Assembly: GCF_964355755.1 (NCBI RefSeq)
Contig: NC_092679.1
Location: 20,195,432-20,259,431, forward strand
Source: Antedon mediterranea
Lineage: Eukaryota > Animalia > Echinodermata
DNA: 64,000 nt
Reading direction: 5' to 3'
Shown here: positions 1 to 64,000 of the stretch, one piece after another
Position numbering within the stretch: position 1 is the first letter of the stretch
How the letters are laid out: every line of letters begins with the position of its first letter
Notes under the pieces: generated by a model
What the model saw: only the letters and a program-made list of their open reading frames with translations
The model's database searches: none
What the model was told of the DNA's origin: nothing
Made by a program: the position numbers and the translations under genes

Positions 1-1048
1 TTAAATGTTTTCAAAAGTAACTTTAAGGCATTACTGTAGTTTAAGTTTTATTGTGTTACTGTTATTTTTATATTTTAGTTTAAACTGTACTATTGTACCC
101 ACGGCCCTAAAAGGGAGACCAGTCTTTTTGACTGATTGGGCCACCCTGGTTAAATATTGTTATAAATAAATAAATAAATAAATAAAAAAACCTAATTTAT
201 TTATTTTTAAATAATTAAGTATAAATGTTTAAATATATATTTAAATCTTTACTCATCGTGTTCATTGTATCATGACAATAATTAAAAAATAACAAACAAA
301 CTTATTTATTTTATTTATTTTTTAATAATTTTATATAAATGTTTATTTAATATATTTAAAAATCTTTACTTGTGTGTTCATTGTATCATGACAATTACAC
401 ACCAATCAACTACAGTATCTTAAGTAGAAATAATAGAGGGCTCACTTTATTTCTAGTTACTGTACCTAAAAACAACGAATCATATCACTTGTCATTTTAA
501 TAAAGGGATCTTAAACAAATTGGTTTTTGATTATTTACACGTGTTAAAGTGATTGCCGAATGAAAACACACAATAATAAGGTCAAGACGTACAAAGTTAG
601 AAAGAATCGGATGTTATGGGATTAAGAAATAAAAACATTTTGATTTAATCCATTTAATTTGATACATCCATTGTTGTTTTATATTTTATACATTGTTGAT
701 TTTATAGTGTAAATTATATTGTGCAAGGTGAGTCCTCTTTTTCAGACGTTTCGGTGCAGGTGCTATTCAAATTATTTTTATAATTTTCATACTTCCAATA
801 TTGTATTTGTGATGTTTGAATAATGTATTTGTATGGTTTTTTATGAATGAATGTAATTAATGTAAAGTGTATTTTCATTAAATTACAATAAATAAATAAA
901 ACTGGATTTAAATTAAGAAATAAATGATTTAAGAAATACTGGCGGAAGTTCATAAATGAATGAAATATACAAAATATGTGCAATTTATACTTTAATATTT
1001 AATAATAATAATAATAATAATCATCATACAAATAAACAGTAATATGAT

Positions 1049-1648
1049 AAACTAAAGGGTACTCCGAGAGTACAAACCTCCGCCTACTGTAAAATTCCTC
1101 TATATAAAATGCCCCCTGAATATTTTTTTTTAACATTTTTTTTTATTAGTTCTAAGTGTAAATATGTTAACTGCACACTACAAAGTTGTGGATGACAGTG
1201 TGGTGTAATGGTTATGTATCCAGCCTCTCACAGTTGAGGTCGCTGGTTCAAGCCCCACTGAGGGTTTTTTTTTTTTAATTATTTTTTTATTTTTTATTTT
1301 TTTTTTTTGGTGGACCTTGATCTTTGACCCTGACCCTTCAAAATGTAACCACAATTATATGATGTGTCATTGATCATTGTGGCTAAGTTTGGTGAGAATC
1401 GGATCAAAACTGTGGTCTCTAGACAGTAAAATAGTTTTTTGTTAGTTGTGACCTTGACCTATGACCTTTCCCCCTCAAATTCGAACACGTCCGAGCTTTT
1501 TGGGCATAGATCATTGTGTCCAAATTTGGTTAGAATCGGATAAAAACTGTGGCCTCCAGGCTGTTCACAGACACACACACAAACACACACACACAAACAC
1601 ACACACAAACATACAGGGGTGAAAACATAACCTCCTTGGCGGAGGTAA
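1049..1648 (-). mobile_element. Helentron-associated non-autonomous element (HINE/DINE-1-like)
   Basis: Minus-strand 5' end TTACCTCCGCCAAGGAGGTT followed by a (GT)n microsatellite; 3' subTIR GGCGGAGGTTT, hairpin GTACTC-TCG-GAGTAC and a T-rich end; internal TGACCTTGAC motifs. Confidence 0.75.
1192..1265 (+). pseudogene. tRNA-derived sequence (pseudo-tRNA or SINE head) inside the HINE
   Basis: A-box TGGTGTAATGG, B-box GGTTCAAGCC, followed by poly-T; the acceptor stem is poor. Confidence 0.55.
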
Positions 1649-1970
1649 TTATGATATTAATCATATACTCCATTAATAATATACACTATTAGTATAATGT
1701 ATGTTCCATAATAATTTAACTTTTTAACCTAATGTTTCCTAATATATAATTAACTTTATATAATTAATAGCTATTAAGATAAAAACAAATAACTAATGAT
1801 AAATTAATGTGTAATCTAATATACTATTACTATTGATATGTACCATAATGTATCCCATAGTTTTATTGGTTACTACCGAATAAATTCTAAACCACCCGGT
1901 GATATATAATGAAATTTAATTAATTAATTTTAAACAATAAAGATGAGGAAATCTGTGAGAATGAGAAAAA

Positions 1971-2047
1971 TTCGCCCCAATCGAGATTCGAACCCGGAAC
2001 CTTCTGCTTGATATGAAGATGCCCTAACCATTAGACCACTGGTATTG
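1971..2047 (-). pseudogene. tRNA-derived SINE head
   Basis: Minus strand TGGTCTAATGGTTAGG..GGTTCGAATC boxes; the cloverleaf is imperfect. Confidence 0.55.
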
Positions 2048-2393
2048 TTCAAATTCAATTTGATAGTGACTCTTTAATTTAACTTTATATATATACTGTA
2101 TTAATTACAATTGATTAATTATCACAGTATAACGTTATATTATTTTAATCAAGGTCACTCAATATTGTTAAAACAAAAGAAAATTAATAAGGTAGGAAAT
2201 TACCTTTAAATAATAATATCCTCTTTTTTTGATAAAGTATAAAATTTAAAAGTAGACTACTCTGTGGTCATAGACTTTGTACTAATTGATCAGAAATCCA
2301 CAAGCAGATATAAAACTTAAAAACAGACACTCTTAATGCAAGGAATACAAGAGCTAAGTGCTATAAATATTAGTGATTGCCAGCTGTGCTAAA

Positions 2394-3003
2394 TATATCT
2401 GATTTAAAATCAGTATAACAATAAGTAATTGTAGTAATTAAAACAATACAAAAACATTTTTATGAATTATTAAAATAGTAGAAAATATGTCTCCATGATT
2501 AAAATTAAATTGTCTTCATGAAAAAATGTATCTCATTCATAAAACAGTTTGTATATCTGATTTAATAAGGAAGGAATAAGGAATTGTAGTAATTATAACA
2601 TTAACAATATAAAAATATTTTTATGAATTATCAAAATCATGGAGAATATTATGTCTCCATGATAAAATTAAATTGTCTTCATGAAAAAATGTATCTCATT
2701 CATAAAACAGTTTGTATATCTGATTTAATAAGGAAGGAATAAGGAATTGTAGTAATTATAACATTAACAATATAAAAATATTTTTATGAATTATCAAAAT
2801 CATGGAGAATATGTCTCCATGATAAAATTAAATTGTCTTCATGAAAAAATGTATCTCCGATTTAAAATCAATATAACAATAAGTAATTGTAGTAATTATC
2901 AATACAAAAACATTTTTATGAATTATCAAAATTGTAGAGAATATGTCTCCATGATTAAATTAAATTGTCTGAAAAAATGTACTCCTTTATGATACAGTTT
3001 GTA
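2394..3003. repeat. AT-rich tandem repeat of about 140-165 bp, ~4 copies
   Basis: Recurring atgtctccatgat.aaattaaattgtcttcatgaaaaaatgtatctc and aattgtagtaatta blocks. Confidence 0.9.
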
Positions 3004-3052
3004 GTATAAATGTTCATTTATAAATAATAACTTATGTAAAAAATATAAAGCT

Positions 3053-3198
3053 AAAGCTCAGTCTACACTATCAAACTTTATGTGACAAAAAAAATGTGAT
3101 GTGCCCATATATGGACATTATGATGTCATATCACTACCATATTTAGGTAAATCACACCTTTTTTGTCAAACTAGTTTTGATAGCATAGACAGAGCTTA
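3053..3198. mobile_element. MITE family 1 (TIR AGCTCTGTCTACACTATCAAACT), PIF/Harbinger-like; other copies at about 6690-7038 (interrupted), 32780-32915 and 35562-35702
   Basis: Shared TIR and internal tgtgatgtgccc/atatggtagtgatatg motifs in four places, with TAA/TTA-like flanks. Confidence 0.75.
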
Positions 3199-3511
3199 AG
3201 AAATAGAATAATACCAAAAATAAAAATTTCCAAATTGAAAATATTAAAAATATCAAATAAAAAAAAAATTCATTAAAACAAAGTATATATTATGAATTTA
3301 TATTACAAAATATAAAAACAGAATGTACTTTTACATCCATCAGCAAAATAGTGTCAGAAAAAAAATAGCCATTCATTTAGGCAGGTCATACTAATCTACG
3401 CCTGTTATAGTAAAGCCCAGTATTCCTGGGTAGGGTTTTATGATAAAAAATGATAGCACAATATAATATATCCAACATGATAAGACCTAAAAAATCATAA
3501 ACACTGCAACA

Positions 3512-3738
3512 TATGGAAGGCAATCACCGCCAAAAATATAATTACAAACATACAACGTACTTGAAGAAAAGGACAACAAAAAGACGTTCACAAAAACGTA
3601 TGTGTTCGCAGAAACAGACAAACACAAAAACGTAGTCGCGAAAATGAATGCGTTGTACGTTTCTGTGAGTACGTTGTATATTTCCACGAATATATTGTAT
3701 GTTTGTAATTGTATTTTTGGCGGTGATTGCCTTCCATA
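3512..3738. mobile_element. MITE with ~44-bp TIRs starting TATGG and a 6-bp TSD (IS3EU-like)
   Basis: TATGGAAGGCAATCACCGCCAAAAATA.AATTACAAACATACAA is inverted at both ends; gcaaca is duplicated at 3506-3511 and 3739-3744. Confidence 0.85.
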
Positions 3739-4005
3739 GCAACACCATATATTGAAGAACATGTACTACATATTTATAGTAATAACATACTATACTGGGC
3801 CAAAAATAAAAAATAGAGGGCACTATAGAAATTTCACTACTCAATTTATTAATTAATTACCAAAAAATATAAAAAAAAATTAAATAAAAGTTGACTCTAG
3901 CAACAACATGTTTAGGCCTAATGTTAATTTAATCTTTCTTACACAAATACATGTGTTTGTTGCTACAGTATGTGACTATAGACTCTTTGTTTGAAATTCA
4001 CTTAC

Positions 4006-4102
4006 TTGGACCTAAACTCCACATCACTAACATTTTTTGTATTATTCAGCCACAGTATGCCATGTTTTTGGAATGCATTTGATTTTTTCCAGTCACTCAC
4101 AT
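4006..4102 (-). CDS. Candidate internal exon of an unidentified gene transcribed divergently from DLST
   Basis: ttcag|..|gtaagt splice sites around an open frame, DVSDWKKSNAFQKHGILWLNNTKNVSDVEFRS; no family recognised. Confidence 0.3.
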
Positions 4103-5158
4103 CTGAATATTAAAAGCATAATTATTACCATTTGAGAAAATAATATTAAAAGTATTTTTTTACAAATTTTGTTTTCTCCATTTAATGCCTAAATACAATT
4201 ATTTATTTATTCATTTAATCAATTAAAATGTTTCATAAGGAAAATATTAAAAAAATGTAAGATTATATATACAACAGGGTCACCTCTTAATCATAATTAC
4301 AGTATAACTTATGCCTATAACTAATTAATATTGTAATGTACAATTTCTTTGTTTGTAAACTTATTTTTCATTTTGTGTGTTTATATGGGGAAAATGTGTA
4401 CAGTACTCTGATCTGTACATGCAGCATGCTTATTATATATCTTTTACAAAAATATTCATGCAAACATTTCAGAATTTAATATGCAAAATACCAATTAGCC
4501 TAAATAAAGAAATTACTGTGCACATAAACATAAAATTATGTATTGAATTAAATTCACAAACAATTATAAAATGAAAAACCATGTGTATGTGTATGTGTAT
4601 GTGTATGTGCTAGCCTAACCCATTACCATCATGGCATTTGTATGTTATTGTCAGCCTTCTTCTTCGGTTCGCTAGTCAAGTCTGCCTACTAAACTAGGCC
4701 TAACAAAATACACATGGGGCTTAGATTTTACCAGCCATAAAACACTACATAGTTAAAAAAGATGTACTCCTCACATTGTTCATTATCTATTCATACTTCT
4801 TTCTCTTTAGTTGTGATTTTTGTGAATGTTTTGGGTTTAAATGTGATTTTAACGGGCCTTCGGATGTCATGTCATCCATATTTCGCGGAATTTTTACTAC
4901 GAACAAAACATGACCTATGACATTATAAGTAACACTTTATATAAGGTATCAGTTGAACATTATTACAAAGTATTATAATTTTCAAATGTTATGTTATATA
5001 TTTTATTTCTATATATGTTATTAAATATTAAATGTTTTATAAAAAGAAATTTAAATAATAAGTTGTATATAATTAAATTTGAAATCATAACAAATAATAT
5101 GTGAAAGAGGACAAATAAGTTTTAACCCTTGACCTTTTTTCTCACGGGCGATCGAAAA

Positions 5159-8100
5159 ATGTATTTCTCCCTGAGGAAAGCCGGGTCAATTCCAACTAAA
5201 TTATTTACTTATTGTAATCAAGTAACATACTGTAGGGTATGTAATGATATACATATAGTTATAGAATCAAAGTAATGAAAAATTATTGCTTGTTATGAAC
5301 CATAGGGCTGTGTTTGCAAATAAAATGTTAGGCCTATTTATAGCCAGATAGAAACGCCGGTCGCGGGGATAAAGGCACTTTCTGTGCCTGTTTGCATTCT
5401 ACTAATATAGGTTCTAGGCCTAGCTTGGATAGGTCCTACCAGTATGTAATCACACGATTATAATACCCCAACATAAATGATATCTAGACCTAGTGTAATA
5501 ATATATTATTCTTCGTAATAATTAATACATAGGGCCTACACTGTCTACAGTACAGACAGGTCACGACACAGGTGATATTATTTATTAATTATAATAAATA
5601 TAGGCTTATTAGCTCTAGGCTAGTATTTCTACTACATACAATAATACTTAATAGAGAACTTAGGAGTTTAGCTGGCTAAAATGTGCACATTTAATTAAAT
5701 ATTTTTTTATAATATATTAACTTTTAAGTAGTTTTATTTGTTTTCCATTTCCAGGTACTCCGTCCCCTATCTTCTGTGTGTAAAAGTGAGTACATTTTAT
5801 TAATTAAAAGTAACATTAAAATGCCCTACTAAACTAGGCCTACTCTACTAATGTATTTCAACAATAATATTATTTGTAAGTCTAAACTTGTACCAGCTTT
5901 TTATTTCATGTTCCGTCTTTAAATAATACATTTTATTTATTTTATTCAGTTCACAACCAATTTTACTGTACAATATCAACCAAAACAGAAAGTATAACAT
6001 TGATAGAAATAATTTAATTATGCTTTTGAGATTTTGTACATGTGTTTTTACCAGAATATTAAACAATTGAATTGTACTCTTCTAGTAGTACTGTAGTTGA
6101 TTGGATTTTATTTGTTGATATTGACAACAACATATGTACAATATGCATTCAAATTTAATTTTGAAGGTTATTGTAAGATCATCCGGTGTCCTTAAAAGCA
6201 GTTAATGTTTGGAATTATCATTTCAATTTTGGTAGTACTGACTCAGGTATAAGCCTACCCTGGGGTATAATACAAATTATGGTGAAAATTGGTGTAAAAG
6301 TTTTGAATAAGCCTACATACTAACACTCTCTGACTATGGAATACTATACTCTCTAACTGTGGAGTACTGTACTCTCTGACTATGGAGTACTGTACTATGG
6401 AATTTGCATAATTATCCACTGTGACTTGGGAATAAACATTTCACCTCTAACTCGGAAATAAGCCCCTCTACAGAAAGCATCCACTTTGACTTGGAATAAG
6501 CCCATCTGACTTTGGGGAAAATGAGCATGGAAACACACCAAATTTGTATACAGTCTACCAAAACTGAAATGATAAACAAAAATATTTAACATTTTCAAAA
6601 ATGATAAATAATGATCATTATTGAATAAGAATTAATTGATTTAAATTAAAATGTGAAAAGTAATTCTTTCATTTACCTTAGATCCACAACCATGTCTCTA
6701 ACTGCCGAGTTTTAATGTACAAAAAAAAGTGTGATGTGCCCAAATACAGTAGTGTATGCCCAACTCTAAAATGTATATAGGAAATGTTTTTTTTTATTTT
6801 GTATCTATTATGTTGTGTTTATTGTTTTGTTTTTTATGTAAAAGGGTCCGGCGAAAACAGAAGTGTAAACTTCTCTATGCAGGATCCTTGCCATCATTTA
6901 TGCTATGAAACTGTAGTTATAAACGATGAGTAAATAATTGTGAATTGAATTGAATATGACATCATCATATGATGTCGATATATTGGCACATCACATTTTT
7001 TTTGTCACATAAAGTTTGATGGTGTTGACATAGCTTTAGCCAATCATTGTTTCATTAATTTTAGTTTTAAAAAACAACAGAAGTTTATGCTTTGGGAATT
7101 TTAAATATTAAAAGTTTTTTTTTATCATCTAATTAAATCAGCCTGAGCATATCATAATGCACAATATTATTTGTCAAGCCTGTTCTGTATTTTGAGGATT
7201 TGGTTTTCATCTGACATTTTAGTCCTAACAGAATTTTAGCCACGAGGGATTGTGTAATTCTAACTTCATAACAGCAATAATTGACTTATTATATCTGTGT
7301 ACTATTTATATTGTTGACTGAGATTTTAGAATATTTTTCCATTAGGCAGTGTAAGTGGGAAGATTATTATTTTTACAAAATGGGACAAATAATTACAAAC
7401 AATTAAGTTAAATTGTATTAATCTTTGTTTTTGACATTTGGACATTTGATTTGAAAAAAAAAAAAAAAAAATGTTTTATTAATAATGATCATGATAATAA
7501 TAAAACTTTTTTTTTGGTCAAAATACAGCAAATATAAAAAGTTCATCGGACACTGAATTTAGGTATGTTTTTTTTTTATATTGTAATGTAAATTATGTAT
7601 TTTACATGTATATTTAAAACATAATTAAAGTTTATATACATCAGATGAAAAGTATAAATATACATCATGTACTTAAATGTACAGTATTTTCTCAATATTC
7701 AGGTTGCATTGTGGGAAGAAATATGTCAATAACCATGTGACCACTCAAAGATGGTTCCATTTTGGACGTCCCCTATGTGAGTAATTGTGACCTTGTTTTA
7801 TCATGGTGACATGTTTTTAGACATTATTGTGTGATGCTTATAAGTTATAATAATGATGTTCTTAGTCATTTTTAAGAGTGACACTTGTCACAGTAAGTGA
7901 TTTAAATATAGTTTATGTGTTTATCTCCATTGAAGGAGGTTATGTTGTAACCCCTATTTGTTTGTCTGTCTGTCCATCTATGTTGAAGATAAATTTCTTG
8001 TCAAAATGTTCATAACTTTTCTGGACACTCTCATTGTGCAGTAGCGTAACGTAGAGACCTGGGGCCTCTGGTTTAGGAACCCTAATTGGCCATCCAACGC

Positions 8101-11100
8101 TGGAGTCATCGGGTGTTTTTAGCCTCTTTTGTCACCTTTTAATGCTTGTTTTTTACTCTGGCCATGCCACTGCTCAGTGGCCCCAATAACTCCAGCACTT
8201 AAGTTTATCCAGTGAGCGTTCTCCGTAACGCCACTGGTGCACTGTGTAGTTGTTACGGTGTATGGATATTCTGTAATAGCCAGTCCTCTCTTATAAGCCC
8301 ACTTAACAGACTTGGTGGGCTTATAAACCTGTAGAACGCAAGTCGGTATGCATCTATGCAATTTACTATAACAATTAATTTTCTTATAATATAAATGAGT
8401 TTTGATGTAATTATGATAATTAAGTGAATACCATATTTATTTTAATAAACTCCATCCTAAAAAAAATGCCTGCCACATTCATAACACACAATTACTGTAT
8501 TTATGACACTTTATATCAAGTACACAGTAGTAGAATTTATTGACTGCGGATGATCTACAATTTACAAAGGATTTTTGATACAATTTGTATTGTATTGGTT
8601 TTATTGGTGGCTCTGCTCTGTAGCGACTATTGAATATTTTATGATTGGCCTTTAGCGTTTGTGCAATTTGATATATTTTTCTTGTAGTTATTGTCTTTTT
8701 TATTGTCTTAATATATGCCAAGAAAATTAATTTCCATTTTACAGTAAATGGACCAATACAATTTCTTGAATCTTGAATATTTGTGTTGTAATTTTTCATA
8801 TCAAAGGAGCATTTATTTGAGAATAATATATACTATCCATTTAAACAAAAATATGCCCTTAACTGATACTGATACAAACCAGGTTTTAAAATGTACTTAT
8901 ATAAAAGTTTATTTTTTAAAGAATGATATCAGGAGTCACTTAATACACTTTTATTGCAATTAATCTATTTGGCCTTATTTTTAACCGTCCATTAGTGATA
9001 TAGAAATTGAAAATCAAAGTACAAGCTAAACAGTACCAGTATATATTTCAAATGCATGAGCTTAAAACCTAGTAGTTCTATAGAGTATTCTGATATTCCG
9101 ACTTAATCCAAGCTTTTTTCGGGGTATTTACGCGCTCGAAAAGTAGTGTGCGACGGAGAAGTTGAACCATACAGCAGAGCGTATTGACAGATAGAGCTTT
9201 GTTTTTCAGCAGATTTATGATCTAAATTTCTCAAGATAGTTAATGTATCGCATCTACGGATGACACAGAGATTTAGGCAACGAATTCTCGTAGGAATAAA
9301 GCTTCATGCCGTATTAATAATTTAATGGAATGTTTTAAGTGACTACTTAGTAATAAGATACGCGCAATCCATTTGCGTGACGCGACAGGGTTGTCTTTAC
9401 GGATTTCTGCAATCACGGTTTCTGTCAAACGCTATCGAGTAATTATTATCGTGAATGTAGGTGTTTGTCGCTTTACTAAATTTTTTCTGTTGATGCCCAT
9501 ATCAAAGAAACACTTTTTAGTTGAATATGCTATTTTAATGTCACATAATAATAATATTCACTTTGACCAAACATTACATCAGGGCAAAAATATTGACCTG
9601 AAAAAACTGTAATTTAAAGCAAAAAATAGTTTATTTGGTCTTATCTAAATGAAAACATATTTTTTTTCCCATTTTTTTTTTCTATTCTATTTTTTTATTT
9701 AAAACTACAAAATGGTTCAAGTTAATTAACCCTATAATAGGGGTGTCCACTGTATAGGAGTTGGTCGTAATGTTGAAACACATATTTCCACTCGTCTGTT
9801 TCATGGAAAGGTTAATAGAGGTGGCTCCTTAATAGAGGTATCCACTTAATAATAGAGTTGTCCCCTGAATATTGATGTCCCAAATGAAGGAGTTTTATAC
9901 TATAATACAGCTGTACAGTTTATAAAAATGTAACTAATATGCAATCTATGTAATAATAACACTTTAATGATAGTATATTTTCTAAACTATTATTATAAAT
10001 AATTTTGTAATATTTATTATTTAAATATTAATTCATAATAGTATTATTTTATATATTTAGAATAATAATATTTGAATATAATTGATTAGATAATATTATT
10101 GTACTAATAATAATAATAATTATAGGTGATCCTTTCTAGTAACTGTTTTTTAAAGTATCTCTTTAAATTTAATCTGAGAGAGTGTGAAGTATTTTCTCGT
10201 ATCCATTGATTTATTCACTTACAAAAATTTAATTCATTGTGATTTATTTAAAGCTAATTTTATTGCTTGTTATTCAAGCGCCTAATTGATCTTAATAGAT
10301 TATTTACACGACGAATACGCTCTTGAATTACAATCTACGAAACTTATCTCAGCGTGATTGAAATCAACGACGAGATGTGATTAGTTTCCCTCTGTGAAGT
10401 AGACATGTTGTTATGACTTCATCTTCGTTAAAACGCCACCGTTTAAGTGAATGTTCAATAGAGAAAACATCTTTGCTATCGAAAGTTAATTAATCGCATC
10501 GTTAACATTAAAACCGCTTTTGTTTCTGAAATCTTTTCTTAAGAAGTCACAATAAATCATCGCCGCGTGATGCCTCCGCTAATTGCCTTTAAAAGCAGTT
10601 TAGATTAATTAGCGTTCGTTGAGGGACAATCTTCGGTTAGTGTTAAGTGCTGTTTGAGATTATGTAGGATAGGTTTTACACTTGGGACACGTCAGTTCTA
10701 TACAGCTTCATTATTGGCAGATAAACATCATTGCTTGTTCATATAACATAATCCACTCAACTCCGCCACTTATAGCCAACACATCCTACCTTACATCAAG
10801 CTCTCCTATTGGTCGGTTTATACGGCTCACTTTGCAGTTCTCCGTGTACAGCATTGGACGACTAAATCTTATTTATGGTTGAGATTACACACGTTTGGAC
10901 AGACGAGCTATGCGGTCACACAGGGCGTCATCTTGGCCCTCTGGGTCTTGCGATAGTGCTGTGGAGACGTAATTATTAAGCTTTCTATTGACTCGTTGAG
11001 TATGTTTATAAGTTGTTGTTTAACTACTCAGCTGGATTAGTGTCTCTCATGTCTAGATTAGTTGAGCTGGCAAATAATCATATCTAATAACGATAATGAT

Positions 11101-14100
11101 TTCTTTTTTTTTCAATCAAAACAATACAATAAACATTTTATTTGTTCATGTCAAAGTCAAGTTGCCGTCAAGTGGGTTTACGAGTCTGAGTCTTACCTAC
11201 GTATGCAGGTCGCGTCAAATATTTTGACAAATCCATAGGTCTGTACTCAAAATGTCCAATATTTCTCTCTAAGAAAAAATTAGGTTGTGTAAAAATAGCA
11301 TTATTAATTTTTGTCATTTTTCTTCCCAAAATATTTCATAAATCATATGAAATTAACAACTGGCAATATATGTTTTAAAACTATGGCCAACCCATACAGG
11401 AACACCCCTATTATGGGACACTTTGTTGGGTCCCGAAAGTCTTTCCTTAATACAGTTGGTGGTTCAACTGTATTAATTTTTTTAGGTTAATGTTATTACA
11501 GAGCTCACTTTAAGTTTAATAGTTGTGATAATAGAAATTATTTTTTTTTTCAAATTACTAAAACTACTTGAATTATTGTATTATATTTTGATTCACATAT
11601 GTTACATTTCTCTCTTTAGATGATGAAGTACGCATAATTGAAACGCCCCCATTTGCTGAATCTGTATCGGAAGGTGACGTCAGGTGGGATAAAGGTATAA
11701 GCAATTTTTGTTTAGTTTTTGTTGAATTGCTATTGACTTGCTGCACTCATCAGCAACACTTGCGTTATTGCTTATTTATAGCATTTATTTTCATAACATA
11801 TCAGTTTCCTGGTGATGTGTTTAATGGTGTGTGATTGTTGTGAATTGCAAGCAAACTGAACTTGAGTAGACGCCTGTGTTATTCACAGATTGACTGCAAA
11901 ACATAGTAATAAGTGCCACCAAAACAGTAGAGGGGGCTATAGTGTTTTTTTAATGTGAAATTTTGTAATCAGGATTTGTATCTGCGTTTGGAACGATTTT
12001 TAACATTGTGCATGTTTTATTTTTTTTAGCTGTTGGTGATTTTGTAAAAGAAGATGAAACAGTTGGAGAAATTGAAACAGATAAGGTGAGAATTGATGTG
12101 CATCCAACCAATCTCGTAGCCAAAGGTTTTGGAGGGTGCTCTTTTAAACACTAGAGATCAGCAGAAGTGATAATAAATAGGCCTAACTACTGTAGCCTAG
12201 CTTTATGCTTATGACAGTACACTATTTGTCCCCTTTGTTGAAGAAAAATAATAAAAAATCCTGGTTACAGGCTTCCAAACAGAATCGGCAGAAGGTGATA
12301 ACTTTCCATATCTACTATATCATTCATTGGTTTGTATGTAATTTGTATTGTAGACTGCAATACCAATACCTGCCCCAGCTAGTGGCGTTATTGTGGAGTT
12401 TCTAGTTGAAGACGGTAGTACTGTAGTCGCAGGTCAACAATTATTTAAACTTAACCTTTCAGGTATGAAATTGAAATAAAATTATCATATTTGATGTATA
12501 TTTTGAATTCACTTAGATTCTTCTAGATTTATGTAAAAAAAAAGCATCCTCATATTAGTCCTCTGTAAGGTGTAGTCTAGCAGGAAACTGCCTGTCGTCG
12601 CTTGAGTCTCAAAATTGAAACAGAACGGAAAACTTTCTGTCACGTTCTGTTAAATTGCTGTCTCCTTCAAAACCTCACTATATCACCAATATCAGAACAT
12701 GCAGGTACAGAACAAATTATATTCTTAAATTTTAAATGAATTTAAAATTTGTTTTGAAGGTGATGCACCCCCTGCTCAGGATGCTCCAGCAGCTGCTCCT
12801 CCGACAGTGAAACCAACTGAAGTTGCAGCCCCTCCAACACCAACCCCTACAAGTACCGCAGGACCTATACCAACACAACCACCCCCAATACCACCAAAAC
12901 CAACTGCACCAATGACATCAAAGCCAGGTAAATTGAAGAAGTAAATTCTGAAAAACAAACAACATTTAAAATAAATTTTTGTTTTTTAAAATGTATTCGT
13001 ATAATTACCCAGAGCTGCATCACACAGCATAGTAAGATTGGTATACAGTATTGGGGTAGTTTAAATTCTTATTAAAAATTAAAATGATATATTATTTACT
13101 GAATTCTCTTATATATCATTTATTGTATAGTATCTGAAGTAAAACCGATTGCGGCTCAAAGTACTTCTAGTGGTGGAGCTGATGCTGGTGTACCATCAGA
13201 ACATAGAGTAAGTGTTGTGGATAATCAACTCTAAAATGTCAATCAATTAATCCTAAATACCAACAAATTAATATAAACTTTGAGGCTGCCTTGGCCACAT
13301 ATCCAAAATATATTTTCTATTCTTGTTAATAAGATAATCAAGCATTTAAAATTTTTTTTTGTATTAACAGGTAAAAATGAACAGAATGAGACAAAGAATT
13401 GCGCAACGACTGAAAGACGCACAAAACACCTGTGCTATGCTCACCACGTTTAATGAGGTTGACATGACGTGAGTTTCCAAAACTTTTCTCACACATAAAG
13501 GTCCCAAATTACAATAAAAAATTGGACATTGTGGGCAGATCAAATGTTGTCAGGTTTTGGAGACAAAATTACAGACAGATTGACTTTACTGTTGTCAATT
13601 CTTTTTTATTAATACCTAAGATAAACTTAAGTCATTGTAAACATGCATGTTTTGCATTCTTTCCATCGTTGCTGTGTGGTATAGTTTAACTTTTAACTTC
13701 AATAGACTATTTTTGGTGAAATATATTTATTAAAAATTTTTGTTGATCTAGAAATTTGATAGAATTACGTAAGACGCATAAAGATGAATTTTTAAAGAAG
13801 CATGGATTCAAGCTAGGCTTTATGTCTTCATTTGTGAAGGCCTCAGCCCATGCCTTGAATAGTGTACCTGTAGTGAATGCTGGTAAGTACAAATGATATC
13901 TAGATATTTAGTAAATATATACTACATGCAGGCAAGCGTCAGGACTGACAATTAATTTATATTATATTTTTATAAACTCTGCTCAAATTTTGCTGAATCT
14001 TTTTAATTCTTTTATTGCAACAAAGTAAACATTGTTGAATTTACAATATTAAAGTAACATCAAATTATTAAAAATACAAGTTCACATTACAACATATAAA

Positions 14101-16375
14101 AATGACATTAAAGTAATGATAACATTTTATTTAAAAAATATAAAATGAGCACTTTTAATTGTTTTCTCCCAAAATTAGGTTTCCAAAATGAACGCCAGAC
14201 ATTGGATATATCATGTTTATTTTAACTAATTTCATCTAACTACTGTATAATTGGAGTTGGATAGCCGAGTGGTTAGGACACTTGACTGTCATACAGATAG
14301 ACCCGGGTTCAATTCCCGACAACTCCCAGTCCACTCAGCTGTAAATGAGTACCTGGTTGAAAATACTAGGGAGAAAAAAGGCGGCATGGAAAAGAACTGG
14401 CCACCCTACCACATAATGCCGAGGCTTAGTACAATGAGCTCCTAACAGCTCATTCCCCCTACGTTCAGAATGAATACGGGACTCAGCTTAACCTTAACTG
14501 TATAATTACTCCCACAGTTATTGATGGTACCGATATTGTATACCGTGACTATGTTGACATCAGTGTTGCCGTCGCAACTCCAAAGGTATAGTGACAACTT
14601 TTGCTTACAAATTATTACAATTGAATCTATTGAAGTGAGTATGATAAAACAATAGGTGAAAATCTACAGCCAATAATATAGGCACTTGTTCTTGTATTGT
14701 CCCACTTGCTCTGTTCATAATCAATTAATTGCAACCATGTTATTAGTCGACAAACCCGTGTCAGATGCACGTCTATTCTTTTATTATATTTTCTAAATAG
14801 AGGGCAGCAGACATATTTTTTGCCTGTCACTCTATATAGAAAATATAGGAATTTACAATTACATTTTAATGATTACAATATAAACATAAAATGTCCTATG
14901 TCCATTTAAAATGGCTATAAACTGAATAGTGTTTAAAAGGAAGAGTTCTACTGTTTAACATAACTATATCATTACTGGTGTTTTTTGTTGCTATCTAGGG
15001 TCTTGTTGTTATCATTACTGGTGTTTTTTGTTGCTATCTAGGGTCTTGTTGTTCCAGTTATTAGGAATGTTGGTAGTATGAACTTTGCAGATATTGAAAG
15101 AACAATTAATGAATTGGGAGAAAAGGTAAATGTTGGTACTTATTACAGTATGAATTGGTCAGTTGGTTTGGTGAGTGGTCAGTTGGATGAATGATCAGTT
15201 TAACAAATGGTCAGTTGATCAAATGGCCAGTCAGTTGAATGATTAATGCAGTCACCTATTATTTGATCAATTGATTTGAACCCAGTATTATGAAAATGGA
15301 ATGCAACTCTCTTTAGCATCAATACTTTGTTTGTTTTTTTTTAAAACAGGCTCGATCTGGTACACTGGCAATTGAAGATATGGATGGTGGTACATTTACC
15401 ATCAGTAATGGTGGTGTGTTTGGATCAATGTTTGGTACCCCTATTATCAACCCACCGCAATCAGCAATTCTAGGCATGCATGCTGTTGTAGATAGACCTG
15501 TGGCCATCAATGGAAAGGTAATGAGATATCTTAATAGGAAGATGTGTAGGACAAACTTGGTCCCGCATACCTCATCGGCAATACTGATTTGCATTTATAT
15601 TGCCCTTTATATGATAAACATCTATAAGCACAGTGGTCCAAAACTTTCATCTCAAAGTGTCCTTTTGTGTAAAGTGATGCGGCAAAAGGCAAATATGACA
15701 TGGGCTGAGATGAACCAGTACACCCGAGTAACCTCACACTCTTTCAAAAGATCCTGCGATTTTATCCGAGAGAACTTTATAATTCTCTTCTATTGTTTTA
15801 TTTTAATTGTTTGATTTGCCATGAACATGTGAAAATAATGAACAATTTTATTTTATGTTATGCCATGTTTATATGTACTTATATCAATGTATATGTACAG
15901 TATGTATGTGTTTTATTTAACCTTTCTGTTTTGAACCTCACCTGGTATCTGGTTGTCCTGGCAATAGTATTCCCTAACAATGCACGTCCCCTGTTAATCC
16001 TGTCATGGTCTATTTATTATTCTTTTGACGGTATCTTTATTAATGTAACTAGTCTTTAGTGGGTCTTCTATCACAAGCCCATCATCTTTTAAAATATGTT
16101 TTTCTCCTTGTTTGTTTGTGTTTTTGTTTGTTTTATGAGATGAATAAAGAGAAGTTATATAAATTAGAGATGACAATGTTGGCGATATACTATACATATA
16201 CCCTTTTATTTTTCTATACAATTGTTTTTCTTCTTTTCAGGTTGAAATCAAACCAATCATGTACGTTGCCCTCACATACGACCATAGATTGATAGATGGA
16301 CGAGAAGCAGTTATATTTCTGCGCAAGATCAAATCGGCAGTAGAAGATCCACATATACACTTACTAGACATCTAA
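5159..16375 (+). CDS. DLST: Dihydrolipoamide succinyltransferase (E2 of 2-oxoglutarate dehydrogenase), mitochondrial; multi-exon
   Basis: Phase-consistent GT-AG exons: 11620-11694 ([17 protein letters not shown]), 12030-12085 (EIETDK, lipoyl Lys), 12354-12462, 12760-12927 (Pro/Ala/Thr hinge), 13131-13207, 13371-13468 ([24 protein letters not shown]), 13752-13882, 14518-14585, 15042-15125, 15350-15517 ([28 protein letters not shown]), 16241-16375 ([17 protein letters not shown]). The transit-peptide exons 5159-5221, 5755-5785 and 7703-7776 are less certain, and at least one small exon between 5785 and 7703 is unresolved (phase mismatch). Confidence 0.95.
6325..6520. repeat. Short intronic minisatellites (~23-bp actctctgactatggagtactgt; degenerate gacttggaataagccc)
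   Basis: Direct repeats visible in the sequence. Confidence 0.7.
7921..8030 (+). mobile_element. Degenerate 5' fragment of a related HINE
   Basis: ttatctccattgaaggaggttatgttgtaacccc followed by (tgtc)n, similar to the 5' end of 1049-1648. Confidence 0.5.
8039..8237. mobile_element. hAT-like MITE remnant
   Basis: Imperfect TIR CAGTAGCGTAACG..CGTAACGCCACTG; no clear TSD. Confidence 0.45.
8620..8780 (+). mobile_element. LINE 3' end with (ttgaatc)n tail; an inverted copy lies at about 42862-42925
   Basis: ccaagaaaa..aatttccatttt..tggaccaatacaatt.cttgaatcttgaat matches the reverse complement at 42862-42925. Confidence 0.6.
14253..14496 (+). mobile_element. tRNA-derived SINE with a conserved central domain, flanked by an 11-bp TSD
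   Basis: TAGCCGAGTGG and GGTTCAATTCC boxes; CCACTCAGCTGTAAATGAGTACC core; (cttaac)n tail; actgtataatt duplicated at 14242-14252 and 14497-14507. Confidence 0.85.
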
Positions 16376-17892
16376 GCATTAATAAGTGAGCTGTGTCAGG
16401 TTCTTTTTCTACTGCAGTAACTGCTGTATTCTATTGCAGTAATCACTATGTATTACTGCAGTTACTGCAGTAATTTAATGATAACCTGGGGATTATTTAC
16501 ATATGTTTTATTTCAGATTAAAAGTGGTGACTGTTTATTACCTCTTTGTTGGGACTTTATCGGATTTATTTTACTGCAGAAATTGCTGTTTTCTACTGCA
16601 GTACTTGTAATGATAGATTGTGGTTTTATGTACCTTATTTGATTTCTGCAAACATCCAACAGCAAAGTGACAATCCCCAAATGACAGGCTTAGTTAGTTA
16701 GTTAGTATTGTTGTATTCATAAAATATTGAAGGTGCGTTTGACGTGGTCATCGGCAGTAATCAAAAGTTGATTACTCTCGCTCACTAAAGATCGTGGCCC
16801 ATTCATTTCCCCTCCTCCCCCCCCCCCCACCTACCACTCATTCATTCAGGGCCTGATCCAATATATTTTTAATGTGGAGAACACTAACAATACATATAGT
16901 ATTAATATTTTGTCAAAAATGAATATCAAAGCGTAGTCATTTTAGCTGTCAATACCCGCTGGATCCGCCTGGTGTTAAGACAGTATTTTTCGCATCACCA
17001 GTCACATTCAGTCGGTGTGAATGTGTCTCGGGTCACAAGCTATGCCAGTGTGGAGTACATAGCAATTTGCCATGTGCAGGAGTAATATACAGATTATACA
17101 CTGGTTAATGGCACTAAATAATCTTTGGTAATCTACAGTAGTCTAAGCCCCCAGTTCAAAATAATCTACATCTACCCAATGCTTTGGAATAGCAAACTGA
17201 TTGCAATGTATAGACCCAAATATACACCAAAGAAAACAGAATAAAAATGCAATTTAGCAAGTCTCTTAGTTACATATTCATATAAATATTACAAGAATGA
17301 TTAAATAGATTTCTTATATTGTAAAAATCTCGTACTACAACAAGGACAAAAATACTTGGTATGACTCAAAAGTTCCATCATGTGGTTTTTATTGGTAAGT
17401 CTGAACATGGTATGATGCTGTTTCATGAGAAGTTTGCTTGCTTAATTGCTGTGTTATGACGTCATGGCACGAAAATAGCTATGACTCTCAAAACTCTCCA
17501 CCATTCAAGTCTCTCTATTGACAAACCCATGTCTGTTATGTTATGTTTGTTCATGCAGTAGAGTCAATAATGAACTAGTATCGTTTTATAATGGACTGTG
17601 TTATTACTGCAGTGAGCTATTTGATGGTGCTGCAGTAGACAGTCTATACATACATTTAAATTTTCTGTCGAACTGTTTTACCTGGAATTTGTTGTTTGGG
17701 AATTTATAAATTTTTCGTGTAAAAAAGTTTGTTGAATTGAGATTCATTGAGATAGTATTGGTACGCATGTCAACTTTGCACAAAAATAGACATTTATCAG
17801 TACTTCTGTTTGATAAAATATTTTCTGGAAAATTATTGTTTGTAAAAATTAATCAAAACATAAATTCTCATCTAATCAATTGGCTAACTATA

Positions 17893-18320
17893 CAGTAGAA
17901 CCCCTATTAAGGGGACAACATAAAAGGTGTCCCCTTAATAGGTGTAGTATAACTGTGTATATTGCCCATCTTCCATTTCATGGGATCCTTGATATAGTGT
18001 CCCTGATTTAAGTCCCTTTAATGTAGGAGTCCCCTTAATATAGGAGTCCCCTTAATGGAGGCGTCCCCTTAATAGAGGTGTCTCTGATTAAAGACGTCCC
18101 TTTAATATAGGCGTCCCCTTAATAGAGGCGTCCCCTTAATAGAGGCGTCCCCTTAATAGAGGCGTCCCCTTAATAGAGGTGTCTCTGATTAAAGACGTCC
18201 CTTTAATATAGGAGTCCCCTTAATAGAGGCGTCTCCTTAATAGAGGCGTCCCCTTAATAGAGGCGTCCTCTTAATAGAGGTGTCTCTGATTAAAGATGTC
18301 CTGAAGGAAGGGATCTACTG
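17893..18320. mobile_element. Tc1/mariner(pogo)-type MITE with an internal 17-bp tandem array; degenerate relatives at about 9730-9900 and 11395-11472
   Basis: TA|CAGTAGAACCCC..GGGATCTACTG|TA; (gtccccttaatagaggc)n at about 18025-18300. Confidence 0.8.
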
Positions 18321-19134
18321 TATTTGATTTTTGTAGCCCTCCAAACAAATTTATATATCAATTGTAAATCCGAAATTTGATCTACCTGTTTTATTACCGT
18401 TAATCCCATATTTTAATCTCTAAACGGGCAAACAATATCAAATTCGAGTTCCGTTTTTAAAGAATAATATATAGCGATTTAGATACCATACTACACGAGG
18501 CCGTAAAATTGTGACATTTAAAATATAAGTTGAAATAAGTCTATACAACAGTTCTTCCTTTAACGACAAGGTTTAAGCAATACTGGTACAATAGCTATAT
18601 TTTCAGGTATTCGGTTTTTGCCGAAGTGTCAACAAGTAAATAGTGAACAGATCACGTTTGACCATTACACCATAGACGGCTGAGTTTAATAGAAATTTAG
18701 GACTAGTTTAAAAGTAAAAATAATTTATAATTACAGTTTTGGTTAATTTGCTAAATAGTAACAATTATATAAAATGAAATATATAATAATTTGTCAAGAA
18801 TATTGTGGAATGTTTAATGAGTAATAAATATAATATTGTTTTGTTCTCTTAAAATGAATTTTTAACTTTTATTATATTGAAATATTAAGATGTTTTCAAT
18901 AACGTCAAAATACACGCTCGTTTGAGGAATACGTCATGTACATTATGTTTTCATATTTGGTGTGTTTTCACTTTTGTGGGTTCTATGCTACTTGTGTAGT
19001 TGTCTTCAATTCGATACTCCTTACGTTTGACAGTGCGTGAGTCGGAATTAAACGGGAAGGAAACGTACGAGTTCCTTTTAATTTTATATGACTTCGGTGG
19101 ATTTTTTTTTCTACTTTAACGTTTGTTGCTACAT

Positions 19135-19316
19135 TAAGCTTGGTACCCACTAGAACGTAACGCAAGGACGTAAACGCAATGCAAGCGTTTTAACCAATGA
19201 CAAGCGAGGTTATAGACAGTTAGCAATCACAAGCGAATAAGCCATCGCTTGTGATTGGTCAATTCACTTGCGTTGCGTTACGTCCTTGTGTTGCGTTGCT
19301 AGTGGGAACCACGCTT
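19135..19316. mobile_element. MITE family 2 (TIR AGCTTGGTTCCCACTAG), PIF/Harbinger-like; other copies at about 20860-21020, 21511-21590, 24728-24877 + 28538-28590, 31997-32150 and 34906-35074
   Basis: Repeated TIR with internal AACGCAACGCAAG/CTTGCGTTGCGTT and ACCAATCACAAG motifs; TAA/TTA flanks. Confidence 0.85.
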
Positions 19317-22096
19317 GTGCTGGCGTTTTACTTTAACGGTTTTAACCTATACCCCATAAAGATTTATGAAGTTTTGTAGACACTGCAACACAAAAACTAG
19401 CGGTGCGAAAGATTACTAAAAATAATATGTTCACGAGATCTTACTGCTTTGTAACCACTACTTATATTTATGTTTTGTGTGTTAAGTTAAATGCCTGGCT
19501 TCTTCCATTCAAAAACTTCCGCCCCACCTGACAATAGATTATTATAATAAAATAATACGTAATTATCACGAGATGCGATTACCGGAGAAGTACAAACATA
19601 GGTATGACTATTAAAAATGTCAAGCATGTTGGTTCACATTTATGGGCTAATGTACTTTCCTGTTTTATTTGTATGATTGTTTGTCTTTATAAATTGCGTC
19701 GAGTGTTCTATGAAGGTATCGTACGGTACCTCTCGGTACAACAGGACACAAAAGTCAATTATACACACCCCTAGAGTGAAGTGCTACTAGCGTGTTTACA
19801 TCGGTACCTAATTGTTGAAATTAGGTCGAGAGGCCAGCTCAAGTGTGTGTTGTTACTAAGGGAGACAGGGAAAAGTTATACACTTTCTCTAGGAAGACAG
19901 GGTCATCTTAGTACCCTATTGTAGCCATACATCAATAAGAAAGCTATAATATTTGTCAATAATGGCGTACAACTACTTTAAGCAGCGCTAGACGACTTGC
20001 TAATTTTCACCACCCGAAAAAGTGGTTATTGCCGAGCTTAAAAACCACCCCTCTTCTGGCCTTTCTCTGCCATGAAAACTTATATAATATACGTAACTTT
20101 ACCTAAAGTCTGCTCAGTGTATAAACACTCGACCAAGAATAGATGAGCGTTTTCTTTTATTTCCCTTTGTTAGGTGGAAATACGGGAACACAATGCGATA
20201 CGTATCAAATGTACGTTCTGGAATTCCAATGCGAAACAAGAGAATTTACAACGCTAATTTGTAGAGAAGTATTCCGTTATATAGCCTAATTAACATCACA
20301 GCATAACAAAGTGTTTATTTGTATATTTATATTATATAACCAACCTTATATAACTGAATTTTTACGCGTCGTGTTTTTTTGTTTCGTTCGTTATCCATTA
20401 AAGAACACATTGTTTTCTCTTGCTATAACATTGTGTTTTTTCAGACCTAAGGCCGTATGTTAATTTCTTACTTTGTATATAGTATAATGGCCTACAGGTA
20501 CATAAATAATCTTTAAAAGCGCCGTAAGCCCAAATACGCAATGTTCGGTTGCAAGAATTCCCAAAATAGAAACATGGGGTCGCGTTCAAAAAAGGTTGCG
20601 GAACGCTGGTTAAAAAAACCCATTTCTGCTAAAACGTCATAACCATGACGTATGAATGGTATTGTTCTTATTGGCTTGTGAAAATACAATTTTCATCAAA
20701 GACAGTATAAATGCCAGTATAAGTCTTTGTTTATGTAGAGCATCTTGTGTATATGTTTGTCTTGAGAATGAAGGATAGTAAATGAATGTGGTTATCCTTG
20801 GCAATTTGCCTAAAAAATGAGAATTTAAAAAAAAATGCCATCTATTTTTTGTCATTCGTTATCGTCTATGCGACGGAACGCAAAACGCAAAAGTGGGAAC
20901 CGACGACGAAACAGTGCTGCAAACATCCCATGTTTGATTTCACACAGTCGGGGCAAACATAATTAATGGAAGGTTGTGTAGGTTGCGTAACGTTGCGTCG
21001 CTAGTGGGAACCAAGCTTTACAGGCGTTGATTGTATTAATTAGTACTCTATTTGATTTCTTTTAAAACATAATGTCTGCTACGCACAAGCCATTTGCTTT
21101 ATCTGACATTCCGCTTTCGTTATATAAGTTTCAGATATATTTTGAAAATAAAGAAAAACAAAACATGTTATTCTGTTTGAAAGGATTGTTGAAACAAGAG
21201 TTTTTCTACTCAATTTAGATGGCGTTACAAAATCGAACAATTAAATTATTATCTGCTATAAATCGAAATAGATCCAAGCAAGGATAATTTGTTCATTGAC
21301 CGAGTTATAAATATTCTTCTACTACACGCTACGTTTGCTTATATTTTACAACAATTTTATGTATTTTGTATCATATTTCACTGTCAGTCATTTTTATTTC
21401 AGAGTATGCTAATACGAGAAAACGTTTTATAATAGAACAATACAATTGTCATGAGTACAATATTTTGTCGAAACATGTGTAACCAAAACCATGTTAACTT
21501 GTATACACATAAAGCTTTTTTCTCACTAGCGACGCAACGTAACGCAATCTACGCAAAGTAAGATAATTCCTTTATAATAATTGTGTTTGGTAAGGTAAAT
21601 GTATAAGAACTATTCAGATTCATCTAAGCGTGGATAATTTGTTCACTGGCCGAGTTCGAAATATTTCATTCTACGAAAATCTAATTTTACGCTATCACTA
21701 TGTCAGTTATTAGTTCGTATTATATTTTAGTGATTTAATTTAAGACTATATTAACAAAACGAATACGTTACCGTATATAATAGAATGATTATAGTGACTA
21801 CTAACAATATTTCGTCGAAACCACGGTAACTTTTACGCAAAAACGATCATTTTAACAGACACAGGATGATACAGTAAATGTAATCCTGTAATATATTATC
21901 GGTATTTTTATTGACTACACAAGATAAGTACGGTATGTCATACTAAATTGATAAAAAAGTGAAAAATAATATTTAATGGTAGAATGTGAAAATGTGGTCA
22001 ATGCGAAGTCTTGTGTATTTTTTTACTTACATGGTGCATTCGGTATTTTGTAATGTATAAGATTAAAATGCTAGGTAATGTTTTTATTAAACAAGG

Positions 22097-22555
22097 CTTA
22101 TTCGACAGAGGTAGGCCTATTTATATTCAACAGAAGTAGGCCTAATTATTCGGCAACGGTAAGCCTACTTATTCGACAGAGGTAGGCCTACTTATTCAAC
22201 AGAGGTAGGCCTACTCATTCGACATAAGTAGGCCTACCTATTCGGAAATGGTATGCCTATACTTATTCGACAGAGGTAGGCCTACTTATTCGACAGAGGT
22301 ACATATTCGACCACGATACTGCTACGATGTCCATTCGAATGCAGCGCTAATTCGACAAGGCACTTATTCGACTACGATGTCCATTCGAATGCAGCGCTAA
22401 TTCGACAAGGCACTTATTCGACTACGATGTCCATTTCGAATGCAGCGGTTATTCGACAAGACACTTATTCGACTACGATCTCCATTTCGAATGCAGCGGT
22501 TATTCGAAAAGACACTTATTCGACTACGATGCTCATCGATAAATCGACTTATTCT
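22097..22555. repeat. Compound TTATTCGAC minisatellite (about 23-bp units, then 46-47-bp units) just upstream of MOXD1
   Basis: (cttattcgacagaggtaggccta)n followed by (cttattcgactacgatgtccattcgaatgcagcgctaattcgacaaggca)n. Confidence 0.9.
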
Positions 22556-22829
22556 TATTCAATATACGAAATTACATTGGTAAGTTATGTAATGAAACAC
22601 CGATATTAATAGAATTATATTGACGTCACATCAACCTGTTTTTGTTGTTACCCACGTGACCGTGTGTTGAATCTGCACAGAGGCAGTCGCCGAAATATTA
22701 TATTTATTTTGTATTACACAGGAGCCGTGCCTTATTATAGTAAGTGACTGTGCAAATTTGAAACCCATTTATACGTCTATACCAGTGTTGATACCACGCC
22801 ATTGTGTCTTATTGACGACGATTGATAAG

Positions 22830-25800
22830 ATGGATGTGTTTTACGTTCTCTTACTTCTGTCTATTTCCTCGAATATTAATGCACAAAATACCATCAATGA
22901 AGACCACAATGTGGCTTTAAATGAGGAAAACGATGTTATGTTAAAGTGGAGAGTAGATGGAGATGATATTTTCTTCGAAATGAGCGCCGCGACTACGGGT
23001 TATGTGGCGATTGGATTCTCTCCAAACGGCGGTATGCCAGGAGCTGATATCGTGGCGGGATGGGTCAAAAACGGACGGGCATATTTATCCGTAAGTTACC
23101 AATTGAATTAGTATACATAGTTTATTATTACAATCGCGTAGTATACCGTAAAACATGCTAACACGCATGGCCATGAACAGGGACGACTCACGAGCAAAAA
23201 ATACGATACGATATCATGTAGAAAAAAACCTATAGGAAGCCAATTATTATAAACAGAAAGTGGCTCAAAAGCAAGAATTGTAGATGCCAGAATAGTATAC
23301 AGTAATAAGTATTAGTTAATTGTACAGAGCCAATAAGTTAACGCGTTTTGTCGACTTCCATTCAAGCCAATTGTTAAGGTGTAGGCCTATGGTAAGTCGT
23401 TATTTTTATATATATTATTATGTTTCTTTTAATTGAAATAGAAATATATCGTTCCCTCTTGATTACTGTTTATATTGACTTAATAATATTAAACACATAA
23501 TAACACACTGATTTGGATTACAATACCATATTGTCAAAACCACACCTCAATGTTGCTTCTTACCCAAGACACATTGATATGTTGTCGGCTTCCGCTTTAT
23601 ATCCGTCAATGTAAATCTATTAATCTCAACAATTGTACCAAAGTGCTTAAAACAAGAATTAATATGGGAGAAAAAAACAGATTGAATTACAAAGAATTAA
23701 AAAGATGGGTTTTTGAAAGGGTTTTGAAAACCTAGATAGAATGTGAATCTTGAATGGAATTAGGAAGATTGTTGCTTAGGAGCCACAACTGCAAAGGATC
23801 GATCATTGGTCACCGTCATAACCTGTTGATTGAAAAGGGGCGACATTTAAACATTAACCGAGAGTCTAGAATATGAATGTTCTTTGATAAATTAAGTTTA
23901 GAAGATGAAAAACATTTTATTTTTACTGTCCTTTTTTATAGAAACATTAGGAAAAAATATTGATTTAAATATATACAAGTTTAAAAATATGTTTTGTAAA
24001 CAATGAAATCCATACAATTAAGTATTTTGCAACTTACTTATATAAAGCTTATGAAAAAAGAAAAACCTGTATAAGATTTTTTTATGTGAAATGGACCGGA
24101 GGCCATTGTTTATTGAAATAAAAGAAAAAAAGAAAGGTCTTCAGGCGACTAGTTGAAACAAGAAGTACAAATTTAGTCGACACGTTTACACATTGAATAT
24201 ATTCGTTTAATTAAGGTGGAAATGTATGATGCTGATTATTGTTATTTTTATTATTAAATAATGTTATTCCTCAGGATCGTCATGCTACGACTTATTCCAG
24301 ACCGGTGGCCGATGCATCGGACGATTATGAACTTCTGTATGGTTACGAAGAAAACGGTAAAACGACCATGGCCTTCAAACGCAAGCTGAACACATGTGAC
24401 GATAAAGATAATATAATCACGGTAAATTTATTTATTTTATTTTTTTAATTAATTGCCAGATAAAGTGAACTAATACAAATAACATTATACAGTGACGCAC
24501 TATCAAAGTGGCTCTCCATGCGCTTAACCACAAAAACGTTTAACAAATAAGAGCTTTGAAAGTAAGTTTCTAAATAATGATGTACATGTCAATAGTGTGT
24601 GTATAATAATAAAAACCTAATTGTTTAATGTTAATAGATCTCAACAAACCTAAAACGATAATTCAAAAGAAAGAATACGTAGAGTATAGTAAGAAAGACA
24701 GTTTATGACGTCAACCGTTTTTCCCCTAAAGCGTGGTTCTCACTAGAATGCACCGCGGTGATGTATTGACGCAAAGTGGTGTATTGCGTAATCACAATCG
24801 CAACAGTGCTGCAAACATCGCAGGTTTGATTTCACGCAGGCGGGAGGGAGCAAGCACAACTATTGGAAGGGCATTTTATTAATAATAATAATAATAATAA
24901 TAAATAACATTTATAAAGCGCAAGAGACAAAGGTTTCAAAGCGCTGTGTTTTCCAAGATCAGTGCAAGTAGTAGCGTGCGATTATGCTTCTCTGAAGAGA
25001 TGAGTTTTGAGTTTAGTTTTAAATGTGAAAACAGATTTTGATGAGCGTATTTCGAGTGGTAGAGTGTTCCAGAGTTTTGGGGCTGCGACAGCGAAAGCAC
25101 GATCACCGTAAAACCGAGTTCTGGAACGGGGTCCAGGTTTTAGAAGAAGTCTGCTGGATGAACGAAGCGAAGAGTTGGTTGACGGAGTAATGATGTCACA
25201 TATGTAGGCTGGAGCACATCCGTTGATGGCCTTATATGTCAGCAACAGGATTTTAAAACGAATGCGCTGATCAACAGGCAACCAGTGTAAGTCACGTAAA
25301 ACGGGAGAAATATGTTCATGTCGTTTAGTGCCAGTGATAAGTCTTGCGGCGGAATTTTGGATTCGTTGAAGAGGAGACAGATAAGAAGTTGGTAGGCCGT
25401 ACAGAAGCGAGTTATTACAGTCCAGACGAGATGAAACAAAAGCATGAACAAGACGTTCAGTTGATGTTTTGTCAAGGTACTTACGAATCTGGCCGATCTG
25501 GTAAATTCCAAAGGAAGCACCACGGCAAACATTACGAATGTGTTCTTTTAAACCGAGGCTGTTGTCTAGTTGGACGCCTAGATTTCTGGCTGAGCTGGAG
25601 GTAGAGACACTAGTATCTCCGATATGGACCAAAGGAAATGATGATGCCTCACGGAACTTTGAATGAAAATGGATCATTTCAGTCTTGGAGTCGTTGAGCA
25701 TGAGTTTATTTTGAATGGCCCATGAGCGAACATCTGCAATGCATGAAAGGCTGTTAACAGATTCAGAGTGATGTGTAGGTTTCATGATTAAATATAGTTG

Positions 25801-28800
25801 AGTGTCATCTGCATAGATCATATGACGAACTTCCGGGTGGGAATCAATGATGTTGCTGAGTGGTCCAGTGTATAAGATGAAATCGAGTGGACCTTTTACG
25901 GATCCCTGTGGTACACCCCAGGGTAGAGCGAACTCATCAGACATCGAATCACCCACAATGATTGCTTGTCTACGATTCTCAAAATATGAAATAAACCATT
26001 TCAATGCGGTTCCGCTTATGCCGTATCTTTTATGAAGACGTTGAAATAATAAATCATGATTGATAGTGTCAAATGCTGCGGAGTAGTCGAGTAGAATAAG
26101 TACCGCTTCATTACCTTTGTCTAAAGCAAGTAGTAGATCGTTTGTAACACGTAATAAAGCGGTTTCAGTTGAGTGGAAGCGGCGGTAGGCTGATTGGACT
26201 TTTGAAAACAGGAAATGTTCATCCATATATGCTTTTATCTGAGCAGTTGCAATTCTTTCCAAGACTTTAAAAAGGAAGGGAAGATTTGCTATTGGTCTAT
26301 AATTTTGTAGGAGGTTGGAGTCGAGATTTTGCTTTTTCAACAGTGGCATAACGAGGGACAATTTAAATGCAGATGGTACAGTACCTGATGACAGCGACAT
26401 GTTGACGATTTTAGTGATATGCGGTAGTAGAGCGTCAATGCAGTTTTTTAGTAACCGTGTTGGAATTGGGTCAAGTCTACTGGACTTAGATGCGCTTTCA
26501 GCGATGACTTTGCGTACCGTATCTTCTGATATTTGCTCAAATTCAGCGAAACTACTATTACATGACTCGTCGACGTTGACAGTTATTAGTGGAGTGTTTA
26601 TGGAGTTAAGTTTCTTGCAAATTTTCAGAATCTTTTCATTAAAGAAACAGCCAAACTGGTTTGCGAGATCCATTGAAGATGTGTGTTTTGGCAGAACAGG
26701 AGAAGGATCGACCGAGTACAGTTTACTTATGATGCGGAAAAGGTTCTTGTCATCCGCATTAGCGATTTCATTGCGATGATAATTGCATTTTGCTAGATCT
26801 AGCATATCTTTATATGCTTTGCATTCCAACTTGTACCTCTGTTTGTCGATATCCAAACCAGATTTCAACATTCTGCGTTCTGATCTCCGTTTGACGCACT
26901 TCGCTTCACGGAGTTCATTCGTGTACCATGGTGCCCGTGGTCTAATGGTGACCAGTTTAGTTGTTAACGGAGCATGTTGGTCAAGGATGTACTGCAATAC
27001 ATTATTGTATTGGTCAGCGAGATCGGAGACATTATCTTCCGGTGCGCAGACGAGCGGGGAATTCATTATATCTTCCACAAAACAATTTAGATCAATGTTA
27101 CGAAGTTTGCGGTAAGAGATTGTCCGCGTTGGTTGTTTAGGATGTGATAAATCCACAAAGCTGATGACAGCCATATGGTCGGATGGTAGTCCTTGTTTGA
27201 CAGTGGTTTGTTTTATTATGTTGTCGTTTTTTCGAGAGATTAGAAGGTCCAGTGTGTGCCCGCTAACGTGAGTGGGGCCTTGGACGTGTTGATGAAGACA
27301 ACTCGTGTAAAGCAGTTCATCAAATCGCTTGGTGTTGTTGTCCAAGAGGTCATCTGTGTGAATATTGAAATCACCAACTATCAGAAGGTTTTTGGTGCAA
27401 GAGACTGATTCAAGAAGTGATGAGAATTCAGTGATGAACAAGTCAAAGGTAAGTTTGTTTTTGGTCGATGGTGGTGGTCTGTAAATTGAAATCAAGTTAA
27501 TTACAGATGAATTGGAAGTGATCTTGATATCCATATGTTCGAAAGACCGGAAACTTGTTGAAACATTTGGTGTTATTTGGAGTCCACGGTGCGAAATGAT
27601 GCATATTCCACCTCCGCGTCCACCTGTAGGGCGTGGCTCATGTGACACCACGAAATTTGGGAGGGTGTTACTCACGTCCGCAATAAAGTGGTTGTCACTT
27701 GCATCACCTTTCAACCAACTTTCGGTAATTACTAAAATGTCTAATTCAACATCCAAAATAAAATCACAAACGTCAACAGTTTTATTTCTTATAGAACGCG
27801 CATTCCACAGTCCAAAACAGATGGAACTCGAACTACGAGATTGTTCAGTATCCACGGAAACAGGTCTGCGAGGTTGAGAGATGTGTTCAGTGGCGGCAGA
27901 GATAAGCTTGCTTCGTCGTCGACCAGCCTTCTTTCCTCTATGTGTTTTTCGAGTTGAGAATGCTCGGCATGTGGTAAAGGCATTGATATTCAAACGATTT
28001 ATAGTGTCAATTTCTGATGGAGTCAACGATGACTTTAAGTTTCCTGATAATCTGAGAAGTTGATCACGATCGTAGTAAATCATAGACGCAATAGATGAAC
28101 TGACAGGTTGAATTAAAGTCAATGAACACCCGTTATGATAAGACGATTCGGTTCTGTGAAGTAAGCCGACTACTACAATCCTAGGCCTACCGTAGTTGAC
28201 AAATCCGGCAAAGAATGTTGAATGAACCGTGGATACGGCTGACCGCGAAGGCTGACTGCACAGGAATGTGAGTAGACAGGCAAACGAAACTGGCCTAGGA
28301 AAACGGAACATTAGTTTCGCTAGTAGACCAACGATGTTATCTTCACAAATACATACAACGGTCAGTAATAACCAGGAAAAGTTCGATGTGGCATTAAACA
28401 CACAGATTTCAGTAGGCCTATACAGAAACTGTAATTTTACAGAAACTTGGAGAACAGATCAGACTGGCCGCTTGTAAGGCGCACACGTCTTGTTGACATC
28501 AAACAGAATTGATGAAAAAAAAAAAAAAAAAAAAAAACCTACGTTGCGTAGGTTGCGTTACGTTGCGTCGCTAGTGGGAACCAAGCTTTAGCAAACAATA
28601 GAGACAATACCCGGAACGTTTATAGGAGACATTCTGTCAAATTTCAGCCCTATTACAGTCCAATATATTTTATAGTCGAGTTGAATCTCCCTTCAACATG
28701 CCCACACACCGGCACTGCTACTTTCTTTTTGTGTTTGTATGAGATAAATATTTATGGATTGTTTTTTAGAGTGATACATTACGAATAATTTGGGCTGTCA

Positions 28801-31800
28801 ATAATGCCGATCCCATGAATTTGGACGATCTTATGTACCATAGCAATAACAGAGGCGTGCGCTCTGTCGTGTTACTAGATGCGGCGACGTCAAAGATCAG
28901 CGAACTACCTGCAGATGCCGGATTCTTTGACGTAACAATGCCAAATGTAAGTGGGTTATATTAACACATATTGATTTGCTTACTCACTCATCATTGGTTG
29001 AAAGTTATTTTGATATAAATGTTATGATGCGACTCTATACAGTTAAATAAATTAAAAATATATCTTCTTCATAAACAATGTAGGCCTATTACTATATTAT
29101 TAAACTAAAAATCCGGTATCCATCAACATTTATTATGACTACAAGCAATTTTTACACTGAACTATACTACTGAACTGTAACACTTCACAGGTAACAGTCC
29201 CTGACGATAAGGACACAACGTACTGGTGTATAGCTGTCGACGTGCCAAAATTTGACCAAGAAGTTCATGTGATTCGTGTAAGTGCTTACATATTACGAAG
29301 AAAATTGTCGATGTTTACAATTTATTATAAGATATCTTATCACCTACCTCATCTTAATAAGGCCCCTGCTTTTGTGAAGACTCGAATATACATGTTTGCG
29401 CGCGCGTATACAAAGTTATGATGCTACACATTAAGTTGTTTAAATCTCAACAGTTATAATTGGTCACTGAAGTCAATTTAGCGGGTAAGTTAACTAAGGC
29501 TGAACGGGTCAATTACAGTATTTTATAATTGATAATTTATAAACTTTAAAAAAAATATTTAGTTCGACGGTATTGTACAAGAGGGCCATGAATCTGTGGT
29601 TCACCATATGGTCATATATGCCTGCTATGGCAACATAACAGCCGTACGTGGTTGGTCGTTGGATTGTGATAGTGAAATTATGCCGCCTGATATGTCGGAG
29701 TGCTTAACAATTATATACGCATGGGCAATTGGCGCCAAGGTAAGTTATAACTATGATGTTGTCGGTCAATATTCTTCTTAAATAACAGCCATCGGTTAAA
29801 TTTATTAGTATTTTATTTACACGTCTGGCTTCTAACAATATCATGCTGTATATATTTGTCTCCCGTATTTGAAATGTACCATTTCCCCCATATGCCCGTT
29901 TATGCATTACGCCATTCCATTAATTACTCACGCATAACAGAGTGTAACTAGCGCCATCACATAATCTATTAAAAAACAATAATACAGAATATTAATGTAT
30001 GATTGTCATGATGATGACGACTGTGATGGCACTAGTTACTATTTGTTATGCTTGATTAATTTATAGAATGACGTAATGCATAGGGTATAAATACGAAGAC
30101 ACTGTAGGTATCCATTGTTTATTGCTGGTACTGGCGGGATCGGTGTATGTATGTACGTAGGCTACTTGTTAACAGGAAATCGTCGTTAGAATTAAATTAT
30201 AAATGAAGTTAACGTGTCGTTTTGTACTCGTTTTATGTACTTGTCAATAATAAAACTTTTATTTCAGTCTTTCGAGTTTCCAGAGCACGTTGGGTTGCCA
30301 TTGGGCGGCGAGGATGGTCCAACGTTTTTAATGATCGAAATGCATTACGACAACCCTGCATTTTCCCCAGGTAAACCTTTTTCAGAATCCTTTTGAAAGT
30401 GCCAGGTGAAGGATGAGGTGAGGTAGAAATATGTTATGAATGTTCGGTTAGGGGCTCATTGCTCAACTAATTATCTATCACATAAATTATTTCATGTCAT
30501 CCACAAGTACTTACTCGGTTAATTTAAAATCAAAATAAATCCAGTATTTAATTTTAATGCATTATTTACTGATTTGTTTAGATTTCCATGACAACTCTGG
30601 ATTGCGGATTTATTACACACCAACGCTTCGGGAGTACTCGGCTGATATATGGATGGTCGGACAAAATGTTGACCTAATGCACCTTATCCCGCCAAATGAA
30701 TCTGCATTCAAAACATACGGATTTTGCTTTGGTGACTGCACCAAAGCTGTAAGTTCACAATATATACATATCGTATCGATGTAAATGAGGGGGAGAACCT
30801 GCGACTCACAACCTGCCGGGCTGAGTTGCGCACTAATGTGCGAATGGCGCTCATTCGTCTGTTCAAAATGACAATGACCAGGGTAACCTAATCGTTCGAA
30901 AGATAAACTGGATTCACGCAAGCAGTCATTATGCAAGTTCTACTACCAGAATAATGGTTGAGGTGTGCCTTAAATCTGTGCCTAATTTAATAAGTATGGT
31001 CTGCGGCGCCCCTTCTTAACCGCTAGGCCACTCGACTCGAAGGAACACAGTAGTATTGATTGTACCTACAATAACATAGGTTATCATATTCCTCATGGTG
31101 TCTAGGTCATTTTAAACAACTTTATTCGCGGTACTCTATCTTCGCTCTAGTTCTTATGTCAGGATGTTTTTATTTTGCAGGGAATGGATGAAGATGTTTA
31201 TGTTTTTGCAGCTATGTTACACGGACATCTTGCAGGTATTTGGTCTTGCTATTAATAATTATCATTACAAAAATGCTTGAAAATTACAATAATGTGCACA
31301 TTTTTCAATTTATCCTCCTGATTTGTTTGTTTTTAAAGCCGACAGACAATTACTATTAGTTTTCATAAAAATCGATATATTGAGGACGTCTCAAAAGCTT
31401 AATAAAATCTCGAGTTATCTCTACCTTCAATACTGACATAAATATAATATAGCGCGCCCTCTTTCGCCAAAGTATTTCTCTCAGATTTCGTTGTTATATA
31501 TAGGCCTATTGCATTAAAATTTAAATAATCGCCGGCATGAATAGGCGGCGTGTAACATCTTAATTACGCTTTCTATCATTAACGATACATTTTCAAATGC
31601 ATTACGCTATTTAAATTACCGTTCTTTAGCTCGACAGATTAATTTACAACAGTACCGTGGTGATGAGCTTATTGATGAACTTAAAGACGACAACTACGAC
31701 TTCAACCTTCAAGAAACCCGTATACTGGCGACAGAAAACACCTTTAAACCAGTAAGGACGTAAACGTAACGTAGTAACTTGGGATATAAAGTGATGATAA

Positions 31801-34375
31801 CGCAAGAAACAAACAAACTTAATGCAAACGTCACAACATTTTTAGAGCTATAGAAAGTTCCTGACGTGTTGTGATTGTTTCAAATCTGGTTGTTTCGAGG
31901 AGGAAAACAAAAACAAATAAATCGTTTTATTATTACTATACAGTACAAAATGATCTATTTTGAATTTATCGAGTCTAGTTTATCGATATTAGTTTTAAAG
32001 CTTGGTTCCCACTAGGACACAACGCAATGACGTAAACGCAACGCAAATAACCAATCACAAGCGACAGGTCGAATAACCCATTACTTGTGATTGGTCAAAT
32101 AAACTTGCGTTACGTGTACGTCCTTGCGATGTGGTGGGAACCAAGCTTTACTGGACACAATGCTCACAAAAGGCACGATTTTAACGTGATTCTGTTTCTT
32201 TTAGGGTGATTCTTACGTAGTCACGTGTACGTACAATACAGTTGGTAGAGATGAAGTAACACGCGTAAGTAAGGCAAAATGAACAAATGTATTTAGTGAT
32301 CGATTAAAAACGACAGCTTCAAAAACAATCTCCAAATGATATTTATTATAATATAATAATATTGGTTATATAATTATTATAGGCTACTTTACCCAATATA
32401 TTTATAATAAAGAATTAAAAACCTCAATTACGTCTACAGCCGTGACCATACTGCTTTGCGATTTCCTAGAGCTTTTTTGTAATCGGGAAATATTTTGACA
32501 TTTCTGTTTTAATGTTTGTTTTTAGGGAGGAGATGGCACAGTCCAGGAAATGTGTTTGGTCTTTGTGTATTACTATCCTAAAAAAACCAAGATAGATTAT
32601 TGCATGTCAACTCCAAGTTTAGCAAGTTACTGGGAGTTTTTCAACATTCCATACGTCGAGGGCATGTAAGTTGATACTAATTGAAAGAATATAGTCTAAA
32701 ACCACAAATAATTTTCTGAAAATAAAATAAAAACATTACATTTTCTTACACACATACATTCACTTTCTATGTTGGTCCAGATTACTCTACCCTATCAAAC
32801 TAGTTTGACAAACAAGTGTGATGTGCCCAAATATGGTAGTGATATGGCCAAATATGGTATTGATATGACATACATTTTTTTTTCACATAAAGTTGGATAG
32901 TGTAGACAGAGTTAAGTCGCGCTTAAAACGCAGTTGCACGCTCTTAAACATGACTGCCGTTAACTGTGGACAAATACCATGTAACCGTTTTGGAAGTGTT
33001 TGTATTAAAGAATTTAAAATGTTTGTTTTTGCAATTAGAGGTATCGTAGTATATCATCGCTTTTAAATTATTTCATATATAAAGTACAAACGCGTGTGTA
33101 GAGAGTAAATAGTAATTGTACGGTGTCAAATCAATTTGAAATTTCTACAAGTCGAGCGGTTACGACAATTGAACTGCAAATTCCAGTCATTATACTACTA
33201 TAATATCGGCACATATTCGCCTCACCTCGATCATAGTTCTGGTGGTAGAACGAGTCTTTTCGGATAAGACTGGAAAAGCAAAAACCAGTATACACATCTG
33301 GCTCTTTGTAGTTAAATCATTGGAGAAAAATATGGTGTTTGCTAGGTGTTCTTAACTTATCCATTTTTAGTCTAGGGTCTAGACCAAAATTTTGGCACAT
33401 ATGGCGTTTCATACGTATAATGCATGAGTTGTATTTTCAGGCAAAAATCGAAACGCCGACTGATGGACTAACATAAAAAAAGACAGAATTGGGGTAAACT
33501 CTAATCCATTTTCAACCATTCTAGTTTATCACTGTGTTTTGCCATACCAACCCTATACCACCTGAATCACAGAAATCACGAGTGTGAATGGGACAAAAAG
33601 CAAATTTTATATTTATTTACCATGTGGAGAAAAAAATGAATTAATTTTGGTTTATTTTACTCAGTGAAGACTATTCTGTATACACATACTCCCACGTAGT
33701 GAATTCCGATCCGGAAACATTGCGAATTGGCTTGCAAAATGTAACGGACAGAGCCAAACGCTACAACTACTGCTTTGGTAGCACAGACTTAAATCTGAAC
33801 GTAAGGAATTTCATCATAAATATGATTTTAATTAGTTTTTAATTCTATACTTAGTTCCAACTAGTTTAGTTTAAACCTTAGCTACTTGATAATAGGCATA
33901 ATGCTTTATTTCTACAGTGTTGAATATTGACTGTGTTATTACAGTAGCGTAATGTACGCTGAGTGCGTATTTTAGCGTCTGAACTTTGAATTGAATTAAC
34001 TATGGCCAGCTGAGATAATATAGACTATAACTTTGTCCAGAAATGATTTACCTTCCTTGACCTACGTCACTTCAACCATGTGAACATGCGATATGATATT
34101 GTACGTATTTAAAAAAGATGATAATTGTTTTACTTTTAAATATTCTCAAACTTGGTATAGTATACCGTAAAAATTGTTCTATGTTTTTATTTCAACAGGA
34201 AGACCACTTTGAGCTGAACTTTCCAGAGTGGTTTGATCCAGAAAAAACAATGGTCGCGCCCGATGTATGCTCCGTCGATGACGACGACAACGACCCCATT
34301 GGCAGAGGCAATACGTTGATGGCGGGCTGCTACAGCGTTATTACAACGATTGCCTTATGCCTGCTTTTTGTGTAA
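22830..34375 (+). CDS. MOXD1: DBH-like monooxygenase (DOMON + Cu type II ascorbate-dependent monooxygenase), 13 exons
   Basis: Exons 22830-23090 (signal peptide + DOMON, GYVAIGFSPNGGMPGADIV), 24275-24421, 28770-28946, 29191-29277 (DTTYWC), 29563-29739 (VHHM), 30268-30370 (EMHYDNP), 30582-30748, 31181-31235 (LHGHLA), 31630-31751 (YDFNLQE), 32205-32264, 32526-32665 (QEMC..YYP), 33665-33800, 34199-34375 (hydrophobic GPI/TM-like tail). All phases are consistent and the copper ligands HH, H, HxH and M are present. Confidence 0.92.
24878..28514 (-). mobile_element. L2-clade non-LTR retrotransposon with one intact APE+RT ORF (24982-28401), in MOXD1 intron 2
   Basis: APE motifs WNARSI, ITESWL, VGDFNIH, SDH; RT motifs GVPQGS, YADDTQLY; L2-type C-terminus LHWLPV..RIRFKILLLTYKA and GDRAFAVAAPKLWNTLP; (TTA)n 3' tail at about 24878-24905. 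Confidence 0.95.
30783..31040 (-). mobile_element. Degenerate tRNA-derived SINE in a MOXD1 intron
   Basis: Minus-strand head GAGTCGAGTGGCCTAGCGGTTAAG (A-box) followed by a GC-richer body. Confidence 0.45.
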
Positions 34376-35879
34376 CTTTTTAAACTAGAATATGATTTCT
34401 CTAGAGATTTAAAGTTTTAATCTTTTACAATATTTTACATATTACAATTTTGTACGATTCATTTTTTGTTTATGATTTAATGTTAAGTTATATAATAAAT
34501 CATTACTCTAGGTAGTAGAGAGAGTAATGATAACCTGTAACGATTTATATGATGCGATGCTTTAGGCCATAGAGATAATTGTTGTAGTTAATAATATCTC
34601 TGTGTAAGCCTATCGGTATTACTGAGTTTTCAAGCAAGACGATATGGAAAACTGTGTAAATTTATTTAAAATACAGTTGTATGATTGTGGAAATTGAGGA
34701 TATGATTTATGTGATAACATTTTATAAAAAAATCTATTTCATGATTTTTGGAATATTATAACAATAAGACTTTTTTAAAAGATGTATGAATATAGTTTTT
34801 ATCTCTCAATATCTGTTAATATTATTATTATTATTTTATTATTATAAATTATTGCTAGTTCGCAGAGGTAATTAATAAAATTGTGTAAAACTGCGCGTCG
34901 AGCATAAAGCTTGGTTCCCACTAGAACGTAACGCAACGCAAGCGTTTTAACCAATGACAAGCGAAGTTATAGACGGTTAGCAATCACGAGCGAATAAGCC
35001 ATCGCTTGTGATTGGTCAATTCACTTGCGTTGCGTTACGTCCTTGTGTTGCGTCGCTAGTGGGAACCACGCTTCAGGGAGGAACGAGGGGACACACTGTT
35101 TTGAGTGGGGTTACCGTAACCACAAAAGTGCTCCCCAGCTCATATACAGATTATTTCATGTGACGTAAGTATGGTTCACTAGGCCTCTGTAGGCCTAAGT
35201 CTATAATATGATTTATGTATTTTTAGTGACACAGTGTAATTCGTTGTGATTCTGACGCTTTCTATTATAACATATAGGAATACCATATACGATACACAAA
35301 CCAGCATTTAAAACCAACCATTCATAACGAGTTTTGTTATTCATTTGCAAAGTAATTATATTGGTTATGGTGTATTAACAAACAATTGCATCAAATATCG
35401 AGTTAGACGGAATTTTTGACGAACTTTGGTAGTGTATGCCTATTTTTGAAAATTACAATCAATCAAATGCCATCTTGATAAATATATCAATAGGATCTAG
35501 ATCTAGGATACCATTGTATTCTGTAATTTATCCCATGTGCGTACATACAAATGATATTTCCTAAAGCTCTGTCTACACTATGATGTGCCTAATTATGGTA
35601 GTGATATGCTCAATTATGGTAGTGATATGACATCATCATGTCCATATATGGACATATCACATTTTATTGTCACATAAAGTTTGATAGTGTAGACATAGCT
35701 GTAGCTAGGCATGTATATTGCAGCACTTTTTTAGACATTAGAACAAGCACACTCAGTAATACCCGTTGTTCCATTTTATTTTTATTCTTTGGTATTTCCA
35801 GTTTGTATTGAAATCAATCCATGCATATAATTAGAGTATTGAATATGTGTTTGTATACAATATACAGTCACGGGGAAAT

Positions 35880-38800
35880 ATGGCTGACTTTCATATATTT
35901 CAACCAGATGATATCGAGATCAAGCATAATCTGGGAGATAAGTTTAATTTATCCTTCGGAATTGTGAAAATTACTGGCGAATCAGTAGCAGTGAAGAAAA
36001 ATGTCACAATTGGCGTGCAGAAACGGGAGTTGGATATATTGAAAGGTCTACAACATACAAATATTGTCCGACTGTTGGGGATTATTGAGAGCGAACAGCA
36101 CACGTCACAAGGGTTAGTACTTGAATATGCACCAAACGGAAGCCTATATGATTTCTTACATAAGAAGCCTAGAACTCAATTCGACTATTTAGATTGGTGC
36201 AAACAGGCCGTACGCTCGGTCGTGTATATCCACAGTAAAGGCATATCGCATAGAGATATAAAATCTAAGAATTATTTAGTTTTTGGAGACACTATCAAGC
36301 TAACTGATTTTGGCTTGTCAAATTTCAAACTTGACGTTACTTCAACTACTTCGCGTAATGTACGCGGTACGATCATTTGGATGTCTCCTGAAGTAATGGA
36401 TGAAGCGGAGGGTGTCGATTATTTTAAAGCAGAGGTATACTCCTTAGGAATAGTTTTGTGGGAATTATATTATAAGAGAAAGCCCTATGAGCATCTAAGT
36501 ATGGCACGTATCACTCAACATGTTCTTAATAAAGGTCATCCAGAAATGGATGATACATGTGACGTACGCTTGCGTGATGTGATGCTGAATTGCTGGAATT
36601 ACCAACCAGACCAAAGACCAAACGCAGAGCAGATTCTGACGTCACTTGATAACGTACCTGAAATATTGGTCAGAAGTAGTTTGAAGGTAATAGTATAATT
36701 ATTAATACCTGTAATTTCTGCAATACAGTACAATGACAACAGGTTTGTAAATACATCATTCGAGTCTGTCAATATATATTTTTGTTACTGTTAATGCTCA
36801 TCTTTTTCCATTAATTAATGAATTTTATATTTGCAGGAAGAAGATCAGACCGCATTTCAACATTTGCTAGCAAACCTCAGCAAAGATTATGCTGGTAATA
36901 AATACCGTTGGTTAAAAATGCTTCTACATGGTATTATACCTAATGGATGTTATGACGATAACTCTACAGGGCTTGACTTATTTAATGAACTTGTTGACAT
37001 TGGAAAGATTTCAATTACTGATGTCACCCTCTTGTCGGATGTTGCTGAAACCACCGAACAGACATCGGCAAAAGATCGTATAGCCGAATATAAAAGGACT
37101 GTACAATGCAGTGAAACATTAGGAACAAGATTAACACCATATCGGAAGGCTCTTTTTGAAGCCCTCAGGAATGTTGGGCGTGATGATTTACGTAATGTCA
37201 TTGGTTTCTACAAAGTTACATTCCATGGCTTTGACAATATATGGGATGTTGTTTTTCACCTTGAGCAACACAAACTATTAGATGATACCCAAGAAAAGTG
37301 TAAACGGTTTGCAGATCTTCTAAACAAAAAGACAGGGAGTATTTTACTAGGTAAATCTTGATAAAATATAATTATACATTTCTGGTTATATCATTTATAA
37401 TAATACTACTTAGTGGAAGAATTTTTCAATTCTAAATAGAATCGGATGTTAGAATATATGTTATAATTGTCCATAATTGTTCTTTTCCCATAGCTGCTCC
37501 AAAAACCCTAATAAGGTAAGAAGACTACCAAAACGAAAAAAATAAGATAACTCGCAATTTAAAAAATCTTTTAGGACAAAACAATAGAAATGATTTATAA
37601 TATAAGAAACAAAGATTTACTAAAGTGATAAATGTTTCGGTAAAGAATTATTAACGTCATGTAGGCCTACATTTTTCTATAAATATAAAACGAATTGAAG
37701 TACGTAGGGATATATACTAATTTTAATGTGTCGAGGTACAATAAATTTGAATAAATATGAATGAATAAATAAACTTTAAAGGAATAAGAAACGGAAGAAT
37801 AAAGTGGTTTAAGAATACGATTTATTTTATCGGAAGAAACAATTGAGGAAAGTATATAATTATTAAGAATTAGAATGTTGTAAGATGCAAATGAAACACG
37901 GTAAATAAATGTTAATAGAAATGCGTGCGTTTGTTTTTGCGTGTAACATTTTACCTGATAAAATGAACTTGAAGTATTAGTAAAACACCACTACTCAAGA
38001 GGAATTATGCTAAGGCATTGAAGAATTAGTTTTTAGATATTTTTCTGAACAGGCTCAGAATGAATTTCTGACTGTGTGCGTCATGAGAAGGTACGTGGAA
38101 AACCCCGTCATATGGGTCGTTGATTTGTCCGTAGTCATTGCATTTTGCCGGGGATTCCCTATCATTTAAGTATTTCCGTAGTACCCTATTTATCTTCATT
38201 TCTCTACGTCCCTAATATTGGGCAGAATTTCTGTAGTAATTACGGACGTTCCGAACTTTGAAATAACAGTGTTTAATTGCTTCTTTCTGCAAATTCTCTT
38301 TCATATTTTCTTTTCTGGAGTGAAGCAACACTGTTGTACATTTTAGTGAATAAATGAAAATGATTTTTTTAAATTGTTGTTTTACTGACTTACTTAGCAT
38401 TTATTGAAAAATAATACAATTCAACGTTTTGCTCAATATATTTATAGCAGCAATTATTAATTGATAATAGGCCTAGTAATTAGTTTGGGGACTTCCTCTG
38501 ACGTTCGCATTCGCAACAAATGTTATCCTTAGTCACATTTTTATCCGAATTATTACTCATTTTGTTTGTATATTGACATGATAATGTGTTCATTTATTCT
38601 GTGCATGTTAAAATATGTTAAATGCATATCGCCGCAAATTACTCAATTATTATTTTTGTGTTGGGTCTGATATGTTCGTTTTATTTATGCACATGTGTTC
38701 TTAAGACCAAAGCTCCATGATAAACATTGAATTACTCCTGTATTGTATTAAAAACCAAATCAAATGAAGACGTTTTATTAAATTTATTTTTTTTATCACT

Positions 38801-41800
38801 AATTTTCTTGTTGATTCTGCTTGTATTGATGTGTGAGTTCCTGATAATCCTATTTGTTCCTTAGGTCACCTAAGCAATGGAAGGAAAAACGTTTTAATTA
38901 AATTTCTTTTTTTTTCTTAGCATTTCTTTTTTCATAGCCAAACTATTAATACGCCGTCTGTACTAAGAGAGTATCACTGACAGTTGAATTTGTTTTTCGC
39001 CAAGACTCCATGATACAACTAAACTGGAATGAAAACAACAAATCTAATAAATGCAAATTGTAGTGGAATAACGTTAAGAATGATAAAAAAATAAAATAAA
39101 AAATACTATACAACAAAGCATGAGATGCGATAACTAATAGCAAAAACAATAGCACGGTCTAATATATGCGTGAATGGCGCGCCATAGAAATCTGTTGTGG
39201 CTGAAACTGTCTGGTGATATTCGTCAACACGAATACGCTTTACGAATATGAAATGGGGATCAGCTCAAAGGTTTAACAAAATGTGTGATGTATCCGTTTT
39301 CGTTATCGTATTCGTAAGGTTGCGAAAACTCCCTATTATTGGATAAAAACGTGAACTTGGTGGAAGATTTCATTTATAGAAATTGTTACATACATTACAC
39401 AACTGTTTCTTTTTTTTTCACAGATGATATCCATAATATTAGGTAAGGAATCGGATGCCAGATAGTGGGGTTTTCAGAAAATAAGTCACTTTACAACTTT
39501 TAACAAGTATTTTGATCTCCGATTTTGTTCGTACACGCATTCACAGTGTAATTTACCCTGCATTTACGTCAGAGTAGGATAAAGCACCAACTAAAATAAA
39601 TCTTGATTTTGAAAGTTTAGCAGCAAATCTATACCATAATACTAGTATTTGATAAATACATTAATTTGCCAATTTCACAGTCTGAAACCGGCACTAACTT
39701 TACTCTTTATTAAAAATAATGGATTGATATTTGTACAAATTTAGAGATGGAACACCTCAACAACATTTGGATACACATTCCAAACCAGACCAAAGGCTAA
39801 ACGTGAGTGTAATGCCACTTGATAACAAAACTGAAACACTCGTCACTAGTAGTAGTAGACCTAGCGCCAGGCAAAAAGAAAAACAAAAATCAGGAATACA
39901 CACGGTAGGATAATATGAACTTGTATAGTTGGCCTAGTGACCTCGGAATGCCAAACAATTCCTCATAAACAATTTAATTTATGGTTTTTAGGTTTAGATC
40001 ATTATTAGTTGGTTTGTGACTTTTGGATGACTATGAAAAACGGTTTCTTTTTCTCAAATTCCAAACAATAATTCGTTTCTTATATCTACTGTTTTCTAGA
40101 CTTGGCTATGTATAGCACTGGGTGTGGTGATGGTAGGTGTCGCAATACATTATACAGCACCGACTCACGAACTTACCACAGAGTTTGTTAGGGACACGGC
40201 CGCAGCACCAACTCGCGAACCTACGACAGAACCAGTTGAAGACACTACTACAGCACCAGCTCCCGAACCTACCACAGAGTCTGTTAGGGACACGACCACA
40301 GCACCAACTCGCGAACCTACGACAAAACCAGTTGAAGACACTACTACAGCACCAGCTCCCGAACCTACCACAGAGTTTGTTAGGGAAACGACCACAGCAC
40401 CAACTCGCGAACCTACGACAGAACCAGTTGAAGACACTACTACAGCACCAGCTCCCGAACCTACCACAGAGTATGTTAGGGAAACGACCGCAGCATCAAC
40501 TCGCGAGCCTACTACTAAAGCACCAACTCCGGAACCTACGTCATCAGAGTCGATAACAACACACTCCAAAGATAAGAAAAAAGAAGAGCCTAAACGAATA
40601 ATCAAAAATAGGCGTGAAAAGGTAAAACGTTTTACTTATTAACTATTACATTATTTCAGCGTCAGGGGCATACGCTCTGGAATAGTCTTTGTATCACCAC
40701 CCGACAGTGATTTAGTTCACTTTTGGGGTGCCCTGTCTTATTTTCTGGCTGTTATTTATTGTTTTGTTTATTGTTTTGAGACGAATAAATGAAATGAAAT
40801 GAAATAAAATTGTATAAATTTAAAAAAAAGGACGCAAAAAGTGTCTGGTTAAGAAAAATAATACAACGTGTTGGAATTTAATTTAGTATGTAATACAGGA
40901 GCACCACAAAGATGCGTCCTTTCTCCTGTATTGTCAGCATATATACACATGAGTTTAAAATTAAATTTGATGACTGCGTTTTAATTAAGTACACCGATGA
41001 CAGTGTTATAACTGGATCTATTAAGGATAATAATGAATTAAACTATACAGTCAATAAATAATTTTGGCACATGGTGTTGTAATAATTTAGTACGAACTAA
41101 AAAGATCATTTTTGACTTTAGACGCTCTATTAAAAGCCATAATTGGCTCCAATTGTCATAACTATCAATGAACAAAATATTGAAATTGTAGAGGAGTTTA
41201 AGTATTTTAGTGTTGTGCTTGATAACAACATTAATTGGAAAGCCAACACTTTATCTAAATCCAAAAGAGCAAGACAGAGAATGGTTTTCCTCCGAAAACT
41301 TAAAACATTCAATATTACATGTGACATTCTTAACCTTTTTAAGTGTTCTTTTATTCGGCTCTATTGTCTGGTTCTCGAATCTTACTGAAAAATACCAAAC
41401 TAGCTGAAATTGTAGTGTGCCAGTAAAATCATCGACATTAGCCTTGAACTTTTATTTCGCTTCGTGAAAGGGGCATCCTAAAAACTGTAAATACAATTCG
41501 TCAGGATCCTGATTACCCTCTTTAAGCTTAGCCAAACTGGTAGACTGATCACTCTGAATCAAACACTAAACGTTGCCGACAATAATTTGTTATTGTTTAT
41601 AGTTCGTATGGTCTCTTTAGATTCATTGGTTACACGCTTTTTCTTTGAATTCATTGTAAATTGCATGTAAATCAAAATGTAAACCTTCCAACCAAATTCG
41701 TTGTTAAAATGACAATAAATAATATCGTATCGTATTGTATCGAAGGCTTTATATAAAATTAATTTTGCACTGTTCTTTTTGATTTGTTTTTAATAGTCAA

Positions 41801-42844
41801 ATACAGATAGCGAACAAGCTACAAAATCAGGTAGGTATACACGCATATTATTATGAAGGATAATACCCTAGTTAAAATGTAACTAGTGTTCCTGACTATA
41901 TTCTGCTCACTTTCACTTTACAACAGGACATGGTCTACGTAATCTGTATTAAACCTGTAGATTCGAAGATATTTTGACCCGTATGAAAAACCCTCCGTAG
42001 GTCCACTCTTATTTAAGTGTTGATATAAGTGCCATCACTTTTTAAATAGCTTCTTTTTATGACGAGGTTTTTCATTTCTTTAATGTGCATGTTTGGTTAG
42101 TGTCTGAATATTAAAACTCTTCTCTTTAGCATCTGCCTACATATTTTTTTTTTGGAAATTGTCCCCATTGGAGGACTAAACTTTGGATTTAACTTTGACC
42201 ATATTTTCATTCTTTAGGGAGTTTTTTTAATGATTTCAACTACGAAATCGAATATGCTAACTGGGAGCATTTTGGTTCAGAAAAATGGGGAAAATGCCGT
42301 AAACAACATTATAAGAAAAGAAATAAAACTGTTGATTTAGGAAGCCGTTATTCAAAAACAGGAGGTAAAATGGTTTAATCATATATGCATTGACAATCCG
42401 ATAAATCATTCAATTATTTCGACAATAAACTGATCGTAATTTTAAATGTTGTTAGCAAATATGCCTATCTAATTTATAATTTCAGATGATTATTACATTT
42501 GTGTTGCAATCAATCGTGGTGATAGTAGGCCTGAATCCACCAAAGGGGGCTATCTTAATAGTTCAAAAATTCCAGACGAATGGGATGAAGCGTGCCTTAC
42601 ATTTGAATACTTCATTACTGACGGACAAATTGATGTAGATCATTATAAAAATGGCAAACCTGAAAACGTGTTCACCAGTGGTTATACTAAAGGAAAATGG
42701 AAACCTGCAAGAGTTACTATTAATACTGTCGATATAAAAATATCCTACTTGTTGATTGGCGGAAAAGTATCTGGTGATGACACAGAGGTAGTTGCTATTG
42801 ACGATATTGATCTTACTGATGGTCCTTGTACACCAGAGGATTAG
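35880..42844 (+). CDS. Gene A: TKL-type Ser/Thr kinase - tandem DED - TM - mucin stalk - MAM-like domain (predicted type II membrane protein, about 846 aa)
   Basis: Exons: 35880-36686 kinase (VAVK, HRDIKSKN, DFG, GTIIWMSPE); 36837-37350 DED-DED; optional phase 1->2 micro-exons 37494-37515 or 39424-39442; linker 39745/39747-39904; 40100-40621 (TM WLCIALGVVMVGVAIHY, then T/P/E repeats); 41797-41830; 42218-42364; 42486-42844 (CLTFEY..W..A.V.I..VAIDDIDL..GPC, MAM-like, TAG). An in-frame path exists, but the join across 37350-39747 is inferred by analogy with gene C. Confidence 0.7.
40155..40540 (+). repeat. Coding 96-bp (2 x 48-bp) tandem repeat forming the mucin stalk of gene A
   Basis: cagcaccaactcgcgaacc at 40203, 40299 and 40395; encodes TTAPTREPTTEPVEDTTTAPAPEPTTE.VR.T. 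Confidence 0.95.
40880..41722 (+). mobile_element. Decayed Rex1/Babar- or L2-like LINE fragment in a gene A intron
   Basis: Frameshifted RT remnants NTGAPQRCVLSP, IKYTDDSVI, IEIVEEFKYF.VVLDNNINWKANT, ARQRMVFLRKLKTFNI; tail aataaataatatcgtatcgtattgtatcg. Confidence 0.75.
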
Positions 42845-43703
42845 GATTCATGATTGAAGGGGATTCAAGATTCAAGGAATTGTATTGGTCCACTTTAAAA
42901 TGGAAATTTGTTTTCTTGGTATAAATATCAAAATTTAATTTTAAATTTTACTTTGGCTGTTAAAATATAAAAGTAAAAGTAATTTGGCAGATATTAATTA
43001 ATTTGAATACCAGCTATTACCTGCTTTGAGGTAAATATAAGATTTGATATCCCCGAGGGAATGATATTTTGTCGAATCTTATCTTTCACCTCTCAGCAGG
43101 CAATTTCTGTATAATATTATCCGCCTTTTGTTAATTACATGGTATGTAGTTGTTTTGTTCTTTTGTTTGTTAATAGCGCCCATAATTTTTAAGTTATCCT
43201 GAATGTGGGTGTTACCTACTATATACAGAACATGCCTGTTGACGAAAACCTATATATTTGAGAGGTCACAAACGCCTATTAAAATTTCGTGTTTTTTGTA
43301 TTTGTTTTCTGCCAAGTATTTCGCTCAGTTCGGAGTTATTTCCCTATTTATTACTATTTTTTTTACAATTTATAAATATACATCTATATCCAGCTTTAAA
43401 CAATGCATTTAGTTGACATTACACTTTCTATTCTTTAATTTTCATCATATTTAGGGTGAAAATGTCTAAAATATGATTTTTTAATTAAAAAAGATGTAAT
43501 GTGGAAACTTTGAATTTAGATTTTATGTGATTTGATTATTAATTATGTCATGTTATTTTGTAAGAGTTCTCTCTTGGTTTACAAGTTACATTTTCATTTT
43601 ATGGTTTTGTTAGGAGGATTAAATTGATCATCGGTGACGACAATCTAATCGAAATAAACTACATGGAGATCAGTCATGTATAAAGTAGCATAGGTGTTTG
43701 TAT

Positions 43704-43742
<39 letters not shown>

Positions 43743-44344
43743 TTGTGTCTGTGTCTAACCAAATAATGTTATTTTCTTGCCTAGCCATGTATAATACACA
43801 AAAGTTGGAATTTCCATTCCAGTTGCAATAATACGCAAAAAAATAACTCGTGAGAAAATCGATTGAAATTGATTTGCTAAATAGTGCAGCGTGAGATTAT
43901 ATCGATTAAAACTCATTCGTTGATAATTGCAATGTGGTATGCACAAAATAATCGTTGGCATTTTTTGGTAATCGATTGAAATAATAAATTCGTAGAAACT
44001 GCAGTGGTACGTAACAATGACTGTTGAATTGTGCTTTTGCGATTAAATCGATTGAAATGAATTTGTCGATAACTGCAATGGGATTGACACAAACAAGCTT
44101 TTTGAATGTGAATTTTCTTTTGTGAGGAAATCGATTGGAATGAATTCTTCGATAGTTGTAGTGGTGCGCAAAAATACCTGGTTAAATGTGGTTGCTTTAT
44201 TACACATCGCATCACCTTATCAAATAGATGTTAAACATCACTCGTGAAGAATGGTAAGTATACAGCCTTCAGATTACATTGTGTACTATGATTATCATTA
44301 ATTCACGATAACATTGTTAATAAAGGTTTCTGACAAACTAATTC

Positions 44345-47300
44345 TCGTTGTGAGCGGACGTGTTCATATCGAGCTCCGCTAGGCTACCCATTGTGTGGAT
44401 ACTAGGCCAGTCAACGTAGGCATACTGTAGTCTACATGATGTGTTCGACCGGGCTACGTGTGCCGCTACTTATTTTGAACTTATTTCTTGGCCTCTATTT
44501 TTCAAGTTTTAATATGGGATTTTCATCCAGAAATCAATGGCTAAGGCCAGTCGATGGATACTCTGAGCCGGTAAGCTGCAACATTCCTAGCACCGTTGTA
44601 TGTAAATGTTGGAATTTGTATCTATGCGGTCAAAGCAGTACGACTACGTAGTACGAGTGTTGTTGCATTCCAACGTAGCAGCAGACCGTCAAGGAAGATC
44701 TACAGCGCACCACGTTTGCTCTATTCTAATTCCACTGTTACATTCTGTATTCTTTTAAGTGGCGATGTTGAATCGAATCCAGGTCCAGGTAATACTCAGA
44801 CATCTTCAGTTAAGGTATACTATCAAAACGTACGTAGCCTGAAGAATAAAATGGACGTATACAACTCAGATCTGAATGCACACCTAATTCAGAGCAATTT
44901 GGATATTGTCGCACTTACGGAAACATGGTTAAACTGCAACGTGCTCGATTCTGAACTTTCCGTTTCTAATTACACTTTATTTCGACGCGATAGAGATACT
45001 GATAAACGCGGTGGTGGTATCCTGATGCTAGTGAATAACAAATTTACCTGTAACCGAGTGGAACGCCTAGAAAGTGATTCAACGGAGTTCATGTGGATAG
45101 AGATTCAGCTAAAGCGGCGTAGTAGCCTACTTGTTGGATTATTCTATAGACCACCAAACGCTACACCCGATGTCCTCCGTCGTTTTACTTCGTCTGTGGA
45201 AATCGCTATGCTCTACTACAAAAACAGTGAATTCCTCATTCTTGGAGATTTCAACCTGCCCGAAATTAATTGGAGTAGTAACCCTTATTCTGCTCCAGCT
45301 CAGTCCATGGGAGAACACTTACTTGATGTATTGCTTTCTAGCTGTGGCCTATTTCAATGCAATACGTACTGTACAAGAATGGATAAAATGCTTGATCTTG
45401 TTATTTGTAGTAAAAACATTTCCGACAAAGTCTATACTGCTAACGATATTTTTTTATCTGACCACTCATCTTTGAGAATTGATTTCCGTTTAAATTTTGA
45501 TGTTAAATGTAGTAATGATAATTTGAATCGTAAAAGTATAATTTACAATTTTAAAGCACTTGATGTCAATAATCTATGTAATACTCTTAACTGTGTTCCA
45601 TGGAGTGTCTTAATTGATTTTGAAGGTGATTTAAATGAAGCTTTGGATATGTTTTATAATTTGTTAAATGCTGCCGTCAATGACACAGTGCCTAAAATTA
45701 GAAAGCGCAGAAAGCTTCCTCCGTGGTTTGACAATGAGTTGAGAAGTGCGCTTCAACTCAAAGAAAAGTATTATAGATATCTGAAAAAAAATAATAATCG
45801 GTTAGCCCAAAGTAATTTCAAATTTGCTCGCGCGTCTTTTAAAAAAATGTGCAATAAAAAGTACAAAGATTACTTGGACTCTTTGGCTAAGCAAATTGTC
45901 ACTAACAGTAAAAGATTCTGGAGCTGGATGAAAACTAAATACAAGTCAAATAATCTTCCTTCTGTCATGAGTCACGATAACATTTCATTCCAGTCTAATT
46001 ATGATAAAGCTACCACATTTAATTCTTATTTTCATTCTTTTTTCAGTGAGCCTTCTCCGGACGTTCCCCGGGACTATCCAGGTCTTCCTGACTATGCGGT
46101 GGATAACTTAAGTTCTCTGTCTGTGAATCAGCATTCTGTGGAAAAGGCACTTAGTAACATTGATATCAATAAAGCTACTGGCATTGATCAGATTAGTAAC
46201 GTTGTCTTAAAGGGTGCCTCCTCCTCACTCTCTTATCCGCTTTGCAAATTGTTTCAGCTATCTATTAATTCTGGGGTTTTTCCTTCATCTTGGAAACACG
46301 CTAATATTGTCCCAATTCACAAGAGTGGTCCCAAAAAACTAATCTGTAACTATCGTCCTATTTCGTTATTGCCTACTATGTCTAAGATTTTTGAGCGCAT
46401 TGTGCATGATGGTTTGTCATCACATGTTGATAATGCTTTAAGTCCTAGGCAGCATGGTTTTGTCTCTGGGAGATCATGTCAAACCAACCTCGCACTGCTT
46501 CTTGCTACATCATACGATGCAATTAACAGCAAGAAGCAGTGCGATGTGATTTACACTGATTTCTCTAAGGCTTTTGATTCCGTTTCCCATGATTTGCTTA
46601 TTTTTAAACTTTCAAAATTTGGTTTATCCGGTTCACTGTTAAGTTGGTTTAAAAGCTATTTAACTAATAGACAACAGCGTGTTGTCATTGGGGGAGAGAC
46701 ATCTGATTGGCTCCCTGTGTTATCGGGCGTTCCGCAGGGCTCGATCCTGGGCCCGCTTTTGTTTAATTTATTTATCAACGATCTTCCTTTAAAATTTAAT
46801 CATTCCGAGTCTCTTTTATTTGCTGACGATCTGAAATTGTTTAAAGTGATTACCACTCCACAGGATGCTTTTTCACTTCAGGAGGATCTGGATGGTCTCG
46901 TGGAATGGACAGAGAAGTGGGGGATAAAACTTAATGCTAATAAATGCAGATATTTATCTATAACACTTAAAAAAAGGCCTGTGCTCTTCAAATATAATCT
47001 GAGTGGACATGATCTTGAGATGGTTTATGTATGGAAAGATTTAGGTATTTTTATTGATAGTAAATTAAATTTTTGTTCACATATTAATCATGTGTTGTCA
47101 AAAGCTAATAGAATGATGGGCTTAATATGGAGAAATTGTAGGTTTATGAACGACGGCAGGGCACTTTTATCTTTATACAAATCTATTATACGTCCTCACC
47201 TTGAATATTGTTCCGCAATTTTCAATTCAATTTCTCCATGTCAGGCCCGTCGAATCGACAATGTTCAACGGAAGTTTGTTCGATTCCTGTCTTATAACTG

Positions 47301-47809
47301 TGTTAATTTTGCCTTTTCCATTGATTCTGTCAGCAATCGTCGAACGATATCTGATATGGTTTTTTTATATAATATTTTAAATTCTAAATATGACTGTTCA
47401 TTAATTTCACTATTTAGTTTAAATGTTCCTGGTCGTACACGAAACAGACATTTATTGCATATTCCTTTTAGCCGTGTCGACTGTACTAAGAGGGGACTTT
47501 TTCATAGACTACCTTATACATTTAATAATCTAAATAGCAATCATATCGATATTTTTAATGATAGACTTGGTTATTTTAAGAGGACGATGATGTGTTCACT
47601 TCTTGAACAGTCTGCATAACCTGTTTTAATTGAAATTTTTTATGGCATGCCAATCTATGTTTTATATTTATATATATATATTTTATCTGTATTTTATTGT
47701 TAACCGTTTTTGATGTTGTATTGTTTTATGTTTCAAACCTGTTAGTGGCGGTATTTATCGCTGTTGGTTTTGATTGAATAAAATAAAAATAAAATAAAAT
47801 AAAAAAAAA
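44345..47809 (+). mobile_element. CR1-like non-LTR retrotransposon (APE+RT frame 44596-47619) with an N-terminal 2A-like peptide
   Basis: YQNVRSL, LTETWL, LGDFNLP, SDH, DFSKAFDSV, SGVPQGSILGPLLF, LFADD; LLSGDVESNPGP at 44752-44787; (TAAAA)n tail at about 47779-47809. The 5' boundary is approximate. Confidence 0.93.
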
Positions 47810-47961
47810 TTTGAAAATGTATTTTTGTCGATAGAGTCCAGGACTTGTGAAGAATGCTTATGATACCGATTAGGTCATGATTAGGCCTATACAATCAAAA
47901 TGTCTTCATCTCATTCATTGATTTCAAATATTTAATCTTGTTTAGGCCTATTTTTTTTTAG

Positions 47962-49135
47962 ACTGGCTGGATACTACTGGTTTTGGTATTAGTTGCGCAA
48001 TGGCAAGCAGGAGGTAAGTTTAGAGATATTATTATATTGAAAATAAGTGAGGCAATCAAGAGAGTGATTTTTCAGATAATTTATGATCTAAAAACAGGTA
48101 TTTTCTATACCTGATATGATGTTTTTTTTAAAGTAATACATTAAAAAAATAATGCGTGCTTTTAATACTTTTATTTTTCGACGCTATTAAAAAATATCAG
48201 ATTGTGTTTGTTTTGATTTCAACGATGGAAATTCTGGCTTGATTCCGTTTGGTAGTGAGAATTGGATGCTATCCTCTAAACAACATAATGTCGACCATTT
48301 AGTACACCGAAACTCAGAATCAGGTAAAATTATTTAATCATGCTATATTAGAAATTCAATAAATTACTCAATTTCCGGTTATAAATATTCATTTCATAAA
48401 TGTATTCATTTACTTGGTAAAAAACGATTACAATAACAATAAAAATATACAAGAACAAGATTACAAGCAATATACTAAAAGAATGAGGGTTCAAATAGTA
48501 TAAAATATTAACATTAACAACAGAACAATGCCATATACATGGCTGCAGTCGCGTGCTCATCAAATTTGAGTTAGTGCTAACCGACCAACCGACCGACAAA
48601 CCAATTACTTATGGTTATTTCTGTTTAAATAATTTTAAAAGAAATTCAAAATGCAAGCGACATAATTGTTTAAAAAAATACTATGCCGTGGTAGCGTAAT
48701 ACAGAAATTCACACTACTTTTGTAGAGTAATGCATTTTCAGATGTGCCTAGCAGTGGTCTACCTACTTTACAATTTCAGATTGTTACCTTTATGTTACAA
48801 CAACCGGCAGAACCAAAGCCGGCTACAATCAGAGTCCAGAAATACCAGACGAATGGGATGAAGCGTGCCTTACATTTGAATACTTCATTACTGACGGACA
48901 AATTGATGTAGATCATTATAAAAATAGCAAACCTGAAAACGTGTTCACCAGTGGTTATACTAAAGGAAAATGGAAACCTGCAAGAGTTACTATTAATACT
49001 GTCGATATAAAAATATCCTACTTGTTGATTGGCGGAAAAGTATCTGGTGACGGTACGGAGGTAGTTGCTATTGATAATGTTTGTGTTACTGAAGACGTAT
49101 GCTTTGATGATAATGATGTAAAAGAAGAATTGTAA
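47962..49135 (+). CDS. Gene B: hydrophobic signal/anchor + single MAM-like domain ending in KEEL; start exon not located
   Basis: Exons 47962-48013 (TGWILLVLVLVAQWQAG), 48201-48323 (CVCFDFN..GSENW) and 48780-49135 (SPEIPDEWDEACLTFEY..VAIDNVC..KEEL*). Phases are consistent and the exons are paralogous to the last exons of genes A and C. Confidence 0.75.
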
Positions 49136-52009
49136 TATGCCTAAAATGCATGATTGTAAATCCCAGTTCTCATGGTATTAACATAATAATGTTCATCTAT
49201 TTTATTTCAATTGGTTTATTTATTATTTAAAAAAAAATCATTGACACCTTTGTCGTTTCATATTTAGAGTCACTGAAATATATATGCTTGTAATAATATA
49301 TAGTCGTTCACTGACTCCATAATGTTTTTATGTCACATGCAAGATCACAAAAAATGATAGTAAATGCTAGTTCTACGTGGTATTAGCAAATAATGTTCAT
49401 CTATTGTATTTCATTTGGTTTACTGTATTTAAATTTTAAAAATTATCATTAATACATTTGTTTAAAAATTTATAATTGTTTATTTTTCACTTCCTATTAA
49501 GGATCACGGAAATCTATATACTTGTAATAAATATAGTCGTTCAATTCACAGTATTTTATGTACCAAATCAAAATTGTAGGCCGGATCTACTAATTCGTGT
49601 TCGGTAAAACATGCGGTTGCGTGTTTAATGGCTCTATATGGATGATCTATAATTTCTGTGATTTGAAGCTTCACAAGTAAACGAAAACGTTTCATTGATC
49701 GAAAGACATCTACTGTAGTAGATTAAAAATGCACGAGGTTTGAATTCCATGCACATTGTTGTGTGTAGCTACCACATGCGTACTCAAATAGTACCTGCGG
49801 TCTTTTTCTCTTTTCTCCATTAGTTTCTTCAATTCAGATAAGGTAAGAACTGAAACTTGTCATACGACTATATTCTATTCATGATAAATAGACGTATTAC
49901 TATATGTTGTTTACATTTAAAAAGAGTTTCGTTAAAATTTCAAATGTTCTATAATAGCCGTGATTCCAAATTCATTGCACACTATGTCCACCGGGCCGAT
50001 ACTCACGACGTTCGTGCTTGAACACTTTCTACTTTCTTCACACGTCACACATTCATGTCGGGTATGAATATATTCTACTACGGTATAGTATAGCGTGTAA
50101 CGCATAGGCATAGAGTACTGTTAATCCATTTTGTAACATCTTAACTACTGTATGATATATATATAGGAATATCCTTGTCATCCTTTGGTTTGCAAGTTAC
50201 ATTTTCATTTTTGGTAAAGGTGTTTATGGTTTTTTATTAGTGTAAAGATTTATCGTCAAGCTGTATTTGATTGATGACAATTTAATCGAATTAAACATGG
50301 TTGTGGTACATAGCTCAGATTGTCTGCATTTATTTATTGAAACTACGTGTTACTTTTAAACGGTCGCCATTCCAGCTCGTCTGTACACACTCAATGACAT
50401 GTATATAGTTTTTCCGGTTACCCAAATGTGTTTTGTAAAGACGCACAGCATATCTCGTGATTACTAGACAATAACATGTTGATGATTGTATGGATAGGGC
50501 CCAGATTAGACTCACATAACCTGTGTTAATTTCTTGAATTGTTTCAATAACTTTATAAAATATTATACAAAGTATTAGTAGTAGGCTTATCCATATTAAA
50601 GAACAACCTCATCATGCGAATCCTTGAGCCGTTCATGATTATTCATTTTGCGAGCCGATCATCCAAGACATGTAAACGCGGGCCAACAAATGAGGGGATA
50701 CGACCCCACATATCGCAATAGTATAACCATAGAGATATTATCTCTATGATAAAACCATGAGAAATAATAACATGCATTTATAGGAATTTTGTCAAAAGCC
50801 GTTTTAGGAAATCGGTTGGATAAAAATAGATATTTGTGATTTGCAATTTCATTTTATTTTGAGAGTATACAAACAAGAAGTGTAAGTTGAATGGAGAGAT
50901 CATTCCCTCCATTCAACGAATACAAAACATTTGTTATGCGTTAATATAAATGACGCATCCCTAGTAATTATTTAATTTATCAACAGAAAACACCGCTTTC
51001 ATCTATGTGATTTCAAAGCGGGACTTGAACCTTAGAAGCGGGATGCAGAGTATCCTCCCTCTTGTCATTAAAATAATTAATATTTTATATTCGTCGAGTA
51101 AAAGAACAGCAAATCTACAAGAAAAACAATTCTCCTCAATTTAACTTATGTGAACCAGGGTGGTTATACCATAGAGATATTATAGTTCACTATAATATCT
51201 CTATGGTTATACCAGGGAAGAGTTAAACTCTTCCCTGGTTATACGTACACTCCCTTATAAACATTCATCATTGTATAGGCCTAATAATCACCGGCACGCG
51301 ATACAAAATCAACCAATCAAATGGATACACTTGGACTAATATAATCAATGCATAACAATGCAAATTCCGATGCATATCCTATTTGGAGTAGTGTTAAGAA
51401 TGCTTATACTTTTTTATTTCTTATATTTTTTATACGTTATTTAATGGAGTCCGTCACATTATTTATTTCTTTAAAATGTTGGTATGAATTCCTTTAATTG
51501 GGCAACGACTAAACTACGTTTACGTTTGTTCGTTGACCAACGAATTAAACTGTATACTACATTTGCATTTATTTTTGTTTGTATACCTTTGTTTTTCATT
51601 TTGGTAACTGTAGTATTTGTCCTGGGTCCTAGTAAGTATCTACTTAGGCCGTGCTAATAATGCTTTCTGATCTCTTTTTGCTTGCATTTTTATATTTTGT
51701 TATGTCATTATTTAAATATTAGTGTTTATGAAATTTAAACTGAACTGATTTACATTGATGAAGTACTTTCGTAACGGCCATGTATTACGGTCCAAAAATG
51801 ATGACGATCTTTGTATCATGGATTGATTTAGTTTAAACGAAATAAATAACAACAAGCTGTATTTTTATACTTTGGAATTTCCTGGCCTTTTGTGATTCAA
51901 ATTGATTGAAATTACTAGTTCATGCATACTCAATTAGTGTTAAGGCCGAAATACATACATGATACAGTGCATCACAGATATCGATGTTTGACTTCAGAAT
52001 TTTGAAAGC

Positions 52010-54722
52010 ATGGTAAGTAGCTTATTTAAAAAAAACTGTATTTAGTACTCGGTTACAACTAAATACTGGATCTAGATATGCGTCACCATCCGAATTAATC
52101 GAGGACGTACAGGTTTCACTGACGGATCCAGGATTTAAAATAGGGCCGGACGATGAACCCCACCCATTGGATCCACTATGTGTTTAAATTATATTTCATA
52201 GGTGTGTGACTATGCCTATTTTCGGATAGGGATATTTTGCTTTTTGTGAAGATGCTATTTACTTAGTATTGTAGTATATTTAATCCATAATGATGATGTA
52301 TTTATTGATTCATTTAAGAGTAATTCGCAGTATTGTTATTTTATGTGTGAGTTCTTTTAAAAAAAATTTCTTACGACTGTTTTTATTTTCACAGGAAAGA
52401 GATCAGATAAAATTTAAGCAATTTCTAACAGATCTCAGCAAATATTATGTAGGTGTAAATTACCGTTGGTTAAGAATGCTTCTCTTTGGTATTATACCCA
52501 TTCAATGTTTAGAAGTAAGCACTACAGGATTTCAATTATTTAATAACCTTGCTGAATCGGGAAAGATTTCAAAAACTGATGTTACCCTTTTGTCAGAAAT
52601 TGCCGAAGTTACCGAGCAGACATCGGCAAAAGATCGTATAGCAGAATATAAAAAGATCATACAATGCAGGAAGACCAAAACAAAAGTAACACCATATCGA
52701 AAGGCACTTTATAAAACTACTGTGAATATTGGGCCTAATGATTTGCTGAATGTTACTAACTTCTACCCCCTTGCTGCTCGTAACTTCGACGATATATGGG
52801 ATGTTGTTTTCTACCTTGAGAAAGAGAAACACTTAGATGATACGCAGGACAAGTGCAAGACGTTCGCAGATCTGCTAAATGAAACCGCACGAAATATTTT
52901 ACTAGGTAAGTTAGAATCGGTCAAACATACATACATATCTGGTTTAAAATTGTGTTATTTCCAAATGGATGTATAGGAAGAGGAGTTTATTCTATAGTCA
53001 TAACTTTACCCTAAACTTGGAGGTTACATTCGATTCTTAAACATTTCAGAATATTTTTTACTGGATTTTTCAGTGTCGGAACACAGGAGTTATTTTAAAA
53101 CTTTTTTGTTACAGATGCTGCTAAGTCTTTACCTTATCAACACTTGGATATACAGTTCAAACAAACTCATCAGCCTGTAACAGCTCCTTTTCCCGAACCA
53201 AAACGAAGACCAAACGCGGAAGATATGCTGACGTCACGTGATCATGAGGGAACTGAAACATTTGTCCTTAGTAAGCCTATTGCCGGACAAAAAAAGAAAC
53301 ACATATTAGAAAAACACACAGTAAGGATAATATCAACTTGATTTTTTTTATAGGCCCAGTGAGGTTAAACAATTCCTCGCATATAATTTATGTTATTGTT
53401 ATTTAGGTATTAATTACGCGTGATATACTTTTAAATGACTGCGAAAAATTAAGGTTCCTTTTTCACAAAATCCAAACAATATTAAAAATGATTGTCTTAT
53501 ATCTACTATTTTCTAGACTTGTCTATGGATATCACTGATTGTAGTAGCTGTGTTGGTTGCCATCGTTATACAACAATCAGTTATAGAACCGACTACAGAA
53601 CCAGTTATAGAACCGACTACAGAACCAGTTGGAGAAACGACTACAACACTAACAGCGCCCTCCAAAGACGGGAATAAAGAAGAAGCACCCAGAGAAATGA
53701 AGGGAAATAATAGGCATGAAAGGGTAATGTATATTTTTACTGATTACCTTTTGCAAATATATATATAATTCCTCCATGCTATTACATTGTAGTATCATAT
53801 TCAAATGTTAGGAGTATTGACATTAAATGATAGATGTCGATTTTTGTTAGGATATGACGATCATTGGGATAAGTTCTCCTCTATGTGTTGATGTAGGCTA
53901 ATTAGTGTGGTATACGATAAATAAGCACTGATTGTTTTATTTATTTGTTAATAGTCGACAGCTCCAGCTAGAGAACGGACGATCTCAAGCAGTAAGTATA
54001 CATTCAACATTCATACTTATAGAATATCTTCTTTTACAGATATACAGCCGTGTTAGGAGGCAAAGTCAGTTTAAAATAAATTAAACAGAAGTATTTCAGT
54101 GTACGGTTACATAGCATATGCCTACATATTTGTTAGTATGATTTTATTTTAAAGGTATTTTGAATGATTTCAACCACAAAAACATTAATTATGCTGGCTG
54201 GGAGGATCATGGTAGCGAAAATTGGGAGATACACAATAAAATAATTAATTCCGGCTACAATTTAGGAGAGCGTTACTCAGGATCAGGTAAAGCATAATTA
54301 TTCTTACTTTTTTTTTCAATAACCCTGACTGACGTCATATTTTGATAGCAATTAGAACTATGGATTTTATAATTTCAGATAATTATTACATCTATGTTGC
54401 AAAAAATGGCAGAGAATCCAGAAAGAAGGGCTACCTTAACAGTCCAGAAATACCAGACGAATGGGACGACGTGTGTCTCAAATTTGATTATTATATTAGT
54501 AACAGGGATTCACAAATCGATGTAGATCACATTTTTAACGGCGAACATAAAAAGGGATTCAAAAGCCCCAAACATCGTCATGAACAATGGAACTCTGCAA
54601 CCGTTACCATCAATACTGTCAATAAACAAAATTCCTACTTTATGTTTTGCGGAAAAGCATCTGGTAGCGGTAAACAAATAGTTGTTATTGACGATATTAG
54701 TTTTAGTGAGGGCGAATGTTAA
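52010..54722 (+). CDS. Gene C: tandem DED - linker - TM - short Thr/Pro stalk - MAM-like domain (predicted type II membrane protein, 479 aa)
   Basis: Clean 7-exon model totalling 1440 nt with no stops: 52010-52012 (ATG|gtaagt), 52395-52905 (DED-DED), 53115-53320, 53517-53723 (TM CLWISLIVVAVLVAIVI after basic KKKHILEKHT), 53955-53991, 54155-54286, 54379-54722 (CLKFDYY..W.SATVTI..VIDDISFSEGEC*). Confidence 0.85.
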
Positions 54723-55701
54723 GTTTTCTATATGATACATGTAAGATCTGGGTAACATCAAACGGTTAACAAAAATGGTAACCGTAAATACGAATACCAG
54801 TACTACATGTAGATGGTATTTTTCAAAACTAAAATATAAATTATTCCACTACTTATTACATTTTAATTTATTCCCTCTCTAGGCATACAACTTTTTTTTT
54901 TTCAAATGTAGGCCTATAATTATGTACATTTACATTTTATTTCATGTTTAGAGACACGGAAATCTATGCTTGTGTAGTCTTAAACCATAAAGTTGATTAT
55001 ATTTTGGGTTTTTTTAGGTTCTTAATAAAAATTTATATAACTAATGTCGAAGTTTTCCTTTCAAATTGAAATTTAAAGAGAATTTATTACACTTTAATAT
55101 TAAAACAAATATAAATGATTTAAGTTCGGCATACAAGTTCGTACATTTTTCTAAAACCTAAGCATGAAGCCGAGTGCTGCAGTATTACATACATATATTA
55201 ATACATACATCTGGAAATATTTTACGCGTCTTGTGATAATTGTGTTTGGCGTGGCCACAATACCTGGTGTATATAAACTTGCTCCATGCATTAGGTGTAC
55301 CTACGTCAACTGTTAACATATACTGTCGTTCCCATGTATGATAACTAGGAGGAGGAAGTACATCTAAACCTATGTTGTGTGGTTTCCGTACACTATTTCC
55401 TGTGACGCAAGTACAGTTGACAGTTTGGCTGTATGTATTTCCTATGATGAAATTTACTGTCATAATTCCATTCGACTTCAAAGTACGCTCTCTTTATTCT
55501 ACGAAGGAATTAGCCTAAACGAACCAGCAGTTAGAATCAAAACCATTCATATTATAATTTGTATTTTTATACTTTGGAATTTCCTGTGTGAGTTATGAAT
55601 TGAAATTAACTGATGCATAACATTAAAGTGGTAAAAATAATTGTGTTTAAAATGGTGGCCTAAATAGAATGTATCGAAGTTATAGCAGCACTATGTGAAG
55701 C

Positions 55702-57857
55702 ATGGTAAGTACAGTCTATTTTTTGGGATTGTATTAGCAAAATTACCATCTGGCAAATACTGACTAATAATACATTGTACCTGATATTCCACTATATCCT
55801 CCTCTATCGAGTGATGTTACTAGGCCTAGTTTATCTTACCATCGACGTAGGCCCATCAGTGTAATGGCATTACCTCGGTGAACGTCTTCATTATAGGCCT
55901 ATTGATAGGATTGTTTTAGATTCAGAATGCTATATAATCGTGAAATGGAAAGACATTTTAACTATGGTACGTTGTTTTTTAACGATGAATTCATATGAGT
56001 CATGCTCAATAACACGTTTTCTTTCCTGCTGTAATTTATGTTTCCAGATAACTCAATAATAATAACAGTTTCATACAGCGTAATTTATCAATAATGTTTA
56101 TGACTCGTCATAAGCATAGCAGCTTTATTTATGCTAATGCCATATCTTTTTTACTGATAAATTTTGAATTTATAGGATACTGATCAGATCAAATTTAAGC
56201 AATTTCTAACAGATCTCAGCAAAGACTATGTCGGTTTAAAGTATCGTTGGTTAAGAATGCTTCTACATGGTATTATACCTATTGGATGTTTAGAAGTTAG
56301 CACTATAGGACTTCAATTATTCAATGAACTTGTTGAACTTGGAAAAATTTCAAAAACTGATGTAAGCCTTTTGTCAGAGGTTGCTGAAACCACCGAACAG
56401 ACATTGGCAAAAAATCGTATCGTCGATTATAAAAGGACTATACAATGCAGTGAAACATAGGAACCAGTTTAACATCATATCGAAGGGCACTTTTCGAAGC
56501 CCTCAGGAATGTTGGGCGTGATGATTTACTTAAGGTTATTGGTTTTTATGCACTGAAAGACTATGGCTTTAACAATATATGGGATGTTGTTTTTTACCTT
56601 GAGAAAGAGAAACTCTTAGATACACAGGACAAGCTAAAACTATTTGCAGATCTCCTGAACGAAATGGCACGAAGTATTTTACTAGGTAAATTAGACTAGA
56701 GAAGATTAAGAGGATCTCGGACAGTATACTGTTAATCTTTTCTAAATTGAGAGTATCATTATCATTGGTCTAGAAAGTTAGTTATAAGTGCATTGATTTC
56801 TCAATGGTTAGCATACCCTTACCATAGATTATTATGAACAACTATTGCCTGAGCATATTTAAACTTGGGGAAAGGTTTCATTAGAGTTTTAATCTTAATG
56901 TGTATTTATGAAATTGTACGTTACGTTAAATGTTTCCATTTATTCTTTTCAGCAGCCGCTCCCAAGACTCTGTAAAGAAGGTGAGAATAATGACTTCACC
57001 AAAAATAATCTTAATGAATTACCTCTGAAAAATTATTATAATGGTCCAGCAATGACGTAATGGTCAAATTGTTTGTATATTATATGTAGTTAATGTATTT
57101 ATGCTTACACCATGATGCTGGAATTGAATTAAATTGACAATTCTCATCCCTTTGTCCGACAAGTAGTCCCATTAAAAAATATTTGAAACGTTTTTAGCAT
57201 CAGTCCATATTTATTTAATGCGATAATACTGTCCAAATATAGAGAGAAAACCACTTCTTCACCACACGTCAATGCTCCTTTGGATTGGCAAAAAGAAGGA
57301 CTCCGACGAATAAAGGAAAATGATCTTAAGAGAAGTTATTCTGGGACGGTAGGCTGTCTATCTATTAAGTATAACTGAATTTTTGAAATAGAAAGGAGTA
57401 GTTATTGGACCTTGTTCTGAACCCCTGACATTATATTCAAATTTGACACTAATAAATAAACATTTCTGTCGTCTCACATGACACTGGTATTCTGAAGACG
57501 CGTAGGCCTCCAAAACGATAGTTTATAATGTCCGTGTTTTCATTGTAGCTTAATTATGTATTTTTAATTGGCCTGGTATTTTATTGTATTGTATTGTTCA
57601 TAACGATCGTTGTTCAGACGTTAGAAAAAGAAGATAAATAACTTTTATTTATTTTAACATTACAGGTGAGAGTATATGATCGAGAATTTAAGTTTGATGG
57701 TGGCCATGAATGGTGGAAGTTTTTTTCAACAGCTACCGATATTGAAACTGGAATTAAAGCGAAAGCAGGGGGTTACAAATCAATGGGTGGAGCAAATGAA
57801 CATGCTATCGAAAACCTAATTTATAAACTAATTGCGCAGGGTATCATAAGAAATTAG
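55702..57857 (+). pseudogene. Gene D: tandem-DED gene with a frameshift, followed by exons encoding an ALF-like or dsRBD-like C-terminal domain
   Basis: ATG|gtaagt at 55702-55704. The DED exon 56176-56685 has a 1-nt deletion near 56457 relative to gene A (gaaacataggaacc vs gaaacattaggaaca), giving TAG at 56458-56460. Micro-exon 56953-56980 (AAPKTL*) is homologous to 37494-37515 but carries TAA. Phase-compatible exons 57243-57348 and 57666-57857 follow. Confidence 0.6.
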
Positions 57858-58293
57858 ATATTTGTATTGTGCTAACAATATTTGTAATAAACTGAATTGT
57901 ATATAAAAAGTACTTTAAAAGTTAGCCCTGACTTCTCTTCTACTTTGATCAATGTAAAAAGACGACAGGCAATGCTTCTGACTGTAAAAGAAATATGCTG
58001 ATTAAAGATTTAATATAAGAAACGTTTGATACACAAAATAAGGTTATTGTTAATAAACCCTTTATCCACTGCTGAATACTGCAGGTTATTGCTGCTAATT
58101 GACTATTTTTAAAAGCTGACAGTATTATACACGAACGAGCACTTACAAAACACAAATCATACGTAGGCCATATCGTATTGTTACATGTTTTCTTTATGTT
58201 CATGGGAAATATTTCCAATTTGTGTTCAAACCGATCCATGCATGCTCTTCCGTATTCGATATTGAATAGTTAATTTTTTGACAGTCAGATAGC

Positions 58294-59112
58294 ATGGATA
58301 CCTTACGTGTATTTCGACCAAATGAGATCGAGATCCAGAAAGAAGCAATGAAAGGTGTTAATGGGAAATGGGGAGTTGTATTAGATACTCGCAGGTCAGT
58401 AGTGGTGAAGACTGTCCCAATTGGTCTACAGAAAAGGGAGGTAGATATATTGAAGAACCTACGACACGAAAATGTTATCCAACTGTTGGGGACTATTGAG
58501 TATGAACTGCCCACGTCAGCATCGTTAGTGCTTGAATATACACCCGACGGAAGCCTATATGATTTCTTACATAAGACAAGACCTCAATTCGACTACTTAG
58601 ATTGGTGCAAACAGGCCGTACGGTCGGTGGAGTATATTCACCGTCACGAAATATTGCATAACGACATACAATCGAAGAATTATTTAGTGTTTGGAAATAT
58701 TATCAAATTAACCGAATTCGGCTTTTCGGAATTCCAACATCAAGACGCTACCTCACGTACTTTTCGCGATACAATTCTCTGGAAGTCTCCCGAAGTTATG
58801 AATAGATATACAAGTGTGGGCCTACATTTTAAACAAGATGTATACTCCTTAGGAGTAGTCTTATGGGAATTGTATCACAAGAAGGAGCCATACAAAGTTC
58901 TGAGTATTGTAGAAATTATTCAACATGTGGTTAACAATAAAGGTTATTTAGAAATTGATGATACATGTGACGTACGCTTGCGTGATGTGATGCTGAATTG
59001 CTGGATGTACCAACCAGACCAAAGACCAACAGCAGAGAAAATTCTGGATTCACTCGAAAACAAAACAGAATTATTTGTGCGAAATACTTCATGGAAAAAA
59101 GAGAAACATAAA
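58294..59112 (+). CDS. Gene E kinase exon: predicted pseudokinase, paralogue of the gene A kinase
   Basis: Strong similarity to 35880-36686 (LVLEY..GSLYDFLH..QFDYLDWCKQAVRSV, DDTCDVRLRDVMLNCW.YQPDQRP), but HRDIKS is HNDIQS, DFG is EFG and GT-WMSPE is DT-WKSPE. Phase-0 donor AAA|gtaagg at 59112. Confidence 0.85.
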
Positions 59113-59649
59113 GTAAGGATAGTACCTAGATTTATTTTATATTTAAGGCATAGTAGTGCAAGTCAAAATCTTAAAGAATTGAACATGCATGTTTAAATGT
59201 CTGCCTCATGAATAACCATATTTATATGGCCCCTGTCTCGTGGCGGGGCCCTTCTGAATCGCTTGGCTCTGGTGATACAGCATAGGCCTTCCTAGCTTGG
59301 GCCTTGCATTCAAACGCCGCTTTTAACACAGAAATTTTAACCCAATAAAAATGTTATTTCATTAAACAATTAAATTACAAGTTCAAATATTATTTATAGT
59401 TTTGAAAATTCTACGTTTAAGTGTAAGTTGAACTGTATATTCAAGGTTATAAATACATTATTTCTAGTCGTTCTTCGTAAACGGGAAATTACAACTTTAT
59501 CGTCCTCAAAAAGTTAAGACGACGGAATTACGCTAAGCTCCGCCCAATTTGTTAAAGCTCATGCATAAATTATTCATGAGCACCGTTCTGTGGCTTCCCG
59601 TCGTGTTTCGTAAAGTCCCTATTGTTAGAAATTTGATTATTGACTTGTC

Positions 59650-60052
59650 CACGTATATAAGATATACCATGATGTAGATTCCACTTTTTTAGCAGACAAT
59701 TTTTACAAAGATTTCTAAACAACAGGCTACTGTACGAGGAAATAAAAAATGGACATTTTGTAATTCCTAATATCAAAGGGTTAGCTTCGAAAACATTTTA
59801 ATATAATACTATTAAATATTGGAATAATCTTTCATCAAACATTAAAGGTATAAAAACACTTAATGAGTATAAAAGTGCTATAAAGCTTTATCTTAGTAAT
59901 GTGCATAGCTAGACTGATAGTCTTGTGAACTGTTATATTTTTGTGAATTTTTCTATGTTTTTGTTTTAAGGACCTCATTGGAATTAAGCTTTTTTTTTAG
60001 CTTTATGGGTAAATCCTTGGTATGTTGATTGGACCGAATAAAACAAACAAGC
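59650..60052 (+). mobile_element. 3' remnant of a CR1/L2-type LINE
   Basis: Degenerate C-terminal frame FVIPNIKGLASKTF*YNTIKYWNNLSSNIKGIKTLNEYKSAIKLYL, then a 3' UTR with aataaaacaaacaa. Confidence 0.6.
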
Positions 60053-60059
60053 AAAATCT

Positions 60060-60830
60060 TATCCTTTGGTTGATTTAAGACTTTCTCCTAATTTGTTTTT
60101 GGGAGTTGTATTTATGTTTATGTTGTGATGTTTCAATGCTCTTCTTAATCTTTCAATCATTCCTTCCACGTACGGTAAATCGATGTTTACTCTGGATTTT
60201 TCGCTATCTGTTGTTTAGTTATTTCTTTGTCTTTATTTGTTTTCTTATGTTCATTTTTGTTCTTGACTCTTTCGAAACTCAAGTTTGGATATCCGCATGT
60301 TGATAATGTTGCTTTAATGTGACTCATTTCTTGTTATTGTCCTTCTGTCGATGCGATGGATTCACATCTATTCACTAAATACTAGGGTGTTGACTACGCT
60401 GAGTTTGTGTTTGAGTAGGTGGTTAGATTAGAAGTGCAGGTATGTATGTGTACATTTTCTATACATTGATGTTTCTATTGTCTTGGATGGTGATAAGAGT
60501 ATTGAGGAAAGGGATGGTATTGTTTTGCATGTTCTCCATATTGAATTTTATTTGGCCTGTCTGGTCAATGGTGTTCAAATATTGGAGGAGTTCTTCTAAT
60601 CCAATTGGTACGATTGCCAGGATGTCATCTACATATCTGCGCCAGAATATCGGTGTGATGTTGCTGTTTCTGTGGCACGTTGTCTTCCGTGAACATATTC
60701 GCCATTATGGGGCTAACAGGGCTACCCATTGCCATTCCCGCCTTCTGTTTAAAAAATCACCATCAAACGTAAAATATGTTTTGTTAAGAACGAGACTCAA
60801 CAGCTCTGAAGATAGCCGAAACGTAGCAAG
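60060..60830 (-). mobile_element. Penelope-like element RT fragment
   Basis: Minus-strand GMAMGSPVSPIMANMFTE..WRRYVDDILAIV..LNTIDQTGQIKFNME..IPFLNTLI (PLE-type RT motifs), with stops and indels. Confidence 0.8.
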
Positions 60831-61717
60831 AAGTACGAGAATTCACAAATATTATATTGAATGTTTATTTTTTTGCTGAACGGTTTTATTTAGTCTAAGA
60901 GTATCTACAGACCTACGATAGAAGAATAAGAGCTGCAATAGGTACTTTGTTGCCGTCTGTGTTTAGTATGGTACATTGTAGACTTGCCCCAAGTCTGTAT
61001 TCATGTCTTTTTTTATTTATTTGTTTTTATTTGATTTTTGTCTCAAGTAGTATACGTATGAAACGCCATATGTGCCAAAATATTTATCTTTTTACTAATA
61101 TTAAAACAAAACTCCGTCTGGAACCCAGACTAGGTACATTGTTATAAATACGAAATGCAAATAATTATTTAAAGTTTATTACTGCAGTTGGGAAATATAT
61201 TTTAAAGGCGTAGCGGTGAAATAAACTATGCGACTGTCATGTCTAATTAATTTTATCATAAGCAAATTCATCAAACATCCAATGTGTCAGAATTTACAAG
61301 TATTCGGTGAGCGATACCAACACAAAAACATTCAAATTTAAACAATTAATTTGGACTCATTTTGCAACAAGTTTTTATTTCGGAAGTTCCCATGGTGCTA
61401 AATAAATCACCGTGTCTATTTTTTCGTTCCTGTGAACGACAGGTATTATTTAGTCCTGCGGTACACAACATAGCCTTATAGCCGTACATTGAAAATCGCC
61501 AGTTTTTTTACACCGAAATTACCGTGTATTCGAGAACCATCTGGCATCTAGTATGTTTAGAATTTGAAATAGGTAAGTATTAATGCCTATGCAATTTTCT
61601 GCAATACAGTACAATTACATCAGTTTTCAAATACATCATTCGAGTCTGCCAATATATAATTTTGTTAATGTTAATATGCTCTTATTTTTCCCTTATTGAT
61701 GATTTTTTTAATTACAG

Positions 61718-62231
61718 GAAACAGATAAGACCGCATTTCAAGATTTGTTAGCAAACCTCAGCAAAGAATGTGTTGGTGATAAATACCTTCGGTTAAGAAT
61801 GCTTCTACATGACATTATACCAAGTGGAAATTTAGAAGATAGTACTACAGCACTAGAATTATTCAATGAACTTGATGACATTGGAAAGATTTCAGTTACT
61901 GATGTCACCCTCTTGTCAGATGTTGCTGAAACCACCAAACAGATATCGGCAAAAACACTTATAGCCGAATATAAACAGACTGTACAATGCAGTGAAACAA
62001 TAGGAACAAGATTAACACTATACCGAAAGAAACTTTTTGAAGCTCTAACTGATGTTGGCTCTGATAATTTTCATACTGTTATTAATTCTTACAAACTTAA
62101 AGGCCGTAACTTTAAAAATATATGGGATGTTGTTTTCCACCTTGAGAAAGAGGAACTGTTTGATAATACCAAAGAAAAGTGTAAACGGTTTGCAAATCTA
62201 CTAAGCAAAAAGTCAAAAAGCAAATTACTAG
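61718..62231 (+). CDS. Tandem-DED exon (fourth copy); spliced from the gene E pseudokinase or from an upstream exon ending near 61572
   Basis: ag|GAAACAGATAAG..TTACTAG|gt with an open frame, homologous to 36837-37350. The preceding intron (61590-61717) is homologous to 36710-36836. A possible next micro-exon lies at 62368-62387. Confidence 0.85.
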
Positions 62232-62429
62232 GTAATCACTCTTACTTGATGTTTTTTAATTAAAAGAATTATTTCCTAACTGGTGTAGGCATTCAATCAG
62301 TACCTGGGGAATGTCCTCTCCTATAATATAGTGAAAATGATTACGTCTTCAAAGTTAATTATTTCAGAAATTAAAGTAGAAAAAGAGGTACTTCAGACAG
62401 AAAATGACCTTGGTGTATTTCCTGATTAC

Positions 62430-62630
62430 GTAATTTCCGCCAGGTGTTTCTAATGAAGGTCGTTCATTTCCTGTTATTGTAATAGTTATGTAACTTCCGC
62501 CAGGTGTTTCTAATGAAGGTCGTTCTTTTCCTGTTATTGTAATAGTTATGTAATTTCCGCCAGGTGTTTCTAATGAAGGTCGTTCTTTTCCTGGTTTCGT
62601 ACTAGTTATGTAATTTCCGCCAGGTGTTTC
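62430..62630. repeat. 60-bp tandem repeat, about 3.3 copies
   Basis: Unit gtaatttccgccaggtgtttctaatgaaggtcgttcttttcctgttattgtaatagttat starting at 62430, 62490, 62550 and 62610. Confidence 0.95.
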
Positions 62631-62801
62631 TTTGTCTCTTATTTATTATTTTTTCGGCGCGAGGTTCTGGTACGTGGTGAGTGACGTCATTACTTTATTT
62701 ATGATTTAAGACGGTGAAACAAAGTGAAGCGGTTATTGTTGTACTATTCTCCAGTTGTTTTGTCTATTTTTGCGTAGAGTATCTCTTTACAGTATTTTAT
62801 T

Positions 62802-63356
62802 ATGTCTGGAAGTATATATTTTTCGCAAGGGAGTTGTGAAGATACTGTTATAATAATTAGCGATGACGAGGAGACTGTTGTTGTTCCAGGCAGTGATATA
62901 GATGATCGTTACACGGAGGCCGAAGAGGTTATCCCCGTCGGTATAGATGAAGGAGTCGAGAGGAATAACAGGCCTACAAGTTGTATATTCACGTACGTGG
63001 ACGAGGTGGAGAGAGAATTTTTGTTGAAAATGGAGCGTTTGGTTAAACAATTGTTTGCTGCTCAAGTGTTAGCCAAGTGTTGGGTTTTAAGTAAAGCGGC
63101 ATGTTATGGTTGTGAATTTGACAGGAGCAGTCAAAAAGATCATGATTTCTGTTGTATGAAGTCTCTAGAAGAACAGATTGACTATTTTTATCGGGAGGTT
63201 CTGGATAAGAAGTATGTTTCAGTCGATACCGTTTACAACGAACTAAATATGCACGGGGAATATTCATTGCCTCGGTATAGACATTTCGTTTATTTTCTTG
63301 TCAATACCCTGATTAATTCAGAGACTATTTTTAAGCTGTTGTGCGAGGATATTTAA
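62802..63356 (+). CDS. Intronless 184-aa ORF with an acidic N-terminus and a CxxC..SQxxHxxC motif (Polinton accessory-like)
   Basis: ORF track; motif CYGCEFDRSSQKDHDFCC. Confidence 0.6.
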   Translation: MSGSIYFSQGSCEDTVIIISDDEETVVVPGSDIDDRYTEAEEVIPVGIDEGVERNNRPTSCIFTYVDEVEREFLLKMERLVKQLFAAQVLAKCWVLSKAACYGCEFDRSSQKDHDFCCMKSLEEQIDYFYREVLDKKYVSVDTVYNELNMHGEYSLPRYRHFVYFLVNTLINSETIFKLLCEDI

Positions 63357-63515
63357 ATTGTGTTTCGCACGTGTCACGGAAACGATTGACCGGAAATAAC
63401 AATCATTATCTTTTTAATTACTGTACTGGGCTACTTCCCTACTGAGCTGCATATATATCCTGACTCAAGCGTAATCGTTCGTTTCACTCTCTGTAACTCT
63501 CTACAGTCTATAAAC

Positions 63516-64000
63516 ATGAGTTTCAACTGTTTACCTACTCCGAAATTAGCAATTGGTGAGAAAGCCCGTAGGACTATGAAAAGAGTTATGGGGAGTTCTA
63601 ATGGTCAAGCTGACGAGTGTAGCAGTTTAAAATTACCAACGATGGCTTCTACATCAGCGAATATAATGGATTCTATAAAATCTTTTAACGGTCAAACAGA
63701 TGAGTGTAAAGGTTTGAGTAAAGCCTCAGGAATGAGCGCCCGAGATTTTGCCGTAATGACCGATGGTGTACCAAAGATTTCCATAACTTCAAAGAATCGG
63801 ATTTTCTTGTCTGAAAAACGCCATGTAGTGGCCCAACGATGGGGTGACGATGTTTATGTTTGTCTCAGAGAGTATTACCAAACGGAAGAATATGGTGCCT
63901 TCAAACCTGGACCTCTAGGTATTAATTTACCCGTTCTGCTGTGGCAAAAACTTTTCAACAATATTGATTTAATTATTCAGGCACTGGAAGACTTACAAAG
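63516..64000 (+). CDS. PC4/Sub1-like ssDNA-binding domain protein (partial; absent from the ORF track because it has no stop in the window)
   Basis: Open from ATG 63516 to the window end. IFLSEKRHVVAQRWGDDVYVCLREYYQ..FKPGPLGINLPVLLWQKLFNNIDLIIQAL aligns by eye with the PC4 core (RYVSV..F.G..LIDIREYW..MKPGRKGISL..QW.QL). Confidence 0.8.
   Translation, partial: MSFNCLPTPKLAIGEKARRTMKRVMGSSNGQADECSSLKLPTMASTSANIMDSIKSFNGQTDECKGLSKASGMSARDFAVMTDGVPKISITSKNRIFLSEKRHVVAQRWGDDVYVCLREYYQTEEYGAFKPGPLGINLPVLLWQKLFNNIDLIIQALEDLQ

Follow-up and report, generated by a model that had tools for sequence, protein, structure and literature searches.

The analysed window is a 64,000-nt stretch of the crinoid Antedon mediterranea (GCF_964355755.1, NC_092679.1, positions 20,195,432-20,259,431 of the forward strand). 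It contains five related units, A, S, B, C and D, and all features described below lie on the + strand. The gene models give the order kinase–DED–DED–TM–mucin stalk–MAM for unit A and DED–DED–TM–MAM for unit B. Unit S has a predicted signal peptide followed by MAM, unit C has DED–DED and a second outer domain without a TM segment and is broken in the assembly, and unit D has a degenerate kinase followed by DED–DED. All modelled introns have GT-AG borders, and exon copies are 69-93% identical in DNA across the units. The DED exons are entered in phase 0 and left in phase 1, except in unit C, where the phase is shifted because of its frameshift; the anchor exons are entered in phase 0 and the MAM exons are in phase 1.

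An initial annotation had reported four tandem-DED exons, two kinase exons and three MAM exon pairs with conserved intron phases, and these are borne out. Pfam, AlphaFold2 and Foldseek agree on the DED exons, Pfam PK_Tyr_Ser-Thr matches the kinase exons of units A (E 1.3e-44) and D (E 1.7e-40), and the three MAM pairs (PF00629) score 40.3, 34.7 and 54.8 bits against a gathering score of 26.4. The phases are shared by the DED, anchor and MAM exons of the modelled units. The locus had also been described as fast-evolving. Pairwise dN/dS among the units is 0.55-0.88 and is below 1 in all long exons, which shows fast drift; these ratios do not support positive selection, and the single one to exceed 1 is based on 39 codons. 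Contigs over unit S, unit D and the anchor of unit A have, in one DNA sample, about half the depth of those over units B-C.

Structure of the units

Exon 1 of unit A (35880..36686) encodes a MAP3K/TKL-like kinase whose best single-domain PDB matches are DLK, ZAK and TAK1. It keeps VAVK with the catalytic Lys, HRD (HRDIKSKN) and DFG; the Gly-loop is degenerate and the Asp of subdomain IX is replaced with Glu. With Lys, HRD and DFG in place, its catalytic motifs would class it with active TKL/MAP3K kinases. The tandem-DED exon (36837..37350, phase 0 to 1, Pfam DED E 2.2e-8) is followed by a 19-nt micro-exon (39424..39442) that is used in RefSeq model P0001. A candidate alternative micro-exon of 22 nt (37494..37515, phase 1 to 2) resembles the linker micro-exon of the paralogues and would be mutually exclusive with the 19-nt one. 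A cytoplasmic linker exon (39745..39904), basic at its end, leads to the anchor exon (40100..40621), which encodes a predicted TM segment and then Pro/Thr mucin-like repeats. The hydrophobicity of this anchor is only moderate (KD19 2.08); five K/R precede it and one follows. A small stalk exon (41797..41830, in agreement with P0001) and the MAM pair (42218-42364 and 42486-42844, including the stop; E 3.7e-10) complete the unit, giving an open frame of 853 codons across 8 exons. The model was built independently and equals P0001 (XP_071963970; two XP accessions) letter for letter, including the 19-nt micro-exon.

The start codon of unit S (44251..44253) stands at the end of an exon homologous to the start exons of units B and C, with scores reached by 0 and 2 of 2000 shuffles. 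Its predicted intron 1 contains a LINE endonuclease-RT ORF of 1014 aa (44575..47616). The next exon (47962..48013) is short, hydrophobic and homologous to the anchor exons of units A and B. Since it is too short for a membrane anchor and directly follows the ATG exon, it is likely a signal peptide; two of the three anchor exons originally listed are therefore long enough to span a membrane, and this third is not. The MAM pair of unit S (48201-48323 and 48780-49135, E 2e-8) has an identical run of 124 nt in common with the MAM exon of unit A.

The predicted ATG exon of unit B ends at 52010..52012, and the start of paralogue P0006 resembles the start predicted there. RefSeq P0009, which is contained in the model of unit B, starts 28 residues downstream, so that the first DED would be cut. 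The tandem-DED exon (52395..52905, E 1.4e-7) has borders at which contigs of run X1 begin and end. It is followed by a cytoplasmic linker exon (53115..53320) and an anchor exon (53517..53723) with a predicted TM segment (KD19 2.81; five K/R before, none after) and a short Pro/Thr stalk. The stalk exon (53955-53991) and the MAM pair (54155-54286 and 54379-54722, E 1.2e-14) agree with P0009. Unit B has no enzyme domain, and PDB sequence searches with the unit and with its MAM exon gave no significant match.

The ATG exon of unit C ends at 55702-55704. Its tandem-DED exon (56176-56685) has a frameshift near 56457, and Pfam DED matches it in two pieces (E 9.8e-6 and 6.5e-4). A micro-exon (56953..56980) contains an in-frame stop in the assembly, and the spliced contig 5 of run X1 has a 28-nt insert at this position. 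Two exons (57243-57348 and 57666-57857) then encode a cysteine-free alpha-beta4-alpha domain, referred to here as X, with no TM exon before it. In contig 5 the DED exon, the micro-exon and the two exons of X are spliced together where predicted. It is the sole spliced contig and represents an anchor-less form in which the DEDs are joined to X. The X region (57243-57857) was absent from the features first listed.

Unit D begins with a kinase exon (58294..59112) in which HRD is changed to HND and DFG to EFG, so the kinase is likely impaired. Its tandem-DED exon (61718..62231, E 3.8e-9) is followed by a possible micro-exon (62368-62387), and no anchor or outer-domain exon was found for it within the 64-kb window. 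The unit is unannotated and repeat-interrupted and has no counterpart among the 11 annotated homologues. Its unspliced kinase ORF and the two ORFs at 62.8-64 kb gave no hit in exact look-ups.

Tandem DEDs and their relatives

Tandem DEDs are the interaction module of caspase-8, cFLIP and vFLIP. In Pfam only the DED exon of unit D passes the gathering score, and the match in units A, B and D covers the first DED only. The whole DED exon of unit A is predicted to fold as a caspase-8-like tandem DED (AlphaFold2 pLDDT 93.7) and matches caspase-8 4ZBW in Foldseek (E 6e-5, TMq 0.70, 181 columns). All nine Foldseek matches at E<=0.001 are caspase-8/cFLIP prodomains, and both Pfam and the fold search give DED and no Death domain. 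Profile and structure searches uphold the DED fold, and profile searches the MAM fold.

A quick tree places the cluster's DED pairs in a 13-row clade with two NLRs (SH-aLRT 98); it leaves out 8 proteins that are duplicates or isoforms, as well as units with <40 bits or <130 positions, and P0091 and P0133 are absent from it. Related DED pairs are found on NLR, ROCO, TRIM, caspase, TIR and Rel proteins, including a DED-caspase of Antedon itself (P0074).

The second outer domain

The fold of X was examined on paralogue P0006, which aligns with the X exon of unit C. The predicted secondary structure has four strands and two helices, without a clear third helix. The top Foldseek match is anti-LPS factor (ALF) 2JOB (E 0.053, TMq 0.59). 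In VIA the same structure has a Z of 8.5 over 86 aligned residues (rmsd 4.7) and is the only one with Z>=8 among 48,161, and in the ESM Atlas the top match is again an anti-LPS factor (TM 0.74 over 83 residues). A double-stranded RNA-binding domain (dsRBD) was considered as well; dsRBDs rank next in VIA but with a lower Z (7.1) and 69 aligned residues versus 86. The predicted structure of X is best matched by the ALF fold, with a dsRBD as a possible alternative. None of the five aligned X domains has a cysteine, whereas in ALF two cysteines close the LPS-binding hairpin, and X has no cationic excess (9 K/R versus 8 D/E in the last exon). Pfam gave no family at E<=10 and no ALF match, and a PDB sequence search gave no match. 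A search of limited sensitivity found no short stand-alone homologue, and X is seen only behind DEDs.

Paralogues and membrane topology

Eight of the 11 DED-exon homologues lie on one 25-Mb contig. Their architectures are kinase-DED2-TM-MAM, kinase-DED2-TM-X, DED2-TM-X, DED2-TM-MAM and kinase fragment-DED2-X, and RefSeq has DED2-TM-X isoforms X1/X2 with and without the TM exon. The kinase of P0002 has intact catalytic motifs. Antedon models on other contigs combine DED2-TM with fibrinogen (P0091) or with an FN3-like domain (P0133). The initial annotation had named MAM as the outer sensor; this picture is too narrow because MAM can be exchanged for other outer domains. Among ten looked-up matches the DED-TM-ectodomain form was seen in one species only: nine are from Antedon and the other, from Anneissia, lacks an ectodomain.

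The six anchored paralogues share one order of parts, and in all six K/R are richer before the anchor than after. By hydropathy, the anchored proteins have a single internal hydrophobic helix located after the DEDs and no N-terminal leader, and they have no TNFR match in Pfam. The anchor of P0008 falls below the hydropathy threshold used. The charge bias, the missing leader and the single internal helix fit a predicted type II topology. At the level of gene models, the proposed type II DED–TM–MAM architecture is supported by the identity of unit A with P0001, the inclusion of P0009 in unit B and the K/R bias. RefSeq models are predictions, and the DED–TM–MAM joins are likewise predicted from gene models; none of the RNA contigs spans DED, TM and MAM exons. 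Run X1 is presumed RNA and is uninformative for the linker and anchor of unit A and the anchor and MAM exons of unit B, where it has no cover; three other runs are DNA of one sample.

Interpretation

The cluster probably belongs to a family of type II immune receptors that is specific to the lineage and has an exchangeable outer domain. These receptors would signal by direct DED docking, recruiting enzymes of cell death or inflammation without a FADD-type adaptor (probability about 0.6). The reading builds on the exons, the domain folds, the paralogue architectures and the one spliced join of a DED exon to an outer domain. The tandem DED would lie inside the cell, preceded by a MAP3K-like kinase in some members and followed by one signal-anchor, a Pro/Thr stalk and the outer domain. 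The latter (MAM or anti-LPS-factor-like) likely senses microbial or non-self surfaces, and a multivalent ligand would cluster the receptors. Clustered tandem DEDs may then template DED-to-DED assembly, and possibly filaments, with the animal's own tandem-DED effectors. A caspase is the candidate effector, and TIR or Rel proteins are possible ones. Kinase-bearing members may trans-activate within the same cluster. Unit S, anchor-less C-type DED forms and the degenerate kinase of unit D may be modulators or decaying copies. A pseudogene (C), a degenerate kinase (D) and a member without an anchor (S) are indeed present, and the soluble-decoy role originally proposed is a conjecture.

An extension of this reading is possible but tentative. 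The proteins could form a whole inverted, adaptor-free class, in which a constant DED module, with or without the kinase, carries plug-in MAM, ALF-fold, fibrinogen or FN3 sensors and is wired to DED-caspase, DED-TIR or DED-Rel proteins. Skipping or loss of the anchor exon would give a cytosolic ALF-fold sensor, and loss of the DED exon would turn the anchor into the signal peptide of a soluble decoy.

The same architecture could also serve adhesion or self/non-self recognition, with homophilic or allelic MAM binding triggering or restraining cell death during development, regeneration or autotomy. In PTPmu and meprins MAM domains serve adhesion, paralogous MAM exons here are just 41-77% identical, and the half contig depth noted above is a weak hint of haplotype variation. 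However, the scaffold also bears an ALF-like fold and elsewhere fibrinogen, both of which invertebrates typically use to recognize microbes (PMC6213531). NLRs are also among the nearest DED relatives, so this function is unlikely. It is rather improbable that the proteins are membrane-tethered inhibitors that keep DED caspases inactive. In cFLIP-S and vFLIP, which are among the fold matches, tandem DEDs that lack a protease domain act as inhibitors, and unit B lacks an enzyme domain; however, the variable outer domains and the intact kinase motifs of unit A and P0002 suggest a ligand-driven output. Least probable is that the cluster is mostly birth-and-death debris of cytosolic DED genes, with membrane architectures due to gene-model fusions or non-functional shuffling: one of five units (C) is broken, unit D is unannotated and repeat-interrupted, introns contain LINEs, dN/dS is high and the sole spliced contig lacks a TM segment, but unit A is open through exons with shared phases, the anchored paralogues keep the order of parts, RefSeq lists isoforms with and without the TM segment, and no long exon has a dN/dS of 1 or more.

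If the immune-receptor reading is correct, death-receptor logic can be rebuilt backwards without FADD, and a kinase-first type II layout is added to receptors. The ALF-like fold, reported only from marine arthropods, would serve a deuterostome as the ectodomain of a signalling protein. Immunity of crinoids, the least studied echinoderm class, would gain defined receptors and, in P0074, a candidate caspase from the same species.

Comparison with known systems

Known death receptors are type I proteins with a cytoplasmic death domain and need FADD. Those of the TNFR family (Fas, TNFR1) are single-pass, as is predicted for the Antedon proteins, and are tied to a DED caspase through FADD and caspase-8, whose prodomain fold resembles that predicted for the Antedon tandem DED. 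They differ in their Cys-rich ectodomain, death domain and type I topology, whereas the Antedon proteins carry N-terminal tandem DEDs and are predicted to be type II. Drosophila PGRP-LC has a type II topology. Like the proposed Antedon receptors it is a pattern receptor of the membrane, and the assembly that its cytoplasmic part seeds leads on to a DED-type caspase and NF-kB, but it uses cRHIM, IMD and FADD, and the receptor itself carries neither a DED nor a kinase (PMC10268257); the comparison is by description.

A search of the literature found no description of a family of type II DED–TM–ectodomain receptors. The claim of an unrecognized architecture stands to this extent but was slightly too bold, because an oyster study describes receptors of type I that have their DED in the cytoplasm (PMC8195603). 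These are also a lineage-specific expansion with the DED built into a membrane receptor (Cys-rich ectodomain-TM-DED-TRADD-N). They have one DED with TRADD-N, a constant ectodomain and variable inner effectors (PMC8195603), whereas the Antedon proteins combine a constant inner module with a variable outer domain. Amphioxus has 'shortcut' receptors such as TNFR-caspase, with TNFR outside and caspase inside, which similarly bypass adaptors by domain shuffling in a deuterostome invertebrate; the tandem DED-TM-MAM form is not found in the sections of that paper at hand (PMC2575513).

ALFs have two cysteines, are secreted as single-domain peptides and have been reported from marine chelicerates and crustaceans only (PMC6213531). 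The family (PF11630, 2JOB) is the best fold match of X in three structure searches, but X is cysteine-free, shows no clear third helix and occurs in fusion with DEDs that precede it. To our knowledge, no kinase-first type II receptor is known in animals. Bacterial PASTA kinases such as PknB have an N-terminal kinase inside, a TM segment and a C-terminal sensor, and this inverted receptor-kinase layout resembles the kinase-bearing Antedon members by analogy only; the Antedon kinase is of the animal MAP3K/TKL-like type and is followed by DEDs.

Gene units of the cluster

The window DNA is animal and AT-rich, and Pfam detects four DED, two kinase and three MAM exons within it, the set that the initial annotation had proposed. 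Five plus-strand units were modelled by hand from the DNA; their introns are GT-AG with common phases, which agrees with the proposed reuse of exons on one strand. Unit A (35880-42844, +) encodes 853 aa arranged as kinase-DED-DED-linker-TM-Pro/Thr repeats-MAM, where TM is a membrane anchor. The model is identical to RefSeq protein P0001 (XP_071963970), including a 19-nt micro-exon. Unit S (44251-49135, +; 177 aa) has an ATG exon, a short hydrophobic exon and MAM, with a LINE within intron 1. Unit B (52010-54722, +; 479 aa) is DED-DED-linker-TM-MAM, and RefSeq P0009 is the C-terminal 451 aa of this model. Unit C (55702-57857, +) is in this assembly the expected pseudogene, with a frameshifted DED exon and a micro-exon with a stop, followed by a non-MAM domain (X) and no anchor. 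At the frameshift (56457), contigs of sequencing runs X1 and X4 have one base more; the source of these contigs could be an intact allele or P0005, a close paralogue. Unit D (58294-62231, +) has a kinase followed by DED-DED, beyond which no further module is recognisable within the window.

Units S, B and C share a homologous ATG exon, and the hydrophobic exon of S aligns to those encoding the anchors in A and B (scores attained by 0-2 of 2000 shuffles, which do not preserve the splice consensus). Therefore, one exon type has two predicted roles: it would be a signal peptide directly after the ATG and a signal-anchor when preceded by DED exons. Of three anchor exons claimed initially, those of A and B fit; that of S is short and signal-peptide-like. 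The MAM of S and A have a 124-nt identical stretch in common. Pairwise dN/dS is 0.55-0.88 in seven long-exon pairs and 0.57-1.54 in three short pairs, so the exons change rapidly, as had been suggested, with positive selection unproven.

Upstream of the cluster are plus-strand exons at ~12700-16400 and ~22670-34372, which by eye from motifs we take to be dihydrolipoamide succinyltransferase (DLST) and a DOMON/copper monooxygenase (MOXD1/DBH-type); both are usable synteny anchors. LINE-type ORFs occur at 24985-28458 (-; 1158 aa, long open) and 44575-47616 (+; 1014 aa, endonuclease-RT per Pfam), with shorter RT-like remnants at ~41100-41400 and ~60400-60900. Two intronless ORFs (62778-63998, +), the second with a PC4 domain (E 5e-9), directly follow a 60-bp tandem repeat (62426-62631). 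These look like a mobile-element edge, and the element may have cut off unit D. In DNA run X2, from a single sample, contig depth (a poor measure here) is ~36-38 at 39311-40135, 47900-49840 and 58064-61925 (parts of A, S, D) and ~62-67 over 52413-57744 (B-C), a difference that hemizygosity or collapse of a duplicate could produce.

Domains, topology and splicing

In the DED exons Pfam detects mainly the first DED, mostly below the gathering score. Modelled in full with AlphaFold2 (pLDDT 93.7, pTM 0.87; 28 sequences), the exon product matches caspase-8/cFLIP tandem DEDs (best E 6e-5, TMq 0.70, ~180 columns aligned; nine matches at E<=0.001), confirming the claimed fold. Of the PDB chains with a single domain, those most similar to the kinase are DLK, ZAK and TAK1. 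Catalytic motifs are kept in unit A and lost in unit D (HND/EFG), the latter a probable pseudokinase, as anticipated. The anchored proteins have no N-terminal leader, and K/R residues before the hydrophobic helix outnumber those after it in 6/6 (5/1, 6/4, 4/2, 5/3, 5/2, 5/0). Therefore, a type II topology is predicted from sequence, as first proposed, with DEDs and kinase inside and stalk and MAM outside.

MAM is not the sole outer domain, since X, overlooked initially, takes its place at the end of five annotated paralogues (P0002-P0006). By sequence X has no match in Pfam or PDB. Its model (5 sequences; pLDDT 89.2) is helix/four strands/helix, and the top match is an anti-LPS factor (ALF) in Foldseek (2JOB, E 0.053, TMq 0.59), VIA (Z 8.5, rmsd 4.7, 86 aligned; dsRBDs second, Z 7.1, 69 aligned) and ESM Atlas (structure TM 0.74 over 83 residues; features 0.79, a mere lead). 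Each score is modest and the three concur. In the accessible text of PMC6213531 and PMC10672452, a leader and two cysteines are the defining features of ALFs, and all reports of them come from marine chelicerates and crustaceans. X has neither cysteine nor cationic excess; it is therefore not a true ALF, and its model is ALF-like in fold.

Contig 5 (610 nt) of run X1, which is not on record as RNA, joins 56496-56683, 28 unplaced bases (the micro-exon in length), 57241-57347 and 57665-57856. The joins are those predicted for the C type, and the contig represents a version nearer to P0005, so DED-to-X splicing occurs in an anchor-less form. Further X1 contigs begin or end at DED exon borders. 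DED-TM-MAM joins are predicted from agreement with RefSeq models. P0001 has two accessions, and P0004/P0003 are isoforms with and without TM, which presumably suggests transcript support under the RefSeq pipeline. That the architectures are model artefact or debris suits the broken unit C and the anchor-less splice of contig 5, and is unlikely given the open 853-codon frame of unit A and the common order of parts in six anchored paralogues.

Wider DED family

The unit A DED exon has 11 homologues among 713 candidates, all from Antedon mediterranea; 8/11 homologues of the first DED exon are on a single 25-Mb contig. A profile search over 1.84 billion representatives gave 199 matches (150 of them listed), and a strong hydrophobic segment occurs in 21 of 156 proteins collected. 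Ten matches are named, nine from Antedon and one from Anneissia, the latter with DED2 and hydrophobic segments without ectodomain. Pfam, run on 104 of 145 further proteins, places related DED pairs on NACHT, ROCO, TRIM, caspase, TIR and Rel proteins. On other Antedon contigs, P0091 is DED2-TM-fibrinogen and P0133 is DED2-TM-FN3-like, the FN3 being probable from resemblance to a weakly hit segment of P0042. Their DED subtype differs from that of the cluster, suggesting separate origins. In a quick tree, eight cluster rows lie inside a 13-row clade with two NLRs (SH-aLRT 98); two caspases and one TIR protein form a clade (99) in the same 67-row group.

The same DED family is common to P0112, P0144, P0074 (an Antedon caspase) and P0117, which comprise a tandem-DED-TIR, a tandem-DED-Rel homology domain protein and tandem-DED caspases; the DED-Rel fusion is unusual on its own account. 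In the Antedon NACHT proteins P0042 and P0016, a hydrophobic segment separates the DEDs from NACHT; these could be NLRs of the membrane, or else gene-model fusions.

Proposed function and known systems

The cluster represents a genuine receptor-like family of putative function, undescribed and to date specific to Antedon. By analogy with caspase-8/cFLIP, ligand would cluster the receptors and bring tandem DEDs into register, and these would template assembly of DED effectors with no need for FADD. Kinase-bearing members may contribute phosphorylation, and the S, C-type and D forms may be modulators or decaying copies. We give this reading a probability of about 0.6; its parts, folds, architectures and one splice are observed, and its topology and anchored joins predicted. 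An adhesion or allorecognition receptor, a less likely alternative, would fit the outer MAM and the depth difference, and fits the ALF-like X, the fibrinogen domain and the NLRs among the DED relatives less well. A FLIP-like inhibitor, also less likely, would fit the cFLIP match and the lack of an enzyme domain in B, and fits the variable outer domains and the kept kinase motifs of A less well.

Full-text searches of the accessible literature turned up no DED-DED-TM-MAM protein or type II DED receptor, in line with the initial view of the architecture, and no description of the locus; similar forms are possible in supplements, the architecture tables of PMC8195603, or subscription papers on sea-urchin and amphioxus immune repertoires. 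A term search of a 2026 sea-cucumber immunity review (PMC13673367) found no such receptors. In the portions available, the nearest known systems are the oyster ectodomain-TM-DED-TRADD-N expansion (PMC8195603), amphioxus TNFR-caspase (PMC2575513) and DED caspases (PMC3196919), and the PGRP-LC pathway (PMC10268257). The family belongs with the domain-shuffled death-fold receptors of marine invertebrates, and is broader than first pictured.

Follow-up and report, generated by a model that had tools for sequence, protein, structure and literature searches.

The gene described here (gene A) occupies positions 35880–42844 of the plus strand in a 64,000-nucleotide stretch of DNA from the feather star (crinoid) Antedon mediterranea, called the window below, and its predicted product carries on one chain, in this order, a protein kinase, a tandem DED (tDED), a TM segment, a stalk and a MAM domain. 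We consider it probable that the product is a type II surface sensor made of one chain, which would couple clustering of the MAM domain to DED assembly and MAP3K-like kinase signalling. To our knowledge, animal receptor kinases are type I proteins with a C-terminal kinase, as far as has been established. A preliminary description of the locus had proposed a single gene with the kinase first and the ectodomain last, and NCBI's own model turned out to be identical. The same description called the product a receptor kinase in reverse orientation; the domain order and the charges flanking the TM segment agree with this, whereas "receptor kinase" is here a structural label, since ligand, topology and activity are inferred. 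The sequence is already in NCBI; the novelty lies in its reading and not in the gene.

Gene A is an intact gene of eight coding exons. Its coding sequence of 2562 nt runs from the ATG at 35880 to the TAG stop at 42842–42844 and its translation is exactly P0001 (853 aa, an NCBI "uncharacterized protein" of Antedon mediterranea). Exact mapping of the protein to the window placed all introns between canonical GT-AG ends. Exon 1 (35880–36686, 807 nt, residues 1–269, 100% identical to P0001) holds the entire kinase domain from the initiator Met, and exon 2 (36837–37350, 514 nt, residues 270–440 plus one base) holds the tDED. Then follow micro-exon 3 of the NCBI model (39424–39442, 19 nt, DDIHNIR), with a polypyrimidine tract and a GTAAGG donor; the linker exon 4 (39745–39904, 160 nt), with an alternative acceptor at 39747; and exon 5 (40100–40621, 522 nt), which codes for a predicted TM signal-anchor, a mucin-like stalk and then a basic stretch. 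The exon map is completed by micro-exon 6 (41797–41830, 34 nt, SNTDSEQATKS), for which gene B of the window has an equivalent exon of 37 nt in the identical phase, and by exons 7 (42218–42364, 147 nt) and 8 (42486–42844, 359 nt including the TAG stop), which divide the MAM domain into an N-terminal third and the two thirds that follow it. Intron 2 measures 2.4 kb and is rich in high-copy repeats. The precomputed NCBI Pfam set for P0001 consists of kinase, DED and MAM.

The kinase of exon 1 is recognised by two Pfam families (PK_Tyr_Ser-Thr PF07714, 1.1e-44, 153.2 bits, cut-off 23.1; Pkinase PF00069, 5.8e-42, 144.3 bits, cut-off 31.7) and, from its alignment with ZAK, starts at about residue 8 of the chain. 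The three motifs first reported as retained were all located in exon 1: VAVK (residues 36–39, 35985–35996), HRD within HRDIKSKN (residues 124–131, 36249–36272) and DFG (residues 143–145, 36306–36314); the alphaC Glu is contained in KRELDIL (residues 48–54). Among solved structures the domain appears nearest to MLK-type MAP3Ks of the TKL group, with DLK (110 bits), ZAK (108) and TAK1 (about 106) as the best single-domain PDB matches; EGFR and JAK entries rank higher in that search, and those chains carry two kinase domains each. A family profile gave the same three kinases 131.7, 120 and 115 bits respectively. RIPK, MLKL and IRAK, suggested initially as candidates, are thus not the nearest solved kinases, and RIPKs account for 0 of 60 (sequence) and 0 of 25 (family profile) of the best PDB matches listed. 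On the other hand, language-model features (Atlas) of residues 1–445 have RIPK2 clusters (kinase plus CARD) as their nearest, with a score of 0.97. RIPK2 and RIPK1 likewise join an N-terminal TKL kinase of Ser/Thr type to a death-fold adaptor module on one chain. Unlike gene A, however, they carry a CARD or DD in place of a caspase-8-type tDED and are soluble, whereas the gene A chain continues to a TM segment and an ectodomain, and its kinase sequence is nearer to DLK, ZAK and TAK1. With DLK/MAP3K12, ZAK/MAP3K20 and TAK1/MAP3K7 it shares, besides these PDB matches, the Ser/Thr-type catalytic loop HRDxKxxN, and it differs from the MLK-family MAP3Ks in its degenerate Gly loop, its alpha-F Glu, the fusion to a tDED and the predicted membrane anchor. 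Pfam found only kinase, DED and MAM on P0001 at E values up to 1, and no leucine zipper, SAM, SH3 or TAB-binding region.

Catalysis is nevertheless doubtful, because of the Gly-rich loop, the alpha-F residue and the loss of catalytic residues in half of the family kinases aligned. The loop LGDKFNLSFG (residues 18–27, 35931–35960), described from the start as degenerate, is indeed so against ZAK (CGGGSFGSV); it has no canonical GxGxxG, and its second and third glycines are missing in all four family kinases. The reported replacement of the alpha-F Asp by Glu (KAEVYS, residues 183–188, 36426–36443) also holds against DLK (KVDIWS) and is peculiar to gene A, since the other three aligned relatives have Asp. 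Two of the four lack some residues of the HRD or DFG motifs: gene D, also in the window (HND, Gln for the catalytic-loop Lys, EFG), and P0003 of Anneissia (HRN, Lys for the catalytic-loop Asn, DVG). The early caution that activity may be atypical is reinforced by the shared loop and by these losses. It is therefore possible, although we incline against it, that the architecture is right and that the kinase serves only as a scaffold, a pseudokinase in the manner of MLKL, IRAK3 and KSR, with signalling through the tDED alone; the existence of paralogs that manage without any kinase (P0124, P0126 and P0127) fits this. Against it, the beta3 Lys and alphaC Glu, the HRD, DFG and SPE motifs and the Lys and Asn of the catalytic loop are all present in gene A as well as in P0002, the change from Asp to Glu is conservative, and unusual Gly loops occur in some active kinases.

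The product of exon 2 is predicted to be a tandem DED of the caspase-8/cFLIP type, by fold and by profile. Pfam recognises one DED, with 34.7 bits for the exon alone and 27.9 for the whole protein (cut-off 35.9), and scores the relatives higher (38.8 bits for the gene D exon, 47.0 for P0125 and 53.6 for P0128). The preliminary description had placed two DEDs after the kinase, and the AF2 model (pLDDT 89.8, pTM 0.86) fits a two-DED fold of caspase-8 type: Foldseek aligned it with the tDEDs of caspase-8, cFLIP, vFLIP and MC159 over 168–184 columns (TMq up to 0.74; for caspase-8, cFLIP and vFLIP 175–184 columns with TMq 0.71–0.74), the caspase-8 match extending across the full 171 residues (E 1.2e-5). 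With a family profile of the tDED, 17 of 18 PDB matches were DED chains of caspase-8, cFLIP or vFLIP; sequence identity of the gene A tDED to these tandem domains is 15–20%. DEDs have been described in caspases, in FLIPs and in adaptors that are soluble. The likeness of gene A to caspase-8, cFLIP and the viral FLIPs consists in two DEDs in tandem, whereas in gene A the tDED follows a kinase and precedes a TM segment and an ectodomain, and no caspase or caspase-like domain comes after it.

Beyond the tDED the chain has one hydrophobic segment (residues 498–516, Kyte-Doolittle peak 2.08), whose predicted TM signal-anchor, TWLCIALGVVMVGVAIHY, is encoded at about 40100–40153. The flanks carry +5/−1 charges on the N side and +1/−2 on the C side, a pattern repeated in P0002 and P0127. 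P0001 has no N-terminal signal peptide, and this, together with the single TM segment and its positive-inside flanks, predicts a type II single-pass membrane protein with the N-terminus inside and the C-terminus outside; P0001 does not have the type I layout of signal peptide, ectodomain, TM and C-terminal kinase. On the C side of the TM segment lie a Thr/Pro stalk, two sequons and the MAM domain. The expectation of a TM segment followed by mucin was borne out by the single hydrophobic peak and by the stalk, in which Tandem Repeats Finder detected a 96-nt (32-aa) repeat (40153–40512, 3.8 copies, 94% matches) and whose composition is mucin-like (47% Thr, Ser and Pro). The stalk would presumably be O-glycosylated. 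The order of kinase, TM and outer domain recalls the bacterial Hanks kinases of PknB/PrkC type, which have an N-terminal cytosolic kinase, one TM helix and C-terminal extracellular sensor domains. The likeness is one of layout only; gene A has no PASTA domains and its kinase is a eukaryotic TKL kinase, and nothing suggests a bacterial origin, given the introns and the crinoid paralogs.

The MAM domain, likewise foreseen at the C-terminus, is above the Pfam cut-off in P0001 (PF00629, 3.6e-10, 40.3 bits, cut-off 26.4; residues 708–850, profile positions 20–158 of 158), and exon 8 alone gives 3.7e-10. It has four Cys (712, 740, 771 and 849); two N-terminal MAM Cys that are kept by P0126 are gone, in the alignment, from gene A (exon 7) and from gene B. 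All three PDB matches to the family profile of this domain were MAM chains (neuropilin-1, RPTP-kappa and RPTP-mu). ALK is a MAM-bearing RTK, and both ALK/LTK and RPTP-mu/kappa resemble the predicted gene A product in being single-pass proteins with an extracellular MAM and a cytosolic catalytic domain. They are nonetheless type I proteins, with the signal peptide and ectodomain first and the catalytic domain last, and they have a tyrosine kinase or phosphatase and no death-fold domain.

By its sequence relationships, gene A is a member of a tandem, modular and young crinoid family that mixes kinase, tDED, TM segment and two kinds of C-terminal domain. Thirteen Antedon proteins share the gene A type of tDED. 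In searches by shared words all 11 matches to the tDED were Antedon proteins, two more joined the tDED to NACHT, and the sole relative found outside Antedon was P0003 of Anneissia, a protein of 499 aa with a soluble kinase and tDED and no TM segment. Six Antedon models (P0002, P0122, P0124, P0126, P0127 and P0121) run from the tDED to a MAM or X C-terminal domain; P0121 is a TM-skipping isoform and the other five carry a hydrophobic segment in between, that of P0126 peaking at 1.57, just under the threshold used. The model P0123 has the kinase and the tDED but lacks a TM segment. In sister paralogs a small domain takes the place of the MAM, and its best structural match is the shrimp anti-lipopolysaccharide factor (Z 8.4; Atlas TM 0.74). 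A tDED of this type is further found at the head of a NACHT protein and of proteins with several DEDs that resemble adaptors. Within the family the kinase is present or absent, and members bear a MAM or weakly ALF-like ectodomain or a NACHT. The Ka/Ks of gene A against its paralogs in the window is 0.45–0.91, below 1 for every exon pair, which indicates weak constraint, and Ks to the paralogs is 0.18–0.6 for most exons. Elsewhere in the window there are an isolated copy of the MAM exon, a copy resembling P0123 that carries a frameshift, and a kinase whose catalytic residues have decayed. LINE insertions were observed near gene A.

The product is likely an immune or cell-death sensor, a function inferred from its domains and relatives. 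We think it unlikely that gene A instead encodes a homophilic adhesion or self-recognition molecule, in which contacts between MAM domains of adjacent cells, as in RPTP-mu, and not a microbe, would trigger DED or kinase signalling during tissue contact, regeneration or allorecognition. The three nearest solved MAM domains named above, which serve in oligomerisation or homophilic binding, do point in this direction, and the family evolves fast and has been duplicated in tandem, as is also the case at recognition loci; against this, the ALF-like domain of the sister paralogs points, weakly, to microbial ligands, and a tDED heading a NACHT protein is typical of innate immunity.

The continuity of the chain also has to be considered. 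The splice from exon 1 to exon 2 (36686|36837, with GT..AG ends) was found in one contig of the RNA-like run X1 and is the sole joint with RNA support; no RNA junction was seen from the DED exon onward, and the DED-TM-MAM chain therefore rests on the model computed by NCBI and on paralogs whose intron phases are the same. The three in-frame routes from exon 2 to the linker that had been proposed, with the suggestion that splicing may be alternative, were all confirmed as in frame by translation: through 39424–39442 (853 aa), through a candidate alternative micro-exon at 37494–37515 (854 aa), or directly to 39747 (846 aa), whereas both micro-exons together, or a direct joint to 39745, lead to a stop. 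A scan of intron 2 for AG..GT units in the right phase yielded the micro-exon at 37494–37515 (22 nt, coding for AAPKTLIR and keeping the frame into 39745). This micro-exon, which lies outside the NCBI model and whose use in RNA was not seen, is of the two in-frame ones the one conserved in paralogs, judging from its counterparts AASKTLLR in P0002, AALKTLKR in P0124 and AAPKTLER in P0123. A new observation here is that the linker, which precedes the TM exon, preserves the remnant of a C-terminal kinase tail: residues 460–494 (exon 4) align locally with kinase tails with a score of 69 (z 9.7), reached by none of 300 shuffles, and this likeness is conserved (z 6.6–9.8).

The linker also contains an in-frame Met (region of residue 469, VSVMPLDNK), at a distance of 34 residues from the hydrophobic segment that follows, and TM, mucin and MAM could conceivably form a type II product of their own. 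Gene prediction could accordingly have merged two units, a soluble kinase-tDED protein (exons 1–2) and a type II TM-mucin-MAM protein with a short tail in the cytosol, starting at this Met from a promoter in intron 2. The want of RNA junctions past exon 2, the length and repeats of that intron, the soluble Anneissia protein and the P0123 model all speak for such a merger, which we nonetheless hold to be improbable. The NCBI model joins both parts, and the six other Antedon models proceed from the tDED to like C-terminal domains, a hydrophobic segment lying between the two in five cases. In gene B, also in the window, the intron phases are those of gene A (1,0,0,1,1) and the gap between tDED and linker exons is 209 bp. 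Additionally, the reading frame of the linker is open all the way from the acceptor, the three routes each bring it into phase with exon 2, and it has the conserved kinase-tail homology upstream of the internal Met; its Ka/Ks between genes A and B is 0.64. It is very improbable that gene A has little or no function and is intact by chance, as a young chimera left by birth-and-death evolution in the cluster: the decayed copies in the window, the nearby LINE insertions and the Ks and Ka/Ks values would suit it, but open frames and canonical splice sites are kept in all eight exons along the 2562 nt, Ka/Ks stays below 1 in every exon pair, exons 1 and 2 are spliced in run X1, and catalytic motifs lost in some paralogs are kept.

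In the favoured reading, that of a one-chain surface sensor, clustering of the outer MAM domains would bring the tDEDs together inside the cell, where they could act as a seed for DED partners (a DED-caspase, tDED adaptors or the tDED-NACHT protein), and the kinase, if active, might give a MAP3K-type output or tune DED assembly. A wider and only tentative reading sees in the crinoid family receptors for innate immunity or cell death that are built on one chain and oriented in the way otherwise typical of bacterial Hanks kinases, with a MAM sensor in gene A and an anti-LPS-factor-like one in sister genes, a caspase-8-type tDED seed and a MAP3K-like kinase; the tail relic would record an ancestral animal receptor whose N-terminal kinase lay beside the membrane. 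The sensor would then be wired directly to the tDED and kinase, placing receptor, FADD-like adaptor and TAK1/RIPK-like kinase on one polypeptide. Related designs have been described in other invertebrates, among them oyster Cys-rich-TM-DED-TRADD-N receptors, which are membrane receptors with an intracellular DED (PMC8195603), and DED-NACHT hybrids in amphioxus, sea urchin and Nematostella (PMC2575513). As far as the available parts of these reports go, such death-fold hybrids, including the TNFR-caspase proteins of amphioxus and sea urchin, also arose as lineage-specific expansions that put receptor, adaptor or effector on one chain, whereas the oyster TM-DED proteins have the ectodomain first, and no kinase-tDED fusion, MAM ectodomain or kinase-first topology is described there for the oyster, amphioxus or sea urchin hybrids (PMC8195603; PMC2575513).

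If true, a kinase-first, ectodomain-last chain that includes a tDED like that of caspase-8 represents a new wiring from extracellular sensing to cell-death and MAPK-type signalling, and a shortened pathway, since vertebrates distribute receptor, FADD, RIPK/TAK1 and caspase-8 over separate proteins. Within the window the family forms a natural domain-swap series (with or without kinase, with MAM or ALF-like domain, with or without the TM exon) that could test the contribution of each module. Crinoids would thereby join the deuterostomes, such as sea urchin and amphioxus, that shuffle death-fold domains into lineage-specific immune repertoires.

Gene A (35880–42844, + strand) encodes an 853-aa protein of Antedon mediterranea (P0001, an 'uncharacterized protein' in NCBI and UniRef) for which the precomputed Pfam set comprises a kinase, a DED and a MAM domain. 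The window has the base composition of AT-rich eukaryotic DNA (G+C 26–41%), and the start of P0001 is 100% identical to 269 residues translated from 35880–36686. P0001 was reproduced exactly by a scripted walk from the ATG through GT..AG introns in eight exons, all on the + strand: 35880–36686 (807 nt), 36837–37350 (514 nt), 39424–39442 (19 nt), 39745–39904 (160 nt), 40100–40621 (522 nt), 41797–41830 (34 nt), 42218–42364 (147 nt) and 42486–42844 (359 nt including the stop); an alternative exon path was the same except for 4 nt where exons 6 and 7 meet. This walk places the gene and its coordinates, as read in the preliminary description, exactly on the NCBI model. The three in-frame routes proposed there from exon 2 to the linker exon were all open upon translation and shared a common stop codon: the product has 853 aa (the NCBI form) via 39424–39442 to 39745, 854 aa via 37494–37515 to 39745 and 846 aa by the direct route to the acceptor at 39747. 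Joining both micro-exons, or exon 2 directly to 39745, was rejected as either runs into a stop. Likewise, an in-frame stop 45 nt 5' of the ATG led to the rejection of a signal peptide and of a further coding exon upstream; both are also disfavored by the family alignment, in which the Antedon relative P0002 and the Anneissia japonica relative P0003 begin at the same point. The sequence is thus one already deposited without characterization, and the kinds of protein it resembles (death-fold hybrid receptors and TKL kinase plus death-fold proteins) are known.

Pfam finds one DED in gene A, at 34.7 bits, narrowly missing the cut-off of 35.9. The AF2 prediction for the exon (171 residues), made from a family alignment of 10 sequences, consists of ten helices (pLDDT 89.8, pTM 0.86) and matched the tandem DED (tDED) of caspase-8 in the PDB by Foldseek (4zbw_A, E 1.2e-5, TMq 0.71), followed by caspase-8/cFLIP assemblies, vFLIP and MC159 over 168–184 columns; among the matches listed every one was a tandem-DED protein, 13 of them at E up to 0.001. 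A family profile searched against PDB sequences returned 18 matches at E up to 1, 17 of which were cFLIP, caspase-8 or viral FLIP. The fold match and the profile together show that the DED-DED assignment made at the outset was right.

The kinase is recognized by Pfam at 1.1e-44 and 5.8e-42, and it keeps VAVK (36–39), HRDIKSKN (124–131) and DFG (143–145), as had been noticed before, together with the alphaC Glu (KRELDIL) and SPE. Both anomalies previously pointed out are also real: in the Gly-rich loop LGDKFNLSFG just the first Gly and the Phe align to CGGGSFGSV of ZAK (HMMER), and the alpha-F Asp is replaced by Glu (KAEVYS compared to KVDIWS in DLK). The closest solved single-domain kinases are DLK/MAP3K12 (110 bits), ZAK/MAP3K20 (108) and TAK1/MAP3K7 (about 106), followed by CTR1 and B-Raf; EGFR and JAK were rejected as closest kinases since each of their chains contains two kinase domains, the source of their top E-values. 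With a profile built on four kinases of the family, DLK again came first in the PDB (131.7 bits; ZAK 120, ABL2 119, TAK1 115). RIPK or IRAK appeared neither among the 25 profile matches at E up to 1e-30 nor among the 60 matches to solved structures listed for the gene A kinase. With residues 1–445, the Atlas feature search ranked RIPK2 clusters (kinase and CARD) at the top (0.97, 206 of 256 features) and the Atlas structure search returned TAK1, DLK, RIPK1 and MLK clusters (TM 0.55–0.59). We provisionally read the kinase as a member of the TKL group, MLK-like by sequence and RIPK2-like by layout. Regarding its activity, the Gly loop is atypical in all four family kinases aligned (gene A, P0002, the in-window paralog gene D and P0003). 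P0002 shares with gene A the catalytic loop SHRDIKSKN and TDFG at the DFG position. The gene D kinase (58294–59109) has LHNDIQSKN and TEFG, with HRD changed to HND, DFG to EFG and the catalytic-loop Lys to Gln, and is likely a pseudokinase; P0003 has AHRNIKSKK and ADVG (HRN, Lys for the catalytic-loop Asn, DVG) and is probably one too. These losses show that catalytic residues are dispensable in part of the family, three paralogs of which possess no kinase at all. For the gene A kinase we put catalytic competence at about even odds, the rival reading being a pseudokinase.

The remaining parts of the layout recognized in the preliminary description were recovered as well: a lone Kyte-Doolittle peak (2.08, residues 498–516) gives one TM segment, a 96-nt unit in 3.8 copies (94% matches) encodes the mucin stalk (residues 519–674, 47% Thr+Ser+Pro) and the MAM domain scores 40.3 bits in Pfam against a cut-off of 26.4 (profile positions 20–158). 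The family MAM profile matched only neuropilin-1, RPTP-kappa and RPTP-mu in the PDB, all three weakly (E 0.004–0.17), and the gene A MAM as a single sequence gave no PDB match at E up to 1. The N-terminus contains no hydrophobic stretch by Kyte-Doolittle, and the kinase begins at most about 8 residues from the initiator Met (ZAK alignment), with the same start in P0002 and P0003; the position of the kinase at the start of the chain and the stop 45 nt upstream of the ATG indicate the lack of a signal peptide. Charges are +5/-1 over the 15 residues on the N-terminal side of the TM segment and +1/-2 over the 15 on its C-terminal side, and the same bias is observed in P0002 (+5/-1 vs +1/-1) and in P0127, the product of the in-window paralog gene B (+5/-1 vs 0/-3). 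Kinase and DED are cytosolic modules, whereas the Thr/Pro repeat stalk, N-x-S/T sequons (two in gene A, N721 and N759) and MAM are of extracellular type. Charge bias, lack of a signal peptide and the distribution of these modules on the two sides of the TM segment lead us to predict a type II (N-in/C-out) membrane protein, so that the kinase-first, ectodomain-last layout originally suggested is borne out as a predicted architecture and topology.

Searches of the window with family proteins (tblastn) located a tandem array of family copies downstream of gene A, all on the + strand. The first is the MAM C-terminal exon by itself (48812–49102; 86% aa identity to the gene A exon, Ka/Ks 0.45), just downstream of a LINE (44575–47619); tblastn of the window detected none of the other family exons next to it. 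Gene B (52392–54722) comprises a tDED, a linker with a kinase-tail relic, a TM segment, a short mucin and a MAM, in exons identical to the NCBI model P0127 (52476–52905, 53115–53320, 53517–53723, 53955–53991, 54155–54286 and 54379–54722). A kinase exon was not found upstream of gene B by tblastn of the window, yet its tDED exon has kept an acceptor, and the frame stays open 5' of the Met at which the model starts. A third copy, similar to the Antedon relative P0123 (56161–57854, 86–97% aa identity), ends in an exon (57666–57854) for X, the domain that replaces MAM in sister proteins, and is probably a pseudogene because its tDED exon switches reading frame at 56457. The kinase exon of gene D is followed by a tDED (61712–62197) and by downstream exons that run towards or beyond the end of the window. 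Compared to gene A, these copies show Ks of 0.18–0.67 for most exons and Ka/Ks of 0.45–0.91, which indicates young and weakly constrained paralogs. On other chromosomes, P0125 and P0128/P0129 carry several such DED pairs each and look adaptor-like, and a profile search (proteins of 663–2000 aa only) added P0130 and P0131, isoforms of one gene on another chromosome with an N-terminal tDED 48% identical to that of gene A followed by a NACHT domain (74.5 bits). Outside Antedon, the word-seeded searches on which the apparent crinoid-only distribution of the family rests brought up a single relative, P0003 of Anneissia japonica (53% identity in the kinase, 17–19% in the tDED). P0003 is named MAP3K2-like and consists of a soluble kinase with a divergent tDED that Pfam misses.

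The layout depends on whether kinase and ectodomain belong to one gene. None of the sequencing runs is on record as RNA, and run X1 is RNA only by guess; one of its contigs (depth 14.2, shorter side 32 letters) connects 36686 and 36837 across an intron with GT..AG ends, so the kinase-to-tDED splice exists in that run. No junction was seen in run X1 beyond exon 2, where its cover is absent on exons 3–7 and the 5' half of exon 8 (90% or 95% likeness) and counts neither way. Reads of runs X2–X4 pass through the gene A introns and are DNA-like. The tDED exon as query gave 11 matches among longer proteins, all from Antedon. By sequence and hydrophobicity, P0002 is organized as kinase-tDED-TM-X, P0122 and P0124 as tDED-TM-X, P0127 as tDED-TM-mucin-MAM, P0126 as tDED, a borderline hydrophobic segment (1.57) and MAM, and P0123 as partial kinase-tDED-X without TM. 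P0121 is the X2 isoform of P0122 (X1), from which it differs only in lacking 37 residues that include the TM segment and are presumably encoded by one exon; for this reason the gene may yield both membrane-anchored and soluble tDED-X forms. Named isoforms are normally called by the NCBI pipeline from transcript evidence, and on this basis the pair would further support junctions from the tDED to the X domain in this gene. Gene B has intron phases (1,0,0,1,1) identical to those of gene A and only 209 bp between its tDED and linker exons, which leaves scant space for a second promoter. Additionally, P0001 residues 460–494 (KPDQRLNVSVMPLDNKTETLVTSSSRPSARQKEKQ) show similarity to the tail with which the family kinase domains end (QPDQRPNAEQILTSLDNVPETLVRSSSREKEKQ in P0002), with an alignment score of 69 (z 9.7) that none of 300 shuffles reached; the gene B linker behaves likewise (z 9.3–9.8), the linker of P0002 itself aligns more weakly (z 5.4) and that of P0124 unconvincingly (z 2.2, 11 of 300 shuffles). 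This alignment places a relic of a kinase 3' end in frame and directly 5' of the TM exon, and it shows the linker portion upstream of the internal Met to be coding sequence. The simplest reading would be an ancestor in which the kinase domain directly preceded the TM segment, with a tDED inserted between the two later, by duplication or by fusion of neighboring genes. Two transcripts instead of one at gene A therefore seem improbable, given the recurrence of the tDED-TM-ectodomain chain in other Antedon genes, the phases and short gap of gene B and the in-frame relic in the linker, and we hold it quite probable that gene A is a single gene from kinase through MAM.

Elsewhere in the window, two long LINE-type ORFs with endonuclease and reverse transcriptase domains lie at 24982–28458 (- strand) and 44575–47619 (+ strand), and a short retroelement-like ORF fragment with ALKBH8_N as its only Pfam match lies in intron 5 of gene A (41143–41388, + strand). 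High-copy repeats, with word depths in the DNA runs of 10^3 to 10^6, flank gene A and fill part of its intron 2 (35600–35850, 38100–39364 and 42879–43100), and the internal promoter near 38.1 kb, initially named as an example of what would give separate transcripts, falls within this repeat-rich part of the intron. Exons of unrelated neighbor genes, all on the + strand, encode a 2-oxoacid dehydrogenase acyltransferase catalytic domain (15317–15814), a DOMON domain (22671–23111) and a PC4-type transcriptional coactivator domain (63390–63998).

The X domain comprises about 90 residues at the C-terminus of P0002, P0121–P0124 (250–340 in P0124) and the window copy at 57666–57854. None of the five members searched gave any Pfam match at E up to 10. 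Its AF2 model (pLDDT 88.9) shows a helix, four strands and a helix. In the PDB, Foldseek found nothing within E 0.001 and ranked first the shrimp anti-lipopolysaccharide factor (ALF) 2job (E 0.02, prob 0.97, TMq 0.45), which was also first among 48,161 chains by VIA-align (Z 8.4, rmsd 4.7, 86 residues) as the sole chain at Z 8 or more, dsRBDs being next at 7.0 and below, and Atlas listed ALF clusters first (structure TM 0.74 over 83 residues; features 0.79, a lead only), all values that the tools' notes place at the edge of the range for unrelated folds. X has no cysteines and is without the ALF disulfide. An ALF-like fold for this model is a lead rather than a finding.

Regarding known systems, the cytosolic half of gene A resembles RIPK2 and RIPK1 in combining a TKL kinase with a death-fold adaptor, but its death-fold module is a tDED of the caspase-8/FLIP kind and its kinase is MLK-like. 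ALK/LTK and RPTP-mu/kappa also carry MAM on a signaling receptor, but all of them are type I; the chain order of the gene A product is the same as in bacterial PknB-type kinases. Lineage-specific death-fold hybrids have been reported in oysters as ectodomain-TM-DED-TRADD-N receptors (PMC8195603), and DED-NACHT and similar fusions in amphioxus, sea urchin and Nematostella (PMC2575513); P0130/P0131 is a DED-NLR of the type reported for amphioxus and sea urchin. Single-pass S/T/Y kinases represent >94% of metazoan and plant transmembrane kinases in a survey across kingdoms, in whose accessible part no kinase-first layout is reported for animals (PMC10463195). The literature covered, which leaves out most subscription journals, yielded neither a described kinase-DED fusion nor a protein with DED and MAM nor a kinase-first animal receptor.

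As for how the protein most likely works, the glycosylated stalk would hold the ectodomain off the membrane, where it might bind a ligand or another MAM, and clustering of ectodomains would bring the cytosolic tDEDs together. Clustered tDEDs could then nucleate DED oligomers, as in caspase-8/FADD/cFLIP assemblies, and recruit other Antedon DED proteins such as a DED-caspase, the multi-DED adaptors and the tDED-NACHT protein. The MAP3K-like kinase beside the tDED may start a MAPK/NF-kB-type branch or regulate the assembly by phosphorylation and, if dead, it might act as a scaffold. Should the likeness of the X domain to ALF be true, the family would point towards microbial ligands.

Follow-up and report, generated by a model that had tools for sequence, protein, structure and literature searches.

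Gene C and its tandem cluster

The stretch of DNA analyzed here (the window) comprises 64,000 nt of the forward strand of contig NC_092679.1 of Antedon mediterranea (assembly GCF_964355755.1, positions 20,195,432 to 20,259,431). It is AT-rich eukaryotic DNA with a GC content of 0.26 to 0.41 and, as mapped by tblastn, carries a cluster of related genes on the plus strand. Gene A (35880 to 42841) corresponds to P0004, a protein of 853 amino acids with a kinase, a tandem DED, a TM helix, a long stalk of Thr/Pro repeats and a MAM domain. An orphan MAM exon (48785 to 49102) lies behind a LINE-type open reading frame (44575 to 47619) and is followed by gene C (52010 to 54722), which encodes a tandem DED, a TM helix, a stalk and a MAM domain. 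In gene D (56176 to 57854), which has a different C-terminal domain, the frame of the tandem DED breaks near 56457, where the high-scoring pairs switch frame and an in-frame stop follows "...QCSET." Gene E is again a kinase-bearing paralog (kinase at 58294 to 59109, tandem DED at 61712 to 62197). The kinase of the paralogs belongs to the TKL group, with MAP3K12, ZAK and TAK1 as the closest relatives (E values of about 1e-30 to 1e-28). Since no kinase exon was found between 49102 and 52395, gene C is kinase-less.

Gene C has seven exons, all on the plus strand, that add up to 1,440 nt and encode 479 amino acids. The coding part of the proposed exon 1 is an ATG alone (52010 to 52012), directly followed by GTAAGT. 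Exon 2 (52395 to 52905) encodes the tandem DED (residues 2 to 171, with DED1 at about 2 to 90 and DED2 at about 100 to 171). The linker and the juxtamembrane segment with a basic patch are encoded by exon 3 (53115 to 53320), which retains a relic of the kinase C-terminal tail: positions 53196 to 53266 match the 3' end of the kinase exon of gene A (36604 to 36671) at 74.6%, and the relic also aligns with residues 75 to 108 of P0003 (54%). Exon 4 (53517 to 53723) contains the TM helix (residues 242 to 258) and the Thr/Pro-rich stalk, which continues in the short exon 5 (53955 to 53991; 37 nt, the same in P0001). The N-terminal part of the MAM domain is encoded by exon 6 (54155 to 54286), its C-terminal part and the TAA stop by exon 7 (54379 to 54722).

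The first-pass annotation had described an intact frame of seven exons and 1,440 nt without lesions. Indeed, there is no stop within the 479 codons, every intron is bounded by GT and AG, and the acceptors are preceded by pyrimidine tracts. A word-indexed protein search with exon 2 returned eight proteins, all from A. mediterranea. One of them, P0001 (XP_071963913.1, an "uncharacterized protein" of 451 amino acids), is letter-for-letter identical to residues 29 to 479 of gene C, and exons 2 to 7 and their five junctions are therefore independently supported. We also considered a chimeric gene model made from separate DED and MAM genes, and rejected it: the public model joins both parts, and two diverged paralogs keep the frame and the order. 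The gene structure is thereby established for exons 2 to 7. Pairwise dN/dS values for genes C and A were 0.52 in the tandem DED and 0.48 in the last MAM exon; they were obtained from short stretches and indicate moderate constraint only, but are compatible with a functional, fast-evolving gene. In the one sequencing run that is possibly RNA, no transcripts of gene C itself were found; its exon 2 contigs were 90 to 95% alike and resembled paralogs. Three other runs span the introns and are thus DNA.

The one part of the seven-exon structure that the public model does not share is exon 1: it is absent from P0001, which starts at Met29 within exon 2. A start at Met29 would deprive DED1 of its first helix and of part of the second. 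Codons 2 to 28 are open; starting at the acceptor at 52395, they align with the paralogs at 60 to 68% conservation, and the structure model described below assigns them, with high confidence, to precisely these helical parts of DED1. The sequence ATGGTAAGT occurs only four times in the 64-kb window, always on the plus strand, and two of the four copies lie upstream of homologous acceptors, 385 nt in gene C and 474 nt in gene D. Both ATGs have a Kozak-like context (A at -3, G at +4). Moreover, the exon of gene D begins with DTDQIKFKQ and the annotated paralog P0002 with M-DTDQIKFKQ. The ATG-only exon is therefore the likely start of gene C as judged from the genomic sequence. An unspliced upstream extension of exon 2 (open reading frame from 52284, with the hydrophobic beginning "MMMYLLIHL...") was rejected as a start: it represents the pyrimidine tract of the conserved acceptor, and the similarity shared with every paralog sets in precisely at 52395.

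Farther upstream, a 27-nt block (51858 to 51884, plus strand) is identical to positions 55560 to 55586 upstream of gene D. It is the sole upstream stretch that blastn aligns between genes C and D (27 of 27 positions identical), whose tandem DED exons are 77.7% identical, and it has two matches in the window versus none expected from 100 shuffles. The block is a candidate promoter or 5'-UTR element. Should exon 1 extend that far, three ATGs would lie between the block and the proposed start codon.

The tandem DED, the membrane helix and the MAM ectodomain

The N-terminal part of gene C had been read as two consecutive DEDs. Pfam DED (PF01335) matched exon 2 with 28.7 bits (E = 1.6e-6), which is below the cutoff of 35.9, and in three of three paralogs the second half of the module had no Pfam DED match. 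Four aligned relatives score above the cutoff (P0011, 54.9 bits; P0009, 49.6; P0012, 37.8; P0013, 36.9). A single-sequence phmmer search of the PDB with exon 2 found no DED; with a profile of eight paralog sequences, all six matches were FLIPs, but at E values of 0.22 to 1.7. A HMMER search with P0001 against 1.84 billion representatives gave 104 proteins at E ≤ 0.001, and a local scan located the whole double module of 170 residues in 73 of 106 proteins. Names were looked up for 30 proteins; A. mediterranea accounts for 26 of them and another crinoid, Anneissia japonica, for 4. We aligned the module from 44 proteins, mostly paralogs, with 29 to 68% identity to gene C. The profile of these 44 sequences matched 16 PDB entries, namely 9 caspase-8, 4 cFLIP, 2 FADD and 1 unrelated entry, with a best E value of 2.4e-4; the caspase-8 alignment extends from DED1 across the linker and through helix 1 of DED2.

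Structure prediction led to the same fold. AlphaFold (AF2) on the 44-sequence alignment produced a model with a pLDDT of 95.4 and a pTM of 0.88, in which six helices are followed by five and two consecutive death folds form one rigid unit; a model from the eight paralogs only had a pLDDT of 43.8 and was discarded. In Foldseek, the best 10 rows were all caspase-8 tandem DED entries (TM scores of 0.71 to 0.76 over about 177 columns), with 7 matches overall at E ≤ 0.001, and VIA-align also matched the model to the caspase-8 tandem DED. An hhalign comparison of the first with the second half of the module detected no internal repeat (probability, 0.65%). Protein-language look-alikes of residues 93 to 170 included DED clusters at 0.84 to 0.85, which is under the bar of 0.9 and counts as a lead only. 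Tandem DEDs have known surface motifs, a charge triad/RxDL and a hydrophobic FL patch; in the family alignment, (K/R)-x-(I/D)-L-L closes DED2, and a near-invariant Y124 follows F123. By profile and predicted structure, the N-terminal module of gene C is a caspase-8-type tandem DED, in line with the first-pass reading. The same module heads a caspase in A. mediterranea, P0054 (XP_071950579.1, "caspase-6-like"; Pfam caspase, 181 bits), whose prodomain is 30.6% identical to exon 2 over 170 amino acids. A complex prediction for the tandem DEDs of gene C and P0054, in which the alignments were not used, scored 0.00 and is evidence neither for nor against an interaction.

Further claims of the first-pass annotation concerned the membrane part: no N-terminal signal peptide, a basic patch before a 17-residue helix, a Thr/Pro stalk, and DEDs inside with the MAM domain outside by the positive-inside rule. 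The sequence features among these were recovered. The N terminus is not hydrophobic by hydropathy, the only measure applied, with a maximum of 0.13 in the first 14 windows of 19 residues. The linker of exon 3 ends in the basic patch QKKKHILEKH, directly before the sole hydrophobic segment, CLWISLIVVAVLVAIVI (residues 242 to 258; 17 residues; hydropathy, 2.81); the 19-residue hydropathy exceeds 1.6 in one segment only (residues 240 to 258). The 15-residue flank before the helix contains five Lys/Arg (net charge, +4), the one after it none (net charge, -3), and P0004 and P0007 have the same bias, with five versus one. A stalk rich in Thr, Pro and Glu follows, in which EPTTEPV is present twice. 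With a single internal helix, no N-terminal signal and a positive-inside bias, a type II topology is predicted from hydropathy and charge, with the DEDs inside and the MAM domain outside. Only this orientation fits, because kinases and DEDs work as cytosolic modules and the closest MAM relatives are extracellular CUB/ZP proteins; likewise, the kinase of the paralogs shares the side of the DEDs, and a cytosolic N terminus alone is consistent with that. Two annotated isoforms of a paralog, P0005 and P0006, differ only by a 37-residue cassette with the membrane helix, which one of them skips. The TM exon of gene C (207 nt, phase 0-0) could also be skipped in frame, and thus a soluble isoform is conceivable.

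The C-terminal part, which had been described as a Cys-containing MAM-like domain, was assigned on the basis of Pfam. Pfam MAM (PF00629) matched P0001 with 58.8 bits against a cutoff of 26.4, over residues 299 to 451 and profile positions 3 to 157 of 158, and exon 7 alone scored 53.7 bits. DED and MAM were the only Pfam families on P0001 better than an E value of 0.01; an RXLR row was at chance level (E = 0.022; 15.6 versus 26.9 bits). MAM domains canonically have four conserved cysteines. The MAM part of gene C has three (Cys398, Cys456 and Cys479), and the N-terminal Cys pair of P0008 is missing. The ectodomain contains no N-x-S/T sequon; this and the missing Cys pair are weak points of the ectodomain reading. 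Its closest MAM relatives are the extracellular MAM-CUB-ZP/somatomedin proteins P0010, P0020 and P0028; the MAM units of P0010, which is encoded on the same chromosome-scale contig, are 38 to 49% identical to that of gene C. A phmmer search of the PDB with P0001 found no solved structure at E ≤ 0.01.

Family context and proposed function

Among the 106 relatives, a tandem DED and a MAM domain occur together only in P0001, P0004 and P0008, all from A. mediterranea, and a DED-MAM fusion outside this species was not found in our sequence searches. P0004 and P0008 are 54 to 55% identical to gene C, with the frame kept. Genes A and C are about 47 to 52% identical in the MAM domain and 60% in the tandem DED. 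Elsewhere, the crinoid tandem DED module is fused to TIR, NACHT, caspase, Roc-COR/ZU5, RING-NHL and ubiquitin. A strongly hydrophobic segment follows the module in 12 of the 73 tandem DED proteins, including P0067 of A. japonica and P0012, a tandem DED-TM-NACHT protein; the segment of P0009 is probably not a membrane helix, because it is located within the GTPase part. For another ectodomain of the family, an anti-LPS-factor-like fold came up as a weak lead.

We propose that gene C is a kinase-less representative of a receptor family specific to crinoids, a type II protein of tandem DED, TM helix, stalk and MAM domain whose clustering seeds DED assembly, and we give this reading an even chance. 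Ligand binding or MAM-MAM contact on the outside would cluster the protein and with it the cytosolic tandem DEDs, from which a DED assembly would start. Such an assembly could recruit DED proteins of the same species, for example the DED caspase P0054, without a FADD-like adaptor, and the outcome would be caspase activation or immune signaling. Clustering, recruitment and output are inferred from the domain architecture. Several observations speak against the proposal: no gene C transcripts turned up in the possible RNA run, the public model starts at Met29, dN/dS points to moderate constraint only, the ectodomain has neither a sequon nor the N-terminal Cys pair, and a paralog has an isoform lacking the membrane helix. 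Without a kinase such as genes A and E have, gene C may instead be a pure death arm or a cFLIP-like damper of these two paralogs. A more far-reaching version, which we put forward only tentatively, is a FADD-independent death-receptor system, in which duplicated type II receptors with swappable ectodomains would use their own tandem DED, with or without the kinase, to nucleate caspase-8-type DED filaments; gene C, having no kinase, would serve purely as a death arm or as a decoy. The swappable ectodomains in such a system would be MAM or possibly the anti-LPS-factor-like domain, and the kinase would be TAK1/MLK-like.

Three other explanations were weighed against the proposed receptor function. 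The protein might be a membrane-tethered inhibitor or decoy that co-assembles with the paralogs A and E or with DED caspases and damps signaling in the manner of cFLIP or vFLIP. Sequence features do not separate activating from inhibiting tandem DEDs, and a missing kinase does not by itself point to a decoy, because kinase-less tandem DED-TM proteins are common in the family (the 12 of 73 with a hydrophobic segment); we regard a decoy as rather unlikely. Somewhat less probable still is a silent or decaying duplicate, a copy that looks intact but is not expressed, within a tandem cluster of fast turnover. The broken neighbors, namely the orphan MAM exon and gene D with its frame break, would fit such a copy, as would dN/dS values of about 0.5 to 0.6 and a public model without the full start of DED1. 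Against it, the frame is open over all seven exons with canonical splice sites throughout, dN/dS is below 1 in both domains, and genes C and D share the 27-nt upstream block without a single difference. We think it improbable that gene C is a cell-contact or self/non-self sensor, in which homophilic MAM binding between cells, and not a microbial ligand, couples contact to death. In favor of such a sensor, the ectodomain diverges faster than the tandem DED between genes A and C, and in meprin, RPTP-mu and neuropilin the MAM domain serves homo-oligomerization or adhesion; against it, the anti-LPS-factor-like lead for the other family ectodomain would suggest microbial ligands.

Comparison with known death and immune receptors

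In the animals studied so far, DEDs are known from soluble adaptors, caspases and their inhibitors, and no vertebrate DED protein is known that is not soluble. Among the titles and opening parts of abstracts that full-text searches outside subscription journals brought up, none described a DED-MAM protein or a membrane-anchored DED protein, and no paper on crinoid immune receptors appeared in the literature searches. The tandem DEDs of caspase-8, caspase-10, cFLIP and viral FLIP belong to the same fold class as that of gene C, which is only about 17% identical to them. In caspase-8 and cFLIP the tandem DED is followed by a caspase or pseudo-caspase, whereas in gene C a membrane helix and an ectodomain come next. 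Meprin, neuropilin, RPTP-mu and the crinoid MAM-CUB-ZP proteins share with gene C a MAM domain, which is nearly full length in gene C too; gene C differs from these proteins in having a single, C-terminal MAM domain on a predicted type II chain.

In the TNFR superfamily, death receptors such as Fas, TNFR1 and DR4/5 have type I topology, with Cys-rich TNFR repeats facing outward and a death domain in the cytosol, and their connection to DED caspases depends on FADD; receptor, adaptor and caspase are separate proteins. The likeness to gene C would be that of a surface receptor with a cytosolic death fold that nucleates caspase assembly on clustering, whereas gene C has a predicted type II topology, a MAM ectodomain and a cytosolic tandem DED. 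Gene C may thus work like a TNFR-type death receptor but is not one, since it has neither TNFR repeats nor a death domain and its predicted topology is the opposite. A membrane receptor with its own caspase-8-type tandem DED would collapse the chain of receptor, adaptor and caspase to one step, and such a protein would offer a natural test of whether ectodomain clustering alone can seed DED filaments.

Shortcuts of adaptor steps have precedents in amphioxus and sea urchin, for which lineage-specific "direct-connection" immune fusions such as DED-NACHT and TNFR-caspase have been described (PMC2575513), as also in PMC2246300. The part of PMC2575513 available to us mentions no DED-TM-MAM or kinase-DED-TM fusion. 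Gene C is of the same evolutionary kind as the direct-connection genes (PMC2575513, PMC2246300), and it adds a chromosome-mapped example of the reshuffling of death and immune modules from a basal echinoderm class.

Kinase-bearing paralogs and the juxtamembrane exon of gene C

Gene A (35880-42841; P0004, XP_071963970.1, 853 aa) encodes a TKL kinase followed by the tandem DED, a membrane helix, a long repeated Thr/Pro stalk and a MAM domain, an architecture that is that of a kinase-DED receptor. The kinases nearest to its TKL domain are MAP3K12, ZAK and TAK1. A kinase exon was also found in gene E (58294-62197, + strand), 2.6 kb apart from its tandem-DED exon, and comparison of the tandem DEDs of genes A and E gave a dN/dS of 0.91. 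Since the juxtamembrane exon of gene C, at 53196-53266, resembles the 3' end of the kinase exon of its paralogs (36604-36671), with the common motif ...RPNAE..LTS.D..TET.V.S, the sequences suggest that the linker of gene C is derived from a duplicated kinase tail.

Shared upstream block of genes C and D and the ectodomain of gene D

A block of 27 nt is 100% identical between gene C (51858-51884) and gene D (55560-55586) and is located around 115 to 125 nt 5' of the proposed ATG in both genes. It contains both TTTTTATAC and GGAATTTCC, which are similar to a TATA-like box and to a Rel/NF-kappaB site, and the block may be an inducible core promoter common to the two genes. Besides the ATGGTAAGT sites upstream of genes C and D, two additional ones were found on the + strand, at 23389 and 44251, and none on the - strand of the window; one is located 3' of a DOMON-domain exon (22671-23111) and the other directly 5' of a LINE ORF.

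In gene D (56176-57854), the reading frame of the tandem-DED exon is interrupted near 56457 by a stop or a frameshift. The C-terminal exons of this gene (57241-57351 and 57666-57854) encode a non-MAM ectodomain of roughly 90 aa, as in the paralogs P0002, P0003 and P0007, for which no Pfam match was obtained. Comparison with anti-lipopolysaccharide-factor-like folds gave a feature score of 0.78 and a structure TM of 0.73 over 83 residues, a predicted resemblance that is only a weak lead.

LINE-type ORFs and an orphan MAM exon

A LINE-type ORF with endonuclease and reverse transcriptase (44575-47619) is followed by an orphan MAM last exon (48785-49102), which has 80% protein identity to its counterpart in gene A at a dN/dS of 0.51 and is likely the leftover of a paralog broken by LINE insertion. 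The window also contains a second LINE-type ORF (24982-28458, - strand) and a 2-oxoacid dehydrogenase acyltransferase exon (15317-15814, + strand).

Paralog isoforms and fusions of the tandem-DED module

P0005 and P0006 are two annotated isoforms of a single paralog gene outside the window, and their sole difference is a 37-residue cassette containing the membrane helix; therefore, membrane-bound and soluble forms are encoded. Among the relatives P0009 to P0106, the tandem-DED module is strongly expanded in A. mediterranea, with P0009 carrying the whole module in four tandem copies. There, the module is fused to caspase, TIR, NACHT, Roc-COR/ZU5, RING-NHL or ubiquitin, and one of the NACHT fusions has a membrane helix between both parts.
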